In this document: piece after piece, positions 1 through 64,000 of the stretch
Layout of the letters: each line of letters starts with the position of its first letter
Numbering within the stretch: the first letter of the stretch is position 1
NCBI RefSeq assembly: GCF_030028105.1
Contig: NC_092398.1
Span: 25,683,649-25,747,648, forward strand
Reading direction: 5' to 3'
From: Mobula birostris
Lineage: Eukaryota
Length of the DNA stretch: 64,000 bases
Notes under the pieces: model-generated
What the model saw: the letters and a program-made list of their open reading frames with translations, nothing else
Told to the model about the DNA's origin: nothing
Database searches by the model: none
Made by a program: the position numbers and the translations under genes

Positions 1-775
1 CATCTCCAAAGTCTCATGACAGCGTTAAAAGGATGAATAGATTGGGGGTTCTGAACACGACGCAAGTGCGAATTCCTTACGCCAAGCATCCTTCAAAGGT
101 GGCTGCGGTTGTCTGTAGAATCAGCCCGCACCATCACGGGCAGAAATGCGGCCGCCATCAAGGAAATCTTCAAGAGGACTGCATGCATCATTAAAAACTC
201 TAACCACCTGGGGAGAAGCCGTCTTCTCGTTACAACCACGGGAGAGGAGGTACAGGAGCCCGAAGATCCACACTCAGTGATTCAGGAAACATTTCTTCCT
301 GTCCGTCATCTGAACAACCCATGAACATGACCGCACGATTGCTTTTTATTCTACACACTCACTATGTATTTTGCAATTTGTAGTGATTTTTAGTATTTTG
401 CAGAGTAATTCTACAACAAATCAACAAATTTCATGCCAACTATACTGTGGTGATAGTAAGCCAGATAAAACCATTCGCTCGACTTTTATTGTGTCAACAC
501 CCACCATTAAAATTCCCCATGTCAACAAATCGCGTTACAAAATCACGCGGGGCAACCCCTGCCGTCCGTTCGAGGGGGACCATAAGGCAAGATCCTGGGT
601 CCACGAGCATCTGAAGCCACGACCCACCCGAATCCGCTTTTTAAAGTAATTTCTTCTTCCTCCAGTCTGTCCCTTCGCTCCTCTGTGGGAAGTCCAAAGA
701 GCACCCCTGCGCTCAATGTATCTCCCGCCACCGCGCCCTCCCCTCCCCCCGGCTCCTGGCTCAATGGACCCAAAC

Positions 776-831
776 ATGACGGCGGGAGAGGAGGCAGCGG
801 CCAACGGCGACAACCGGCTGCGTTTCCATCC
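776..831 (+). pseudogene. Orphan decayed copy of LAGE3 exon 1 (with upstream promoter-like region ~500-775)
   Basis: CAAACATGACGGCGGGAGAGGAGGCAGCGGCCAACGGCGACAACCGGCTG matches LAGE3 start at 40401-40450; donor GTATCC changed to CCATCC; no exon 2/3 follows. Confidence 0.85.
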
Positions 832-1189
832 TGTGGAATTCGTTGACGCGGGCAGCTGTGGCGGCCAAGTCTCTTCATGGCAACTTTATCTGATACGTGA
901 GATACATAATCAAATAGCTGCTGAGTGTATGTCAAAAATACTGATGGTCCACTCGATTAGATTATGAGGACACTCAGTCCTCGTTTATTGTCATTTAGAA
1001 ATGCATGCATTAAAATGTGCTACGATGTTCCCCCAGAATGATATCACAAGAAACACAGGACAAACCAAGACTAAAACAGACAAAACCACATAATTATAAC
1101 ATATAGTTACAACAGTGCAAAGCAATGCCGTAATTTGATAAAGAGCAGACCATTGGTACGGTAAAAAAAAAGAAAAAGAAAATAACAAT

Positions 1190-1500
1190 TAAGAAATAAA
1201 AATAAATATTGACAACTTGAAGAAAGAGTTCTTGAAAGTGAGTTGGTAAGTTGTGAGATCTGTTCAGTGTTGGGATGAGAGAAGTTATCTGTTCTGGTTC
1301 AGCAGCCTGGGATGGTCGACGGGTAATAGCTGTTCCTGAACCTGGTGGTATGCTACCGAGGACTCTGATGCCTCCTGCCCGATGGCTGCAGAGAGAAGGG
1401 AGCAGGCCTGGATGGCAAGGTGCTTGATGATGGATGCTGCTGTCCTGCGACGGCTCTCCTCGCAGATGTGCTCGGGTGGTGGCGAGGTCTTTACCTGTAA
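1190..1500 (-). mobile_element. Rex1/Babar-like LINE 3' fragment, degraded (paralogous copy ~15945-16245; same family at ~150-330 +, ~46200-46530 +, ~46930-47200 -)
   Basis: Frameshifted similarity to the IIKDPxHP...LPSGRRYRS...RxxNSxxP C-terminus typical of this LINE clade. Confidence 0.55.
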
Positions 1501-1904
1501 TGGAGAGCTAAAGCCCTCCCGAGACGCCGTGAGTCCCGTACATACTGTACAGTGAATGCGATACAGCAGAAATTGCTGTAGTGCAGAATTTTGGAATTTC
1601 ACCCTGTAATGAACTTTTGAAATAACTCGGTTTCCTCGGCTGCATAAGTCCAGGGAATTCAATCTCCGGCTCCGCCAAACCCGTGATATTGAGGCGCAAT
1701 CCCACCCAAAATCCCTTGTTTCTGTGGATGCTGCGTAATTCACTACCCTGTTAAACATTGGTGTGACGACATAACAGACAGTCCACCGCACACGATCAAA
1801 TGATTTAACTTTACACTTCCTAATTTGACGAAAGGGTTAATAAAGAAAATAACAAAATAAGGAAAGGGCCCATTTTAATGTAACAGTCTAATATGCACCA
1901 GTTG

Positions 1905-2079
1905 GAGCAGTTCGGAGGAGCGGCATTTCTGCAAGAGCAATTTATTAAAAAGAGCCAGTATCAATAATTGAAGTACAACCTGAGCGGCCATTCTTTTGAG
2001 TGAACCAGTCTTTAGAGTGGCTTTGGATAATTAGGTTTCGGCGAGATCAGACTTCGGAGAAGTATGTCTTTTATCTTAT

Positions 2080-2110
<31 letters not shown>

Positions 2111-4230
2111 GTGCGTCTGTGTGTGTGTGTGTGTGTGTGTGTGTTCTTATTTCTTCATTTCTTATACGTTAGTGAGAACAGTTTCAAGAGCAGTGTTTTG
2201 TACTCTGTGTGGCATGTGGGATGTCTGTGAGACCTCCGGAGCCCCAGATAAACACATCCGAGCCAGGTGCACCGAGTTGCAGTCCTGACATTAACGTATT
2301 AATGAACTGGAGCTGCTGCTCCACGACCTTCGACACATACGGTAAAATAACGAGGTGATTACAGCAGCTACCGGGAGGTAGTCAACTCTAGAATTCATGA
2401 GACAGGTAACCGGGTGACTGTCAGGACAAGGATGGGAAATACACGGCCAGTGCAGAGTACACCTGCAGCTATTCCCCTCAATAATCAGCATACAACTTTA
2501 AGTACTGTTGAGGGCGACGAATTACCGGGGGAGGGAAGGGCACAGTGACCAGGTCTCTCGCAGAGCAGAGAGGTGAAGACGACTGCCGTGTTGACAGACA
2601 AAGAAACGGAGATGATGTTCTGTGGGCGTGGTAATGGCCCCAGAATGGTACGTTGCCTCCCTGGTGCCAGGATCAGTGATGTCTCTGAACGGAAACACAG
2701 CATTCCCAAAAGCCGGAGTGAACAGCCAGAAGTCTTAGTACTCATTGGCACCAAAAAACTAGGGACACAAAGTGAGGAAGTCCCGAAGAGATGTTAGGGA
2801 GCTCGGTAGAAAGCTGAGAATCAACACCACCAGGGTAGTAATCCCTGGACTGCTGCCGGTGGCATGTCCCTGTGATCGTAAGGATAGGAAGAATTGCCAG
2901 GTAAATGAGTGGCTGATGAGCTGGTGTAGGGGGCACACACGGGTTCAGATTTAGAGATCACCGGGTTCTCCTCTGGGGAAGCTATGTCCTGCCCAAAAGG
3001 GACGGATTACATCTGACCGCGAGGATGTCTAATATCCTTGTGGGCAGGTTCGCTGAAGTTCTTCGGGAATGTTTTTGGCAGGGTAGTGGGAACAAGAGTG
3101 ATAGTGCTGAATAGGAGGCAGCTGGTTTACAAACAGAGACAATGCGTAGTGAGACTCCTAGCAAGGAAAGGCTAATGACAGGAAAAATTGCAGTTAACAG
3201 GATGAGTCGCAAAGTAAAAGCCAGACAAAATCGAAAAGGCCGACCAGAGGACTGAGGGTGTTGCATTTTAATTCACACAGCATACGACAGCAGAGAGATC
3301 AACTTGTATTGTAGCAAAGTTACAGATTTTCATGGATGATGGAGAGGGCATTCCTGAATCGTGGCTGAATAAAGATTGTAGCTGGGAGCTTAATGTCAAG
3401 GGATGCACAATGTATCGAAAGGTCAGGCAGGAAAGTAGAGGGGAGGCGTGACTCTGTTGGTAAAATACAAATGAAATGAAATCATTGCGGATAGAACTAA
3501 AGAACTGCAACTGCAAGAAGCCCCGGATGCAGTTATTGCTATTGTGGAATTGAGCAGAAAGCTTTAGCTAAAAAAAAAAACCCAAAGGGGAAGAGATCAT
3601 AATATAAACGAATTTACTTTGAGAAGGAGAAGCTAATATATTAGTTTTACAGCAGAGTAAAGTGAATTAGAGTCATGAGAGAGGAGCAGGCCAGAATTGA
3701 TTGGAAAAGAACACTGGAAGGGATGATGGCAGAGCAGCAATGGCTGGAATTTCTGGAAACAATTCAAGAGGCACAGCATATGTAGATCCCAAACAGAAGA
3801 AGTATTCTAAAGGCAAATTGAAACGATCATGGCCAAGAAGAGAAGTTAAAACCAACATAAGCCCAAACTAGGGTTATATATTAGCTAGAAAGGCTAGATA
3901 TTTAGGGGATTAACAAGCTTTTAAAACCCAAATGGAAAAACTAAAAAGATATTAAAAAGCTCAAGATGGAATAGGAAGGTAAGCTAGCCAATAACATTAA
4001 AGAGGATACTAAATGTTTCTTTAGAGACGTAGAGTTTAAAAGAGAAGCGAGAGAGGTGATATTGGACGGCTGTAAAAAGGTACTGGAGAGATAATAATGG
4101 GGGACACGGAAACGGCGGACCACCATAATAACTATTTTACATCAGTGCTCATTGTGGGAAACACCAGCATGAAGTGTGTGAATTCACTATCCCTCGGGAT
4201 AAAGTTTTAGGGAACCTCAAAGGTCTGTCA
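1905..4230 (+). mobile_element. Old CR1 LINE, 5' portion (ORF1 Zn-finger + SGNH esterase-like domain, ORF2 endonuclease part), multiply disrupted
   Basis: CTLCGMWDV...C motif (2200-2290); FCGR..RMVRCLPGARISDV..EQPEVLVLIGT..RVVIPGLLPV esterase motifs (2573-2950); stops and frameshifts throughout. Confidence 0.8.
2081..2142. repeat. Compound microsatellite (CT)n(GT)n
   Basis: Direct reading; paralogous site at 16821-16898 has a longer (CT)n and shorter (GT)n. Confidence 0.95.
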
Positions 4231-7002
4231 TGGACCAGAGGGGGTTAATATCAGAAATTAACCACGTGGCCTCTTTATCTACTTTACTCATCGAAAATAA
4301 AAGGAAATGTTTTGTTCTTCAGAGCTTTCTGTGCAAATTGTTATCTCCTGATGTCAACACCTCAGCTTCCTCATATTAAGCTTCTTAGAACTTCAAACCC
4401 AGAGAATCTCTACCGAAGTGGACTAACTCATCTCTTCGGCTCAATCGGAACCAAGGCCCCACCTTTGTAAATCAGCATCCAAATTCCGCACAAGACACAA
4501 CTCCTCGATATATCTCGAGCACCCGAAGAAACCCACCGTTGAATTTAACGTCTCAGTGCAAGTATACAAAACTGCTGAGGACCGGGACACAGCCGGAGAC
4601 TCCACGGACAGGTGAGATGCATTTCCACCGGGTTTATATTAATTTGGAAATGTGGCGACTGATCAGGGAACATCGGCGTGGCTGTGTTGCGCAAGAAACC
4701 TTGTCTTCCTGCATTCGGGAGGTTGTTCAGCAGATAACTCAGTTAGCCAGTGAAGGCAGGGCAGTGGGTTTCTCAACATGCAGTTCAATGAGGAGAACTT
4801 TAGAGATTACGGAGGTTGGACTTGTTTTCCATGCGGTCGGAGAACGCTGACGGATGAACTGACAAAATAAATTAAGATAACAGATACTGACACAGTGTAG
4901 ACAGAATCGCTTTCCCGTGGTAGGAGCAAAATTGAGAGGAAGGCTTATATTTATCCCGAGGAAAGGAGATTTAAGTCGAATATAAGGGATATTTTTTTAG
5001 AATTTGTTTTAATTCTCAATTCGATTTCCAGATACAGCACGGTAACAAGCCCTTCCGGCCCTACGACACCGCCCCGCCCAATTTCACCCATGTGAATAAT
5101 TAACCTATTAGAGTCTCCAGCCTTCTGGGCTTGAAAGGCTTATCATGTGAGGAAGGTGTTTTGGTCCTGGGCTTCTACTCACTGGAATTTAGAAGAATGA
5201 AAGGGGACTTCGATGAAACCTGCCGAATGTTGAAAGGCCTCGACACAGTCGATGTGGAGTAGATGTTTCCTATGTTGTGGGAGGCTAAGAGCAGACGACA
5301 CAGTCTCAGAAGGGAAGGCCGTCGTTTTAGAAAGGAGGTTCCGATTAATTTCTAAAGTCAGAGAGCGGTGAATCTGTGAAATTCATTGCCACAGGGAGCT
5401 CCATGTTACTGTAATTTTCAGAGAGAGGTGATAGATTTTTGATTGGTCAAGACATGTCCGGAAACAGGGGCAAGGCAAGGGGTTGGTGCTGAAAAGGGAT
5501 ATGGCGGAACAGACTCGATGAGCCAAGTGCTGGTAGTGGTCGAGGTCGTTTATACGGTGATGAGAGGCAGAAATGGAGTAGACAGACAGTATATTTATTT
5601 TTCAAGTGTTGAAATGGCCAGTACCAGAGGGTGTGCCTTTAGGGTGAGAGGGGGTAAGATCAAAGCAGATGTGAAGGGTAAGTTACGTTTTCACAGAGAG
5701 CGGTGGGTGCCTGGAATGCGCTGAAAGAGTGGTGGTGGGGGCAGATACATTGAGACTGTTAAAAGTCTTTTGAATGGGAACATGAATGTGAGGGAAATAG
5801 ACAGCGGTCGCGATTAGTTACGTTGGCCCTGTGACTACTAATTTAATTGGTTCGGTATAATATCGTGGACTATTCCTGTGCTGGGTGATTCTGTGCTCTT
5901 GCAGGGCTCTGCAAAGCGTCCTGGGCACATTTCTGTAGTGAGGGTGACTTCGACTTTTGCACAGTATTGTATTTGTCAACGGAGACCGGAGAGCGTCGGG
6001 CGGAAGCAAAGGATGATGGGAATGGCGAAGGTGAAGCGGCTCGGGAGGGATGAGGGACAGGTACCAGAGAAGGAGGGCCAGGGACGGTGCTGGAGGCGGT
6101 TGCTGGCTCGGATGCAGACACGTGCGGACCTGAGACACCAGGGAAGGTCATTTGATTCTAAACAATTCGTTTAGTGATTATTACAGAATGACTCTCTGGT
6201 GCTTCCCGCTTCCTCCCATCTCCCTTCCCCTTTCTCCAATCATGATTCCCTTCTCCCAGCCCCCTTACCACTCTCAGTCCACAACAAAGACCCATGTCAG
6301 AATCTGCTCACTCACATACATCATGAAATTTGGTGACATTGCAATGCATCAAATCAATAAAGTAATTTTTAGTGTTAGTAACCGGCCCAACGAGCCGCAC
6401 TGCCCATCAACCTACCTGGTTAGCCACAGGAAAGTTTACAAAGGTCAATTAACCTAAGTACCAGAATGTTTTTGGAATGTGGGAGGAAAGCAGAGTACCC
6501 AGGGGAATCCCCCACGGTCACGGGAGTTAGTGTTAGTGGTGGTAGTCGCTTGATCGCTCGAGTCCAGTATGATGTTCTTCTAAGGGATTGTCATCCGCGG
6601 GTCCTCGGCTGGCTGTAGAGGCCGATCCAGGATCCACATAACGGCAGTGTTCGGGTGCATTCCCTTAATGGAGATCGGCTGTGCGTGACTTTGTCTAACG
6701 TGGGGAAGCTAATATACGGGCTGACATCACATGGTCGTTGACAGATCGGGTACATGCCCGGCGGGAGGGCGCGGTCACGGTCCAGTGGCTTGGAATGCAA
6801 GACGACTGTGGTCTCTCAGCTGACGCAAACATCCGCCGCTTTGACGGCCGTTGTGGTCTGTCAGGTTTCTGCTCCGTATCACACCGCATCTCAACTCGCC
6901 TTCTTTCCTTCCCTCATCGCTCTCGCCTGTCCTCCTGAATTCGCCGCCTCTCCATTCTGCACCCCTCTCACTTCCACAATATCTCCCCCAGCAGATCGGA
7001 CA

Positions 7003-7959
7003 ATGTCGTTCTCGGAAGGAGTGTCCAGTTCGACGCTCGCTGGGAATCTCTCCTCCCACAATTCCACGGCCGATGGAAACAGAATGGAGTGGGGAGCACT
7101 TTCCCTCATATCAATGGGCATCTTCGCCCTCACCTTCCTACTGGGCGTTCTGGGCAACAGCGCAGTCATCTGGGTGACCGGCTTCAAGATGAAGAGTAAG
7201 ATCCACACGGTGTGTTTCCTGAACCTGGCTCTCGCTGACCTAATCTATTGCCTGAGCCTTCCCTTCCGCATGACCAACATCATCCTGAGCTACTCTGGGC
7301 ACAACGTCCACTTTTCCCGAAAGTTTTCTGGAACCTTGATGTTCCTCAACGCCGCCGCCAGCATATATCTGTTATGTCTGATCAGCATCTGCCGCTGCCT
7401 GGCTATTACTCGGTCCACTTGGTTGCAGCAGCATCCGAGCCTCACATGGGTTCGTGCGGCCTGCTTCGGACTCTGGATCCTAGCCTTCGTCATGTGCCTG
7501 CCCGTCCTCCTGCTTCAGGATTTGGAGAAGGAATTGGCAGTGTTGGAGCCATTTTGGTTTGTTTGCATCTTCTGCCTCCCTATGGTTATTATGATCACCT
7601 GCTACTCCCTGGTTGGCTGGAGGCTGCAAGGGAACAGGTTCGTCAAAGCTAAGAAACCTGTACACCTCATCATCACCGTTGTCGTCACCTTTATGATCTG
7701 TTGGATCCCCAACGCTGTCTGCGACCTCGTTTCAACCTTCTCCACACCGATTCCCGGAGACTGGTGGTTATTCACTGTCGCCCTGGCCTCCTTCAACAGC
7801 GCCCTCAACCCCCTTCTCTATGTCTTCGCTGGCCGCGAATTCAACCTGGCCTTCAGGCGCTCTTTTGTCACGTCGCTCCGTCTGACCTTCGCCGAGCAGA
7901 GGCTAGAATTGCAGACCCAGGCCCAGACCAGCAACCTCACCTCAAATAGAAATTTCTGA
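7003..7959 (+). CDS. Chemoattractant-type class A GPCR copy 1 (C3aR/CMKLR1/FPR-like), 318 aa, single coding exon
   Basis: Seven hydrophobic segments; TM1 GN, TM2 FLNLALADL..LSLPF, TM4 W, TM5 P, TM6 CWIP, TM7 NSALNPLLY; N-terminal N-glycosylation sequons (NLS, NST). ATG at 7003 lies 8 nt after a polypyrimidine tract + CAG acceptor (6992-6994). Confidence 0.92.
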   Translation: MSFSEGVSSSTLAGNLSSHNSTADGNRMEWGALSLISMGIFALTFLLGVLGNSAVIWVTGFKMKSKIHTVCFLNLALADLIYCLSLPFRMTNIILSYSGHNVHFSRKFSGTLMFLNAAASIYLLCLISICRCLAITRSTWLQQHPSLTWVRAACFGLWILAFVMCLPVLLLQDLEKELAVLEPFWFVCIFCLPMVIMITCYSLVGWRLQGNRFVKAKKPVHLIITVVVTFMICWIPNAVCDLVSTFSTPIPGDWWLFTVALASFNSALNPLLYVFAGREFNLAFRRSFVTSLRLTFAEQRLELQTQAQTSNLTSNRNF

Positions 7960-8244
7960 GGGAGTTCGTAGTGGACAGACATCCGACCGATTTTTTTCCC
8001 TGAATACAGACACAGTGGACAGACCAAAGCAATTGTGGTCGGCAGTGCAATCTCTCAGAACATGGAACATAGAACAATCGGCCTACAATGTATAGTATCA
8101 GTTCAATCAGTCGATAAATGCCCAATTAACCTCATCCTCTCTGCCTACACAAAGGCGATGTCCTTCCCTTTTACTCATTCGACCTATCTAAACATCTCGT
8201 AAGGACCTCTAACCATTCTACTCTCACCATTTCAGCAGCGTATA

Positions 8245-9547
8245 GAAACATAGAAACATAGAAAATAGGTGCAGGAGTAGGCCATTCGGCCCTTCGAGCC
8301 TGCGCCGCCATTTATTATGATCATGGCTGATCATCCAACTCAGAACCCCGCCCCAGCCTTCCCTCCATACCCCCTGACCCCCGTAGCCAGAAGGGCCATA
8401 TCTAACTCCCTCTTAAATATAGCCAATGAACTGGCCTCAACTGTTTCCTGTGGCAGAGAATTCCACAGATTCACCACTCTCTGTGTGAAGAAGTTTTTCC
8501 TAATCTCGGTCCTAAAAGGCTTCCCCTCTATCCTCAAACTGTGGCCCCTCGTTCTGGATTTCCCCAACATCGGGAACAATCTTCCTGCATCTAGCCTGTC
8601 CAATCCCTTTAGGATCTTATACGTTTCAATCAGATCCCCCCTCAATCTTCTAAATTCCAACGAGTACAAGCCCAGTTCATCCAGTCTTTCTTCATATGAA
8701 AGTCCTGCCATCCGAGGAATCAATCTGGTGAACCTTCTTTGTACTCCCTCTATGGCAAGGATGTCTTTCCTCAGATTAGGGGACCAAAACTGCACACAAT
8801 ACTCCAGGTGTGGTCTCACCAAGGCCTTGTACAACTGCAGTAGTACCTCCCTGCTCCTGTACTCGAATCCTCTCGCTATAAGTGCCAGCATACCATTCGC
8901 CTTTTTCACCGCCTGCTGTACCTGCATGCCCACTTTCAATGACTGGTGTATAATGACACCTTGGTCTCCTTGCACCTCCCCTTTTCCTAATCGGCCACCA
9001 TTCAGATAATAATCTGTTTTCCTATTTTTGCCACCAAAGTGGATAACTTCACATTTATCCACATTAAATTGCAGCTGCCATGAATTTGCCCACTCACCCA
9101 ACCCATCCAAGTCACCCTGCATCCTCTTAGCATCCTCCTCACAGCTAACACTGCCACCCAGCTTCGTGTCATCCGCAAACTTGGAGATGCTGCATTTAAT
9201 TCCCTCATCCAAGTCATTAATATATATTGTGAACAACTGGGGTCCCAGCACTGAGCCTTGCGGTACCCCACTAGTCACCGCCTGCCATTCTGAAAAGGTC
9301 CCGTTTATTCCCACTCTTTGCTTCCTGTCTGCTAACCAATTCTCCACCCACACCAATACCTTTCCCCCAATACCGTGTGCTTTAAGTTTGCACACTAATC
9401 TCCTGTGTGGGACCCTGTCAAAAGCCTTCTGAAAATCCAAATATACCACATCCACTGGTTCTCCCCTATCCACTCTACTAGTTACATCCTCAAAAAATTC
9501 TATGAGATTCGTCAGACATGATTTTCCTTTCACAAATCCATGCTGAC
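8245..9547 (-). mobile_element. Young 5'-truncated CR1 LINE with uninterrupted reverse-transcriptase frame
   Basis: [34 protein letters not shown] motifs with no stops up to 8340; 3' tail of (TTTCTATG)n; TATA duplicated at 8241-8244 and 9548-9551; absent from the paralogous sites at ~23070 and ~32140. Confidence 0.95.
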
Positions 9548-9939
9548 TATACCAGGCACACACCACTGTCTGTGTAAATAACTTGCCCCTCGCATTTCCT
9601 TTAGAATGACGCCCTCTCATTTCAAATGCACGTCCGCTGGTATTAGACATTTCAACCCTGGGAAGCATACTGAATATCCATGCCTTTCATGATCTTCTAT
9701 ACCTTATCCCGCCACCCCAGTGAAAATAACCCAAGTGTGTCCAACCTCCCATAGTCGACGATGCTCTCTAATCCAGGCAGCATCCTAGTAAACCTCTGCA
9801 CCCTCTGCAAAGCCTCGACATCTTTCCTGCAATGGGCGACCAGAACTGTATACACCTCTTTCACCAAGTAGTCTCCATGTTCCTCTGACCTCTCGCCTTA
9901 CAAGTCATTTTCACCCTCAGAACAGGATGTATTTTTTCG

Positions 9940-10590
9940 CACCCTTCCCTGTAAACTCCACAGAAATCAGAAGTTACTGAAATATTCAAAACAATCTGTC
10001 TGGCGTGAACTATCATCCGCCATCAAACTCACTTAGATCACATTTCTTCCCCATTCTGATGTTTGGTCTGAACAGCAACTGAATCTCTTGATCATGTCTG
10101 CATGTTTTTACGCATTGCGTTGCTGCCACATGATTGGCTGAATAGATGTTTGCATGGATGAGCAGGTGTTCAGGTCGATCTAATAAAGTGGCCTAATGTA
10201 TTGTAAAGGTCCTGAATATCAAAATAATACTATAAAGAGCAGTAAATTGTAAAACAAAAAAACAAAATTAGATCACTATGTGGTGTTACCACCCTCTGCC
10301 TTTAAAGCTCCATCACTTCTCTTACTTCCACTGTCGTGTAGTTTTATACGAGAATCGGCTGGTAGGTTATCCCAAGCATCCTGGAGAACTTGTCACGGTC
10401 CTTCAGCACACCTTGGCTCACTCGCTTGCTCCTGTTTATCCAAATGATCCCAGGCAGCCTGGATGATGTTGCGGTCAGGTCCCTCTGGACACCATGCCAC
10501 TTAAAACCACACATAAAAAATCTAGCGGACCCAGGACATTGGCACAGTATTAGCTGGATCCTTTGATAGACATCTTCACGGTGCACAGCT
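9940..10590 (-). mobile_element. Two adjacent Tc1-family transposon relics (transposase C-terminal piece and an element left end)
   Basis: Best seen in paralog 23643-24038 ORF: W.PEGPDCNIIEAAWDHL...LKAEGGNTKY (Tc1 WPxxSPDLNxIE...GGxTKY); 9940-10193 matches the Tc1 left-end relic at 56670-56990. Copies at ~23460-24130 and ~34920-35490. Confidence 0.75.
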
Positions 10591-10949
10591 CAACCAAACC
10601 CTTCTGTCGATAACCCATCTATTTGCATCTCCATCCATGTTATTAATATCTATCACAAACAACTGAAATTCCTGGCACTTCTCTGTGAGGAAAACTGATG
10701 GACCTGACTTACACTCAGAATAACACCCAGCACCACCCCCCCCCACCCCCGCCACTCCACTTTCTATGGACATGCCAAAGTTGAATCCAGGGAACAAAGA
10801 CGCCGTCGATTCCGTCCATAATGCACATTCAGTACTATCACCTCAGTGTTTCGGCCCGGTTGTGTTTGAAAGATTGGCGCCATCTAGAGGCACAGTACAC
10901 TGTATACCACTTCCTGCAAGCAGGGTGATTTTTCCTTTCTCTCTGATAT

Positions 10950-11900
10950 GAAGCACACAAGAGACAAGATCTCAGTTCATTCTTTGCCTTTGTACAGCAA
11001 TACATGTGAGTCTTAAGCTTTTAGCAATTTTAATAAAAGTTTCGTGGACATATTTTGAAGAAAATTCGTGATTATACTCCTGTAGACTGTATAGATATTG
11101 TGTACATGTACCGTGTCCTGCTAAAACTATCCGACTTGTATGCGATAAAAACAGTGTTATAGGGTTGTGGTTGTCTTAAGACAACAGCAATTCTTTAGAG
11201 ATCAATCAATTTCCACGCCACATTCCCGTCAACTGCAATTAAATTAAGAAAGTTACAAATGTGTATGACGTCACTGCAGTTTTCCAGGATGGCATTGGGA
11301 TCCTCAGACTTGTCAACGATAAAATACTATTAAATGAAAATAACACGCCCGCCTTTTACAAATCCGATCTGCTTCCTTATACCATCCGGGACATAGTAGC
11401 CGGTCTGCGAGATTATAGGGACGGCTTTCCGCTCAAGTTGGAGTGGAGCCGACGGACAAGACCAGTACTCCCAAGTGCCAAGAAAATTCGTCCTGCAGGA
11501 TCTGTGCTGACTTTAAGGTCAGCATCGATTCAATACTCAAAGTAGATCAATCCCATTGACCAGGATAGAGAATATCTTTGCAAACCGTTCTGAAGGAAAA
11601 CACCTCAGCAAAATGGTCTTAGCTGAGCCCTACATACAGATAGGGAGGGAAGAAGAGTCCAATCTGTTTCTCAGTCCTTATCGCTTAATAGGTATGTTTT
11701 TAGAGCTGCATTTGCACCTGCAGTCTGTCAGAAAACTACGGACCAGGTGCTGGAAAGCTGCCGGGGAACTTAGATTACATCATTGTTACCGGTAAGGATG
11801 ACAAGGAACATCTCCAAAGTCTCATGACAGCGTTAAAAGGATGAATAGATTGGGGATTCTGAACACGACGCAAGTGCGAATTCCTTACGCCAAGCATCCT
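10950..11900 (+). mobile_element. Gypsy/Ty3 LTR-retrotransposon pol relic (related pieces at 1-100, ~24490-25040, ~36175-36330 and ~37473-37855)
   Basis: Degenerate RT motifs: FYK..LPYTIRD, LEWS..TRPVLP..KK, RIENIFAN..GK.LSKM.LAEPYIQ, YIIVTGKDDKEHL. Confidence 0.75.
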
Positions 11901-12299
11901 TCAAAGGTGGCTGCGGTTGTCTGTAGAATCAGCCCGCACCATCACGGGCAGAAATGCGGCCGCCATCAAGGAAATCTTCAAGAGGACTGCATGCATCATT
12001 AAAAACTCTAACCACCTGGGGAGAAGCCGTCTTCTCGTTACAACCACGGGAGAGGAGGTACAGGAGCCCGAAGATCCACACTCAGTGATTCAGGAAACAT
12101 TTCTTCCTGTCCGTCATCTGAACAACCCATGAACATGACCGCACGATTGCTTTTTATTCTACAAACTCATTATGTATTTTGCAATTTGTAGTGATTTTTA
12201 GTATTTTGCAGAGTAATTCTACAACAAATCAACAAATTTCACGCCAACTATACTGTGGTGATAGTAAGCCAGATAAAACCATACGCTCGACTTTTATTC

Positions 12300-13980
12300 T
12301 GTCAACACCCACCATTAAAATTCCCCATGTCAACAAATCGCGTTACAATTTCACGCGGGGCAACCCCTGCCGTCCGTTCCAGGGGGACCATAAGGCAAGG
12401 TCTTGGGTCCACGAGCATCTGAAGCCACGACCCACCCGAATCCGCTTTTCAAAGTAATTTCTTCTTCCTCCAGTCTGTCCCTTCGCTCCCCCGTGGGAAG
12501 TCCACAGAGCACCCCTCCGCTCAATGTATCTCCCGCCACCGCGCCCTCCCCTCCCCCCGGCTCCTGGCTCAATGGACCCAAACGTGACGGCGGGAGAGGA
12601 GGCAGCGGCCAACGCCGACAACCGGCTGCGTTTCCATCCATTGGTTGATGCACCTCGACCGGATGCCTCGGGACGGAGGAGGACATAAAAGAGCTGAGGC
12701 GCAGGGTGAGACAAAGGAAGATCCGCCCGCCGGGAAAACAGACGGCAGACACAAACACGGCGCGAACAGCGGCGTAGACCTTCGTGGTATACGCATGCGC
12801 GCAGCCAAGGAGGCTCCTGGGGAATGTAGTCAAAAGTGGCTCCATCCTCAAAAAATTTTGAATCAACTTTTTGTGATTCAACTTTTTGTCCGTCCTGTTC
12901 TGCTATGAATGACAGCATGCTCGGAAAACAAGAAAGCGTGTTTTCCAGAGACACTGGCATTTAGGGCAGCAATGAAGGTCTTACGTCTCTGGCAGAGTTC
13001 ATCATCGTGTCAGTAGCTTCGTCTCTGTCTTCGCTGCTGTTAGACATCCTTGGTGAAGACTCAGGAATATCATCGCACTCAGATGTAGAAGGATCCTTCA
13101 TTGCTGTTTCCATAACAGTTTTGTTTTACTAGACAGGGTTAGCCCTGAGCTGAACCTCCGAGCCTGGAGGACCAGTGCATATCTCTTAACCTGGAGCCTA
13201 TCCTGAGATTTCTTCGGCATAGGTGACCCTAGCAAGAGCCAAAGCATGAAGGCCTAACTCTAGCCAACATTGTTCTTCGGGCCATTGAGGCACACAAGCC
13301 TCCAAACCCCACGACGAGGTTGTCGTCCTTTTGATGGGATGAGGAGATTAAAAGAAAAGGCGGCGGGCGGTAGGGTAAATCCTTCTCCACTGGCCTTGGG
13401 TGAAATCTTAAGGGTCATCCGTGGTGCTTAAAATTCTAGAGAGACGGGAACTGCCGCCAGTGAGGGATGAGCAACAGCGACTCGCAAAACACGAGAAACG
13501 CGAGGTAGGCAGCTCGAGAATCCGAATGCTCGAGACCCCCATTCCTCCCACACCCCTACACATTCCAGTCACCACAGGTACTACTCTCCTGCTCTCACGC
13601 ACACAGTGCGGAGGGTGAGAAGGGAGCCCTGTACCGCCCATGAATGATAGCGCGCCCGGGTAACGGGAGAGCGTGGCGTACAGGAACACTGGCCTGGGAG
13701 AAAGTTCCGAAAACAGATGGATGCAGGAAGGGAGAAGTCAGAGATCTGTACACATGACCCCACCCTCCGCAGCAACCTCAAGCAAATAACACAAAAACTA
13801 AAGGCGGCGGATATACAAAGCAGACGGGGAAGAGAGACCCACAGGACCGGTGGGAAGCCAACGTCCTTTTGCGATAAGGGAGAGACTTGTTACTTCCACC
13901 AGCAACGAGCTTCCTCACACAAACTGCAGCGCAGACTCTCTATGCACCTGTCTCGCAAAACCTGGCAGGGATGAAGGTAC
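12300..13980 (+). pseudogene. Decayed duplicate of the LAGE3 locus (promoter, exon 1 at 12584-12633, start of intron 1, part of intron 2, downstream region) lacking exons 2 and 3
   Basis: 12300-12831 resembles 40095-40650; 12955-13510 resembles 42320-42845; 13690-13975 resembles 44350-44645. Start codon mutated to GTG (12584) and donor to CCATCCATT. Confidence 0.8.
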
Positions 13981-15620
13981 AGCAGCGGTGGCTGAAATTT
14001 CTGGCAGCCATCAGAAGACAAGCGATCTATACAGCCCAATGCGGATGTATACTAAAGGCAAGATGACGCAACCATGGCTATAAAGGGAAATCAGCGCCAA
14101 CATAAAAAAACAAAGTGAGGGCATATCGTAGAGCAAATTGGTGGAATGCTAGAGGATTGCTAAGCTTTTACAAACCAACAGCAAGCAGCTCCAAAAGTCA
14201 TTAATGCACAGATTCAAGACAAAACTAAGCTAGTCAACAGTATTAAGGAGGATACCAAAAGTTTCTTGAGATACATAAAGTGTGAAACAGAGCCAAGAAT
14301 CGATATTGGGCCACTGGTAAATGATGTTGGAGAGGTAGTAGTGGAGGATAAAGAAATGATGGACGAACTGAATAACTGTTTTGCATCAGTCTTCCCTGTG
14401 GAAGACACTAGCAGTACAGTGGAAGTTCAGGATGTCAGAGGTCAGGAAGTGTGTAAGGTCTCCATTACCTGAGAAGATTCTTCGGAATCTGAAAGCCTGA
14501 AGCTGGATTAGTCATCTGGACCCGATGGTGTACACCCCAGCCTTCTGAAAGAGATGGCTGAAGAGCTTTTGAAGGCATTATCTGACGAAATAGCAAGAAG
14601 GATAGCCAAAAGAGAATCGGTTGATGTTGTGTACTTGGGTTTTCAGAAGGCTTTTGTGAAGGTACCACACCTGACGTTACTTAATAAACTACGACCCCAT
14701 GGATTTACCGGAAATATTCCAGCGTGGATAAAGTAGTGGCTGCTTAGCAGGAGGCAGAGAGCGGGAGCCTTTTCTGGCTGGTTGCCGGTGACAAGTTGTT
14801 TACCTCAGGGGTCTCTGATTGGTCCGATTCTTTTTACATGATATGACAATTTCAGTGACAGAATTCATGGCCATGTTGCTAATTCTGCAGACGGTACAGA
14901 TGGATTAGAAGTTAGCTTTGATGGAGTAGTGAGGCTACAAAAGATCAGACAGATAAGGAGAATGGGCAAAGAAGTACAGGATGCAATATAGTGTCGAAAA
15001 ATATCTGGTCATGCACTTTGGTAGAAGAACTGGAAGTGTTGACTATTTTCAGAATGGATAGAATTTTTTTATGAGGTGTAAAAGGATTAGGGATTCCTCG
15101 TACAGTACACTCTGAAGGTTAATTTGCAGGTTGATATTCTGGTGAGCAAAGCAGACGCGATGTTAACATTCATTTCAAGAGGATACAGAATCTAAAAACA
15201 AAGATGTGATGTTCAGAATTAATGAAGCAATACAAGGGTCTCATTTGCACTATAGTGAGCAGAATTGGGCCCGTTATCTCAGATCGAATGTGCTGTAACT
15301 GGTAAGTGTTCATAGGAGATGTACGGAAATCTTTCCAGGGTTGAAAGACTTGTCATGTGAAAAGTGTTTGATGGCTCTGGACCTGTAATCACCACAATGA
15401 GCGTAGGCTAATTGAATCCTATCGGACAGTGAAAGGCCTTTATAGGGTCGATATGGACAGAAGGTTTCCTTTGGTGGAATAGTCTAATACCACGAAACAC
15501 AGTCTAGGGGTAGAGGAGAGGCCTTATTAGAACGGAGATAAGGAAGAATGTCCTTAGCCAGAAAGCAATGAATCTGTGGAATTCGTTGACGCGGGCTGCT
15601 GTGGAGGCCAAGTCTCTTCA
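13980..15620 (+). mobile_element. Degraded CR1 ORF2 fragment
   Basis: EMMDELNNCFASVF, VDVVYLGFQKAFVKVPH, and CR1 3' region; many stops and frameshifts. Confidence 0.85.
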
Positions 15621-16649
15621 TGGCAACTTTATTTCATATGTGAGATACATAATCAAATAGCTGCTGAGTGTAAGTCAAAAATACTGATGGTCCACTCGAT
15701 TAGATTATGAGGACACTCAGTCCTCGTTTATTGTCATTTAGAAATGCATGCATAAAATGTGCTACAATGTTCCCCCAGAATGATATCACAAGAAACACAG
15801 GACAAACCAAGACTAAAACAGACAAAACCACATAATTATAACATATAGTTACAACAGTGCAAAGCAATACCGTAATTTGATAAAGAGCAGACCATGGGTA
15901 CGGTAAAAAAAATAGAAAGAAAATAACAATAAAGAAATAAAAATAAATATTGACAACTTGAGGAAAGAGTTCTTGAAAGTGAGTTGGTAAGTTGTGAAAT
16001 CTGTTCAGTGTTGGGATGAGAGAAGTTATCTGTTCTGGTTCAGCACCCTGGGATGGTCGACGGGTAATAGCTGTTCCTGAACCTGGCGGTGTGCTACCGA
16101 AGACTCTGATGCCTCCTGCCCGATGGCTGCAGAGAGAAGGGAGCAGGCCTGGATGGCAAGCATGCTTGCTGATGGATGCTGCTGTCTTGCGACGGCTCTC
16201 CTCGCAGATGTGCTCGGATGGTGGCGAGGTCTTTACCTGTAATGGAGTGCTAAAGCTCTCCCGAGACGCCGTGAATCCCGTACATACTGTACAGTGAATG
16301 CGATACAGCAGAAATTGCTGTAGTGCAGTATTTTGGAATTTCACCCTGTAATGAATTTTTGAAATAACTCGGTTTCCTCGGCTGCTTAAATCCAGGGAAT
16401 TCAATCTCCGGCTCCGCCAAACCCGCATATTGAGGCGCAATCCCACCCAAAATCCCTTGTTTCTGTGGATGTTGTATAATTCACTACCCTATTAAACATT
16501 GGTGTGACGACATAACAGACAGTACACCGCACACGATCAAAAGATTTAACTTTACACTTCCTAATTTGACGAAAGGGTTAATAAAGAAAATAACAAAATA
16601 AGGAAAGGGCCCATTTTAATGTAACAGTCTAATATGCACCAGTTGGAGC

Positions 16650-16826
16650 AGTTCGGAGGAGCGACATCTCGGCAAGAGCAATTTATTAAAAAGAGCCAGT
16701 AACAATAATTGAAGTACAAACTGAGCGGCCATTCTTTTGAGTGAGCCAGTCTTTAGAGTGGCTTTGGATAATTAGGTTTCGGCGATATCAGGCTTCGGAG
16801 AAGTATGTCTTATATGTTATTCTCTC

Positions 16827-16891
<65 letters not shown>

Positions 16892-19030
16892 GTGTGTGTT
16901 CTTATTTCTTCATTTCTTATAGTTTAGTGAGAACAGCTTCAAGAGCAGTGTTTTGTACTCTGTGTGGCATGTGGGATGTCTGTGAGACCTCCGGAGGCCC
17001 AGATAAACACATCCGAGCCAGGTGCACCGAGCTGCAGTCCTGACATTAACGTATTAAGGAACTGGAGCTGCTGCTCCACGACCTTCGACACATACGGTAA
17101 AATAGGGAGGTGTTTACAGCAGCTACCGGTAGGTAGTCAACTCTAGAATTCATGAGACAGGTAACTGGGTGACTGTCAGGACCAGGATGGAAAATACACG
17201 GCCAGTGCAGAGCACACCTGCAGCTATTCCCCTCAATAATTAGTAAACAACGTTAAGAACTGTTGAGGGGGACAAATTACCAGGCGAGGGAAAGCACAGT
17301 AACCGAGTCTCTGGCACTGTGTCTGGTGCTGTGCCTCAGCAGAGCAGAGAGGTAAAGACGTCTGCAGTGTTGACAGTCAAAGAAACGAGATGATGTTCTG
17401 TGGGCGCGGTAATGACACCAGAATGGTACGTGGCCTCCCTGATGCCAGGATCAGTGATGTCTCTGAACGGGTCCATGGCATTCCTCAAGGCGGGATGAAC
17501 AGCCAGAAGTCTTAGTATGCATTGGCACCAATGAACTAGAGACACAAAGTGAGGAAGACCTGAAGAGATTTTAGGGAGCTCGGTAGAAAGCTGAGAATCA
17601 AGACGACCGGGGTACTAATCGATGGACTGCTGCCTGTGCCATTTGACAGTGATCGTAAGGATAGGAAGAATTGCCAGGTAAATGAGTGGCTGATGAGCTG
17701 GTGTAGGGGGCACACACGGGTTCAGATTTAGAGATCACCGGGTTCTCCTCTGGGGAAGCTATGTCCTGCCCAAAAGGGACGGCTTACATCTGACCGCGAG
17801 GATGTCTAATATCCTTGTGGGCAGGTTCGCTGAAGTTCTTCGGGAATGTTTTTGGCAGGGTAGTGGGAACAAGATTGATAGTGCTGAATAGGAGGCAGCT
17901 GGTTTACAAACAGAGACAATGCGTAGTGAGACTCCTAGCAAGGAAAGGCTAATGACAGGAAAAATTGCAGTCAACAGGATGAGTCGCAAAGTAAAAGGCG
18001 GACAAAATCGAAAAGGCCGACCAGAGGACTGAGGGTGTTGCATTTTAATTCACACAGCATACGGCAGCAGAGAGATCAACTTGTATTGTAGCAAAGTTAC
18101 AGATTTTCATGGATGATGGAGAGGGCATTCCTGAATCGTGGCTGAATGAAGATTGTAGCTGGGAGCTTAATGTCAAGGGATGCACAATGTATCGAAAGGT
18201 CAGGCAGGAAAGTAGAGGGGAGGCGTGACTCTGTTGGTAAAATACAAATGAAATTAAATAATTGAGAATAGAACTAAAGAACTGCAACTGCAAGAAGCCC
18301 TGGATGAAGTTATTGTTACTGTGGAATTGAGTAGAAAGCTTTAGGTAAAAAAAAAACCCCAAAGGAGAAGTGATCATAACATAAACGAATTTACTTTGAG
18401 AAGGAGAAGCTAAAAGCAGGTATACTAGTTTTACAGCAGTTAAAGTGAATTAGAGTCATGAGAGAGGAGCAGGCCAGAATTGATTGGAAAAGAACACTGG
18501 AAGGGATGATGGCAGAGCAGCAATGGCTGGAATTTCTGGAAACAATTCAGAAGGCAACACATGTACAGATCTCAAACAGGAAGAAGTATTCTACAGGCAA
18601 ATTGAAACGATCATGACCAAGAAGAGGAGTTAAAACCAACATAAACCCAGATATGGGTTATATATTAGCTAGAATGGCTAGATATTTAGGGGATTAACAA
18701 GCTTTTAAATACCAACTGGAAAAACTAAAAAGATAATATAAAGCTCCAGATGGAATAGGAAGGTAAGCTCGCCAAAAATATTAAAGAGATACAAAATGTT
18801 TCTTTAGAGACGTAAATTGTGAAAGAGAAGCGAGAGAGGTGATACTGGACCGCTGTAATAAGGTGCTGGAGAGATACTACTGGGGGACACGGAAACGGCG
18901 GACCACCGGAACAACTATTTTACATCAGTGTTCATTGTGGGAGACACCAGCATGAAGTCTGTGAATTCACTATTCCTAGGGACAAAGTTTTGGGGAACCT
19001 CAAAGGTCTGAACGTAGATAGGTCACATGG
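16650..19030 (+). mobile_element. Old CR1 LINE 5' portion, unit B copy
   Basis: Paralog of 1905-4230 with the same ORF1 Zn-finger/esterase remnants. Confidence 0.8.
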
Positions 19031-21823
19031 ACTAGAGGGGGTTAATTTCAGAAATTAACCACGTGGCCTCTTTATCTGCTTTACTTCTCGAAAATAAAAG
19101 GAAATGTTTTGTTCTTGAGAGCTTGCTGAGTAAAGTATTATCTCCTGATGTCAACACCTCAGTTTCCTCATATTGAGCTTCTTGGAACTTCAAACCCAAA
19201 GAATCTCTACCGAGGTGGACTAACTCATCTCGTCGGTGCATTCCGAATTAAGACCCTACTTTTGCTAAATCAGCATCCAAGTTCCGCATAAGACACAACT
19301 CCTCAATATATCTCGAGCACCCGAAGAAACCCACCGTCCAACTTAACGTCTGAGTGCAAGTATACAAAACTGCTGAGGACCGGGACACAGCCGGAGACTC
19401 TAGGGACAGGTGAGATGCATTTCCACCGGGTTTATATTAATTTGGAAATGTGGCGACTGATCAGGGAACATCGGCGTGGCTGTGTTCCGCAAGAAACCTT
19501 GTCTTCCTGCTTTCGGGAGGTTTTTCAGGAGATAACTCAGTTAGCCAATGAAGGCAGGGCAGTGGGTTTGGCAACATGCAGTTCAGTGAGGAGAACTTTA
19601 GAGATTACAGGGACTGGGCTTGTTTTCCATGCGGTCGAAGAACGCTGACGGATGACCTGACAAAATAAATTAAGATAACAGATACAGAGACAGTGTAGAA
19701 AGAATCGCTTCCCGTGGTAGAAGCAAAATTGAGAGGAAGGCTTATATTTATCCTGAGGAAAGGAGATTTAAGTCGAATATAAGGGATTTTTTTTAAGTTT
19801 GTTTTAATTCTCAAATTGATTTCGAGATACAGCGCGGTAACAAGCCCTTCCGGCCCTACGAGACCGCCCCGCCCAATTTCACCCATGTGATCAATTAACC
19901 TATTAGAATTTCCAGCCTTCTGGGCTTGAAAGGCTTATCATGTGAGGAAGGTGTTTTGGTCCTGGGCTTCTACTCACTGGAATTCAGAAGAATGAAACGG
20001 GACTTCGTTGAAACCTGTGGAATGTTGAAAGGCCTCGACACAGTCGATGTGGAGTAGATGTTTCCTATGTTGTGGGAGGCTAAGAGCAGCCGACACAGTC
20101 TCAGAAGGGAAGGCCGTCCTTTTAGAAGGGAGATTCTGATTAATTTCTGAAGCCAGAGAGTGGTGAATCTGTGAAATTCATTGCCACAGGGAACTCCATC
20201 TTTCGGTATTTTTAAGACAGAGGTGATTGATTCTTGATTGGTCAGGACATGCTCGGAAACATGGGGGAAGGCAAGAGGTTGGTGCTGAAAAGTAATATTG
20301 CGGAACGGACTCGATGAGCCAAATACTGCTAGTGGTAGAAGTCGTTTATAAGCTGATGAGAGGCAGAGATGGAGTAGTCAGACAGTATCTTTATTTTTCA
20401 AGTGTTGAAATGGCCAGTACCAGACGGCGTGCCTTTAAGGTGAGAGGGGGTAAGATCAAACGAGATGTGAAGGGTAAGTTACGTTTTCACAGAGAGCGGT
20501 GGGGGCCTGGAATACGCTGAAAGAGTGGTGGTGGAGGCAGATACATTGAGACTGTTCAGAGTCGCTTGAATGGGAACATGAATGTTAGGGAAATGGACAT
20601 TTTGTCAGCAGTCGCGATTAGTTACGTTGGCCGTCTGAATACTAATTTAATTGGTTCGGTACAATATTGTGGACTATTCCTGTGCTGGGTGATTCTTTGT
20701 TCATGCAGGGCTCTGCAAAGCGTCCTGGGCACATTTCTGTAGTGAGGGTGACTTCGACTTTTGCACAGTATTGTATTTGTCAACGGAGACCGGAGAGCGT
20801 CGGGCGGAAGCAAAGGATGATGGGAATGGCGAAGGTGAAGCGGCTCGGGAGGGATGAGGGACAGGTACCAGAGAAGGAGTGCCAGGGACGGTGCTGGAGG
20901 CGGTTGCTGGCTCGGATGCAGACACGCGCGGACCTGGGACACCAGGGAAGGTCATTTGATTCTAAACTATTCGTTTAGTGATTATTACAGAATGACCCTC
21001 TGGTGCTTCCCGCTTCCTCCCATCTCCCTTCCACCTTTTCCCAAACGCGCTTCAATTCTCCCATTCTCCCATTCTCCCAGCCCCCTTACCACTCTCAGTC
21101 CACAGCAAAGACCCATGTCAGAATCTGCTCACTCACATACATCATGAAATTTGGTGACATTGCAATGCATCAAATTAATAAAGTAATTTTTAGTGATAGT
21201 AACCGGCCCAACGAGCCGCACTGCCCATCAACCTACCTGGTTAGCCACAGGGAAGTTCACAAAGGTCAATTAACCTAAGTACTAGAACGTTTTTGGAATG
21301 TGGGAGGAAAGCAGAGTACCCAGGGGAATCCCCCACGGTCACGGGAGTTAGTGTTAGTGGTGGTAGTCGCTTGATCGCTCGAGTCCAGTATGATGTTCTT
21401 CTAAGGGATTGTCATCCGTGGGTCCTCGACTGGCTGTAGAGGCCGATCCAGGATCCACATAACGGCAGTGTTCGGGGGCATTCCCTTAGTGGAGATCGGC
21501 TGTGCGGAACTTTGTCTAACTTGGGGAAGCTAATATACGGGCAGACATCACATGGTCGTTGACAGATCGGGGACATGCCGGGGTGACGGTGCGGTCAGGG
21601 TCCAGTGGCTTGGAATGCAAGACGACTGTGGTCTCTGCGCTGACGCAGACATCGGCCGCCTTGACGGCCGTTGTGGTGTGTCAGGCTTCTGTTCCATGTT
21701 ACACCCCACCTCTACTCGCCTTCCTCTCCTTCCCTCTTCCCTCTCGCCTCTCCTCCTGAATTCGCAGTCTCTCCATTCTACACCCCTCTCACTTCCACAA
21801 TATCTCCCCCACCAGATCCGACA

Positions 21824-22765
21824 ATGTCGTCCAGTTCGACGCTCGCTGGGAGTCTCTCCTCCCACAATTCCACGGCCGATGGAAACAGAATGGAGTGGGG
21901 AGCACCTTCCGTCATATCAATGGTCATCTTCGCCCTTACCTTCCTACTGGGCGTTCTGGGCAACGGCGCAGTCATCTGGGTGACCGGCTTCAAGATGAAG
22001 AGTAACATCCACACGGTGTGTTTCCTGAACCTGGCTCTGGCTGACCTGATTTATTGCCTGAACCTTCCCTTCCGCATGTCCAACACCTCCCTGAGCTACT
22101 CTGGGCACAAAGCCTACTTTACCTGGAAGTTTTCTGGAACCTTGATGTTCCTCAACGCCGCCGCCAGCATATATCTGTTATGTCTGATCAGCATCTGCCG
22201 CTGCCTGGCTATTACTCGGCCCATTTGGTTCCAGCAACATCTGAGCCTCATATGGGTTCGTGCGGCCTGCTTCGGAATGTGGATCCTAGCCTTCGTCATG
22301 TGCCTGCCCGTCCTCCTGCTTCAGGATCTGGAGAAGGAATTGACCGTGTTAGAGCCAATTTGGTTTGTTTTCATCATCGGCCTTCCCTTTGTAATTATGA
22401 TCACCTGCTACTGCCTGGTTGGCTGGAGGCTGCAAGGGGACAGGTTCTTCGAATATCCGAAACCTGTCCGCCTCATCATCACCGTTGTCGTCGCCTTTAT
22501 GATCTGTTGGATCCCCAACACTGTCTGCGACCTCGTATCAACCTTCTCCACACCGATTCCCCGGGACTGGTCGTTATTCACTGTTGCCCTGGCCTCATTC
22601 AACAGCGCCCTCAACCCCCTTCTCTATGTCTTCGCTGGCCGCGAATTCCGCCAGGTCCTCAGGCGCTCCCTTCTCGCCTCGCTCCGTCTAGCTTTCGCCG
22701 AGCAGAGTCTAGAACTGGAGAGCCAGGCAGAAAACCGCAACCTCATCTCAAATACAAATGTCTGA
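21824..22765 (+). CDS. Chemoattractant-type class A GPCR copy 2, 313 aa
   Basis: Intact paralog of copy 1 with an in-frame 15-nt deletion (FSEGV) in the N-terminus; same acceptor context CCACCAG|ATCCGACAATG. Confidence 0.92.
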   Translation: MSSSSTLAGSLSSHNSTADGNRMEWGAPSVISMVIFALTFLLGVLGNGAVIWVTGFKMKSNIHTVCFLNLALADLIYCLNLPFRMSNTSLSYSGHKAYFTWKFSGTLMFLNAAASIYLLCLISICRCLAITRPIWFQQHLSLIWVRAACFGMWILAFVMCLPVLLLQDLEKELTVLEPIWFVFIIGLPFVIMITCYCLVGWRLQGDRFFEYPKPVRLIITVVVAFMICWIPNTVCDLVSTFSTPIPRDWSLFTVALASFNSALNPLLYVFAGREFRQVLRRSLLASLRLAFAEQSLELESQAENRNLISNTNV

Positions 22766-25230
22766 GGGAGTTCCTCGTGGACAGACATCCAACCGATATC
22801 CCCTGACTACAAACACAGTGGACAGTCGGATGCAATTGTGGTCGGCAGTGGAGGCTTTGCTACACTCCTATTTTCATCTCTCAGAACGTAAAACATAGAC
22901 CATTCGGCCTACAATGTACCGTATCAATTCAATCAGTCGATAAATGGCAATTAACCTCATCTCCTCTGCCTACACAATGGCGATATCCTTTCTTTTTACT
23001 TATTCTACCTATCTAAACATCGCTTAAAGATCTCTAACCTATCTGCTCTCACCACCATTCCAGGCAGCGTATTCCAGGCACACACCACTGTTTGTGTAAT
23101 TAACTTGCCCCTCGCATTTCCTTTGGAATGACGCCCTCTCACTTTAAATGCACGTCCTCTGGTGTTACACATGTCAACCCTGAGAAGCATACTGAATATC
23201 CATGCCTTTCATGATCTTCTAAACCTCATCCCGCCACCCCAGTGAAAATAACCCAAGTGTGTTCAACCTCCCGTGTCGACGATGCTCTCTAATCCAGGCA
23301 GCATCCTGGTAAACCTCTGCACCCTCTGCAAAGCCTCGACATCTTTCCTGAAATGGGCGACCAGAACTGTATAAACCTCTTTCACCTAGTAGTCTCCATG
23401 TTCCTATGACCTCTCTGCTTACAAGTCATTTTCACCCTCAGAACAGGATGTATTTTTTCGCACCCTTCTCTGTAAACACTACAGACTGTCATACGTGTAA
23501 ATCCCATTTAATCAGCAGTTTCTGAAATACTCTAAACAATCTGTCTGGCGTGAACTATCATCCGCGGTCAAAGTCACTTAGATCACATTTCTTCCCCATT
23601 CTGATGTTTGGTCTGAACAACAACTGAATCTCTTGACCATGTCTATATGTTATTATACATTGCGTTTCTGCCATATGATTGGCTGATTAGTTGTTTGCTT
23701 TGACGAGCAGGTATACAGGAGTCCATTATAAAGTGGCCTAATGAATTGTAAAGGTTCTCAATATCAAAATAATACCATAAAGAGCAGTAAATAGTAAAAT
23801 CAAAATCAGATCCATATTTGGTGTTACCACCCTCTGCCTTTAAAGCTCCATCACTTCTCTTACTTCCACTGTCGTGTAGTTTTATAAGAGAATCAGCTGG
23901 TAGGTTGTCCCAAGCATCCTGGAGAACTTGCCACGGTCCTTCAGCACACCTTGGCTCTCTCGCTTGCTCCTGTTTTTCCAGGTGATCCCAGGCAGCCTCG
24001 ATGATGTTGCAGTCAGGTCCCTCTGGACACCATGCCACTTAAATGCACACATAAAAAATCTAGCGGGCCCAGGACATTGGCACAGTATTAGCTGGATCCT
24101 TCGATTGACATCTTCACGGTGCACAGCTCAACCAAACCTTTGTGTCGATAACCCATCTATTTGCATATCCATCCATGTTATTAATATCTATCACAAACAA
24201 CTGAAATTCCTGGCACTGCTCTGTGCGGAAAACCGCTGGACCTGTCTTACAGTCAGAATAACACCCACCGCCACCGCCACCCCCACCCCCCACCCCCACC
24301 TTCTATGGACATGCCAAAGTTGAATCCAGGGAAGAAAGACGCCGTGGATTCCGTCCATAATGCACATTCAGTACTATCACCTCAGTGTTTCGGCCCGGTT
24401 GTGTTTGAAAGATTGGCGCCCTCTAGAGGCGCAGTCCACTGTATACCACTTCCTGCAAGCAGGGTGATTTTTCCTTTCTCTCTGATATGAAGCACACAAG
24501 AGACAAGATCTCAGTTCATTCTTTATTTGACTTTGAACAGCAGTACCCGTGAGCCTTAAGCTTTTAGCAGTTTTAATAAAATTTTCGTGGACATATTTTG
24601 AAGAAAGTTCGTGTTTATGCTCCTTTAGACAGTATAGATATAGAGAACATGTAAAAATTACTTGATCCCTTCTGCAGTAAAACAAGAAGGGCTAGCATTG
24701 TAGGGGGCCGATTGGCTAAGATAACTATTTTGGAGATCAATCAATTTGCATGCCACATTCCCATCAAGTGAATGCAAATTAAGGAAATTACAGCAGTGTT
24801 CAGGGATGGCATTGGGAAACGTAAACATGTCAAGGGTAAAATCCTGTTAAGTAAAAATGCCGCACCCACGTTTTACAAATCCGGTCTAGTTCCTTATCTT
24901 ATACTATCCATGACAAAGTAGCCAGTGAGCTAGACCATATAGAGACTGAAGACATTCGACCAAGGTTGAGTGGAGCCTGTGAGCAACACCAGCGGTCCCA
25001 AGAGTCAAGGGATTTGAGCCTGCCAAGATCTGTGGTGATTTCACCACTTTCACGCTGAAAAAAAAATTCTCCGCATCTCTGTTTTAAAAGGATGCCTTTC
25101 TACCCTGAGATTGTGCCCTCTTGTCCTAGACTCCAGCACCATGCGAAACATCCTATCAACGCACACAAAATGCTGGAGGAACTCAGCAGGCCAGGCAGCA
25201 CTTATGGAAAAAAGAACAGTCGAACATTCG

Positions 25231-25575
25231 GGCCTCCCCTTTCCAATTATGATCACCTGCTACTCCCTGGCTGGCTGGAGGTTCGCCAAATTTAACAAAC
25301 CTGTCCGCCTCATCATGACCGTAGTCATCACCTTTATGATCTGTTGGAAACCCAACGCTGTCTGCGACCTCCTATCAATCTTCTCCATACCGATTCTCAC
25401 GGACTGGTCATTATTCAATGTGGCTCTGGCCTCCTTCTCTATGTCTTCGCTGGCCGCGAATTCCACTAGGTCTTCAGGCGCTCCCTCCTCACCTCGCTCC
25501 GTCTGGCCTTCGCCGAGCGAAGAATTGGCGAGCCAGACCCAGACCCGCAACCTCACCCCAAATACAAATGTCTGA
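25231..25575 (+). pseudogene. GPCR pseudogene: TM5-C-terminus only
   Basis: LPFPIMITCYSL..WR..PVRLIMTVVITFMICWKPNAVCDL; 15-nt deletion in ICL3 and 22-nt frameshifting deletion removing NSALNP; 5' two-thirds missing; 3' flank 25576-25920 matches the other GPCR flanks. Confidence 0.9.
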
Positions 25576-28500
25576 GGGAGTTCCTCGTGGACAGACTTCC
25601 GACCGATATCCCCTGACTACAGACACAGTGGACAGTCGGATGCAATTGTGGTCAGCAGATGAGGGGCTTTTCTACTCTCTTATTTTAATCTCTCAGAACA
25701 TAGAACATAGACAATTCGGCCGACAGTGTACCGTATCAAATCAATCAGTCGCTAAATTGCCAATTAACCTAATTCCCTCTGCCTAAACAATGTCGATACC
25801 CTCCCATTATGCTCATTCTACCTATCTAAACATCTCTTAAAGGTCTCTAACCTATCTACACTCAGCACCATTCCAGGAAGCGCATACCAGGTACACAGCA
25901 CTGTCAGTGTAAATAGCCTGGACGAATTACCGGGGGATGGAGGGGCACAGTAACCGGGTCTCTGGCACTGAGTCTGGAGCTGTACTCAGCAGAGCAGAGA
26001 GGTGAAGACGACTGCAGTGTTGACAGTCAAAGAAACGGAGATGATGTTCTGTGGGCGCGGTAATGACACCAGAATGGTACGTGGCCTCCCTGATGCCAGG
26101 ATCAGTGATGTCTCTGAACGGATCCATGGCATTCCTCAAGGCGAGGGTGAACAGTCAGAAGTCTTAGTATGCATTGGCACCAATGAACTAGAGACACAAA
26201 GTGAGGAAGACCTGAAGAGATTTTAGGGAGCTCGGTAGAAAGCTGAGAATCAAGACGACCGGGGTACTAATCGATGGACTACTGCCTGTGCCATTTGACA
26301 GTGATCGTAAGCATTGGAAGAATTGCCAGGTAAATGAGTGGCTGATGAGCTGTTGTAGAGGGCAGGCAGGGGGTCAGATTTAGAGAATACCAGGGTCTCC
26401 TCTGGGAAAGCTATGGCCTGCACAAATTGGACGGATTACACCTGCACGCGAGGAGGTCCAATATCCTTGTGGGCGGGTTCGCTGAAGTTGTTCGGGAATG
26501 TTTTTTTCGTACGGAGGTGAGAACAAAAGAGATCGTGCTGAATAGGAAGCAGTTGGTCTACAAACAGAGACAATGCGTAGTGAGACTCCTAGCAAGGAAA
26601 GGCTAATGACAGGAAAAATTGCAGTCAACAGGATGAGTCGCAAAGTAAAAGGCGGACAAAATCGAAAAGGCCGACCAGAGGACTGAGGGTGTTGCACTTT
26701 AATTCACACAGCATACGGCAGCAGAGAGATCAACTTGTATTGTAGCAAAGTTACAGATTTTCATGGATGATGGAGAGGGCATTCCTGAATCGTGGCTGAA
26801 TGAAGATTGTAGCTGGGAGCTTAATGTCAAGGGATGCACAATGTATGAAAGGTCAGGCAGGAAAGCAGAGGGGAGGCGTTACTCCGTTGTTTAAAAAAAA
26901 ACACAAATGAAATGAAATCATTTCGGTTAGAACTAAGGAAATGCAAGTGCAAGAAGTCCTGGTTGAAGTTATTGTGGAATTGAATAAAAAGCTTAAGGGA
27001 AAAGACCCCAAATGGGAAGAGATCATAATATAAACGAATTTACTCTGACAAGGAGAAGCTAAACGCTCATATATTAGTTTTACAGCAGAGTAAAGGGAAT
27101 TAGAGTCACGACAGATGAGTTGGCCAGAATTGCTTGGAAAAGAACACTGGCAGGGATGATGGCAGAACAGCAATGGCTGGAATTTCTGGAGCGATTTGGA
27201 AGGCAACACATATATAGATCCCAAACAGGATGAAGTATTCTAAAGGCAAAGTGAAACAATCATGGCCAAGATGAGGAGTTAAAACCAACATAAACCCAAA
27301 CATTACAGCAAGAATCGCTAGATATCTAGGGGATTAACAAGCTTTTAAAAGCTCCAGATGGAATAGGAAGGTAAGCTAGCTAATAATATTAAAGAGGATA
27401 ATAAATGTTTCTTTAGAAACGTAAAGTGATAAAGAGAAGCGAGAGAGGCAATATGGACGGCTGTAAAAAGGTGCTGCAGAGATACTAATGGGGGACACGG
27501 AAACGGTGGACCACCTGATTAACTACTTTACATCAGTGTTCATTGTGGGAGACACCAGCATGAAGTCTGTGAATTCACTATTCCTAGGGAGAAAGTTTTG
27601 GGGAACCTCAAAGGTCTGAACGTAGATAGATCACATGGACCAGAGGGGGTTAATTTCAGAAATTAACCACGTGGCCTCTTTATCTTCTTTACTTCTCAAA
27701 AAAAAAAGGAAATGTTTTGTTCTTCACTGCTGTCCAAGTAAAGTATTATCTCCTGATTTCAGCATCTCAGCTTCCTCATATTGAGCTTCTTGGAACTTCA
27801 AACCCAGAGAGTCTCTACTGAGGTGGTAACTCATCTCTTCCGCTCAGTCGGGATTAAGACCCTACCTTTGCTAAATCAGCATCCAAATTCCGCACAAGAC
27901 TCAACTCCTCAATATATCTCGAGCACCCGAAGAAACCCACCGTCGAATTTAACGTCTGAGTGCAAGTATACAAAACTAGCTGAGGACCGGGACACAGCCG
28001 GAGACTCCAGGGAAAGGTGAGATGCATTTCCACCGGGTTTATATTAATTTGGTAATGCGGCGTCTGATCAGAGATCATCAGCGTGGCTGTGCTGCGGAAG
28101 AAACCTTGTCCTCCTGCTTTCGGGAGGTTTTTCAGGGGATAATTCAGTTAGCCAGTGAAGGCAGGACAGTGGGTTTCTCAACATGCAGTTCAATGAGGAG
28201 AACGTTAGAGATTACAGAGGTTGGGCTTGTTGTCCATGGGGTCGAAGAACGCTGACGGATGACCTGACAAAATAAATTCAGATAACAGATACAGACACAG
28301 TGTCGACAGAATCGCTTTCCCGTGGTTGGAGCTAAATTGAGAGAAAGGCTTATATTTATCTTGAGGAAAGGAGATTTAAGTCGAATATAAGGGATAGTTT
28401 TTTTTTAAAGTTTGTTTGAATTCTCAATTCGATTTCGAGATACAGCAGGTTAACAAGCCCTTCCGGCCCTACGAGACCGCCCCGCCCAATTTCACCCATG

Positions 28501-30875
28501 TGATCAATTAACCTATTAGTGTCTCCAGCCTTCTGGGCTTGAAAGGCTTATCATGTGAGGAAGGTGTTTTGGTCCTGGGCTTCTACTCACTGGAATTCAG
28601 AAGAATGAAAGGGGACTTCGTTGAAACCTGTGGAATGTTGAAAGGCCTCGACACAGTCGATGTGGAGTAGATGTTTCCTATGTTGTGGGAGGCTAAGAGC
28701 AGCCGACACAGTCTCAGAAGGGAGGCCCGTCCTTTTAGAAAGAAGATTCTGATTAATTTATGAAGCCAGAGAGTGGTGAATCTGTGAAATTCATTGCCAC
28801 GGGGAGGTGCATGTTTCTGTATTTTTAAGACAGAGGTGATAGATTCTTGATTGGTCAGGACATGCTCGGAAACAGGGGGAAGGCAGGAGGTTGAGGCTGA
28901 AAAGGAGTATGGCGGAGCAGACTCGATGGGCCAAATGGTCTAATTCTGCTCCTATATCCGATGGACTTATCATCTTATATATGAGGAAACTGGAGCACCC
29001 AGAGAAACTCGCGATACCGGGGACAGATTCTAAACTGTCTCCAGAGAGCGGCGGGAGTTCAACCCGGTTCGTTGGCGCTGCAGCAGAGTTGTGCGAATCA
29101 CAGCGCTACCATGCCGTCCAAGATGAATTGACACATTGAACGTGGCTGCCGGAGGAGGTGACAGACATCATATGCATTCAGTACGTTTAAGAGATACTTA
29201 GGCAGGCACGTCAACAGATGAGACATACGCGGTCACGGTTCCAAAGGGTTGCAAGATGGATTGGTGTAAATGGGGAAATGGTAGGCATGGCCTGCTAGAC
29301 CAAGGACCTGTTTCTGTAGTGTACTTGTAGCAATAGTAATAGTAGTAATATTAGTAGTGCTAGTGATGGTCGTAATGGTGGTAGTGGTAGAAGTAGTTTA
29401 CAAGGTGATGAGCGGCAGATACGGAGTAGGCAGACGGTATCTGTTTCGCCAGTGTTGAAATGGCCAGTACCAGAGGGTGTGCCTTTAGGGTGAGTGGGGG
29501 TAAGATGAAAGGAGATGTGAAGGGTAAGTTACGTTTTCACAGAGAGCGGTGGGGGCCTGGAATACGCTGAAAGAGTGGTGGTGGAGGCAGATACATTGAG
29601 ACTGTTCAGAGCCGCTGGGATGGGAAAATGAATGTGAAGGAAATGGACATTTTATCAGCAGTCGCGATTAGTTACGTTGGCCGTCTGAATACTAATTTAG
29701 TTGGCTCGGTACAATATTGTGGACTATTCCTGTGCTGGGTGCTTCTGTGCTCTTTCAGGACTCTGCAAAGCGTCCTGGCCACATTTCTGTAGTGAGGGTG
29801 ACTTCGACTTTTGCACAGTATTGTATTTGTCAACGGAGACCGGAGAGCGTCGGGCGGAAGCAAAGGATGATGGGAATGGCGAAGGTGAAGCGGCTCGGGA
29901 GGGATGAGGGACAGGTACCAGAGAAGGAGGGCCAGGGACGGTGCTGGAGGCGGTTGCTGGCTCGGATGCAGACACGCGCGGACCTGAGACACCAGGGAAG
30001 GTCATTTGATTCAAAACAATTAGTTTATTGATTATTACAGAATGACCCTCTGGTGCTTCCCGCTTCCTCCCATCTCGTTTCCCCTTTCCCCAATAATAAT
30101 TCCCTTCTCCCAGCCCCCTTACCACTCTCAGTCCACAACAAAGACCCATGTCAGAATCAGGTTTAACGTCACTCACATATGTCATGAAATTTGTTTCTCT
30201 TTTGCTGACAGTGCAATGCATCAAATTAATAAAGAACTTTTTAGTAAGAGTAACCGGCCCAACGAGCCGCACTGCCCATCAACCTACCTGGTTAACCACA
30301 GGAAAGTTCACAAAGGTCAATTAACCTAAGTACCAGAACGTTTTTGGAATGTGGGAGAAAAGCAGAGTACCCACGGTAATCCCCCACGGTCACGGGAGTG
30401 AGTATTAGTGGTGGTAGTTGCTTGATCGCTCGAGTCCAGTATGATGTTCTTCTAAGGGATTGTCATCCGCGGGTCCTCGGCTGGTTGTAGAGGCCGATCC
30501 AGGATCCACATAACGGCAGTGTTCGGGGGCATTCCCTTAGTGGAGATCGGCTGTGCGTGACTTTGTCTAACGTGGGGAAGCAAATACACGCGACAGACAT
30601 CACATGGTCGTTGACAGGTCGAGGACATGCCGGGGTGACGGTGCGGTTAGGGTCCAGTGGCTTGGAATGCAAGACGACTGTGGTCTCTGCGCTGAAGCAG
30701 ACATCCGCCGCCTTGACAGCCGTTGTGGTGTGTCAGGTTTCTGCTCCGTATTACACCGCATGTCAACTCGCCTTCCTCTCTTTCCCTCTTCGCTCTCGCC
30801 TCTCCTCCTGAATTCGCCGCCTCTCCATTCTGCACCGCTCTCACTTCCACAATATCTCCCCCACCAGATCCGACA

Positions 30876-31832
30876 ATGTCGTTCTCCGAAGGAGTATCCA
30901 GTTCGACACTCGCTGGGAATATCTCCTCCCACAATTCCACGGCCGATGGAAACAGAATGGAGTGGGGAACACCTTTCGTCATATCAATGGTCATCTTCAC
31001 CCTCACCTTCCTACTGGGCGTCCCGGGCAACGGCGCAGTCATCTGGGTGACCGGCTTCAAGATGAAGAGTAAGATCCACACGGTGTGTTTCCTGAACCTG
31101 GCTCTGGCTGACCTAATCTATTGCCTGACCCTTCCCTTCCGCATGTCCAACACCTCCCTGAGCTACTCTGGGCACGAAGCCTACTTCTCCTGGAAGTTTC
31201 TTCGAACCTTGATATTCCTCAACGCCGCCGCCAGCATATATCTGTTATCTCTGATCAGCATCTGCCGCTGCCTGGCTATTACTCGGCCCACTTGGTTGCA
31301 GCAACATCTGATCCTCACATGGGTTCGTGCAGCCTGCTTCGGAGTCTGGATCCTAGCCTTCGTCATGTGCCTGCCCTTCCTCCTGCTTCGGGATTTGGAA
31401 AAGGAAATGGCCGTGTTGAATCGATTTTGGTTTGTTTTCATCTTCTGCCTCCCCTTTGTAATTATGATCACCTGCTACTCCCTGGTTGGCTGGAGGCTGA
31501 GAGGGAACAGGTTCGTCAAATCTAAGAAACCTGTACACCTCATCATCACCGTTGTCGTCACCTTTATGATCTGTTGGATCCCCAAAGTTGTCTGCGACCT
31601 CGTATCAACCTTCTCCACACCGATTCCCGGGGACTGGTCGTTATTCACTGCAGCCCTGGCCTCCTTCAACAGCGCCCTCAACCCCCTTCTCTATGTCTTC
31701 GCTGGTCGCGAATTCCGCCAGGTCCTCAGGCGCTGCCTTCTCGCCTCGCTCCGTCTGGCCTTAGCCGAGCAGAGGCTAGAATTGGAGATCCTTACCCAGA
31801 CCCGCAAACTCACCCCAAATGCAAATTTCTGA
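30876..31832 (+). CDS. Chemoattractant-type class A GPCR copy 3, 318 aa
   Basis: Intact paralog; LGVPGNGAVIWV TM1, LNLALADL TM2, CWIP TM6, NPLLY TM7; same acceptor/ATG context. Confidence 0.92.
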   Translation: MSFSEGVSSSTLAGNISSHNSTADGNRMEWGTPFVISMVIFTLTFLLGVPGNGAVIWVTGFKMKSKIHTVCFLNLALADLIYCLTLPFRMSNTSLSYSGHEAYFSWKFLRTLIFLNAAASIYLLSLISICRCLAITRPTWLQQHLILTWVRAACFGVWILAFVMCLPFLLLRDLEKEMAVLNRFWFVFIFCLPFVIMITCYSLVGWRLRGNRFVKSKKPVHLIITVVVTFMICWIPKVVCDLVSTFSTPIPGDWSLFTAALASFNSALNPLLYVFAGREFRQVLRRCLLASLRLALAEQRLELEILTQTRKLTPNANF

Positions 31833-32381
31833 GGGAGTTCCTCGTGGCTAGACATCCGACCGATATCCCCTGACTACAGACACAGTGGGCAGTCGGATGC
31901 AATTGTAGTCAGCAGTGAAGGCTTTCCTACACTGTTATTTTAAGCTCTCAGAACATAGAACATAGACCATTCAGCCTACAAGGTGCCGTATCAATTTAAT
32001 TGGTCCATAAATAGCCAATTAACCTAATCCCCTCCGCCTGCACAATGGCGATATCCTTCCTTAATGCTCATTCTACCTATTTACACATCTCTTAAAGGTC
32101 TCTAACCTATCTACTCTCACCACCATTTCAGGCAGCGCATACCAGGTACACGGCACTGTCTGTGTAAACAACCTGGCCCTCGTATCTCCTTCGGAATGAC
32201 GCCCTCTGACTTTAAGTGCACGTCTTCTAGTGTTGGACGTTTCAACCCTGGGAAACACACTGAATATCCGTGCCTTTCATGATCTTCTAAACCTCACCCC
32301 CCACCCCAGTGAAAATAACCCAAGTATTTTCAACCTCTCGTAGTAGAGGATGCTCTCCAATCCAGGCAGCTTCCTGGTAAA

Positions 32382-34767
32382 TACATAGAGGTACATAGAG
32401 CAATACATAGAGGTATCAACTAGAGAAGGGGCAGTGTTGGATCTCCTGTTAGGGAATGAGATAGGGCAGGTGACGGAGGTATACATTGGGGAGCACTTCG
32501 GGTCCATTGATCACTATACCATTAGTTTCAATATAATTATGGAGAAGGATAGGATTGGACCCAGGGTTGAGATTTTTGATTGGAGAAAGGCTAACTTTGA
32601 GGAGATGCGAAAGGATTTAGAAGGAGTGGATTGGGACAATTTTTTTTTAATGGGAAGGATGTAATAGAGAAATATGTGTCATTTAAAGGTGAAATTTTGA
32701 GGGTACAGTATCTTTGTGTTCCTGTTAGGTTGAAAGGAAAGGTTAAAAGTTTGAGAAAGCCATGGTTTTCAAGGGATATTGGAAACTTGGTTCGGAAAAA
32801 GAGAGGGATCTACAATAAATATCGGCAGCTTGGAGTAAATGAGGTGCTCGAGGAATATAAAAATGTAAAAAGAATCTTAAGAAAGAAATTAGAAAAGCTA
32901 AAAGAAGATACGAGGCTGCTTTGGAAAGTAAGGTGAAAATAAATCCAAAGGTTTTCTACAGTTACATTAATAGCAGAAGGATAGTGAGGGATAAAATTGG
33001 TCCCTTAGAGAATCAGAGTGGATGGCTATGCGCGGAGCCAAAAGAGATGGGGGAGATTTTGAACAATTTCTCGTCGTCGGTATTCACTAAGGAGAAGGAT
33101 TTTGAATTGTGTAAGGTAAAGGAAACAAGAAGGGTAGTTATGGAAAGTATGATGATTAAAGAAGAGGAGGTACTGGCACTTTTAAGGAATATAAAAGTGG
33201 ATAAATCTTCGGGTCCGGACAAGATATTCCCTAGGACCTTGAGGGAAGTTAGTGTGGAAATAGCAGGGGCTCTGACAGAGATATTTCAAATGTCATTAGA
33301 AACGGGGATGGTGCCGGAGGATTGGCGTATTGCTCATGTGGTTCCATTGTTTAAAAAGGGTTCTAAGGGTAAACTAGCAATTATTGGCCTGTTGGTTTGA
33401 CGTCAGTGGTGGGTAAATTGAAGGAAAATATCCTTAGAGATGGTATATATAATTATCTGGATAGACAGGGTCTGATTAGGAACAGTCAACATGGATTTAT
33501 GCATGGAAGGTCATGTTTGACAAATCTTATTGAATTTTTTGATGAGGTTACTAGGAAAGTTGACGAAGGTAAAGCGGTGGATGTTGTCTATATGGACTTC
33601 AGTAAGGCCTTTGACAAGGTTCCACACGGAAGGTTAGTTAGGAAGGTTAAATCGTTAGGCATTAATATCGAAGCAGTAAAATGGATTCAGCAGTGGATGG
33701 ATGGGAGACGCCAGAGAGTAGTGGTGTAATAACTGTTTGTCAGATTGGAGGCCGGTGACTAGTGGTGTGCCTCAGGGATCTGTACTGGGTCCAATGGTGT
33801 TTGTCATATATATTAATAATCTGGATGTTGGGGTGGTAAATTGGATTAGTAAGTATGCAGATGATACGAAGATAGGTGGCGTTGTGGATAATGAAGTAGG
33901 TTTTCAAAACTTCCAGAGAGATTTAGGCCAGTTAGAAGAGTGGGCTGAAAGAGTGGGCAGATGGAGTTTAATGCTGAAAAAATGTGAGGTGCTACATCTT
34001 GGTAGGACTAATCAAAATAGGACATACATGGTAAATGGTAGGGCGTTGAAGAATGCAGTAGAACAGAGGGATCTAGGAATAATGGTGCATAATTCCCTAA
34101 AGATGGAATCTCATGTGGATAGGGTGGTGAAGAAATCTTTTGGTATACTGGCTTTTATAAATCAGAGCATTGAGCATAGGAGTTGGGATGTAATGTTGAA
34201 ATTGTATAAGGCATTGGTAAGGCCAGATTTGGAGTATTGTGTACAGTTCTGGTCACCGAATTATAGGAAAGGTATCAATAAAATTGAGAGAGTACAGAGG
34301 AGATTTACTAAAATGTTGTCCGGGTTTCATCTCCTAAGTTACAGAGAAAGGTCGAACAAGTTAGGTCTTTATTCTTTGGAGCGTAGAAGGTTGAGGGGGG
34401 ACTTGATAGAGGTATTTAAAATTATGAGGGGGATAGATAGAGTTGACGTGGATAGGCTTTTTCCATTGAGAGTGGGGGAGATTCAAACAAGAGGACATGA
34501 GTGGAGAGTTAAAGAGCAAAAGTTTAGGGGTAACATGAGCGGAACTTCTTTACTCAGAGAGTGGTAGCTGTGTGGAACGAGCTTCCAGCAGAAGTCGTTG
34601 ATGTTGTCATTTAAAGTTAACTTGGATAGCTATATGGACAAGAAAGGAATAGAGGGTTATGGGTTGAGTGCAGGTCGGTGGGACTAGGTGAAAGTAAGAG
34701 TTTGGCACAGACTAGAAGGGCCGAGATGGCCTGTTTCCGTGTTGTAATTGTTATATGGTTATATATG
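32382..34767 (+). mobile_element. CR1 LINE ORF2 (5'-truncated, frameshifted), private to unit D
   Basis: Successive ORFs 32434-34567 with PEDWRIAHVVPLFKKG, SQHGF..SCLTNL, GVPQGSVLGP, KYADD; TTATATGG-type tail; empty site seen at ~9790 and ~23312. Confidence 0.93.
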
Positions 34768-35555
34768 AACCTCCTCAGCACCCTCTGCAAAGCCTCGACA
34801 TCTTTCCTGCAATGGGCGACCAGAACTGTATACACCTCTTTCACCAAGTAGTCTCCATGTTCCTGTGACCTCTCTCCTTACAAGTCATTTTCACCCACAG
34901 AACAGGACTTTTTTTTCACACCCTTCTCTGTAAACTCTACAGAAATCAGCAGTTTCTGAAATACTCAAAACAATCTGTCTGGCGTGAACTATCATCCACC
35001 ATCAAAGTCACTTAGATCACATTCCTTCCCCATTCTGATGTTTGGTCTGAACAACGAGCAGGTATTCAGGTGTACCTTATGAAGTGCCTAATGAAATGTC
35101 AAGCTTCTAAATACCAAAATAATACTATAAAGAGCAGTAAATACTAAAAAAAAACAAAATCAGATCAACACTTGGTTTTACCACCCTCTGCCTTTAAAGC
35201 TCCATCACTTCTCTTACTTCCACTGTCGCGTAGTTTTATACGAGAATCGGCTGGTAGGTTGTCCCAAGCATCCTGGAGAACTTGCCACGGTCCTTCAGCA
35301 CACCTTGGCTCTCTCGCTTGCTCCTGTTTCTCCAGGTGATCCTAGACAGCCTCGATGATGTTATGGTCAGGTCCCTCTGGAGACCATGCCTCTTAAAACC
35401 ACACATAAAAATATCTAGCGTGCCGAGGATATTGGCACAGTATTAGCTGGATCCTTTGATAGACATCTTCACGGTGCACAGCTCAACCAAACCCATGTGT
35501 CGTTTACAAACCTGATAACCCACCTATTTGCATATCCATCCACGTTATTGATATA

Positions 35556-36170
35556 CAGTGGGATGCAAAAGTTTGGGCACCCCTGGTCAAAATTTATGTT
35601 ACTGTGAATAGCTAAGCGAGTAAAAGATTAACTGATTTCCAAAAGGCATAAAGTTAAAGACGACACATTTCTTTTAAATTTTCAGCAAGATTGCTTTTTT
35701 TCGTTTCCATCCTTTACAGTTTCAAAATAACAAAAAAGGAAAAGGGCCCGAAACAAAAGTTTGGGCACCCTGCATGGCAGTAACACTTGAGTTTTAGTCT
35801 ATTATAAACCAAATCCGCCTGTACATACACAGGTATACCTCATTGTATATAGTTCATGATTATTTGCACTATTGTTTTGTTTGCTTTTTGATTCTGTACA
35901 GCGAGAGCTCAGGGAAACCGGCATCAAATTCCCTGTATGTGTCCACATACTTGGCGACAATAAAGGATTCTGATTCTGATTTGGCAAGTATCACAACTTG
36001 TAAACGCTTTCTATAGCCAGCTAAGAGTCTTTCGATTCTTGTTTGGGGGATTTTCGTCCATTCTTTCTTGCAAAAGGCTTCTAGTTCTGTGAGATTCTTG
36101 GGCCATCTTGCATGCACTGCTCTTTTGAGGTCTATCCACAGATTTTCGATGATGTTTAGGTTGGGGACTG
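35556..36170 (-). mobile_element. Tc1-like transposon end with IR/DR-type terminal repeat and transposase C-terminus, interrupted by a LINE 3' tail (~35790-35981)
   Basis: TA|CAGTGGGATGCAAAAGTTTGGGCACCC with the direct repeat CAAAAGTTTGGGCACCC again at 35754-35770; PNLNIIENLWIDLKRAVHAR..KKEWTKIP..YRKRLQVVILAK; AATAAAGG(ATTCTG)n tail inside. Confidence 0.85.
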
Positions 36171-36335
36171 TCAGTTCATTCTTTATTTGCCTTTGAAACA
36201 GCAATACCTGTGAATCTTAAGCTTTTAGCAGTTTTAATAAAAGGTCCGTGGACATATTTTGAAGAAAATTCGTGTTTATGCTCCTTTAGAATGTATCGAT
36301 ATAGAGTGCATGTACCATATACTGTAAAAAGTTCT

Positions 36336-37472
36336 TAGAAACATAGAAAACCTACAGCACAATACAGGCCCTTCGGCCCACAAAGTTGTGCTGAGCACAT
36401 CCCTATCAGAAATTACTAGGGTGACCCATAGCCCTCATTTTTCTAAGCTCCATGTACCTATCCAAAAGTCTCTTAAAAGACCCTATCCTTTCCGCCTCCA
36501 CCACCGTTGCCGGCAGCCCATTCCACACACTCGCCACTCTCTGCGTAAAAAAACTTACCTCTGACATCTCCTCTGTACCTACTCCCAAGCACCTTAAAAC
36601 TGTGTCCTCTTGTAGCAGCCATTTCAGCCCTGGGGAAAAGCCTCTGACTATCCACACAATCAATGCCTCTCATCATCTTATACACCTCTATCAGGTCACC
36701 TCTCATCCTGCATCGCTCCAAGAAGAAAAGGCCGAGTTCACTCAACCTGTTTTCATCAGGCATGCTCCCCAATCCAGGCAACATCCTTGTAAATCTCCTC
36801 TGCGCCCTTTCTATGGTTTCTACATCCTTCCTGTAGTGAGGTGACCAGAACTGAGCACAGTACTCCAAGTGGGGTCTGACCAGGGTCCTATATAGCTGCA
36901 ACATTACCTCTCGGCTGCTAAATTCAACCCCATGATTGATGAAGGCCAATGCATCATATGTTTTCTTATGTTTTCTTAAACACAGGGTCAACCTGCGCAG
37001 CTGCTTTGAGTGTCCTGTGGACTCGGACCCCAAGATCCCTCTGATCTTCCACACTGCCAAGAGCTTTGTCATTAACACTATATTCTGCCATCATATTTGA
37101 CCTACCAAAATGAACCACTTCACGCTTATCTTCGTTGAACGCCATCTGCCACTTCTCAGCCCAGTTTTGCATCCTATCAATGTCCCGCTGTAACCTCTGA
37201 CAGCTCTCCACACTATCCACAACACCCCACCCTTTGTGTCATCAGCAAACTTACTAACCCATCCCTCCACTTCCTCATCCAGGTCCATTTATAAAAATCA
37301 CGAAGAGTAAGGGTCCCAGAACAGATCCCTGAGGCACACTACTGGTCGCCGACCTCCATGCAGAATATGACCTGTCTACAACCACACTTTGCCTACCGTG
37401 GGCAAGCCAGTTCTGGATCCACAAAGCAATGTCCCCTTGGATCCCATGCCTCCTGACTTTCTCAATAAGCCT
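36336..37472 (-). mobile_element. CR1 LINE 3' portion (frameshifted), private to unit D
   Basis: SVPQGSVLGPLLFVIFIN, SKFADD, LVRPHLEYCAQFWSP; TTTCTATG-type tail at 36336-36350. Confidence 0.92.
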
Positions 37473-38067
37473 TACTTCTGTCTGTAGTAAAACCAGAAGG
37501 GCCAGCATTGTAGGGGGCTGATTGACTAAGACAACCATTTTGGAGATCAATCAATTGGCGTGCCACATTCCCATCAACTAAAAGTGAATTACTGTACGAT
37601 GCCACAGCAGCGTGCGGGGATGGCATAGAGAAACGCAAACATGTCAACGGTAAAATATTGTTACATGAAAATGCCATGCCCAAGTTTTACAAATCCCATC
37701 TGGTTCCTTAAACTATCCATGACAAAGTAGCCAGTGGGCTCGATCATTTCGAGGCTGAAGACATTCGACTAAGGTTGAGTGGAGCCTGTGAGCAACACCA
37801 GCGGTCCCGAGAGTCAAGAGATTTGAGCCTGCCAGGATCTGTGGTGATTTGAAGACCAGGTGACCATAAGGCATAGGAGCAGAATTAGCTCACTTGGCCC
37901 GTCAACTCTGCTCCACTATTCAATCATGCTGATCCCTTTTTCCCCTCCTCGGCCCCTCTCCCCAGCCTCCTCCCCATAACCTTTGATGCCGTGTCCAATC
38001 AAGAACCTAGCAAGTTCCACCTTAAATGCACCCAACGACCTGGCCTCCACAGCTGCCTGTGGTAATA

Positions 38068-38388
38068 CAAGGGGTGATTGAGAGGTTCGTGGCCTAAGGC
38101 AGAAGGAGTCAATTTTAGAAAACCTAACACATTTATTTTTCAACATAGTCCCCTCCTACATTTACACACTTAGTCCAGCGGTCGTGGAGCATACGGATCT
38201 TGGACCTCCAGAAAGTGCCCACAGCAGGGGTGATTGATAAGTTCGTGCCCTAACGTAGGAGGAGGTGAGTTCTACATCTCTCGTTACATGCACATGCAGT
38301 TCAACTCTTTCAGTGATTATGCAGAAAGTTTGAAGTTAATAACTCATCTCCTTCTACCTTAGGCCACCAACCTTTCAATCAGCCCTTG
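38068..38388. mobile_element. Mariner-derived MITE with ~41-bp TIRs flanked by TA
   Basis: CAAGGGGTGATTGAGAGGTTCGTGGCCTAAGGCAGAAGGAG ... CTCCTTCTACCTTAGGCCACCAACCTTTCAATCAGCCCTTG; internal piece encodes mariner C-terminus IRMLHDRWTKCVNVGGDYVEK*; partial second copy at ~38600-38773. Confidence 0.85.
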
Positions 38389-38859
38389 TATTACCACAGG
38401 CAGCTGTGGAGGCCAAGTTGTTTAGGAGCCGAGAGGTAATGCTGCAGCTATATAGGACCCTGGTCAGACCCCACTTGGAGTACTGTGCTCAGTTCTGGTC
38501 GCCTCACTACAGGAAGGATATGGAAACTCTAGAAAGGGTGCAGAGGAGATTTACAAGGACCTTGTCTGGATTGGGGAGAATTCCTTATGAAAACAGATTG
38601 ATTATGAAGAAAGTTTGAAGTTAATAACTCATCTCCTTCTACCTCAGGCCACGAACTTATCAATCACCCCTGCTGTGGGCACTTTCTGGAGGTCCAAGAT
38701 CCGTATGCTCCACGACCGCTGGACTAAGTGTGTAAATGTAGGAGGGGACTATGTTGAAAAATAAATGAGCTAGGTCTGCTTTAAATCGATGCCCTTCTAC
38801 CCTAAGGTTGTGCCCTGTTGTCCTAGACTCCCCCACCATGTGAAATATCCTAGCAACGC

Positions 38860-39510
38860 ACACAAAGTGCTGGAGGAACTCAGCAGGCCAGACAGCACCT
38901 ATGGAAAAAAGAGCAGTCGAAGTTTCGGGCCGACACCCTTCGGCGGGACTGGAGAAAGGAAAAAGATGAGGAGTAGATTTAAAAGGTGGGGGAGAGGAGA
39001 GAGAAACACAAGATGATAGGTGAAACTGGGAGAGGCAGGAATGATTGGTGAATGAGATACAGGGCTAAAGAAGAGGGGGAGGGAGTCGGATAGGAGAGGG
39101 CAGAAGGCAATGGAAGAAAGAAAGGAGTGGAGCACCAGAGGGAGGCGATTGGCTGGTGCGAGAGGGAAAGGGGGATGGGGAATGGTGAAAGGGGGTGCAT
39201 TGCCATAAGGGGGCAGGGGGTGGTTGGGGGCATGACATCAGGTTGGAGGTTACCCGGGCGGAATGCAAGGTATTCCTCCAACCTGAGTCTGCCCTTATCG
39301 CGACAGTATAGGAGGCCATGGACTGACATATCAGAATGGAAATGGAAAGCGGAATTAAAGTGGGTGGCCACTGGGGAATACCACTTTGGCGGTCGGAGCG
39401 TAGGTGAGGCGCTGCTTCACCTGTGAATCTGTTGGGGTTATATACTGTACTATACCAGTGCTCCCAGTGTGGCCTCCTGTATATTGGTGAGACCTGGCAG
39501 TGCTGGGGGA
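38860..39510 (-). mobile_element. Penelope-like retroelement 3' fragment (GIY-YIG region)
   Basis: ATHFNS..H.HSDMSVHGLLYC..RLRLEE.L.FR.G.LQP; same family as 54945-56410, with a rearranged segment near 39400-39500. Confidence 0.7.
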
Positions 39511-40139
39511 ATTTAGTGCCACTGTCCCTGTTCTTTTCTGCAAGTGAGGGTTCAAAATGTTATGTGTAGGGGGACTTTGGTTGTTACTGTGGCTGTTTTT
39601 TTACTGCGGACGAAGGGGAATTTTGGGGTCTGTGAGTTTTGTTTCTTTTTTTTCGTGGCGGTTGGGGTGGGGGGAGTTGATGTGTTTTCATTCATCAACA
39701 CCCATGATCTTCCGGTATTTAATGGCTATCCGGAGTAGACAAATATTAAAGTCGTATCATACATGCACAGTTTGACAATAAAAATTAACCTTTGAACTCT
39801 CCCCGCCATCAAGGACGTCTTCGAGAGGGCGGGATTCATCATTAAAAACGGGAGGGGATTTACAGGAACCGGAAAATCCGCAGTCAATCATTCAGGAAGC
39901 GCATCCTTGCCCTCCGCCACCGCAGTTTTTAACGTTCCATAAACGCGACCTCACTATTTTTGTTACACAATATTTATTGACTTTGTAATTCATTGTAATT
40001 TTATGACAGTGGCAGAGTAGCGTTGCCAGAAAGCAACAAATGTCACGACAGCTATAATGCGGTGATAATAAGACAAATGACGAAGATAGGCTTATACTGG
40101 GTCAATACCCAGCATTGAAATTCTCTGTGTCGACAAGTC

Positions 40140-40405
40140 ACGTCGCAATTTCACGCAGGGGCGGCCCCTGCGGTTCGCCCTGGGGTTGAGCACTGGGGAA
40201 GAGGGCGGGGCCACGAACAGCTGAAGCCCCACCCACCCCACACACCTTTGCAAAGTACTTGGCTTCTTCCTACAGTCCGCCCCTCCTCTCCATAGTGGCA
40301 GGTCCCAACAACACCCCTCCCCCTCCGCTCATTGGTATCTCCCGCCTTCCCACCCCCCCCCCACCGCTTCTACTCAGTGGTTGCGCCTGCGCTTCCAACA
40401 CAAAC
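40140..40405 (+). promoter_or_regulatory. CpG-rich promoter/5'UTR of LAGE3
   Basis: GC boxes (GGGCGGGG at 40203), ATTGG, NRF1-like TGCGCCTGCGC (40382), good Kozak AACATGG. Confidence 0.65.
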
Positions 40406-40455
40406 ATGGCGGCGGGAGAGGAGGCGGTTGCCAACGGCGACAACCGGCTGCACTT
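40406..40455 (+). CDS. LAGE3: LAGE3 coding exon 1
   Basis: ATG in Kozak context; ends CAC TT|GTATCCTTT (U12-type donor); joins in frame to exon 2. Confidence 0.85.
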
Positions 40456-43253
40456 GTATCCTTTGATTGATGGACTTCGACCGGGTGCGCCGGGACGACG
40501 GTGGAGATGAAGGAGCTGAGGGGTACGGCGGGGTAAAGGCCGATTCACCCCGCCGGGAAAACAGACGGTAGACACCAGTATGGTGGGAGCCGCTCCGTCT
40601 TTCGTGAAGTACGCATGCGCTAAGCGTGGAGGCTCCTGGGGAATGTAGTCATATGGCTATACATCCCCCTGTGGCGCATGCGCCCACCCTTTTGAGGACC
40701 AGATTTCATTTCTGTGCGCACGTTGCCGCGGAGGCTCCTGGGGAATGCAGTCTAATAGTTTATTGCTAACAGGGCATGCGCTCCATTGCGAAGGCTCTTG
40801 GGTGAATGTGTAATTTAAGGAGCGCATGCGCTGCAGTTCATGAGCGCCTTGTGGGTGCTGCAGCCTGCTGGGAGTTGTAGTCTCTATAATGTTGCAAGGG
40901 TCTCGACGATTTCTGTACGTTAAACCAGAGATGCCCAGTAATCCTTCAAAATTGCCTTTCATTTCTTTGTCAGATCCAACAAGGCCAGTTTATGTTCCCC
41001 ATCCCTAACTGCCCTCAAAAAAAATGGGGGGTGGTCATGCCACACCCTTGAATCGCCACAGTCCGTTGAAGGGGGCTGCAGGGTTTAGACCCAGTGACGG
41101 TGGTCGTGATCAAATAGCAGAGCAGACTCGATGGGCCGAATGGCCTAATTCTCTCATGCTTTACGGTCTCATAGATTTGGGACAGCAGGCTGATGGGAGC
41201 GTGGAGATTATGGGTAACGGTGGTCCCTGCTACCCCTCGCTGGGGAGGCACTGCAGTTGGAAGGAGATATAGTGAAAGTTGCCCGAGCGAGAAAACAATG
41301 TGAACTCTGCGGACACACGCTGCCCACCAGTGGTGGGGAGAGATGTCCAGGGGCATGGATGGGATGCCAAACAAGTGGGCTGGATGGTGTTGGCCTTCTC
41401 TACAGTTGTTGGACCTCAGCAGGTGGGGATTGTCCTATCACACTCCTGAGCCATAGAGCAGGGAGAAGGTAATGTGGCGGATGCAGAGTGCATGGACTAA
41501 CTCCAGCCAGTGACCCGTGGGAAGGCCCGGGAGGTGAGTCACCTACATGAAGACACCTCCCCCTCTGCAGCCATCCTGCTTTTACAGTGGCATGGAGGTC
41601 CCAGTCAGCTTCAGAGAGGCACGGGGTACTTGTGCGTGGGGTGGGTGGCACAGGAACAGGGCCCCGTTTCCCTCGCCATTTCTGTTATCGCTCCTTAGCA
41701 AGGGGCCGCAGTAATCTGACTGTCCCTTTCCCATCGGCGAGGGAGGCACAGATCGCCTTGGGATCCCTCAGCCCGGACGCCGAGCCCAGGAAAGGAGGAA
41801 TCAGCAAAACTTTAACCGTACAAGGCTGCACACTTCAGGGGTGAGTCCGTGGAGTGGTATCCTTCTATCTCCTCCCATACCCCATCCCACTACACCACCA
41901 ATTTATTTATTTCTTTACAATCCGTGTTTGACACGCGTTCCTTGTCCGTCCCTATCTGCCCCTTAAGAAACGTGCAAGACTCCAGTTCGGAGCCAGGATG
42001 TGCAGTTTGGGGCTGCTGGAGGACCTTCTCTAGGGCCCTCAATGCCAGGGTCAATACAGGCCCTTCTTGCTTGCTTGTCCCCCTCCCTCACTTTGAAAGT
42101 TCAAAGTAACTTTATTATCAAAGCACATATATACGTCAGCATCTGCAACCCTGAGATTCATTATCTTGCGGGCGTACTCAACAAATCTACAGAATAGCAG
42201 CCATCACAGAATCGATGAAAGGCCGCCGAATTGGGTTTTCAACCAGTAAGCAGAAGACAAGCCTAGTTTTAGCCCCCCCCCACCACCACCCCTAACTTAC
42301 TGACTGCCCGTTACGCCACTGGTCTTTAATGCGGCAGTGAGGGTCCTCTGTCTCTGGCAGTGTTGTTCATCGTGTCAGTAGCTTCAGCTGGGTTTTCGCT
42401 ACTGTCTGTCATGCAAGTCCCGGGTGGAGGCTCAGGAATAGTTGCATTCAGATGTAGAAGGATTCTTCACTGCTTGATCCGTAACCGTTCTGTTTGACCA
42501 GTCAGGGTTGTTAGCCCTGAGCTGAACCCCCTAACCCAGAGGACCACACTTAGCCTGACCTCTACCCTTTGACCTGCTTGGCATGGGTGACCCTACCGGG
42601 AGCCAAAGCACAAAGCCCTGACTCCAGCCGACCTGGCTCTCCAGGTCATTGAGCCTCCAAACCCTATGACGAGGTTGGGGTCCTCTTGGAGGGAGCGAGG
42701 AGGAGGGCAAGAGTAAAGGTGGGGCAGTGGGCAAGCCCACCTCCATCGGGTTTCGGTGAATGTGCAGAGCCAGCTGAGGGGTTTAAAGGCACCAGAGAGA
42801 CGAGAACTGCCGCCAGTGACTCGCAAAACTCGTGAAAAGGCAGGGATGGGCGGCTCGGGTGTCGTGATGCTTTGGAGCACCCATCTTTCCACACTCCCAC
42901 CCTTTCTAGTGAGCTCAGCCACCAGATTTTTGCCCCCACACACTCAGTAGGGGGGGTGACAATAATGCCTCCCTTCTTGCTTCATGTCAACCCCCCCGCC
43001 CACTCTCCCCATCTCTCTCCGCCATCTCTTGCCGCCGTCTTCCCCCACTCTCTCTCCCCCCCCATTTCCCACCCACGCCAAACACCTCGCTGCCTGCCGT
43101 ATCTCACCCACCCTCCCCTGTCTCTCCTCTCTCCACAGCCACTGGGAGGCAGAGGAGGCCCGAATCCTCCGGGTGTCCGTCAGCTCCTTCCTGGACCACC
43201 TCACCCTGGTGCTGGAGACCATGGACAGATTCGGACCGGCCGGCTCGAGCTAG
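40406..43253 (+). CDS. LAGE3: EKC/KEOPS complex subunit LAGE3 (Pcc1 family), 3 exons: 40406-40455, 41712-41840, 43139-43253; 97 aa
   Basis: Spliced product MAAGEEAVANGDNRLHFNLTVPFPSAREAQIALGSLSPDAEPRKGGISKTLTVQGCTLQGHWEAEEARILRVSVSSFLDHLTLVLETMDRFGPAGSS matches the LAGE3 pattern (F.L.VPFP...A..A..SL.PDAEP...W.AE..R.LR.SV..FLD.L.LV..TM.RFGP); exon lengths 50+129+115=294 nt with consistent phases; AATAAA at 43415-43420. Confidence 0.93.
41712..41840 (+). CDS. LAGE3: LAGE3 coding exon 2
   Basis: CAG|T AAT CTG ... CAG GG|GTGAGT; encodes NLTVPFPS...SLSPDAEPRKGG. Confidence 0.92.
43139..43253 (+). CDS. LAGE3: LAGE3 coding exon 3
   Basis: Polypyrimidine tract + CCACAG|C CAC TGG; encodes HWEAEEARILRVSVSSFLDHLTLVLETMDRFGP, TAG stop. 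Confidence 0.93.
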
Positions 43254-43529
43254 GGGTGGGGGGGGGGGGGGTGCTGCAGGCCACCAGTCCAGCGGTGGCC
43301 AGCTCCCAGGGGTGCTGTCAGTGGGTGATTCGGGACATGTGTGCGCGCGGCTGCCTCCCAAGCTGGAAGTGCAGACTGATGTACGGAGACGGCGGGGAAT
43401 GGGCGGACTGCGGGAATAAACGGCGGAGTGTCGACGGCCGTGGTTCCTGTTTCTTACCGTTGGGGTGGGGGGGTGGGCCGGGACAGGCACTGGCACTGGT
43501 ACAGTTCACTTTTCTTTACTGATTTATTG

Positions 43530-43785
43530 AGATACATCACAGAGTCGCCCCCCCCCCCCCCACGGCCCTTCCAGTCGTGCCGCCCAATTTAACCGCACCC
43601 TTATCACCATGACCAACTAACCTGCCAACCGGTACGCCTTTGGACTGTGGGAGGAAACCAGAGCACCCGGAGGAAACCTGCGCAGTCCGTAGGGGAGGAG
43701 GTAGAAACTCCTCCCCAAGGGGACGCCGGAATTGAACTCCGAACCCCCGCGATGTGATCACGCCGCGCTAACCCTTTACGCTCCG
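43530..43785 (-). mobile_element. tRNA-derived V-type SINE (related fragments ~6380-6520 and ~28980-29115)
   Basis: Reverse strand has a B-box-like GAGTTCAATTCC and the GGTTTCCTCCGGGTGCTCTGGTTTCCTCCCACAGTCCAAAG core typical of fish/shark V-SINEs. Confidence 0.75.
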
Positions 43786-45558
43786 CGGACCCTCCTGACA
43801 AACCTATCCCCCGCGCGCGCACACACTTCAGTCGCTGCTCCTGCACGGGAGGCGACTGTACCGTCTGCAGTCCAAATCCGGATGTCGGCAACGGGACCCG
43901 GGACCAAGTGTCCGGGGAAGTTTTCAACTCCCCACTGGAGGGATCTGCTCTGCCTCAGCCAGAGGGGCTCGGGTAAACCGGGGGGGGGGGGTCAATATGG
44001 GAGCAGTACACAGAGGGACACGTGGCGAGGGTGGGAACAGACACGCAGAAACACAAGCGAATACGGGCACTATCTTGGGTCGAGGAACCCATTTCCGTGC
44101 TGCGTGACTCCAGCACGACGAAACCTCTGAGGACCGAGGAGTGTTTGACGGGGACGGGGAGTTCGATTCCAGCCCCCCACACCCACCCCAGGGTGGAGGG
44201 GCGGGTGCCAACCGACACCAGACTCAAGAACAGAGAGTGGGGGAAGACCATTCCAGAAGGAACCTCAAATCAGTTTTTATTAACCTGCTGTCCGTTCCGG
44301 TCCACCTTCAGTGGCAGCAGGCGTGGTTAACCGGAAAGTGTGGCGTTCGGGGACTCTGGCCTGGGAGAAAGTTGTGGGGGGAGCGATACAGGAAGGGAAA
44401 AAGTCAGAAATCTGTAAACATCACCCCACCCTCCACACCAACCCCTCCCAAAGAACAGAAACACTAAAGGCGGCCAATAGGCGAAGCAGATGGGGAGGAG
44501 AGCCAGACAGGGCTGGTGGGGAGACCCCAGCCTTTACCTGGGAGAGAGGGGGGCAGGACGTCCCCACTTGTTACTTCCACCGACCTCACACAAACTACGG
44601 TGTGGCCTCCCTCTGCACCCGTCCCACAATCTGGGACAGGAGGGCGGGGATTTGGGGGAGATCACCGTCCAACCGTTCCTGATCATCCTCTCCTTCCCCC
44701 TCTCAAACTCCATCCCCAGAAAGGGGACAGGATGGGAGTATGACTACCTTCTCCGCTGCCCAGCGCCAGAGGGTTCTGGCCCCTCCCTCCACCCAAGTGA
44801 CAACCCTTCCCCTCCTCTTCCTGCGCAGGGTCACTGATGCCCGTCCCTAACTCTCCCTTGCCTGCTGCCCAGCCCAGAGGTCATGAGGCCTTCCCTTGTC
44901 CCGGGACAGTTGCAAGGGTGACACAGGCTGGAGATGGCCCCTGAATCCTCTTCTGGGCCGGGGAGTGGTGTCACTGGCGTCCAGTTCTCTTTCTACCCTG
45001 TCTGCTACCCAGCCCGGTAGGGTCAGACCACTCCCTTGTCCTGGGACGGGGCGAGAGAGTCACAAAAGATGGAGACAGCCTCCCCCACCCTCTCCTGTGG
45101 GCCAGGGGGTGGGAGTGTCACTGGGTTCCAACCTCTCTCTGTCTGCCTTGTCTACTATCCAGCCCAGAGGAGATGGATTCCTGCCTCGTCCTGAGATGCT
45201 GACGCTGGTTGGAGACAGCCCCCTCCCTCTCCTGTCCTGGGCCAGGGAGGTTACTGAGGGCTCGACGGGACAAACCAGCTTGGGGTCAGGGGTCCCGCTG
45301 TTCAGTTTCCCTGTTTCACGTGGGGTACATGCTTGGTTTAACAAATAATCCAGGTGGAAAGAGTTTCTGGGGAGCAGGACTCAGCCCCACCCAGATGGCA
45401 GGGAGTTGGCCCCACACCAGAGGGAGGCAGTGGCCAGGAGGGTTACTAGAGTGAAGGTGGGCATTCCTCTTCTTGAACGAGGTGAGGGGGTGCACAGAGT
45501 GCGGTAAATAACCGGATCTCACCGCTTAGCCCCCACCAACCATCCCCCCCCCCGATGG

Positions 45559-45654
45559 TCAGCACTGGCAGCTGTCTGCATCCGCTGCCGCCCTGTCGGC
45601 CTGGTCCAGCCGAATCTGATCGGAGTATTCACTGTAGAGATCAATCTCAGACTC
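45559..45654 (-). CDS. RAB7: Rab7-like last coding exon
   Basis: CCCCACAG|GAG TCT GAG; [31 protein letters not shown], same length as the RAB7A tail [31 protein letters not shown]. Confidence 0.92.
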   Translation of the reverse strand, partial: ESEIDLYSEYSDQIRLDQADRAAADADSCQC

Positions 45655-48600
45655 CTGTGGGGTGAGGGGAGAGAGAGAGACCATCACTCAATGCGTCCAG
45701 TCCAGCCCAGCCCAGCCAAGGGACAGGAGATCGCACCCAAACCCACCCCCCCCCCCACCCAGACAATCCTCCTACACGCAGCAAACCGCTGAACCCCACA
45801 GGGAGAAGCAGTGTCGGGGATTTGAGCCGCACTCCAACGCCTGCAGGAGGCCAGCGGGCCGGGCAGACTCTGCGGAGGGACGTGGAGAGGCAACGATTCC
45901 ATCAGAGGCTTTTCTCCTGGACTGGAAAGGAAGAGGGAGGTGAGGGGAAGGAGTGGAGACTGATAGCGCCAAGTGAGGAGTCAGGGTAGCGAGCAGATAG
46001 GGGTGGGGGAGATGTGGGTATAATATCTGAGCTGAAGATGACAGAGGAAGGTGAAACGTGAAATGAAGTTGCGGGGGGGGGGGGGAGGGTTGTGGAATTC
46101 ATTGAAACCCAAGTGAATATTGAAAGGCCTGAATAGAGTGGACACGGACAGGATGTTTCCTATAGTGGGGGAGTCGAGGACCAGAGGACACACCCTCAGA
46201 ACAGGACGCAGCATTATTAATCAGGGACCCCCGCCCACCACACAGGATGTGCTCTCATCTCACTGTTGCCATCGGGAAGAAGGTACAGGAGCCTCAGGAC
46301 TCACACCACCCGGTTCCAGAACAGTTATTACCCCTCAACCATCAGACTCCTAAACCAGAGAGGATAATTTCACTAGCCCCAACACTGAACTGTTTCCACA
46401 ACCTATGGACTCACCTTCAAGGACTCGTCATCTGAGGTCCTCGATTTGTCTTGCTTATTTGTTTATTATTATTTCTTTTGTATTTCCACAGTTTATTGTC
46501 TTTTGTACACTAGTTGTCCAAAGTAAAATTTATAATAATACCTATATGTCACTTGAGATTCATTTTCCTGTGGGCATACTCTGCAAATCTATGGAGTAGT
46601 AACTATAACAGGATCAGTGAAAGATCAACCAGAGTGCAGAAGGCAACTAACTATGCAAATGCAAATATAAATAAATACGAATAGATAATTGTGGTTCTGA
46701 GGAATGCTCTGCCTCAGAAGGCAGTGGAGGCCAATTCTCTGGATTCTTTCAAAAAAGAGTTAGACAGAGCTCTTAAAGATAGCAGAGTGAAGGGATATGG
46801 GGAGAGGGCAGGAAAGAGTACTGATTGTGGTTGATCAGCTGTGATCACAGTGAATGGTGGTGCTGGCTCGAGGGGCTGAATGGCCTACTCCTGCACCTAT
46901 TGTCTATAATGAGAACGTCTGATAACGAGCTAAAGCGTCCTTAAAGTGAGAACCATTGGTTGTGGGAACATCTCAATCGATGGACGAGTACACTTATCCC
47001 CTTTGTTCAAGAGCCTTTTGGTTGAGGGGTAGTAGCTGTTACTGAATCTAGTGTTGTGAGTCTGGAGGGCTCTTGCACCTTCTACCTGATGGCAGCAGCA
47101 AGAGCTTGGTCTGAATGGTGGGGCACTCTGATGATGGATGCTGCTTTCCTACAACAGCGTTTCATGTAGATGTGCTCAGTAGTTGAAGGGCTTTACCCGT
47201 GATGTGTGTGATGTCTGCCCTGTTCGATGTGGCCTTTGATTATGTTATGGTTATTGGAATTATTGAGTATGCTGCAAGAAAACAAATTTCAGGGTGACCT
47301 ACATGTACTTCGGATGTTTTTAGCCAGAGGGTGGTGAGTCTGTGGAATTCATTGCCACAGGCAGATGTGGAGGACAAGCCATTGGGTATATTTAGAGCGG
47401 AGGTTGATAGGTTCTTGATCAGTTGGAGGTCAAATGTTACGGGGATAATAACGCTGCCATAAAGGAATGGCGGAGCAGACTTAATGGGCCGAAAGGCCTA
47501 ATTCTGTTCAATGTCTTATGGTCTAAAGCAGTGGTCCCCAACCTCCGGGCCACAGACTGATACCAGGAGGCATGCAGGGGTGCAGCAGTAGCCCAGGCGC
47601 ACCCAGCACATCTTTAAGAAAAAAGCCGAAATAAACAAGCTAATTAATTAGGTGCCGTCCAGAAGCCAGTCTTCATTAGAGGAACTGAGGTGGAGAGGGG
47701 CAATAACTTTAAATTCTTCGGCATTAAGGATTGACGTTTCTCTCTGTCAAGAGTGTCAGAGGATCTGTCTTGGGACCAGCACGTAACTGTCATTACAAAG
47801 AAAGCACGGCAATGCCTGTACTGTATTAGAAGTTTGTGTAGATTCAACATGTCACCTCGATCCTGACAGCCCTGACTTTTCAGCCCGTCTGGGCTGGAGT
47901 TTGAATTGACCAAACAATGGAACAGCTAAAGGCTCCATCACCCTGGAAAGAGGAGAGAACATCGCGTAGAGCAAGTGAAATCGGCAATCGCCTCTGATCT
48001 GGGCAGCACCTAATTAACTAGCTTGTTTATTTCAACTTTTTTCTTAAAGATGTGCTGGGTGCGCTCTGGCTACCGCTGCACCCCCGCATGCTTCGCGGCC
48101 CGGAGGTTGGGGACCACCGGTCTAAAGGAGGTGGGGAGGAGAGAGGAACCAGGGTGAGGAGAGTATGTGTGTGTGTGGGGGAGGGGTGTTGGGTGACGGA
48201 CTGATCAAGAGGGTAAGGGAGCTGCTGGGGGCAGAGGTAGGTGGTGACCAGAAGTTAGGGAAGTCGATGTCTGTGCCATCGGGTTGGAGGTGGAACGTGA
48301 GGTGCTGCTTACCAAACTGGGTGTGGCCCCAACGTGGCGATAGGGGAGGCCATGGATTGTGTTGGAACGGGAAGTCAAATTGAAATGGGTGGCCACCTGG
48401 AGATCTGGCCTCTCGCAATGGAATCAAAATGGGCCGTCACCGGGGGAAAACCCAAACACGAGGAAATCTGCAGATGCTGGAATTTCAAGCAACACACATA
48501 AAATTTGCTGGTGAACGCAGCGGGCCAGGCAGCATCTCTTGATTCGGGCCGAGACCCTTCGTCAGGACTAACTGAAAGAAGAGCTAGTTTCCAAGAGGAC

Positions 48601-51600
48601 GAATTTTCTAGAATACCTACGAGCACCTTTTTTTAGAGCAGCTCATGACTGAACCCCCTGGGGGATCAGCTATTCTCGACTGGGCGTTATACAATGAACC
48701 AGAAAGGAGTTGAAAGCTTAAGGTAAAACAACCTTAGGGGCAGGTGATCACACTATAATTGAATTTACCCTGAAATTTGAGAAGAGCTAAAGACAGGTGT
48801 ATCAGTATTACAGTGGAGTAAAGGGAATGACAGAGGCATGAGAGAGGAGTTGGCCAGAATTGATTGGAAAAGAACGCTGGCAAGGCAGAAGGCGTAGCTG
48901 CAGTGGCTGGAATTTCCGGAAGCAATTGGGAAGGCACAGGATCTATACATCCCAAAGCGGAAGTATTCTAAAGGCAAGATGGCACAACGGTGGCCAACAG
49001 AAGTCGTCGAAGCCAACATAAAACCCAAAGACAGGGCATACGGTAAAGAAAAAAAAGTTAGAGGATTAGGAAGATCTTAAAAACCAACAAAGGCAGTTAA
49101 GAGTCATTAAGATAAAGATTCAATACAAAAGTAAGCTTGCCAACAATATTAAAGAGGGTACCAAAAGTTTCTTGAAATACAGTGTAAAAAGAGAGACAAG
49201 AGTGAATATCAGACTGCTGGAAAACAATGCTGGGGAGGCAGTAATGGGGGACAAGGAAATGGCAGTTGAGCTGAATAAGTATTTGCATCAGTCTTCATTG
49301 TCGATTACACTAGCAGTATGGTGGAAGGTCCAGGTGTCGGGGGGTCATGAAGTGTGTGAAGTTACCATTACTAGAGAGAAGGTTCTTGCGACACTGAAAG
49401 GTCTGAAGGTAGATAAGTCACCTGGATGGGATGGTGTACACCTCAGGGTTCTGAAAGAGGTAGCTTAAGAGATTGTGGCGGCATTAGTAATAATCTTTCA
49501 AGAATCACTAGATCCTGGAATGGTTCTGGAAGACTGGAAAATTGCAAATGTCACTCCACTCTTCAAGAAGAGAGTGAGGCAGAAGAAAACAAATTATAGG
49601 ACATTTAGTCTGAACTCAGCAGTTGGGAAGATGTTGAAATCAATTAGGGATGTGGTTTCTGGGTATTTGGGTGCACATGATAAAATAGGTTACAGTCAGC
49701 ATGGTTTCCTCAAGGGAAAATCTTGCCTGACAAATCTGTTGGAATTCTTTGAAGAAATAACAAGCAGGATAAATGAGGGAGAATCAGTTGATGCTGTGCA
49801 CTTGGATTTTCAGAAAGCATTTGACAAGGTGCCACACTTGGATTTTCAGAAAGCATTTGACAAGGTGCTGCTTAACAGGCAACTGCAAAAGATTCTAACA
49901 TGAATAAAGCAGTGGCTGATTGGCAGGAGGCAAAGAGAGGGAATAAAGTGAGCCTTTTCTGGTTGGCTGCTGGTGACTAGTGGTGTTCCACTGGGGTCAG
50001 TGTTGGGACTGATTCTTTTTACATTATATGTCAATGATTTGGATGATGGAATTGATGGCTTTGTTGCAAAGTTTGCAGGTGATATGAAGATAGGTGGAGG
50101 GGCGGGCTGTTTTGAGGAAGTAGCGAGGCTACATTAGAATTTAGACAGATTAGGAGAATGGGCAAAGATATGGCAGATGGAATACAGTGTTGGCAAATGT
50201 ATGGTCCTGCACTTTGGAGTTGACTATTTTCTAAATGGAGAGAGAATACAAAAAAACTGAGGTGCAAAGGGATTTGGGAGTCATGTGCAGGATTCTCTAA
50301 AGGTTAATTTGCAGGTTGAGTCTGTGGTGAGGAAGACAAATGTGATGTTAGCATTCATTTCAAGAGAACCAGAATATAAAAACAAGGATGTAACATTGAG
50401 ACTTTATGAAGCACTGTGAGACCTCACTTGGAGTACCGTGAGCAGGTTTGGATCCCTTATCTTAGAAAGGATGTGCTGAAACTGGAGAGGGTTTCAAAGG
50501 AGATTCATCAAAATTATTCCAGGAGTGAAGGCTTGTCATATGAAGGGCAGTTGATGGCTCTGGGCTGTATTCTCTGGAATTTAGAAGGATGAGGGGTGGC
50601 CCAATTGAAACCTATTGAATGGAGAAAGGCCTTGATAGAGTGGATATGTAAAGGATGTTTCCTATGGTGGGAGAGTCAAAGAGGACACCAGCTCAGAATA
50701 GAGGGGTGTCCTGTTAGAACAGAGATGAGGAGGTATCCCTTCAGCCAGAGAATGGTGAATCTATTGAATTTGTCATCACGAGGAGCTGCGGAGGCCGAGT
50801 CTTTATGTATATTTAAGGAAAAGGCTGACAGAGTTTTGATTGGTCAGGGCATGAAGGGATACAGGGTGAAGCCAAAAGAATGGGGCTGAGAGGAAAATTG
50901 GATCAGCCATGATGAGATGGTGGAGCAGACTTGATGGACTGAATCCTCAGATTCTGCTCCTATACCTTATGGTCTCAAGGTCCTACCAGGACTGGAAAGA
51001 AAAGGGAAGAAGGTGGGGAAGGAGGACAGGCTGGGAGGTGATAGGTGGAGCCAGGTATTTGGGGGAAAGGGCAAGGTGAGAAGCTGAGAGGTGATGGGTG
51101 GAAAAGTTAAAGGGATAAAGAAGGCTGAACTCCCTCTCCAAAACCCTCCTGTAGTGCATGCTCAGATACCTGCTTCAGAACATTGAGGACAATGGTCTGG
51201 AAGGCCTGATCCACGTTGATGGCTTCCTTGGCGCTAGTCTCAAAGTAGGGGATGTTGTTTTTACTCTGGCACCAGACCAGCGCCTGCTTGCTGGGCACCA
51301 GACGAGCCTCCAGGTCGATCTTGTTGGCCAGGACAACAAAGGGGAAGTTCTCGGGGTCCCGCAGGCTGACCTGGATCAAGAACTCGTCCCGCCAGCTGTC
51401 CAGCGCCTTGAAGGTGTTGGGTGCGGTGACATCGAACACCAGTACGCAGCAGTCGGCGCCGCGGTAGAAGGCCATGCCCAGGGATTGGAACCGTTCCTGG
51501 CCGGCCGTGTCCCAGATCTGCAGGATGGAGCATGATACAGTCACACCACACTCTTAGGGTCAGGCACACCATACCGTCCCATCACACACTCCTGGGGTCA

Positions 51601-53067
51601 GACACAGAGTGAAGCTCCCTCCACATCAAACACTCCCGGGGTCACGCGCAGTGTGAAGCTCCCTCCACACCGTCCCATCACCCACTCCCGGTGTCAGACA
51701 CAGAGTAAAGCTCCCCCCCCGCCCCACACCATCCCACCACACACTCCTGGGGTCAGACACAGCGAGGAGAGGTGTTGGGTATTGAGAAAGAACGAGGGAG
51801 CAGAGAGAATGAAAAAGAGCACTGAGGACAGGCAGCACCAAGTGATGGAGGAGAGGCGTTCACCTGCATGGTGACCAGCCGGTCACCCAGCATCACTTCC
51901 TTGGTGAGGAAGTCGGTGCCGATAGTCGCTTTGTACTGGTTACTGAACCTCTTGTTCACATACTGATTCATCAGTGAGGTCTTCCCCACCCTGGGGAGTG
52001 GAGAGGGGGAAGAAATGTCAGCACCAAATTGGCACCCCACCCCATCCACCCACCCCCTCCCGAACACCAGACCCCTGCCTCCCTCGGAGACAGCCCAAGA
52101 TCCCCACCACCCATCTTCCCTCATCTCCTATCGGGCAGGAGGTACAGGAGCCTTGAGTCCCGCACCTCCAGGCTCAGGAACAGTGACTTCCTTCAACTGC
52201 AAGTCCATCGCCGGCTCAGTCCGGCAGCTGCTCCGACCCCGGCCGCAGGAATCCGCAGACAGTTACGGATGCGGTCCGGTACCTCGCAGGAAGCAGCCTC
52301 CCCTCCGCGAACTCTAACCGCGCCATCTCACTGCCTCAGCAGAGCAGCCGGGTCATCAAAGACATCACACAGCCCGGCCCCAGCATGGACACAGATACGG
52401 AACAGTACAGGCCCTTCGGCCCACAAAGTCCTGCTGAACCAAGTGAATTACTGATCAAATGGCCAACTAAACTGATCTCATCTGCCTACACGACATCCAT
52501 ATTCTTGCACGTTTGTCACTGCCAGACATATCTGCCTCTACCACCGCGCCAGGCACCGACCATACTCCGTAAAAACTTTGCTCCTCACATCTCCCTCCGA
52601 TTTACCGCTTCTCAACTTGAATGATGCATGCCCACACAACAGGAATTCTGCAGATGCTGGAAATTCAAGCAACACACATCAAAGTTGCTGGTGAACACAG
52701 CAGGCCAGGCAGCATCCCTAGGAAGAGGTGCAGTCGACGTTTCATGCCGAGACCCTTCGTCAGGACTATTCATCAGAATGCATGCCCCCTGGTTTCGGAT
52801 ATTCTGACCCTGTGAAAAAGATACTGCCTGTCTACACTATGCCTCTCATAATCTTATAAACAAATCCCTGCCAGAGCTCCCCTCCAGCACTCCAAAGAAA
52901 ACTCATGCCCTCTAATCCAGAGAGGAAGGGGCTATTCCCCACCCAACCCTGGTCTTCAGGACCACACACTCCCCGACTGCCACCATGTTTCCGAAGTTCT
53001 GACGCGCTGCTCACCCGGAGTCTCCCAGGATGATCACTTTCAATAATACCTTCTTCCGCAAGGCCAT
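45559..53067 (-). CDS. RAB7: Ras-related protein Rab-7a-like, 207 aa; coding exons 53067-53015, 51990-51864, 51517-51170, 45654-45559
   Basis: [58 protein letters not shown]; all G-boxes and a C-terminal CxC prenylation motif; 53+127+348+96=624 nt with GT-AG junctions; AATAAA on minus strand at 44276-44281. Confidence 0.95.
47529..48119. mobile_element. Non-autonomous hAT (Charlie-like) element/MITE with long inverted arms and 8-bp TSD
   Basis: CAGTGGTCCCCAACCTCCGGGCC ... GGCCCGGAGGTTGGGGACCACCG; arms ~47529-47656 and ~48004-48119; GTCTAAAG at 47521-47528 and 48120-48127. Confidence 0.9.
48600..50980 (+). mobile_element. Degraded CR1 LINE ORF2 in the last Rab7 intron (antisense to the gene)
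   Basis: [41 protein letters not shown]; stops and frameshifts; 36-bp internal tandem duplication at 49799-49868. Confidence 0.9.
51170..51517 (-). CDS. RAB7: Rab7-like third coding exon (348 nt)
   Basis: CTGCAG|ATC TGG GAC ... AAG CAG|GTATCT; [10 protein letters not shown]...NVLKQ. Confidence 0.95.
51545..51765. repeat. Degenerate minisatellite (CACACTCC[C/T]GGGGTCAGACACAGAGTGAAGCTCCCTCCACA..., ~45-60 bp, ~4-5 copies) in a Rab7 intron
   Basis: Direct reading of recurring units at ~51585, 51630, 51682, 51740. Confidence 0.85.
51864..51990 (-). CDS. RAB7: Rab7-like second coding exon
   Basis: CCCCAG|G GTG GGG AAG ... ATG CAG|GTGAAC; [42 protein letters not shown]. Confidence 0.95.
53015..53067 (-). 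CDS. RAB7: Rab7-like first coding exon (acceptor 11 nt upstream of ATG, exon starts 53078)
   Basis: [18 protein letters not shown] then GG|GTGAGC; not reported in the ORF track, read from the reverse complement. Confidence 0.93.
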
Positions 53068-53199
53068 CGTGCCGTCAGCTGCAGAAGGGACAGGTATAGG
53101 CAGAGGGGTGAGTTCTTGCCCCGGGGACAGGGAACGCGAGGTACCGGCTCGTCATTCACACACCCTCTCCATTGACCTCTTCCCCTTCTCCCACTAGCC

Positions 53200-54500
53200 C
53201 CAGCTCAACTGCTCCCATTCTCCTCCCACTTGGAGCTCTGGAACTGGGAGATGGGGGGTGTCCATGGGGGAGGAGATCCTGGGATCTGCATGGAAAGGGG
53301 GAGATCCTGGATCTCACCCCTTCCTTCTCCGCACTCTTCTCGAAAAACCAACTCACTTCACCACCCCTCTCCAACACCCAATTTCTCCTCCCATACTCTC
53401 ACCTGTACTCTCTCCCTCCCAACCAACCCACATTGCCTCCCCTCACCCCCAGCCCCCCGAATTCCCTTGAGCAATGGCCTTCTCCCTCCCATCGGACATG
53501 GAACCCGGACACACACCTCAAGAACCTCAAATCACAGCCCCAATAGCTTCCTCACCAGACACTCCAGTCTCCCAAAAACCCCTCCTTTGCCTGCAAGCCC
53601 CAGGGCTCCCTCCTCTGCCAGGACATAACACCCTGCCCCTCACCACTTCACTACCATCAGGACACTCCCCACACCACCTACACCACATATTCCCACCCTC
53701 AACCAGGACGCTCCCCCCTCCCTCATCATCCACACTCCCCTCAGGAAGCCGCCTACTCCAGATTCCCCCCTGGGATGCTCCCCCACACCCCGACCTACCC
53801 CACACACCCCCGAGGCATTCACCCCCCACCTACCCCACACTCCCCCCGCAGGATTCTCGCCTCCCACCTATCCCACATTGCCCCAGGGATGCTTCCCCCT
53901 CCACCACACTGCCCCGGGATTCTCCCTACCCCACACTGCAGTAGGGACACTCCATCACCCACCTACCCCACACCATTTCCGGGTTCTCAACCCCTTCCCC
54001 CAGGACACTTCCTCCCCCTACCTATCCCAGACTCCCCCTGGGATGCTTCCCGGCCACCTATCACACATTCTCCTCGAGATACTCTCCCCGCACTCCTCCT
54101 TCCCCACAGCCCCCCCCCACCCGGATGTTCACTATCCGCACCTTCCCCCACTCACAACTACCACAAATCACCCCCTCCCCACGTAACCCGGGATGCTCCA
54201 TCCCCAACCGACCACACAGGACGCCCTCCCACCTCCCCCACATTTCCCCCGGGACGCTCCCCTCTTCACATTGTCCCCGGGACGCTACCCCACCCCACTT
54301 CCACCACACAGCTCGGGATTCCCCCTACCCTACACTCCATTCCCTCACCAACCTACCCCACTCTCCCCCTGGACGCTCCCTCCCTCAGCTAACCGACCCT
54401 CTTCCCGGGACGTCGTCCCCCTCCCACTCACACCTAACCACATTCGCCCCGAGACTCTCCCACCCACCCCACCTACCCCACAATACCCCCGGGACGCTCC
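53200..54500. repeat. C-rich low-complexity/degenerate tandem tract (CCCC[C/T]GGGA[C/T]GCT..., ACCTACCCCAC...)
   Basis: Extreme C-over-G skew on + strand with recurring short motifs every ~35-45 bp. Confidence 0.8.
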
Positions 54501-54740
54501 TTCGGAACCCGAGTGCCAGCACCGCTGCAGCGAACGAGTTTCAGGTTCCGGTCACGGGCCGTGACATCATCGAGTAAGAAGCCGTGATTTGAGGACCGGG
54601 CAACTTTATGATGAATAATTTAGCGCCTTGCTGAATATTAATGAAGATGGCCGTCCTCTCATTGGCCCGCGAGGTTTTGCGGCTCCTTGCTGGGAAAACG
54701 AACCAATTTTCCGGGAAATTTGTAGAACTGAAGTATTTCC
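54490..54740 (-). promoter_or_regulatory. Probable CpG-rich promoter/non-coding first exon of the Rab7-like gene
   Basis: Unique CpG-rich island upstream of an exon that begins with a splice acceptor; ETS TTCCGG (54546), YY1-like AAGATGGCCG (54644), CCAAT boxes (54661, 54703). Confidence 0.55.
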
Positions 54741-54944
54741 CCACACTTCAAATGTTCAGAGAAAAACAAGGGAGCGTCTGACTGTGGGAGGGGCTGTGAG
54801 TGGAGTTATCTCCGCATTGTGGGATCTCTGGCTGGGGTGGGAGGCGGTGATGAAGGAGCTTTGCACTGAAGGAGAGGTGCTGAGGAATCTCCGCATTGTG
54901 TGAGGGGCGTTCTCCTCTGACCTCTGATCAACAGCACGCACAAA

Positions 54945-56410
54945 CACCTTTTCCTACGCTACATCGACGGCTGCGTTGGCGCTGCTTCCAGCACCCGTGA
55001 TGAGCTCGTCAACTTCATCCACTTTACCTCCAGCTTCCACTCTGCCCTCAAATTCACCAACACACATGAAATTCCAGCATCTGCAGATTTCCTCGTGTTT
55101 GCGTTCTCAAGTTCACCAGGTCCATTTCGACATCTCCCTTCCCTTTTTCGATCTTAGTGTCTGTCTCCGGAGACAGCTTATCCACTGACGTCTATAAAAA
55201 CCCATGGACTCTCACAGCTATCTGGACTATACCCCGTCCCACCCTGCTACTTGTAAAATGCCATCCCCTTTTCTCAATCCCTCCGTCTCCGCCGCATCTG
55301 CTCTCAGAATGAGGCTTTTCATTCTAGAACGAAGGAGGTGTCCTCCTTTTTCAAAGAGGACATCTCCTTCAACGCTGCCCTCAAACGCATCTCTTCCATT
55401 TCGCTCACGTCTGCTCTCACCCCATCCTCCAGCCACCTTACCAGGGATAGGGTTCCTCTTGTCCTCACCTACCACCCCAACAGCTTTCAGCACATAATTC
55501 TTCGAAACCTTCTCCACCTCCAACTGGATTCCACCGCCAAGCACGTCTTCCCCACCCCCACTTTCCGCTTTCCGCCGGGTCCGCTCCCTACGCGGCTCCC
55601 TTGTCCATTCGTAACTCTCCACTGATCTCCCTTCTGGCACTTATCCTTGCAAGCGGAACATGTGCTAAGCCTCCCCCATACACCTCCCTCACTACCATCA
55701 GGGTCCGAAACAGTCCTTCCAGGTGAGGCGACACTTCACCTGTGGGTCTGTTGGGGTCATTCACTGTGTTCAGTGTGGCCTCCTATATGGTGGTGAGACC
55801 CGACGTAGATTGGGAGACGACTTCGCCGAGCAGCTACGCTCCATGCATCAGAACAAGCGGGATCTCCCAGTGGCCACCCATTTTAATTCCACTTCCCATT
55901 CCCATTCCCATTCGGGTATGTTCATCCATAGCCTCCTCCACTGTCGTGATGACTTAGGTTGGAGGAACAACGCCATACATTCCGTTTGGGTAGCATAAAC
56001 ACCGATTTTTCTAACTTCCGGTTATGCCCCCAACCACTCCCCACTCCCTTCACCATTTCCGATCTCCTTTTCCCATCCTCACCTTATCTCCTTGCCCGCC
56101 CATCGCCTCGCTCTGGTGCTCCTCCCTGCCTTTTTCCTTTCTTCCAAGTCCTTCTGTCTCTTTCACCAATCAACTTCCCAGCTCTTTACTTCATCCCACC
56201 CCCTCCACCTATCACCGGGTTGTTCTCCCTCCCCTTCCTCCGCCTTTTAAATCTACTCCTCAGCTTTTTTTTTCCCCTCCAGTCCCGCCAAAGGGTTTTG
56301 GCCCGAAACGTCGACTGTACTCTTTTCCATCGATGCTGCCTGGCCTGCTGAGTTCCTCCAGCACTTTGTGGGTGTTGTTGGATTTCCAGCGTCTGTAGAT
56401 TTTCTCTCGC
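54945..56410 (+). mobile_element. Penelope-like retroelement relic (RT C-terminal half + GIY-YIG endonuclease)
   Basis: FLRYIDGC..FH.ALKFT, LPFFDL, DSHSYLDY..SHP, FTC.S.GVI.C...CGLLY.GETRRRLGD.FAE.LRS, PVATHFNS. Confidence 0.85.
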
Positions 56411-56669
56411 TTGTGATTTCACACACACACACAATGCTGGAGGAACTCAGCGGGTGAGGCAGCATCTGCGTTAAAGAGTAATGAGTCGAATTACTCGTCA
56501 GACCCGACACCCTTCATCAGGACCTGAAACGGCTTAGCTCAAAACGTCAGCTGCTTAATCTGTCCCTCAGATGCTGACTCGCCTGCTGGGTTCCTCCAAC
56601 ATTGTGCGAGTGTGTTACTTGAACTTCCAGCATCTGCAGAATTTCTCTTGTCTGGCTCTCATTGGCAAG

Positions 56670-56990
56670 CAGTTTTCGCCCAAAGACCTGTGGCTCACTA
56701 GATGCGTGTGTGTGAGAGAGAGAGATCGTTTGATTTTCACACTCAACTGTTGAAAATGGCAGATCAGCAGTCTCTGAGATACTCGAACCACCCCATCTGG
56801 CACGAACAATCACCCCGTGGTCAATGACACTTAGATCACATTTCTTCCCCATTCTGATGTTGGTCTGAACAACTGAACCTCTTGACCATGTCGGCATGCT
56901 TTAATGCATCGAGTTGTCGCCACCTGATTGGCTGATTAGATATTTGCACCAACGAGCAAGTGTACCCAATAACGTGGCCTCTGAGCGTAG
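56670..56990 (-). mobile_element. Tc1-like element left end with transposase N-terminus
   Basis: RMGKKCDLS..DHGVIV.AR.GG.SISETADL helix-turn-helix start on the minus strand. Confidence 0.75.
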
Positions 56991-58587
56991 ATAGATGGGG
57001 ACGGGGTTGCCAACTAGAATCATTCTAATTGTGTTTGCTTGTTTAAAAATGTGTGAAATTTGTGTTCACCTTGAATCTGCTGTTGTCACAAGTAAGTGTG
57101 TCAGTGCCCCTCTGCAGCCGTGTGCGTGTTCCGATGACAATAAACTCGACTTGGAAAGATTTATCATTCCCTTTATTAACACATTCATCGGTCAAAGGAA
57201 AGTCAGTATAAAATGCACATTCTCGGGGGAGGGGCAGGTTGCAGAACACGTTCAGTTACATTATCACTCTCCTCTCCTGTCTCTGCCAGCTCTCTTCCCT
57301 TTCTCGGGGGGGGGGGGGAAGAGGTAGCAGAATAAGATTCTCTCCTTCTCCCGATTCCGCTTCTCCCTTTCTCATGGGGGAGGGGGGTGCTGAAGACAGC
57401 AGGGTACATCTAGTTACAGAATCTCCCTCCTTTCCAGTCCTCCTCCGTCTCTCTCTCCCTTGCTGGGTTTGGGGGACAGGTTGCAGAATACGTTCAGTCA
57501 CATTATCACCCTCCTCTTCCGGCTCCCCGTCCCTTTCTCAGGGGGTGGGGGTGGGGGGAGCGGTCAGGTAGCAGAAACCAATTCTCTCCTTGATTCCCGC
57601 TCTCCCGGAGCGACAGGCACTTTTCCGCTTCGGGCCACCGCACATTCCCACTTCTGCCTCCGCTGCAAAGCTCAAGGAGTTACCAGGCCCGAGGGAGAGG
57701 GGCAAGGATTGGGGCAGAGCGAAAAGAGGAAGGTTAGAGTGACAGATGAGTATGAGGAAGGAGTCTCCACCCTCCCACAGAGCAGGGGAACCTAAAACTA
57801 AAGGGCACAGGTTTCCAGTAAGATGGAACACACTTAAGGCCGAAAGATTTTCCCACGGGGAGTGGCTCATATAAAGTCCACGCTGACGCTTCATAAGGCG
57901 TTGGTCAGACCACACCGATTATTGCGCCGTTGGCGAGAATGATCACGGGAATGAAGGAGTTAACATACGAGGAGCAATTGATGGCTGCAGGCCTGAGCTC
58001 ACTGGAGTTTAGAAGAATGGTGGTGGTGGTGGTGTTGGGAAGGTGGATCTCACTGAAACGTATCGAATATTGAACGGCTTGGATACAGTGGACGTGGAGA
58101 GGATATCGTGGGGGAGTCTAGGACCAGACGGCACAGCCTGAGAATAAGATCATAAAACATAGGAGCAGAATTAGACCATTTGGCCCAGCAAGTATGCTCA
58201 GCAAAGTTGTTGGCAAGGATGGGACAGGTCCGGGTTTGTTTTTAATTAGGCATACACAGATTAGAAGGATGTCCCTTTGGAATAGGGATGAGGAATTCAT
58301 TTAGCCAGAGGGTGGTGAATCTGTGGAATTGATTGCCACAGACGGCCGTGGAGGCCAAGTCATTGGGTAGATTTAAAGCGGAGGTTGACAGGTTCTTGAT
58401 CAGTGAGGGGGTCATAGTTTATGGGGGAAGGCAGGAGAAGCGGGTTGAGCGAGATAATAGAAAAGAGAAAATGTGCAGATGCTGGAAATCCAAGCAGCAC
58501 ACACACAACATACTGGAGGAACTCATCAGGCCGGGCAGCGTCTATGGAAAAGAGTACAGCTGATGATTCAGGGCAAGACCCTTCAGC

Positions 58588-59370
58588 GTGACGCCTTGGT
58601 TAGGATTTCTGCTGCTGTGCTCGGGGTGTTTCGTTTAAGCAGTTCTGTAAGAGCAGTCCGTTCTGATGTCAGCCTGTTTGGGTTTCAGCTGAGATAAGGG
58701 GTTTTGTTGTTCAACTTAGGAATGTGGTGTCAGCCAGTCAGGATGGTGGAATGGGGAGAAGGTGCTGGAGAGCACTGGTGTGGGTCAGGGTTTTTTTTGG
58801 CAGGAGCTGGGGGAAGACGGGAGGGGAAATAGCTGAGGATGCCGCCCCCTGTTACGCGCGTGCATTGTGCAGATAAATGGCTTCAAGGAGGAAGGACCGG
58901 TACTCCCGTGGGGCGCTCGTTTGTTCGCGCTGGATTTCGGGCGACATTCGGAAGGTGGTTTGTGCTTCCACGGTCCAGCCGGCGGGTTAAAGACCGCTTC
59001 AAGATGAGCTCCAACCTTTACCCGTTTAATTATGATGGGCCCCTTTTTGGTCTTTTAAACTTTCTTTTCTTTAATTCTTTGGTTAACATTCAAATACTTT
59101 CTTTATAATTGTATGCAGTCTACGGTCTGTTATTTTTCTTGCCAATGGGCGATTGCAGGGGGGCAGGATACTACACAGATCGAGGTTCGTGTGGGCAGGA
59201 CACCCCATCTTCACAGGTTTGACGGGACCCAAGTCATACCGACTCTCGTCATATGGAGTCTGAAAAAGGTGGTTTTCTGACTGCCGAGTCCGGTGGCTGC
59301 TGCCGAGGGACTAACGAGCCAGCTCTCAATTAAAAAGGGGGTTTCGTGTGTGTTGAGCGAGGCAATAAGT
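58588..59370 (+). mobile_element. Possible solo LTR / LTR-like repeat
   Basis: Non-coding block interrupting other repeats; 59000-59140 resembles the reverse complement of 1765-1910 and 16505-16650. No PBS/PPT/TSD identified. Confidence 0.35.
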
Positions 59371-60020
59371 CAGCTAAGGTGAAAATGGTGTAGCAAACGA
59401 TGGGCTGAATGGCCTAATTCTTGTCTATATCTTATAGTCTTCATGAGGTGTGGAGGGGAACTGGAGTGAGAGTAAGCGTGTGCGTGCGACAGACTGATCG
59501 AGAGGGTGAAAGAGGTGAACTAGGAGGTGATTTGGGTGGGGGGGGGGATTTGGGGCAGAGGTGGATGGTCACCAGATGGAGAAATCGTTGTAAATATCAT
59601 CTGGTTGAAGGATACCTATTGAGCTTTTTAAAGTGGAGGTTGATAGGTTCTTGGTAAGGGTGCCAACGGTTATGGGGACTAGGCAGGAAAATTGGGTTAA
59701 GAGAGATAGTAAATCAGCCATGATAGAATGGTGGAGCAAACGCAATGGGCCGAGTAGCCTAATTCTGTTCCTATGCCATCTGGTCTTATCGTATATGGAA
59801 CGAGCTACTATGGACAGTGGTTGAGGCCCGAACATTAACAATGTTTGAAACACACTTGGACAGGTACGTGGATGGGCAAGTTTCAGAGGGACACAGGCCA
59901 TGAATTTGAGTTCAAGAGCTGTGAGGTAATGTTGCAGCTCTATACAACCCCTGGTTAGACCACACTTGGAGTATTCTGGTTCAGTTCAGGTCACCTTATT
60001 ATAGGAAGGATGTGGAAGCC

Positions 60021-60283
60021 TTAGAGGGTGTAGAGGAGATTCACCAGGATGCTGCCTGGATTAGAGAGGGTGCAGAGGAGATTCACTAGGATGCTGCCTG
60101 GATTAGAGAGGGTGTAGAGGAGATTCACTAGGATGCTGCCTGGATTAGAGAGGGTGCAGAGGAGATTCACTAGGATGCTGCCTGGATTAGAGAGGGTGTA
60201 GAGGAGATTCACTAGGATGCTGCCTGGATTAGAGAGGGTGCAGAGGAGATTCACTAGGATGCTGCCTGGATTAGAGAGGGTGT
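60021..60283 (+). repeat. 42-bp minisatellite (~6 copies) derived from CR1 ORF2
   Basis: TTAGAGAGGGTG[C/T]AGAGGAGATTCACTAGGATGCTGCCTGGA at 60021, 60061, 60103, 60145, 60187, 60229; embedded in a CR1 fragment (LERVQRRFTRMLPG). Confidence 0.95.
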
Positions 60284-61919
60284 CTAATGAGGAAAGGTTG
60301 AGCGAGCCAGGGCTTTTCTCTTTGGAGCAGAGGATGAGGAGTGACTTGGCAGAAATGGCAAATACAAGAGGAAAATAATTTTATGATGAGTGGAGGAAAG
60401 CGTAAGGGAGATGTCAGAGAGTTTTATACACAGAGCATGGTGTTGTGTGCTGTCAGGGGTGATTGTAAAAGCAGAGGAGGAAGGCCTTGATAGAGTGGAT
60501 ATTTCCAAAGGTGAAAAGAGTCTAAGTCCTGAGGACACAGCCTCAGAATAGAGGGACGTCCTTTTAGAACGGAGATGAGGAGGAATTTCTTTAGCCAGAG
60601 AGTGATGAAGCTGTGGAATTCGTTGCCACAAGCGCCTGTGGAGGCCAAGTCTTTAGGTAAATTTAAGGCAAGAGATTGATAGATTCTTGATTAGTTAGGG
60701 CATGAAGGGATACAGGGAGAAGGTAGGAGAATGGGGTTGAGAAGGTAAATGGATTAGCCATGATGAAATAGCAGAAGCCGACTCGATGGGCCAAATGGCC
60801 TAATTCTGCTCCTATATCTTCTGGTCATACATTGGAGCATTTGAGGAACCCTTTGAAAAGCACATGGATGATAGAAAAATGGGGAGTTATGTGGGAGGAG
60901 AGGGGAGGGTAGATTCATCTTGGAGTAGATTGAAAGGTCAGCACAACATCGTGGGCCGAAGGGCCTGTAATGTGCTGGAACATTCAAATGGATGTTCTCA
61001 ATGTAGACCATCAGGAGGGCACCATGGTCAGCACAGACAATGAAGGGCAGAAGGGACTGTTTCCATTCTGACCCCACCTCCTCCCGGAGGCAGGGGATTA
61101 CAAATGGAGGGGAGAGAGCGCATGGGGCTAGATAGACCCAAAACCCAGTCCCAGAGAGAAAGGTGTTCACATCTGATATTGGGGTCTTACTGAGAACAGA
61201 CTGTGGAGCACTCCTGAGCGAGAGGGGGTGAGGGATTATCGCCGCGGGTATGCCAAGGGGAAATGGGGCATGCAGGCGGAGTGGCTCAGTGGAATGGAGG
61301 CAGGTGAAGCCTCGTGTCATACAGTAGTCAGCCCCCTTGCTCGCAGTCCACGCCCCTGGGACGTGCATGCGCCATTCCCCCCCCCCCACAAACACACAAT
61401 CAAACCCCACCCCTTTCTGAATGGTCAGCAAGCTGTTAAATTCACTGATCTAGCACAGACTAGATAGGCCGAATGGCCTGCTGTAGTGCTCTGCGACGCT
61501 CCTCAGCCCACGTCCCCTCGGGCTCCCCGCTCACCCGGTGATCTACTGGTTCCGGGATTGAATGCACTCAGCTACTGAGGGTCCCAACAGGGAGTGTGGG
61601 GGTGGGGGAATTGTGAAGATTTCCCCACCCCTCACGGGTGAGAGAGCTTCTCCCACCCCCACCCCCTTCCCGGCGTTCCATGTCCGTCCCATCTACTATC
61701 GAGCCCCTGCAATACGTCTAGAATAGGGGAGGTCTCTCTCTGCCTGGGATCCAGGGCACAGAGCAGTGCTGTGCGACAGGCCCCTCAGCTAGTTCACAAA
61801 CAGCCCTCTCCCTTCCCCTCCCACACCTGGAGGACTCCCTGCTCAGTGTAGGTATGGAATATGCGAGGCAACGCACTTCACTGTTATGTTTCGATGCACA
61901 GAGACCAATTGAGGGCTAT

Positions 61920-62310
61920 GTAGGAGGGATGTGTGGTGGGGTGGAGATACGTCTCTACCAGAGAAGGTGTAAGGTGCTCCTTCCCTCTGCTAGCCTGCAG
62001 GCCACCCTTGGGCAAGGTGTAGCACCCGCTTAGCCCCTCGATCAGAGTCATGGGAACCACGGGAGCAGATGGTGGACGATCATGAGTAGCTGGTGTATAA
62101 TCACAAGTCCTGGTTATGCGACTGGTGACGCCAGGTAGACAATCTCTGAAGAGTATTGATAATGGCTGGGGGTCACCTATCTTGTAAAGACACTGCCCAG
62201 AAGGCAGCAATGGCAAACCACTTCTGTAGAAAGATTTGCCGAGAATAATTGTGGTCATGGATAAACCATGATCGCCCACGTCATACGACACAGCACCTAA
62301 TGATTTCATG
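61920..62310 (+). mobile_element. RTE-related non-autonomous retroposon/SINE
   Basis: 3' end GGCAAACCACTTCTG...TTTGCC.AGAA...CGTCATACGACAC followed by degenerate (ATG)n, resembling RTE-clade tails. Confidence 0.45.
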
Positions 62311-63056
62311 TGACACAGCAAATAATGATGTCATACTATACATCACATAATGATGACATCATACACATAATGATGGCGATGATGTAGGAGGGGAGGGTCA
62401 AATTGATCTCAAAGAGTACTGTTCTATGTTAAAAATTTAGAAGAATATTGTTGGGACTTGAGAACCTGAGTTACAGAGAAATAGGTTAGGACTTTATTCT
62501 CTGAAGAGTAGGAGATTGAGGGGAGATTGATAGAGGTGTACAAAATTATGAGGGGTACAAAATTATAGGGTAAATGCAAGCAGGCTTTTTCCCCTGAGGT
62601 TAGGTGAGACTAAAACTAGAGGTCACAGGTTTAGGGTGAAAGGTGAAATATTTAAGGGGAACCTGAGGCAGAAACGGCTTAACTCAGTGTGGAACGAGCT
62701 GCCAGCAGAAGTGGTGGATGCAACACGGGGAGAAGTTTGGACAGGTACATGGATGGAGGGGTATGGAAGCTTGTGGTATAGGTGTGCTTCAATGGGTCCA
62801 GGCAGAATAAAAGTTCAGCACAGATTAGAGGGGCCAAAGGGCCTGTTTCTGTGCTGTAGTGCTCTGTGAGACAAGTTTAATCTTCTAATCCTCTTGATTT
62901 AATTTTCCTCCAGTTGAGGCTTCCGGTGACACCATGATTCAGTATTGACCTGCCTCGCATTCCCTCCCATGAAACTCCAGGAATAATAGCTGTTACGTTA
63001 CTTTTGACCATCTGTGAAAGACATTTTTTCCAAGTAAATGGTACAGGAACACGAGT

Positions 63057-64000
63057 ATGGCATCTCTGACTTCAAAACACACTGGAAAACAGGAAATACA
63101 AAGAGAAAGCAAAGACAAAAAGATACAGCAAGCTCCAGAACAGGCCGAAGCTAGCAAAGACGACGAGGAGAAAGATATGGCCGTGATACTATGCGAGTTG
63201 AAAGAGCTGAGAAAAGAAAATCGAGAGAGTCATTTTCAGACATCAAGGCATCCCTATCTAGACTGGAGACCTTGGTGATAGACCTGAAGGAACGACTGGA
63301 CCTACTTGAGCAGAGATCTGCCGAGTCTGAGTCCAGAATTAGGGCTAACGAGGACGCATGTTTCTGGCATGAGAGAGCACTTAAATACCTGTTGAAGTGA
63401 GAAGCCGCTCTCACCGCAGCTTGCGATGATCTCCAGAACCGCTTACGAAGAAATAACCTAAGAATTTATCAGATACCCGAGGGTAGTGAGAAAGGAGACA
63501 TGGTGGGGTTTGTCAAACAGTTAATTAAAGTGACGCTTCGGCTGCCAGAGGACTTAAATTTACACATTGAGAGAGGCCACTGATCGCTGATCACAGAGCC
63601 GGCGCCCTCTGCACCACCGCGCTCCGTCATTGTGCGATTATACTGTAAAAGAGACAGTACTGCGTCAAACATGGGCTCAAAAACAAGTCACGTTTCAAGG
63701 CAGAGTCATCTATTTTGATCAGGACGACTCTCCCGAGGTCCAGGAAAGAAGAGCAGCAAAAGGCCGCGCGCCGTGATCAAACAGCTAAAGGAGGAAGGTG
63801 GGCAGGCAAGTTGTCGCTTCCCAGCGCAGCTGAGAGTAAACTCGGATGCTGGAGTGAAGACCTTTCCTTCCCTGACTGAAGCTTTACCCACACTGAACAA
63901 CCTGGGCGTCTCCGTGCCGGTGAGCGGGAGGGAGAAGCTGGAACAGCGGCTCATCAGCGAGGTGTGGCGGGTACAGCGGAGGGGGCGAGGAGGAGGAAGC
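63057..64000 (+). mobile_element. LINE-1-clade ORF1 relic (coiled coil + RRM-like domain), disrupted
   Basis: Heptad region SDIKASLSRLE..DLKERLDLLEQR followed by DLQNRLRRNNLRIYQIPEGSE..F...L.IER.H...PPRSVIVR; in-frame stops and frameshifts. Confidence 0.8.

Follow-up and report, generated by a model that had tools for sequence, protein, structure and literature searches.

Tandem C3aR-type receptors of Mobula birostris that lack the extracellular lid, the disulfide and the C3a anchors and may sense other ligands

Do the C3aR-type genes clustered in the genome of Mobula birostris still encode anaphylatoxin receptors, or could they serve another role? In the 64-kb stretch of DNA analyzed here (the window), ORFs and PF00001 matches revealed three intact single-coding-exon GPCR genes (copies A, B, and C) and one fragment, all on the + strand (Table 1); the span 7003..31832 runs from the ATG of copy A to the stop codon of copy C. 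The fragment, broken copy D, had been overlooked in the initial annotation. In the tree, each intact copy pairs with a sister protein from M. hypostoma (P0002 for copy A, 92% over the tree columns; P0005 for copy B, 93%; P0001 as the counterpart of copy C, 93%), and copy C is near-identical to a locus at another place on the same contig (L001). The class A hallmarks are all present, namely the 7TM fold, PF00001, N1.50, D2.50, R3.50, W4.50, P5.50, P6.50, and NPxxY.

Table 1. Positions of receptor copies, predicted 5' elements, and duplication units in the window.
Feature	Position	Strand	Description	Evidence or remark
Duplication unit with exon 1 and coding exon of copy A	831..8243	+	91.6% identity to 15574-23072 (copy B)	
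Copy A promoter and exon 1 (both predicted)	4235..4611	+	Donor CAG/GTGAGA	
Copy A coding exon	7003..7959	+	318 aa, lidless C3aR-type GPCR; R3.25, C3.49-R-C, W5.42, N6.51, W7.35	PF00001, alignment
Copy B promoter and exon 1 (both predicted)	19034..19409	+	Donor CAG/GTGAGA	
Copy B coding exon	21824..22765	+	313 aa; W3.25, C3.49, W5.42, N6.51, S7.35	PF00001, alignment
Broken copy D	25230..25575	+	TM5 to C-terminus only; internal deletions including a frameshift	Without Pfam match
Segmental duplication unit of copy C	25920..32381	+	About 90% identity to 17270-23313, in three pieces	
Copy C promoter and non-coding exon 1 (both predicted)	27640..28016	+	Donor AAG/GTGAGA at 28016/28017	
Pyrimidine tract and acceptor (cag)	30830..30867	+	8 nt 5' of the copy C ATG	Same arrangement before A and B
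Copy C coding exon	30876..31832	+	318 aa; W3.25, C3.49, W5.42, K6.51, S7.35	PF00001, alignment, AlphaFold model

Receptor motifs were compared between 80 proteins of the derived type, from 5 species, and 22 normal elasmobranch relatives. The sequence ISICRCLAI at the end of TM3, reported as common to all three copies, was indeed found in A, B, and C. It had been described as a change from DRY to CRC: Cys does replace D3.49 in the window, but the corresponding sequence of human C3aR is SLDRCL and 20/22 normal relatives carry DRC, so that the change from the parent motif is D3.49C alone. Nor is Cys fixed at 3.49 in the family. D3.49 is absent from all 80 derived proteins and present in 22/22 normal ones, and its substitutes are Y (27), C (22), F (13), V (7), S (7), L (2), H (1), and I (1).

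The extracellular side is equally altered. Both disulfide cysteines (C3.25 and C45.50) occur in none of the 80 derived proteins and in all 22 normal relatives; as previously proposed, the Cys3.25 of C3aR (FLCKL) aligns with R in copy A and with W in copies B and C, and the alignment places no W-P motif in ECL1 of the window copies. Their 4.60-5.50 stretch is 24 aa long with a Cys-free loop part, versus 45 aa in 20/22 normal relatives including those of the ray, and ECL2 is reduced to a turn where human C3aR has about 172 aa. The Trp noticed eight residues before the TM5 Pro is W185, ahead of P193 (5.50), and occupies position 5.42, which is R340 in C3aR. R5.42 persists in only 3/80 derived proteins versus 22/22 normal ones, and the corresponding counts are 9/80 versus 21/22 for Y6.51 and 1/80 versus 21/22 for D7.35, two losses that had escaped the initial annotation. 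Position 4.64 is Q, Q, and R in copies A, B, and C, is never Cys in the 80 derived proteins, and keeps its Arg in 23 of them versus 22/22 normal relatives. Since C3.25, D3.49, R4.64, and R5.42 are invariant in the 22 normal relatives, and most losses are common to the 80 derived proteins of five species, these losses are not attributable to chance.

The signaling core was preserved, as in the C3AR1/C5aR1 group: D2.50 (79/80), S3.39 (72/80), R3.50 (79/80), P5.50 (76/80), W6.48 (75/80), N7.49 (80/80), and Y7.53 (80/80) are nearly invariant in the derived clade, together with Y5.58, F6.44, and the CWxP, PIF, and NPxxY motifs. The sodium-pocket residues D2.50, S3.39, N7.45, and S7.46 are likewise kept, and the TM3 end reads x-R-C.

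In the excerpts available on human C3aR, Arg77 of C3a is anchored by D7.35, Y174 of ECL2, R5.42, and Y6.51, and alanine at each anchor strongly lowers Gi activation; positions 3.28, 3.29, 4.64, 7.35, and 7.39 also touch C3a. All four Arg77 anchors are absent from the window copies, where 5.42 is W, 6.51 is N/N/K, 7.35 is W/S/S, and the ECL2 segment bearing the Tyr is deleted. It is thus unlikely that these copies bind C3a, in agreement with the earlier proposal that they are probably not anaphylatoxin receptors.

An AlphaFold model built from 118 sequences (mean pLDDT 81.5) places TM4 at 147-170 and TM5 at 174-208 with a turn of three residues and no strand between them; no ECL2 hairpin appeared in this model, even with normal receptors among the input sequences. 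From 40 derived sequences alone, pLDDT was 64. The short Cys-free TM4-TM5 linker noted from the sequence is also found in the model, and an open, unlidded pocket is predicted. A substitute extracellular disulfide was considered but seems unlikely, as all Cys of the window copies fall in helices in both alignment and model. C3aR is the best match by sequence (E 3e-55) and by fold (Z 29.1, rmsd 1.9, 259 residues aligned).

The relationships of the genes were analyzed with IQ-TREE after removal of the trait columns. The derived genes, whose known carriers are sawfish, stingrays, and devil rays, form one clade (98/93; SH 96 for the 80-row clade) nested within a batoid clade (96/90) and an elasmobranch anaphylatoxin-receptor clade (99/97), which belongs to a C3aR+C5aR1 group (100/99) excluding FPR and CMKLR1; the contig that carries the derived genes also carries normal members. 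The genes are not a C3aR-like lineage of their own but branch from within the elasmobranch anaphylatoxin receptors. The elasmobranch parent gene falls in a polytomy with C3aR and C5aR1, and a second shark gene groups weakly with C5aR1 (86/77). Among the matches listed, the electric ray had one normal protein and skates had neither normal nor derived ones (best 120 in each of three homolog listings). A search for NECAP-type neighbours (PF07933) gave matches on other contigs (C32, C920, and C1651) and none on C34, and synteny was uninformative as to C3aR or C5aR1 orthology. A link to venom was dropped, since the sawfish, which are stingless, share the clade.

The family has expanded, as initially suggested: this genome contains 37 derived loci (25 open and 12 broken, the first ATG being missing in 14 of the 25 open ones, whose start would be a later Met) and 7 normal ones, whereas the C3AR1/C5aR1 group usually counts one or a few. 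These seven intact normal receptors bear on whether the derived ones could remain anaphylatoxin receptors that recognize ray C3a, C5a, or fragments of either in a new way. Such a role could be vacant, since the 117 of 583 candidates scored in this genome included no C5aR1-like gene of the shark type; C3aR is the nearest solved relative by sequence and fold, and copy C is among the 23 proteins retaining R4.64. We nevertheless regard it as highly improbable, given the loss of four anchors whose individual alanine mutants greatly cut Gi activation of human C3aR in the published excerpts, the persistence of the normal receptors, and a pocket that is hypervariable and not re-fixed.

Codon models were applied to 21 of this genome's 25 open derived copies. 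The inner half evolves under purifying selection (dN/dS 0.41; 2dL 90 against 1), and the outer half, at 1.14, does not differ as a whole from 1; the values for the 7 normal copies are 0.13 and 0.28. Comparison of M2a with M1a gave 2dL 100 with omega2 4.2 on 11% of sites, and 2dL 47 after removal of the loop columns, in our own numpy implementation of the site models with fixed topology and rescaled branch lengths, where gene conversion among paralogs can inflate values. The same test gave 2dL 9.9 in a 9-copy array, 10.9 in the window copies plus L002, and a non-significant 1.5 in the normal copies. Positively selected sites are concentrated in the outer half (20/84 versus 3/170 inner; Fisher p 3e-8) and include 3.28, 3.29, 3.31, 7.35, and 7.39 as well as loops. 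Such selection could also reflect evasion of pathogen proteins and not the sensing of new ligands.

These data also bear on the view that the genes are redundant copies under relaxed constraint that are turning into pseudogenes, in an array kept large by unequal crossing-over. Twelve of the 37 loci are broken, no Logan-sourced derived protein was present among the matches listed, and the window copies themselves show pairwise dN/dS of 0.7-1.0 and a joint dN/dS with L002 of 0.76 (0.66 for the inner half; neither significantly below 1, 2dL 2.2 and 3.1). However, decay is decidedly unlikely for the clade, where the inner half is constrained, core motifs are near-invariant in 80 proteins of 5 species, one site class has omega well above 1, and splice donor and acceptor sites are conserved; under neutral point mutation, moreover, a frame would stay open with a probability of 0.09 at distance 0.1 and of 0.0015 at 0.4. 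The earlier view that the copies are not decaying pseudogenes is thus upheld at the level of the family.

The loss of D3.49 invites two further readings. The receptors might be constitutively active and ligand-independent, giving a tonic signal, with an outer face evolving fast through pathogen escape or absent constraint, as an overall outer dN/dS not different from 1 would allow. D3.49 is replaced in 80/80 proteins, for the most part by residues that are hydrophobic, aromatic, or small, whereas 79/80 retain R3.50, and the accessible parts of the literature report that several GPCRs gain basal activity when D3.49 is mutated, that MrgD (Q3.49) is basally active, and that basal activity is already high in the parent C3aR. 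The same sources, however, credit the R5.42-Y6.51 bond, lost here, with stabilizing C3aR basal activity. The sodium pocket is kept, unlike in MrgD, one tonic function poorly explains dozens of diverging paralogs, and the selected sites include pocket positions within helices; this reading is therefore rather unlikely. Alternatively, they could be atypical receptors that scavenge, present, or act as decoys for diverse ligands with weak G-protein coupling, like CCRL2 or GPR1. The altered 3.49 recalls GPR1, a member of the same superfamily without a canonical DRY and with weak G-protein activation, and CCRL2 is non-signaling, according to the portions of the sources at hand. This seems improbable, as purifying selection has preserved R3.50, the ICL2 P/W, Y5.58, NPxxY, and F8.50, and the removed parts (ECL2, and the N-terminus in many copies) are those that would capture proteins.

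Each intact copy is preceded by a predicted promoter and a non-coding first exon, which the initial annotation had overlooked. A profile of this exon from the derived genes matched the 5' region of 3/4 normal genes tested (E 2e-17 to 2e-15) and that of the fourth, L064, only at E 0.002; it had no match in reversed controls, and all matches to the element lay within the receptor cluster. By sequence homology, the derived genes retain the ancestral non-coding first exon and the two-exon plan of the normal ray paralogs. In the copy C promoter, GGAA cores near 27705 and 27770 are ETS-like; one site fits the strict ETS pattern versus 0.09 expected, which would be a weak sign of myeloid expression. 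Among the contigs shown from four sequencing runs, whose RNA status was guessed and one of which is probably DNA, none had a spliced joint; the run X2 contig spans 27793-28013 and then departs from the stretch, and one run contig also covers intron sequence 28047-28300. These contigs give a weak hint of transcription of the window genes.

The first exon is informative about a chemosensory role in sensory cells, whether of the olfactory system, the skin, or elsewhere. The way the cluster has expanded while its pocket diversifies resembles chemosensory families, and rodent vomeronasal FPRs set a precedent; in the available excerpts, however, these arose by capture of a V1R/V2R promoter and first exon, an origin not seen in the derived ray genes, whose exon 1 shares homology with the first exon of the normal paralogs and matched only within the cluster. 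Such a role is thus very unlikely. FPR1/2 and the rodent Fpr-rs genes otherwise resemble the derived genes in superfamily, single coding exon, lineage-specific expansion, and positive selection on the ligand-facing surface, which the consulted extracts on mammalian FPRs place on ligand-binding loops and link to bacterial ligands, but FPRs keep the disulfide, ECL2, and DRC.

MAS/MRGPR receptors are closer in form, with a short ECL2, no C3.25 or C45.50, lineage-specific expansion, a probably exposed pocket, and, in MrgD, a non-acidic 3.49 (QRC). The C4.64-C5.33 disulfide that defines MRGPRs in the source excerpts is not present in the derived proteins, which also keep the W6.48, P5.50, and sodium site reported there as lost in MrgD. 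Free trees placed a gecko MRGPRD-like protein (P0259) outside the elasmobranch clade, and an AU test joining derived and MAS-like proteins, in which that one protein was represented by just two long-branch halves, gave p 0.066 and did not formally reject the join; as had been suggested, the likeness is more probably one of convergence than of descent. Melanocortin receptors share a very short ECL2, the lack of C3.25, and a large open vestibule (PMC9287403, in part), but they are an unrelated class A branch, absent from the 50 fold matches listed, and the analogy is of shape only.

Taken together, we give an even chance to the reading, based on sequence, that these tandem C3aR-type duplicates without lid, disulfide, or C3a anchors but with a preserved core are likely sensors, probably on leukocytes, of changing non-complement ligands. 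An elasmobranch anaphylatoxin receptor was duplicated in tandem with its first exon; ECL2 underwent a 16-residue deletion (45 to 29) and was later trimmed to 24 and about 20; and D3.49, C3.25, R5.42, Y6.51, and D7.35 were lost while the signaling core was retained. The family shows purifying selection inside, positive selection at pocket positions and loops, and birth and death of copies. Expression would be expected where the parent gene is expressed, which in mammals includes myeloid cells. The ligands might come from microbes, parasites, or damaged tissue, and signaling would be of Gi type with a threshold lowered because D3.49 is gone. With lid and grip residues lost, the core kept, and the pocket diversifying, the genes likely form an undescribed immune-sensor family for other, varied molecules; we found no prior description in the literature, most subscription papers lying outside the search.

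Families without the disulfide (MRGPR, melanocortin, CB1) are old, and the course of its loss in them is untraceable. Here, by comparison, a single cluster contains both the normal parent and derivatives at graded stages, which would permit a direct test of how a peptide receptor survives the loss of lid, disulfide, and D3.49, with what effect on basal activity and ligand range. The feature lost is one conserved in more than 90% of class A GPCRs, according to the part of the review seen (PMC9287403). Somewhat short of even chances, rays may have independently made an MRGPR-like family from a complement receptor, with each genome encoding dozens of lidless GPCRs of hypervariable pocket that would serve as germline-encoded, diversifying pattern recognition on leukocytes, and with the intermediates (45, 29, 24, 20) still alive in one cluster. 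For comparative immunology, this points to an unrecognized, fast-diversifying receptor repertoire of rays that is labeled "C3aR-like" or "FPR-like" in databases.

Three intact C3aR-type coding exons (copies A, B and C) lie in the window, alongside a receptor fragment and repeats. The copies are 82-83% identical to one another and sit within segmental duplications of ~90% identity that include several upstream kb; LINE-type repeats may have promoted these tandem duplications. Outside the receptor units, positions 1-831 and 11809-12639 form an 831-bp duplicate (97.8% identical).

Table. Features located in the window.
Feature	Position	Strand	Remarks
Copy A, GPCR frame	7003-7959	+	Open frame, PF00001
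Copy B, GPCR frame	21824-22765	+	Open frame, PF00001
Copy C, GPCR frame	30876-31832	+	Open frame, PF00001
Broken GPCR fragment, TM5 to tail	25230-25575	+	Fourth receptor copy
RVT_1 frame, LINE-type repeat	8340-9686	-	Pfam
RVT_1 frame, LINE-type repeat	33722-34567	+	Pfam
Similar repeat-like frame	32861-33400		Putative
Similar repeat-like frame	36473-37090		Putative
Similar repeat-like frame	49070-49903		Putative
Small GTPase, two exons	51107-52127	-	Pfam Ras; motifs presumably RAB7-like

The four features listed in the initial annotation (an altered TM3 end, Arg or Trp instead of Cys3.25, a short Cys-free TM4-TM5 linker and Trp5.42) were all present in the window receptors. Its "DRY to CRC" change was correct for Asp3.49, which alone changed, but not for the parental motif, as human C3aR has DRC there. 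We compared 80 lidless ("derived") proteins with 22 elasmobranch relatives of normal type. The derived set omits 13 partial or frameshifted database models, two proteins with the same sequence as window copies, 13 M. birostris proteins represented instead by their genomic loci, and nine open own-genome paralogs of a near-identical array. D3.49 and P3.29 were found in 0/80 derived proteins, C3.25 in 3/80 (with three further cases among the omitted partial models), the ECL2 Cys in 7/80, R4.64 in 23/80 and R5.42 in 3/80 (Trp in 56/80), versus 22/22 normal proteins in each case; Y6.51 (9/80) and D7.35 (1/80) compare with 21/22. An equivalent disulfide, which would have contradicted the initial annotation, was not seen, both cysteines occurring together in 0/80 derived versus 22/22 normal proteins. 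The 4.60-5.50 span shortened from 45 to 29 (29 derived proteins), 24 (23) or 17-21 (25). Stingray derived proteins P0018, P0019, P0021-P0023 and P0033 have a Cys at 3.25 and no ECL2 partner, probably a reversion from Trp since they nest within the derived clade.

The signalling core was largely retained among the 80: N1.50 (79), D2.50 (79), S3.39 (72), R3.50 (79), P5.50 (76), Y5.58 (73), F6.44 (79), W6.48 (75), N7.49 (80), Y7.53 (80) and F8.50 (77). A decoy function, with a precedent in PMC5055294, appears improbable. Constitutive signalling by receptors whose outer face evolves by escape or without constraint is somewhat less remote, although unlikely: loss of D3.49 makes raised basal activity plausible (PMC9287403), but the sodium pocket is intact and the R5.42-Y6.51 bond, which supports basal activity in C3aR, has been lost. 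Human C3aR is described, in bioRxiv 10.1101/2023.01.18.524551, as gripping C3a Arg77 through D417(7.35), Y174(ECL2), R340(5.42) and Y393(6.51), alanine at each of which greatly decreased Gi activation. Copies A, B and C have 0/4 of these anchors, and altered anaphylatoxin binding is very improbable. Structure prediction, proposed earlier as a check for the extracellular disulfide, gave for copy C an AlphaFold model (pLDDT 81.5, pTM 0.75, 118-sequence input) in which a three-residue turn links TM4 to TM5 and the strand is absent; its best fold match was C3aR (Z 29.1, rmsd 1.9, 259 aligned), with many others within 1 Z.

In trees computed without the ECL1, ECL2 and 3.49 columns, the 80 derived proteins formed a single clade (FastTree, 122 rows, SH 96), nested (IQ-TREE, 36 rows; derived 98/93) within batoid (96/90), elasmobranch (99/97) and C3aR+C5aR1 (100/99) groups. 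The earlier suggestion that they are probably not anaphylatoxin receptors fails by descent, yet agrees with the C3aR pocket tests, which they fail. All shark, chimaera and electric-ray relatives inspected were normal, and no skate proteins were among the matches listed. A profile search of 1.84 billion representatives yielded 135 new proteins, nearly all scorable ones keeping C3.25 (38 of the 135 were not scored by the motif script and were partly inspected). Frog P0199, P0217 (FPR-like) and unnamed P0235 and P0253 lack C3.25, keep DRC and group elsewhere, three of them also missing the ECL2 Cys. Since they lost C3.25 independently, disulfide loss recurs in this receptor superfamily, but the complete set of changes was observed in rays alone, in line with the lineage-specific family first proposed. 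A gecko MRGPRD-like protein fell outside the clade, although joining it was not formally rejected by an AU test (p 0.066). Like MrgD, which has Q-R-C, derived receptors have a short ECL2 and no C3.25/C45.50, but the C4.64-C5.33 bond of MrgD is missing from them and they retain W6.48, P5.50 and the sodium site; they would therefore be convergent with MRGPRs, not members. Sharks have a second anaphylatoxin receptor (P0372, P0380) grouping weakly with C5aR1; no counterpart was found in the M. birostris genome among the candidates scored (117 of 583), and C5aR1 loss in this lineage is possible.

The closest database proteins, among the matches listed, were labelled Mobula, Hemitrygon, Hypanus and Pristis. 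Protein-based searches, two in all, of the M. birostris genome (best 125 of 351 and best 126 of 401 candidates scored, making locus counts lower bounds) located at least 37 derived loci at 20.2-25.7 Mb of the window's contig, 25 with an open 7TM frame and 12 broken, and at least seven normal receptors at 21.02-21.16 Mb. L015 has a stop codon within its frame and is not open. The first ATG is missing in 14/25 open copies, whose predicted start is a later Met near TM1. Loci L007-L021, L027 and L029-L032 (24.19-24.70 Mb) make up an array in which near-identical paralogs follow one another at intervals of ~26-31 kb. The first ATG is gone from most of them, and the predicted start, a second Met a few residues before TM1, leaves almost no N-terminus. 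In Hypanus sabinus, 12 near-identical derived proteins on many small scaffolds (P0013 cluster) suggest a very recent burst, or haplotigs. A second tandem cluster (L053-L055, contig C36, 17.8-18.2 Mb) holds more than 10 class A GPCRs, each encoded by one exon and bearing DRY. They are unrelated to the derived clade and presumably resemble HCAR/OXER-type receptors.

Codon models were fitted to 21 open derived copies, out of 25 in the M. birostris genome, and to seven normal copies. The derived inner half had a dN/dS of 0.41 (2dL 90 against neutrality) and the outer half 1.14, versus 0.13 and 0.28 in normal copies. With our own implementation of M2a versus M1a, which ignores gene conversion, 2dL was 100 for derived copies (omega 4.2, 11% of sites), 47 without loop columns, 9.9 in a 9-copy array, 10.9 for copies A, B, C and L002 together, and 1.5 in normal copies. 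Sites with posterior >0.9 were mainly outer (20/84 versus 3/170 inner) and included 3.28, 3.29, 4.64, 7.35 and 7.39, which are C3a contacts in the human receptor. However, overall dN/dS in the window copies plus L002 (0.76) was not significantly below 1, which counts against selection; pairwise values among A, B and C were 0.7-1.0. Under neutrality, with point mutation alone, a frame would survive with a probability of 0.09 at a distance of 0.1 and of 0.0015 at 0.4. We regard simple decay of the duplicates as improbable too.

A splice acceptor lies 8 nt upstream of the ATG in each copy, and a conserved element 2.4-2.9 kb upstream has a GTGAGA donor at its end. Among the best 40 of 57 candidates, this element matched only at 23.8-25.7 Mb of the contig, mostly immediately upstream of copies. 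Elements at 23898476, 24013993, 24701753 and 25542384, with no coding match found nearby, may be orphan promoters or belong to unscored genes. With a profile built from derived copies, the element was also located 5' of three normal genes (E 2e-17 to 2e-15); a fourth gave a weak match (E 0.002) and reversed controls none. The first exon of the derived genes is therefore inherited from the parent. GGAA cores are conserved in the element, and their likeness to PU.1 sites is a weak sign of myeloid expression. Rodent vomeronasal FPRs captured V1R/V2R promoters (PMC7873101), whereas the ray genes have the parental first exon; chemosensation seems quite improbable. Contigs of four runs from relatives (X1-X4), whose RNA nature is a guess, X3 being probably DNA, were compared with window positions 25900-32400. 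Pieces from X1, X2 and X4 overlap parts of the copy C coding exon (~90-96% identity). An X2 contig covers 27793-28013 and ends 3 nt short of the donor, its next 84 letters not matching there; an X1 contig overlaps intron sequence. No spliced exon joint was among the matches listed, and the contigs are a hint only of transcription.

We give an even chance to neofunctionalisation, the reading with most support, in which C3aR-type duplicates would have become open-pocket sensors. Their signalling core would still work, diversifying selection would act on their pocket, and they would presumably be expressed in the same places as the parent gene and respond to non-complement ligands of various kinds. 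A functional precedent for such sensors exists in the FPRs (bioRxiv 10.1101/2021.08.02.454796). No prior description of the family was found among the open-access literature matches listed, and PMC13494238, consulted for GPR33 and GPR32, holds nothing decisive for it. The lidless ray receptors are a real variant within a known family of receptors, one apparently not described before.
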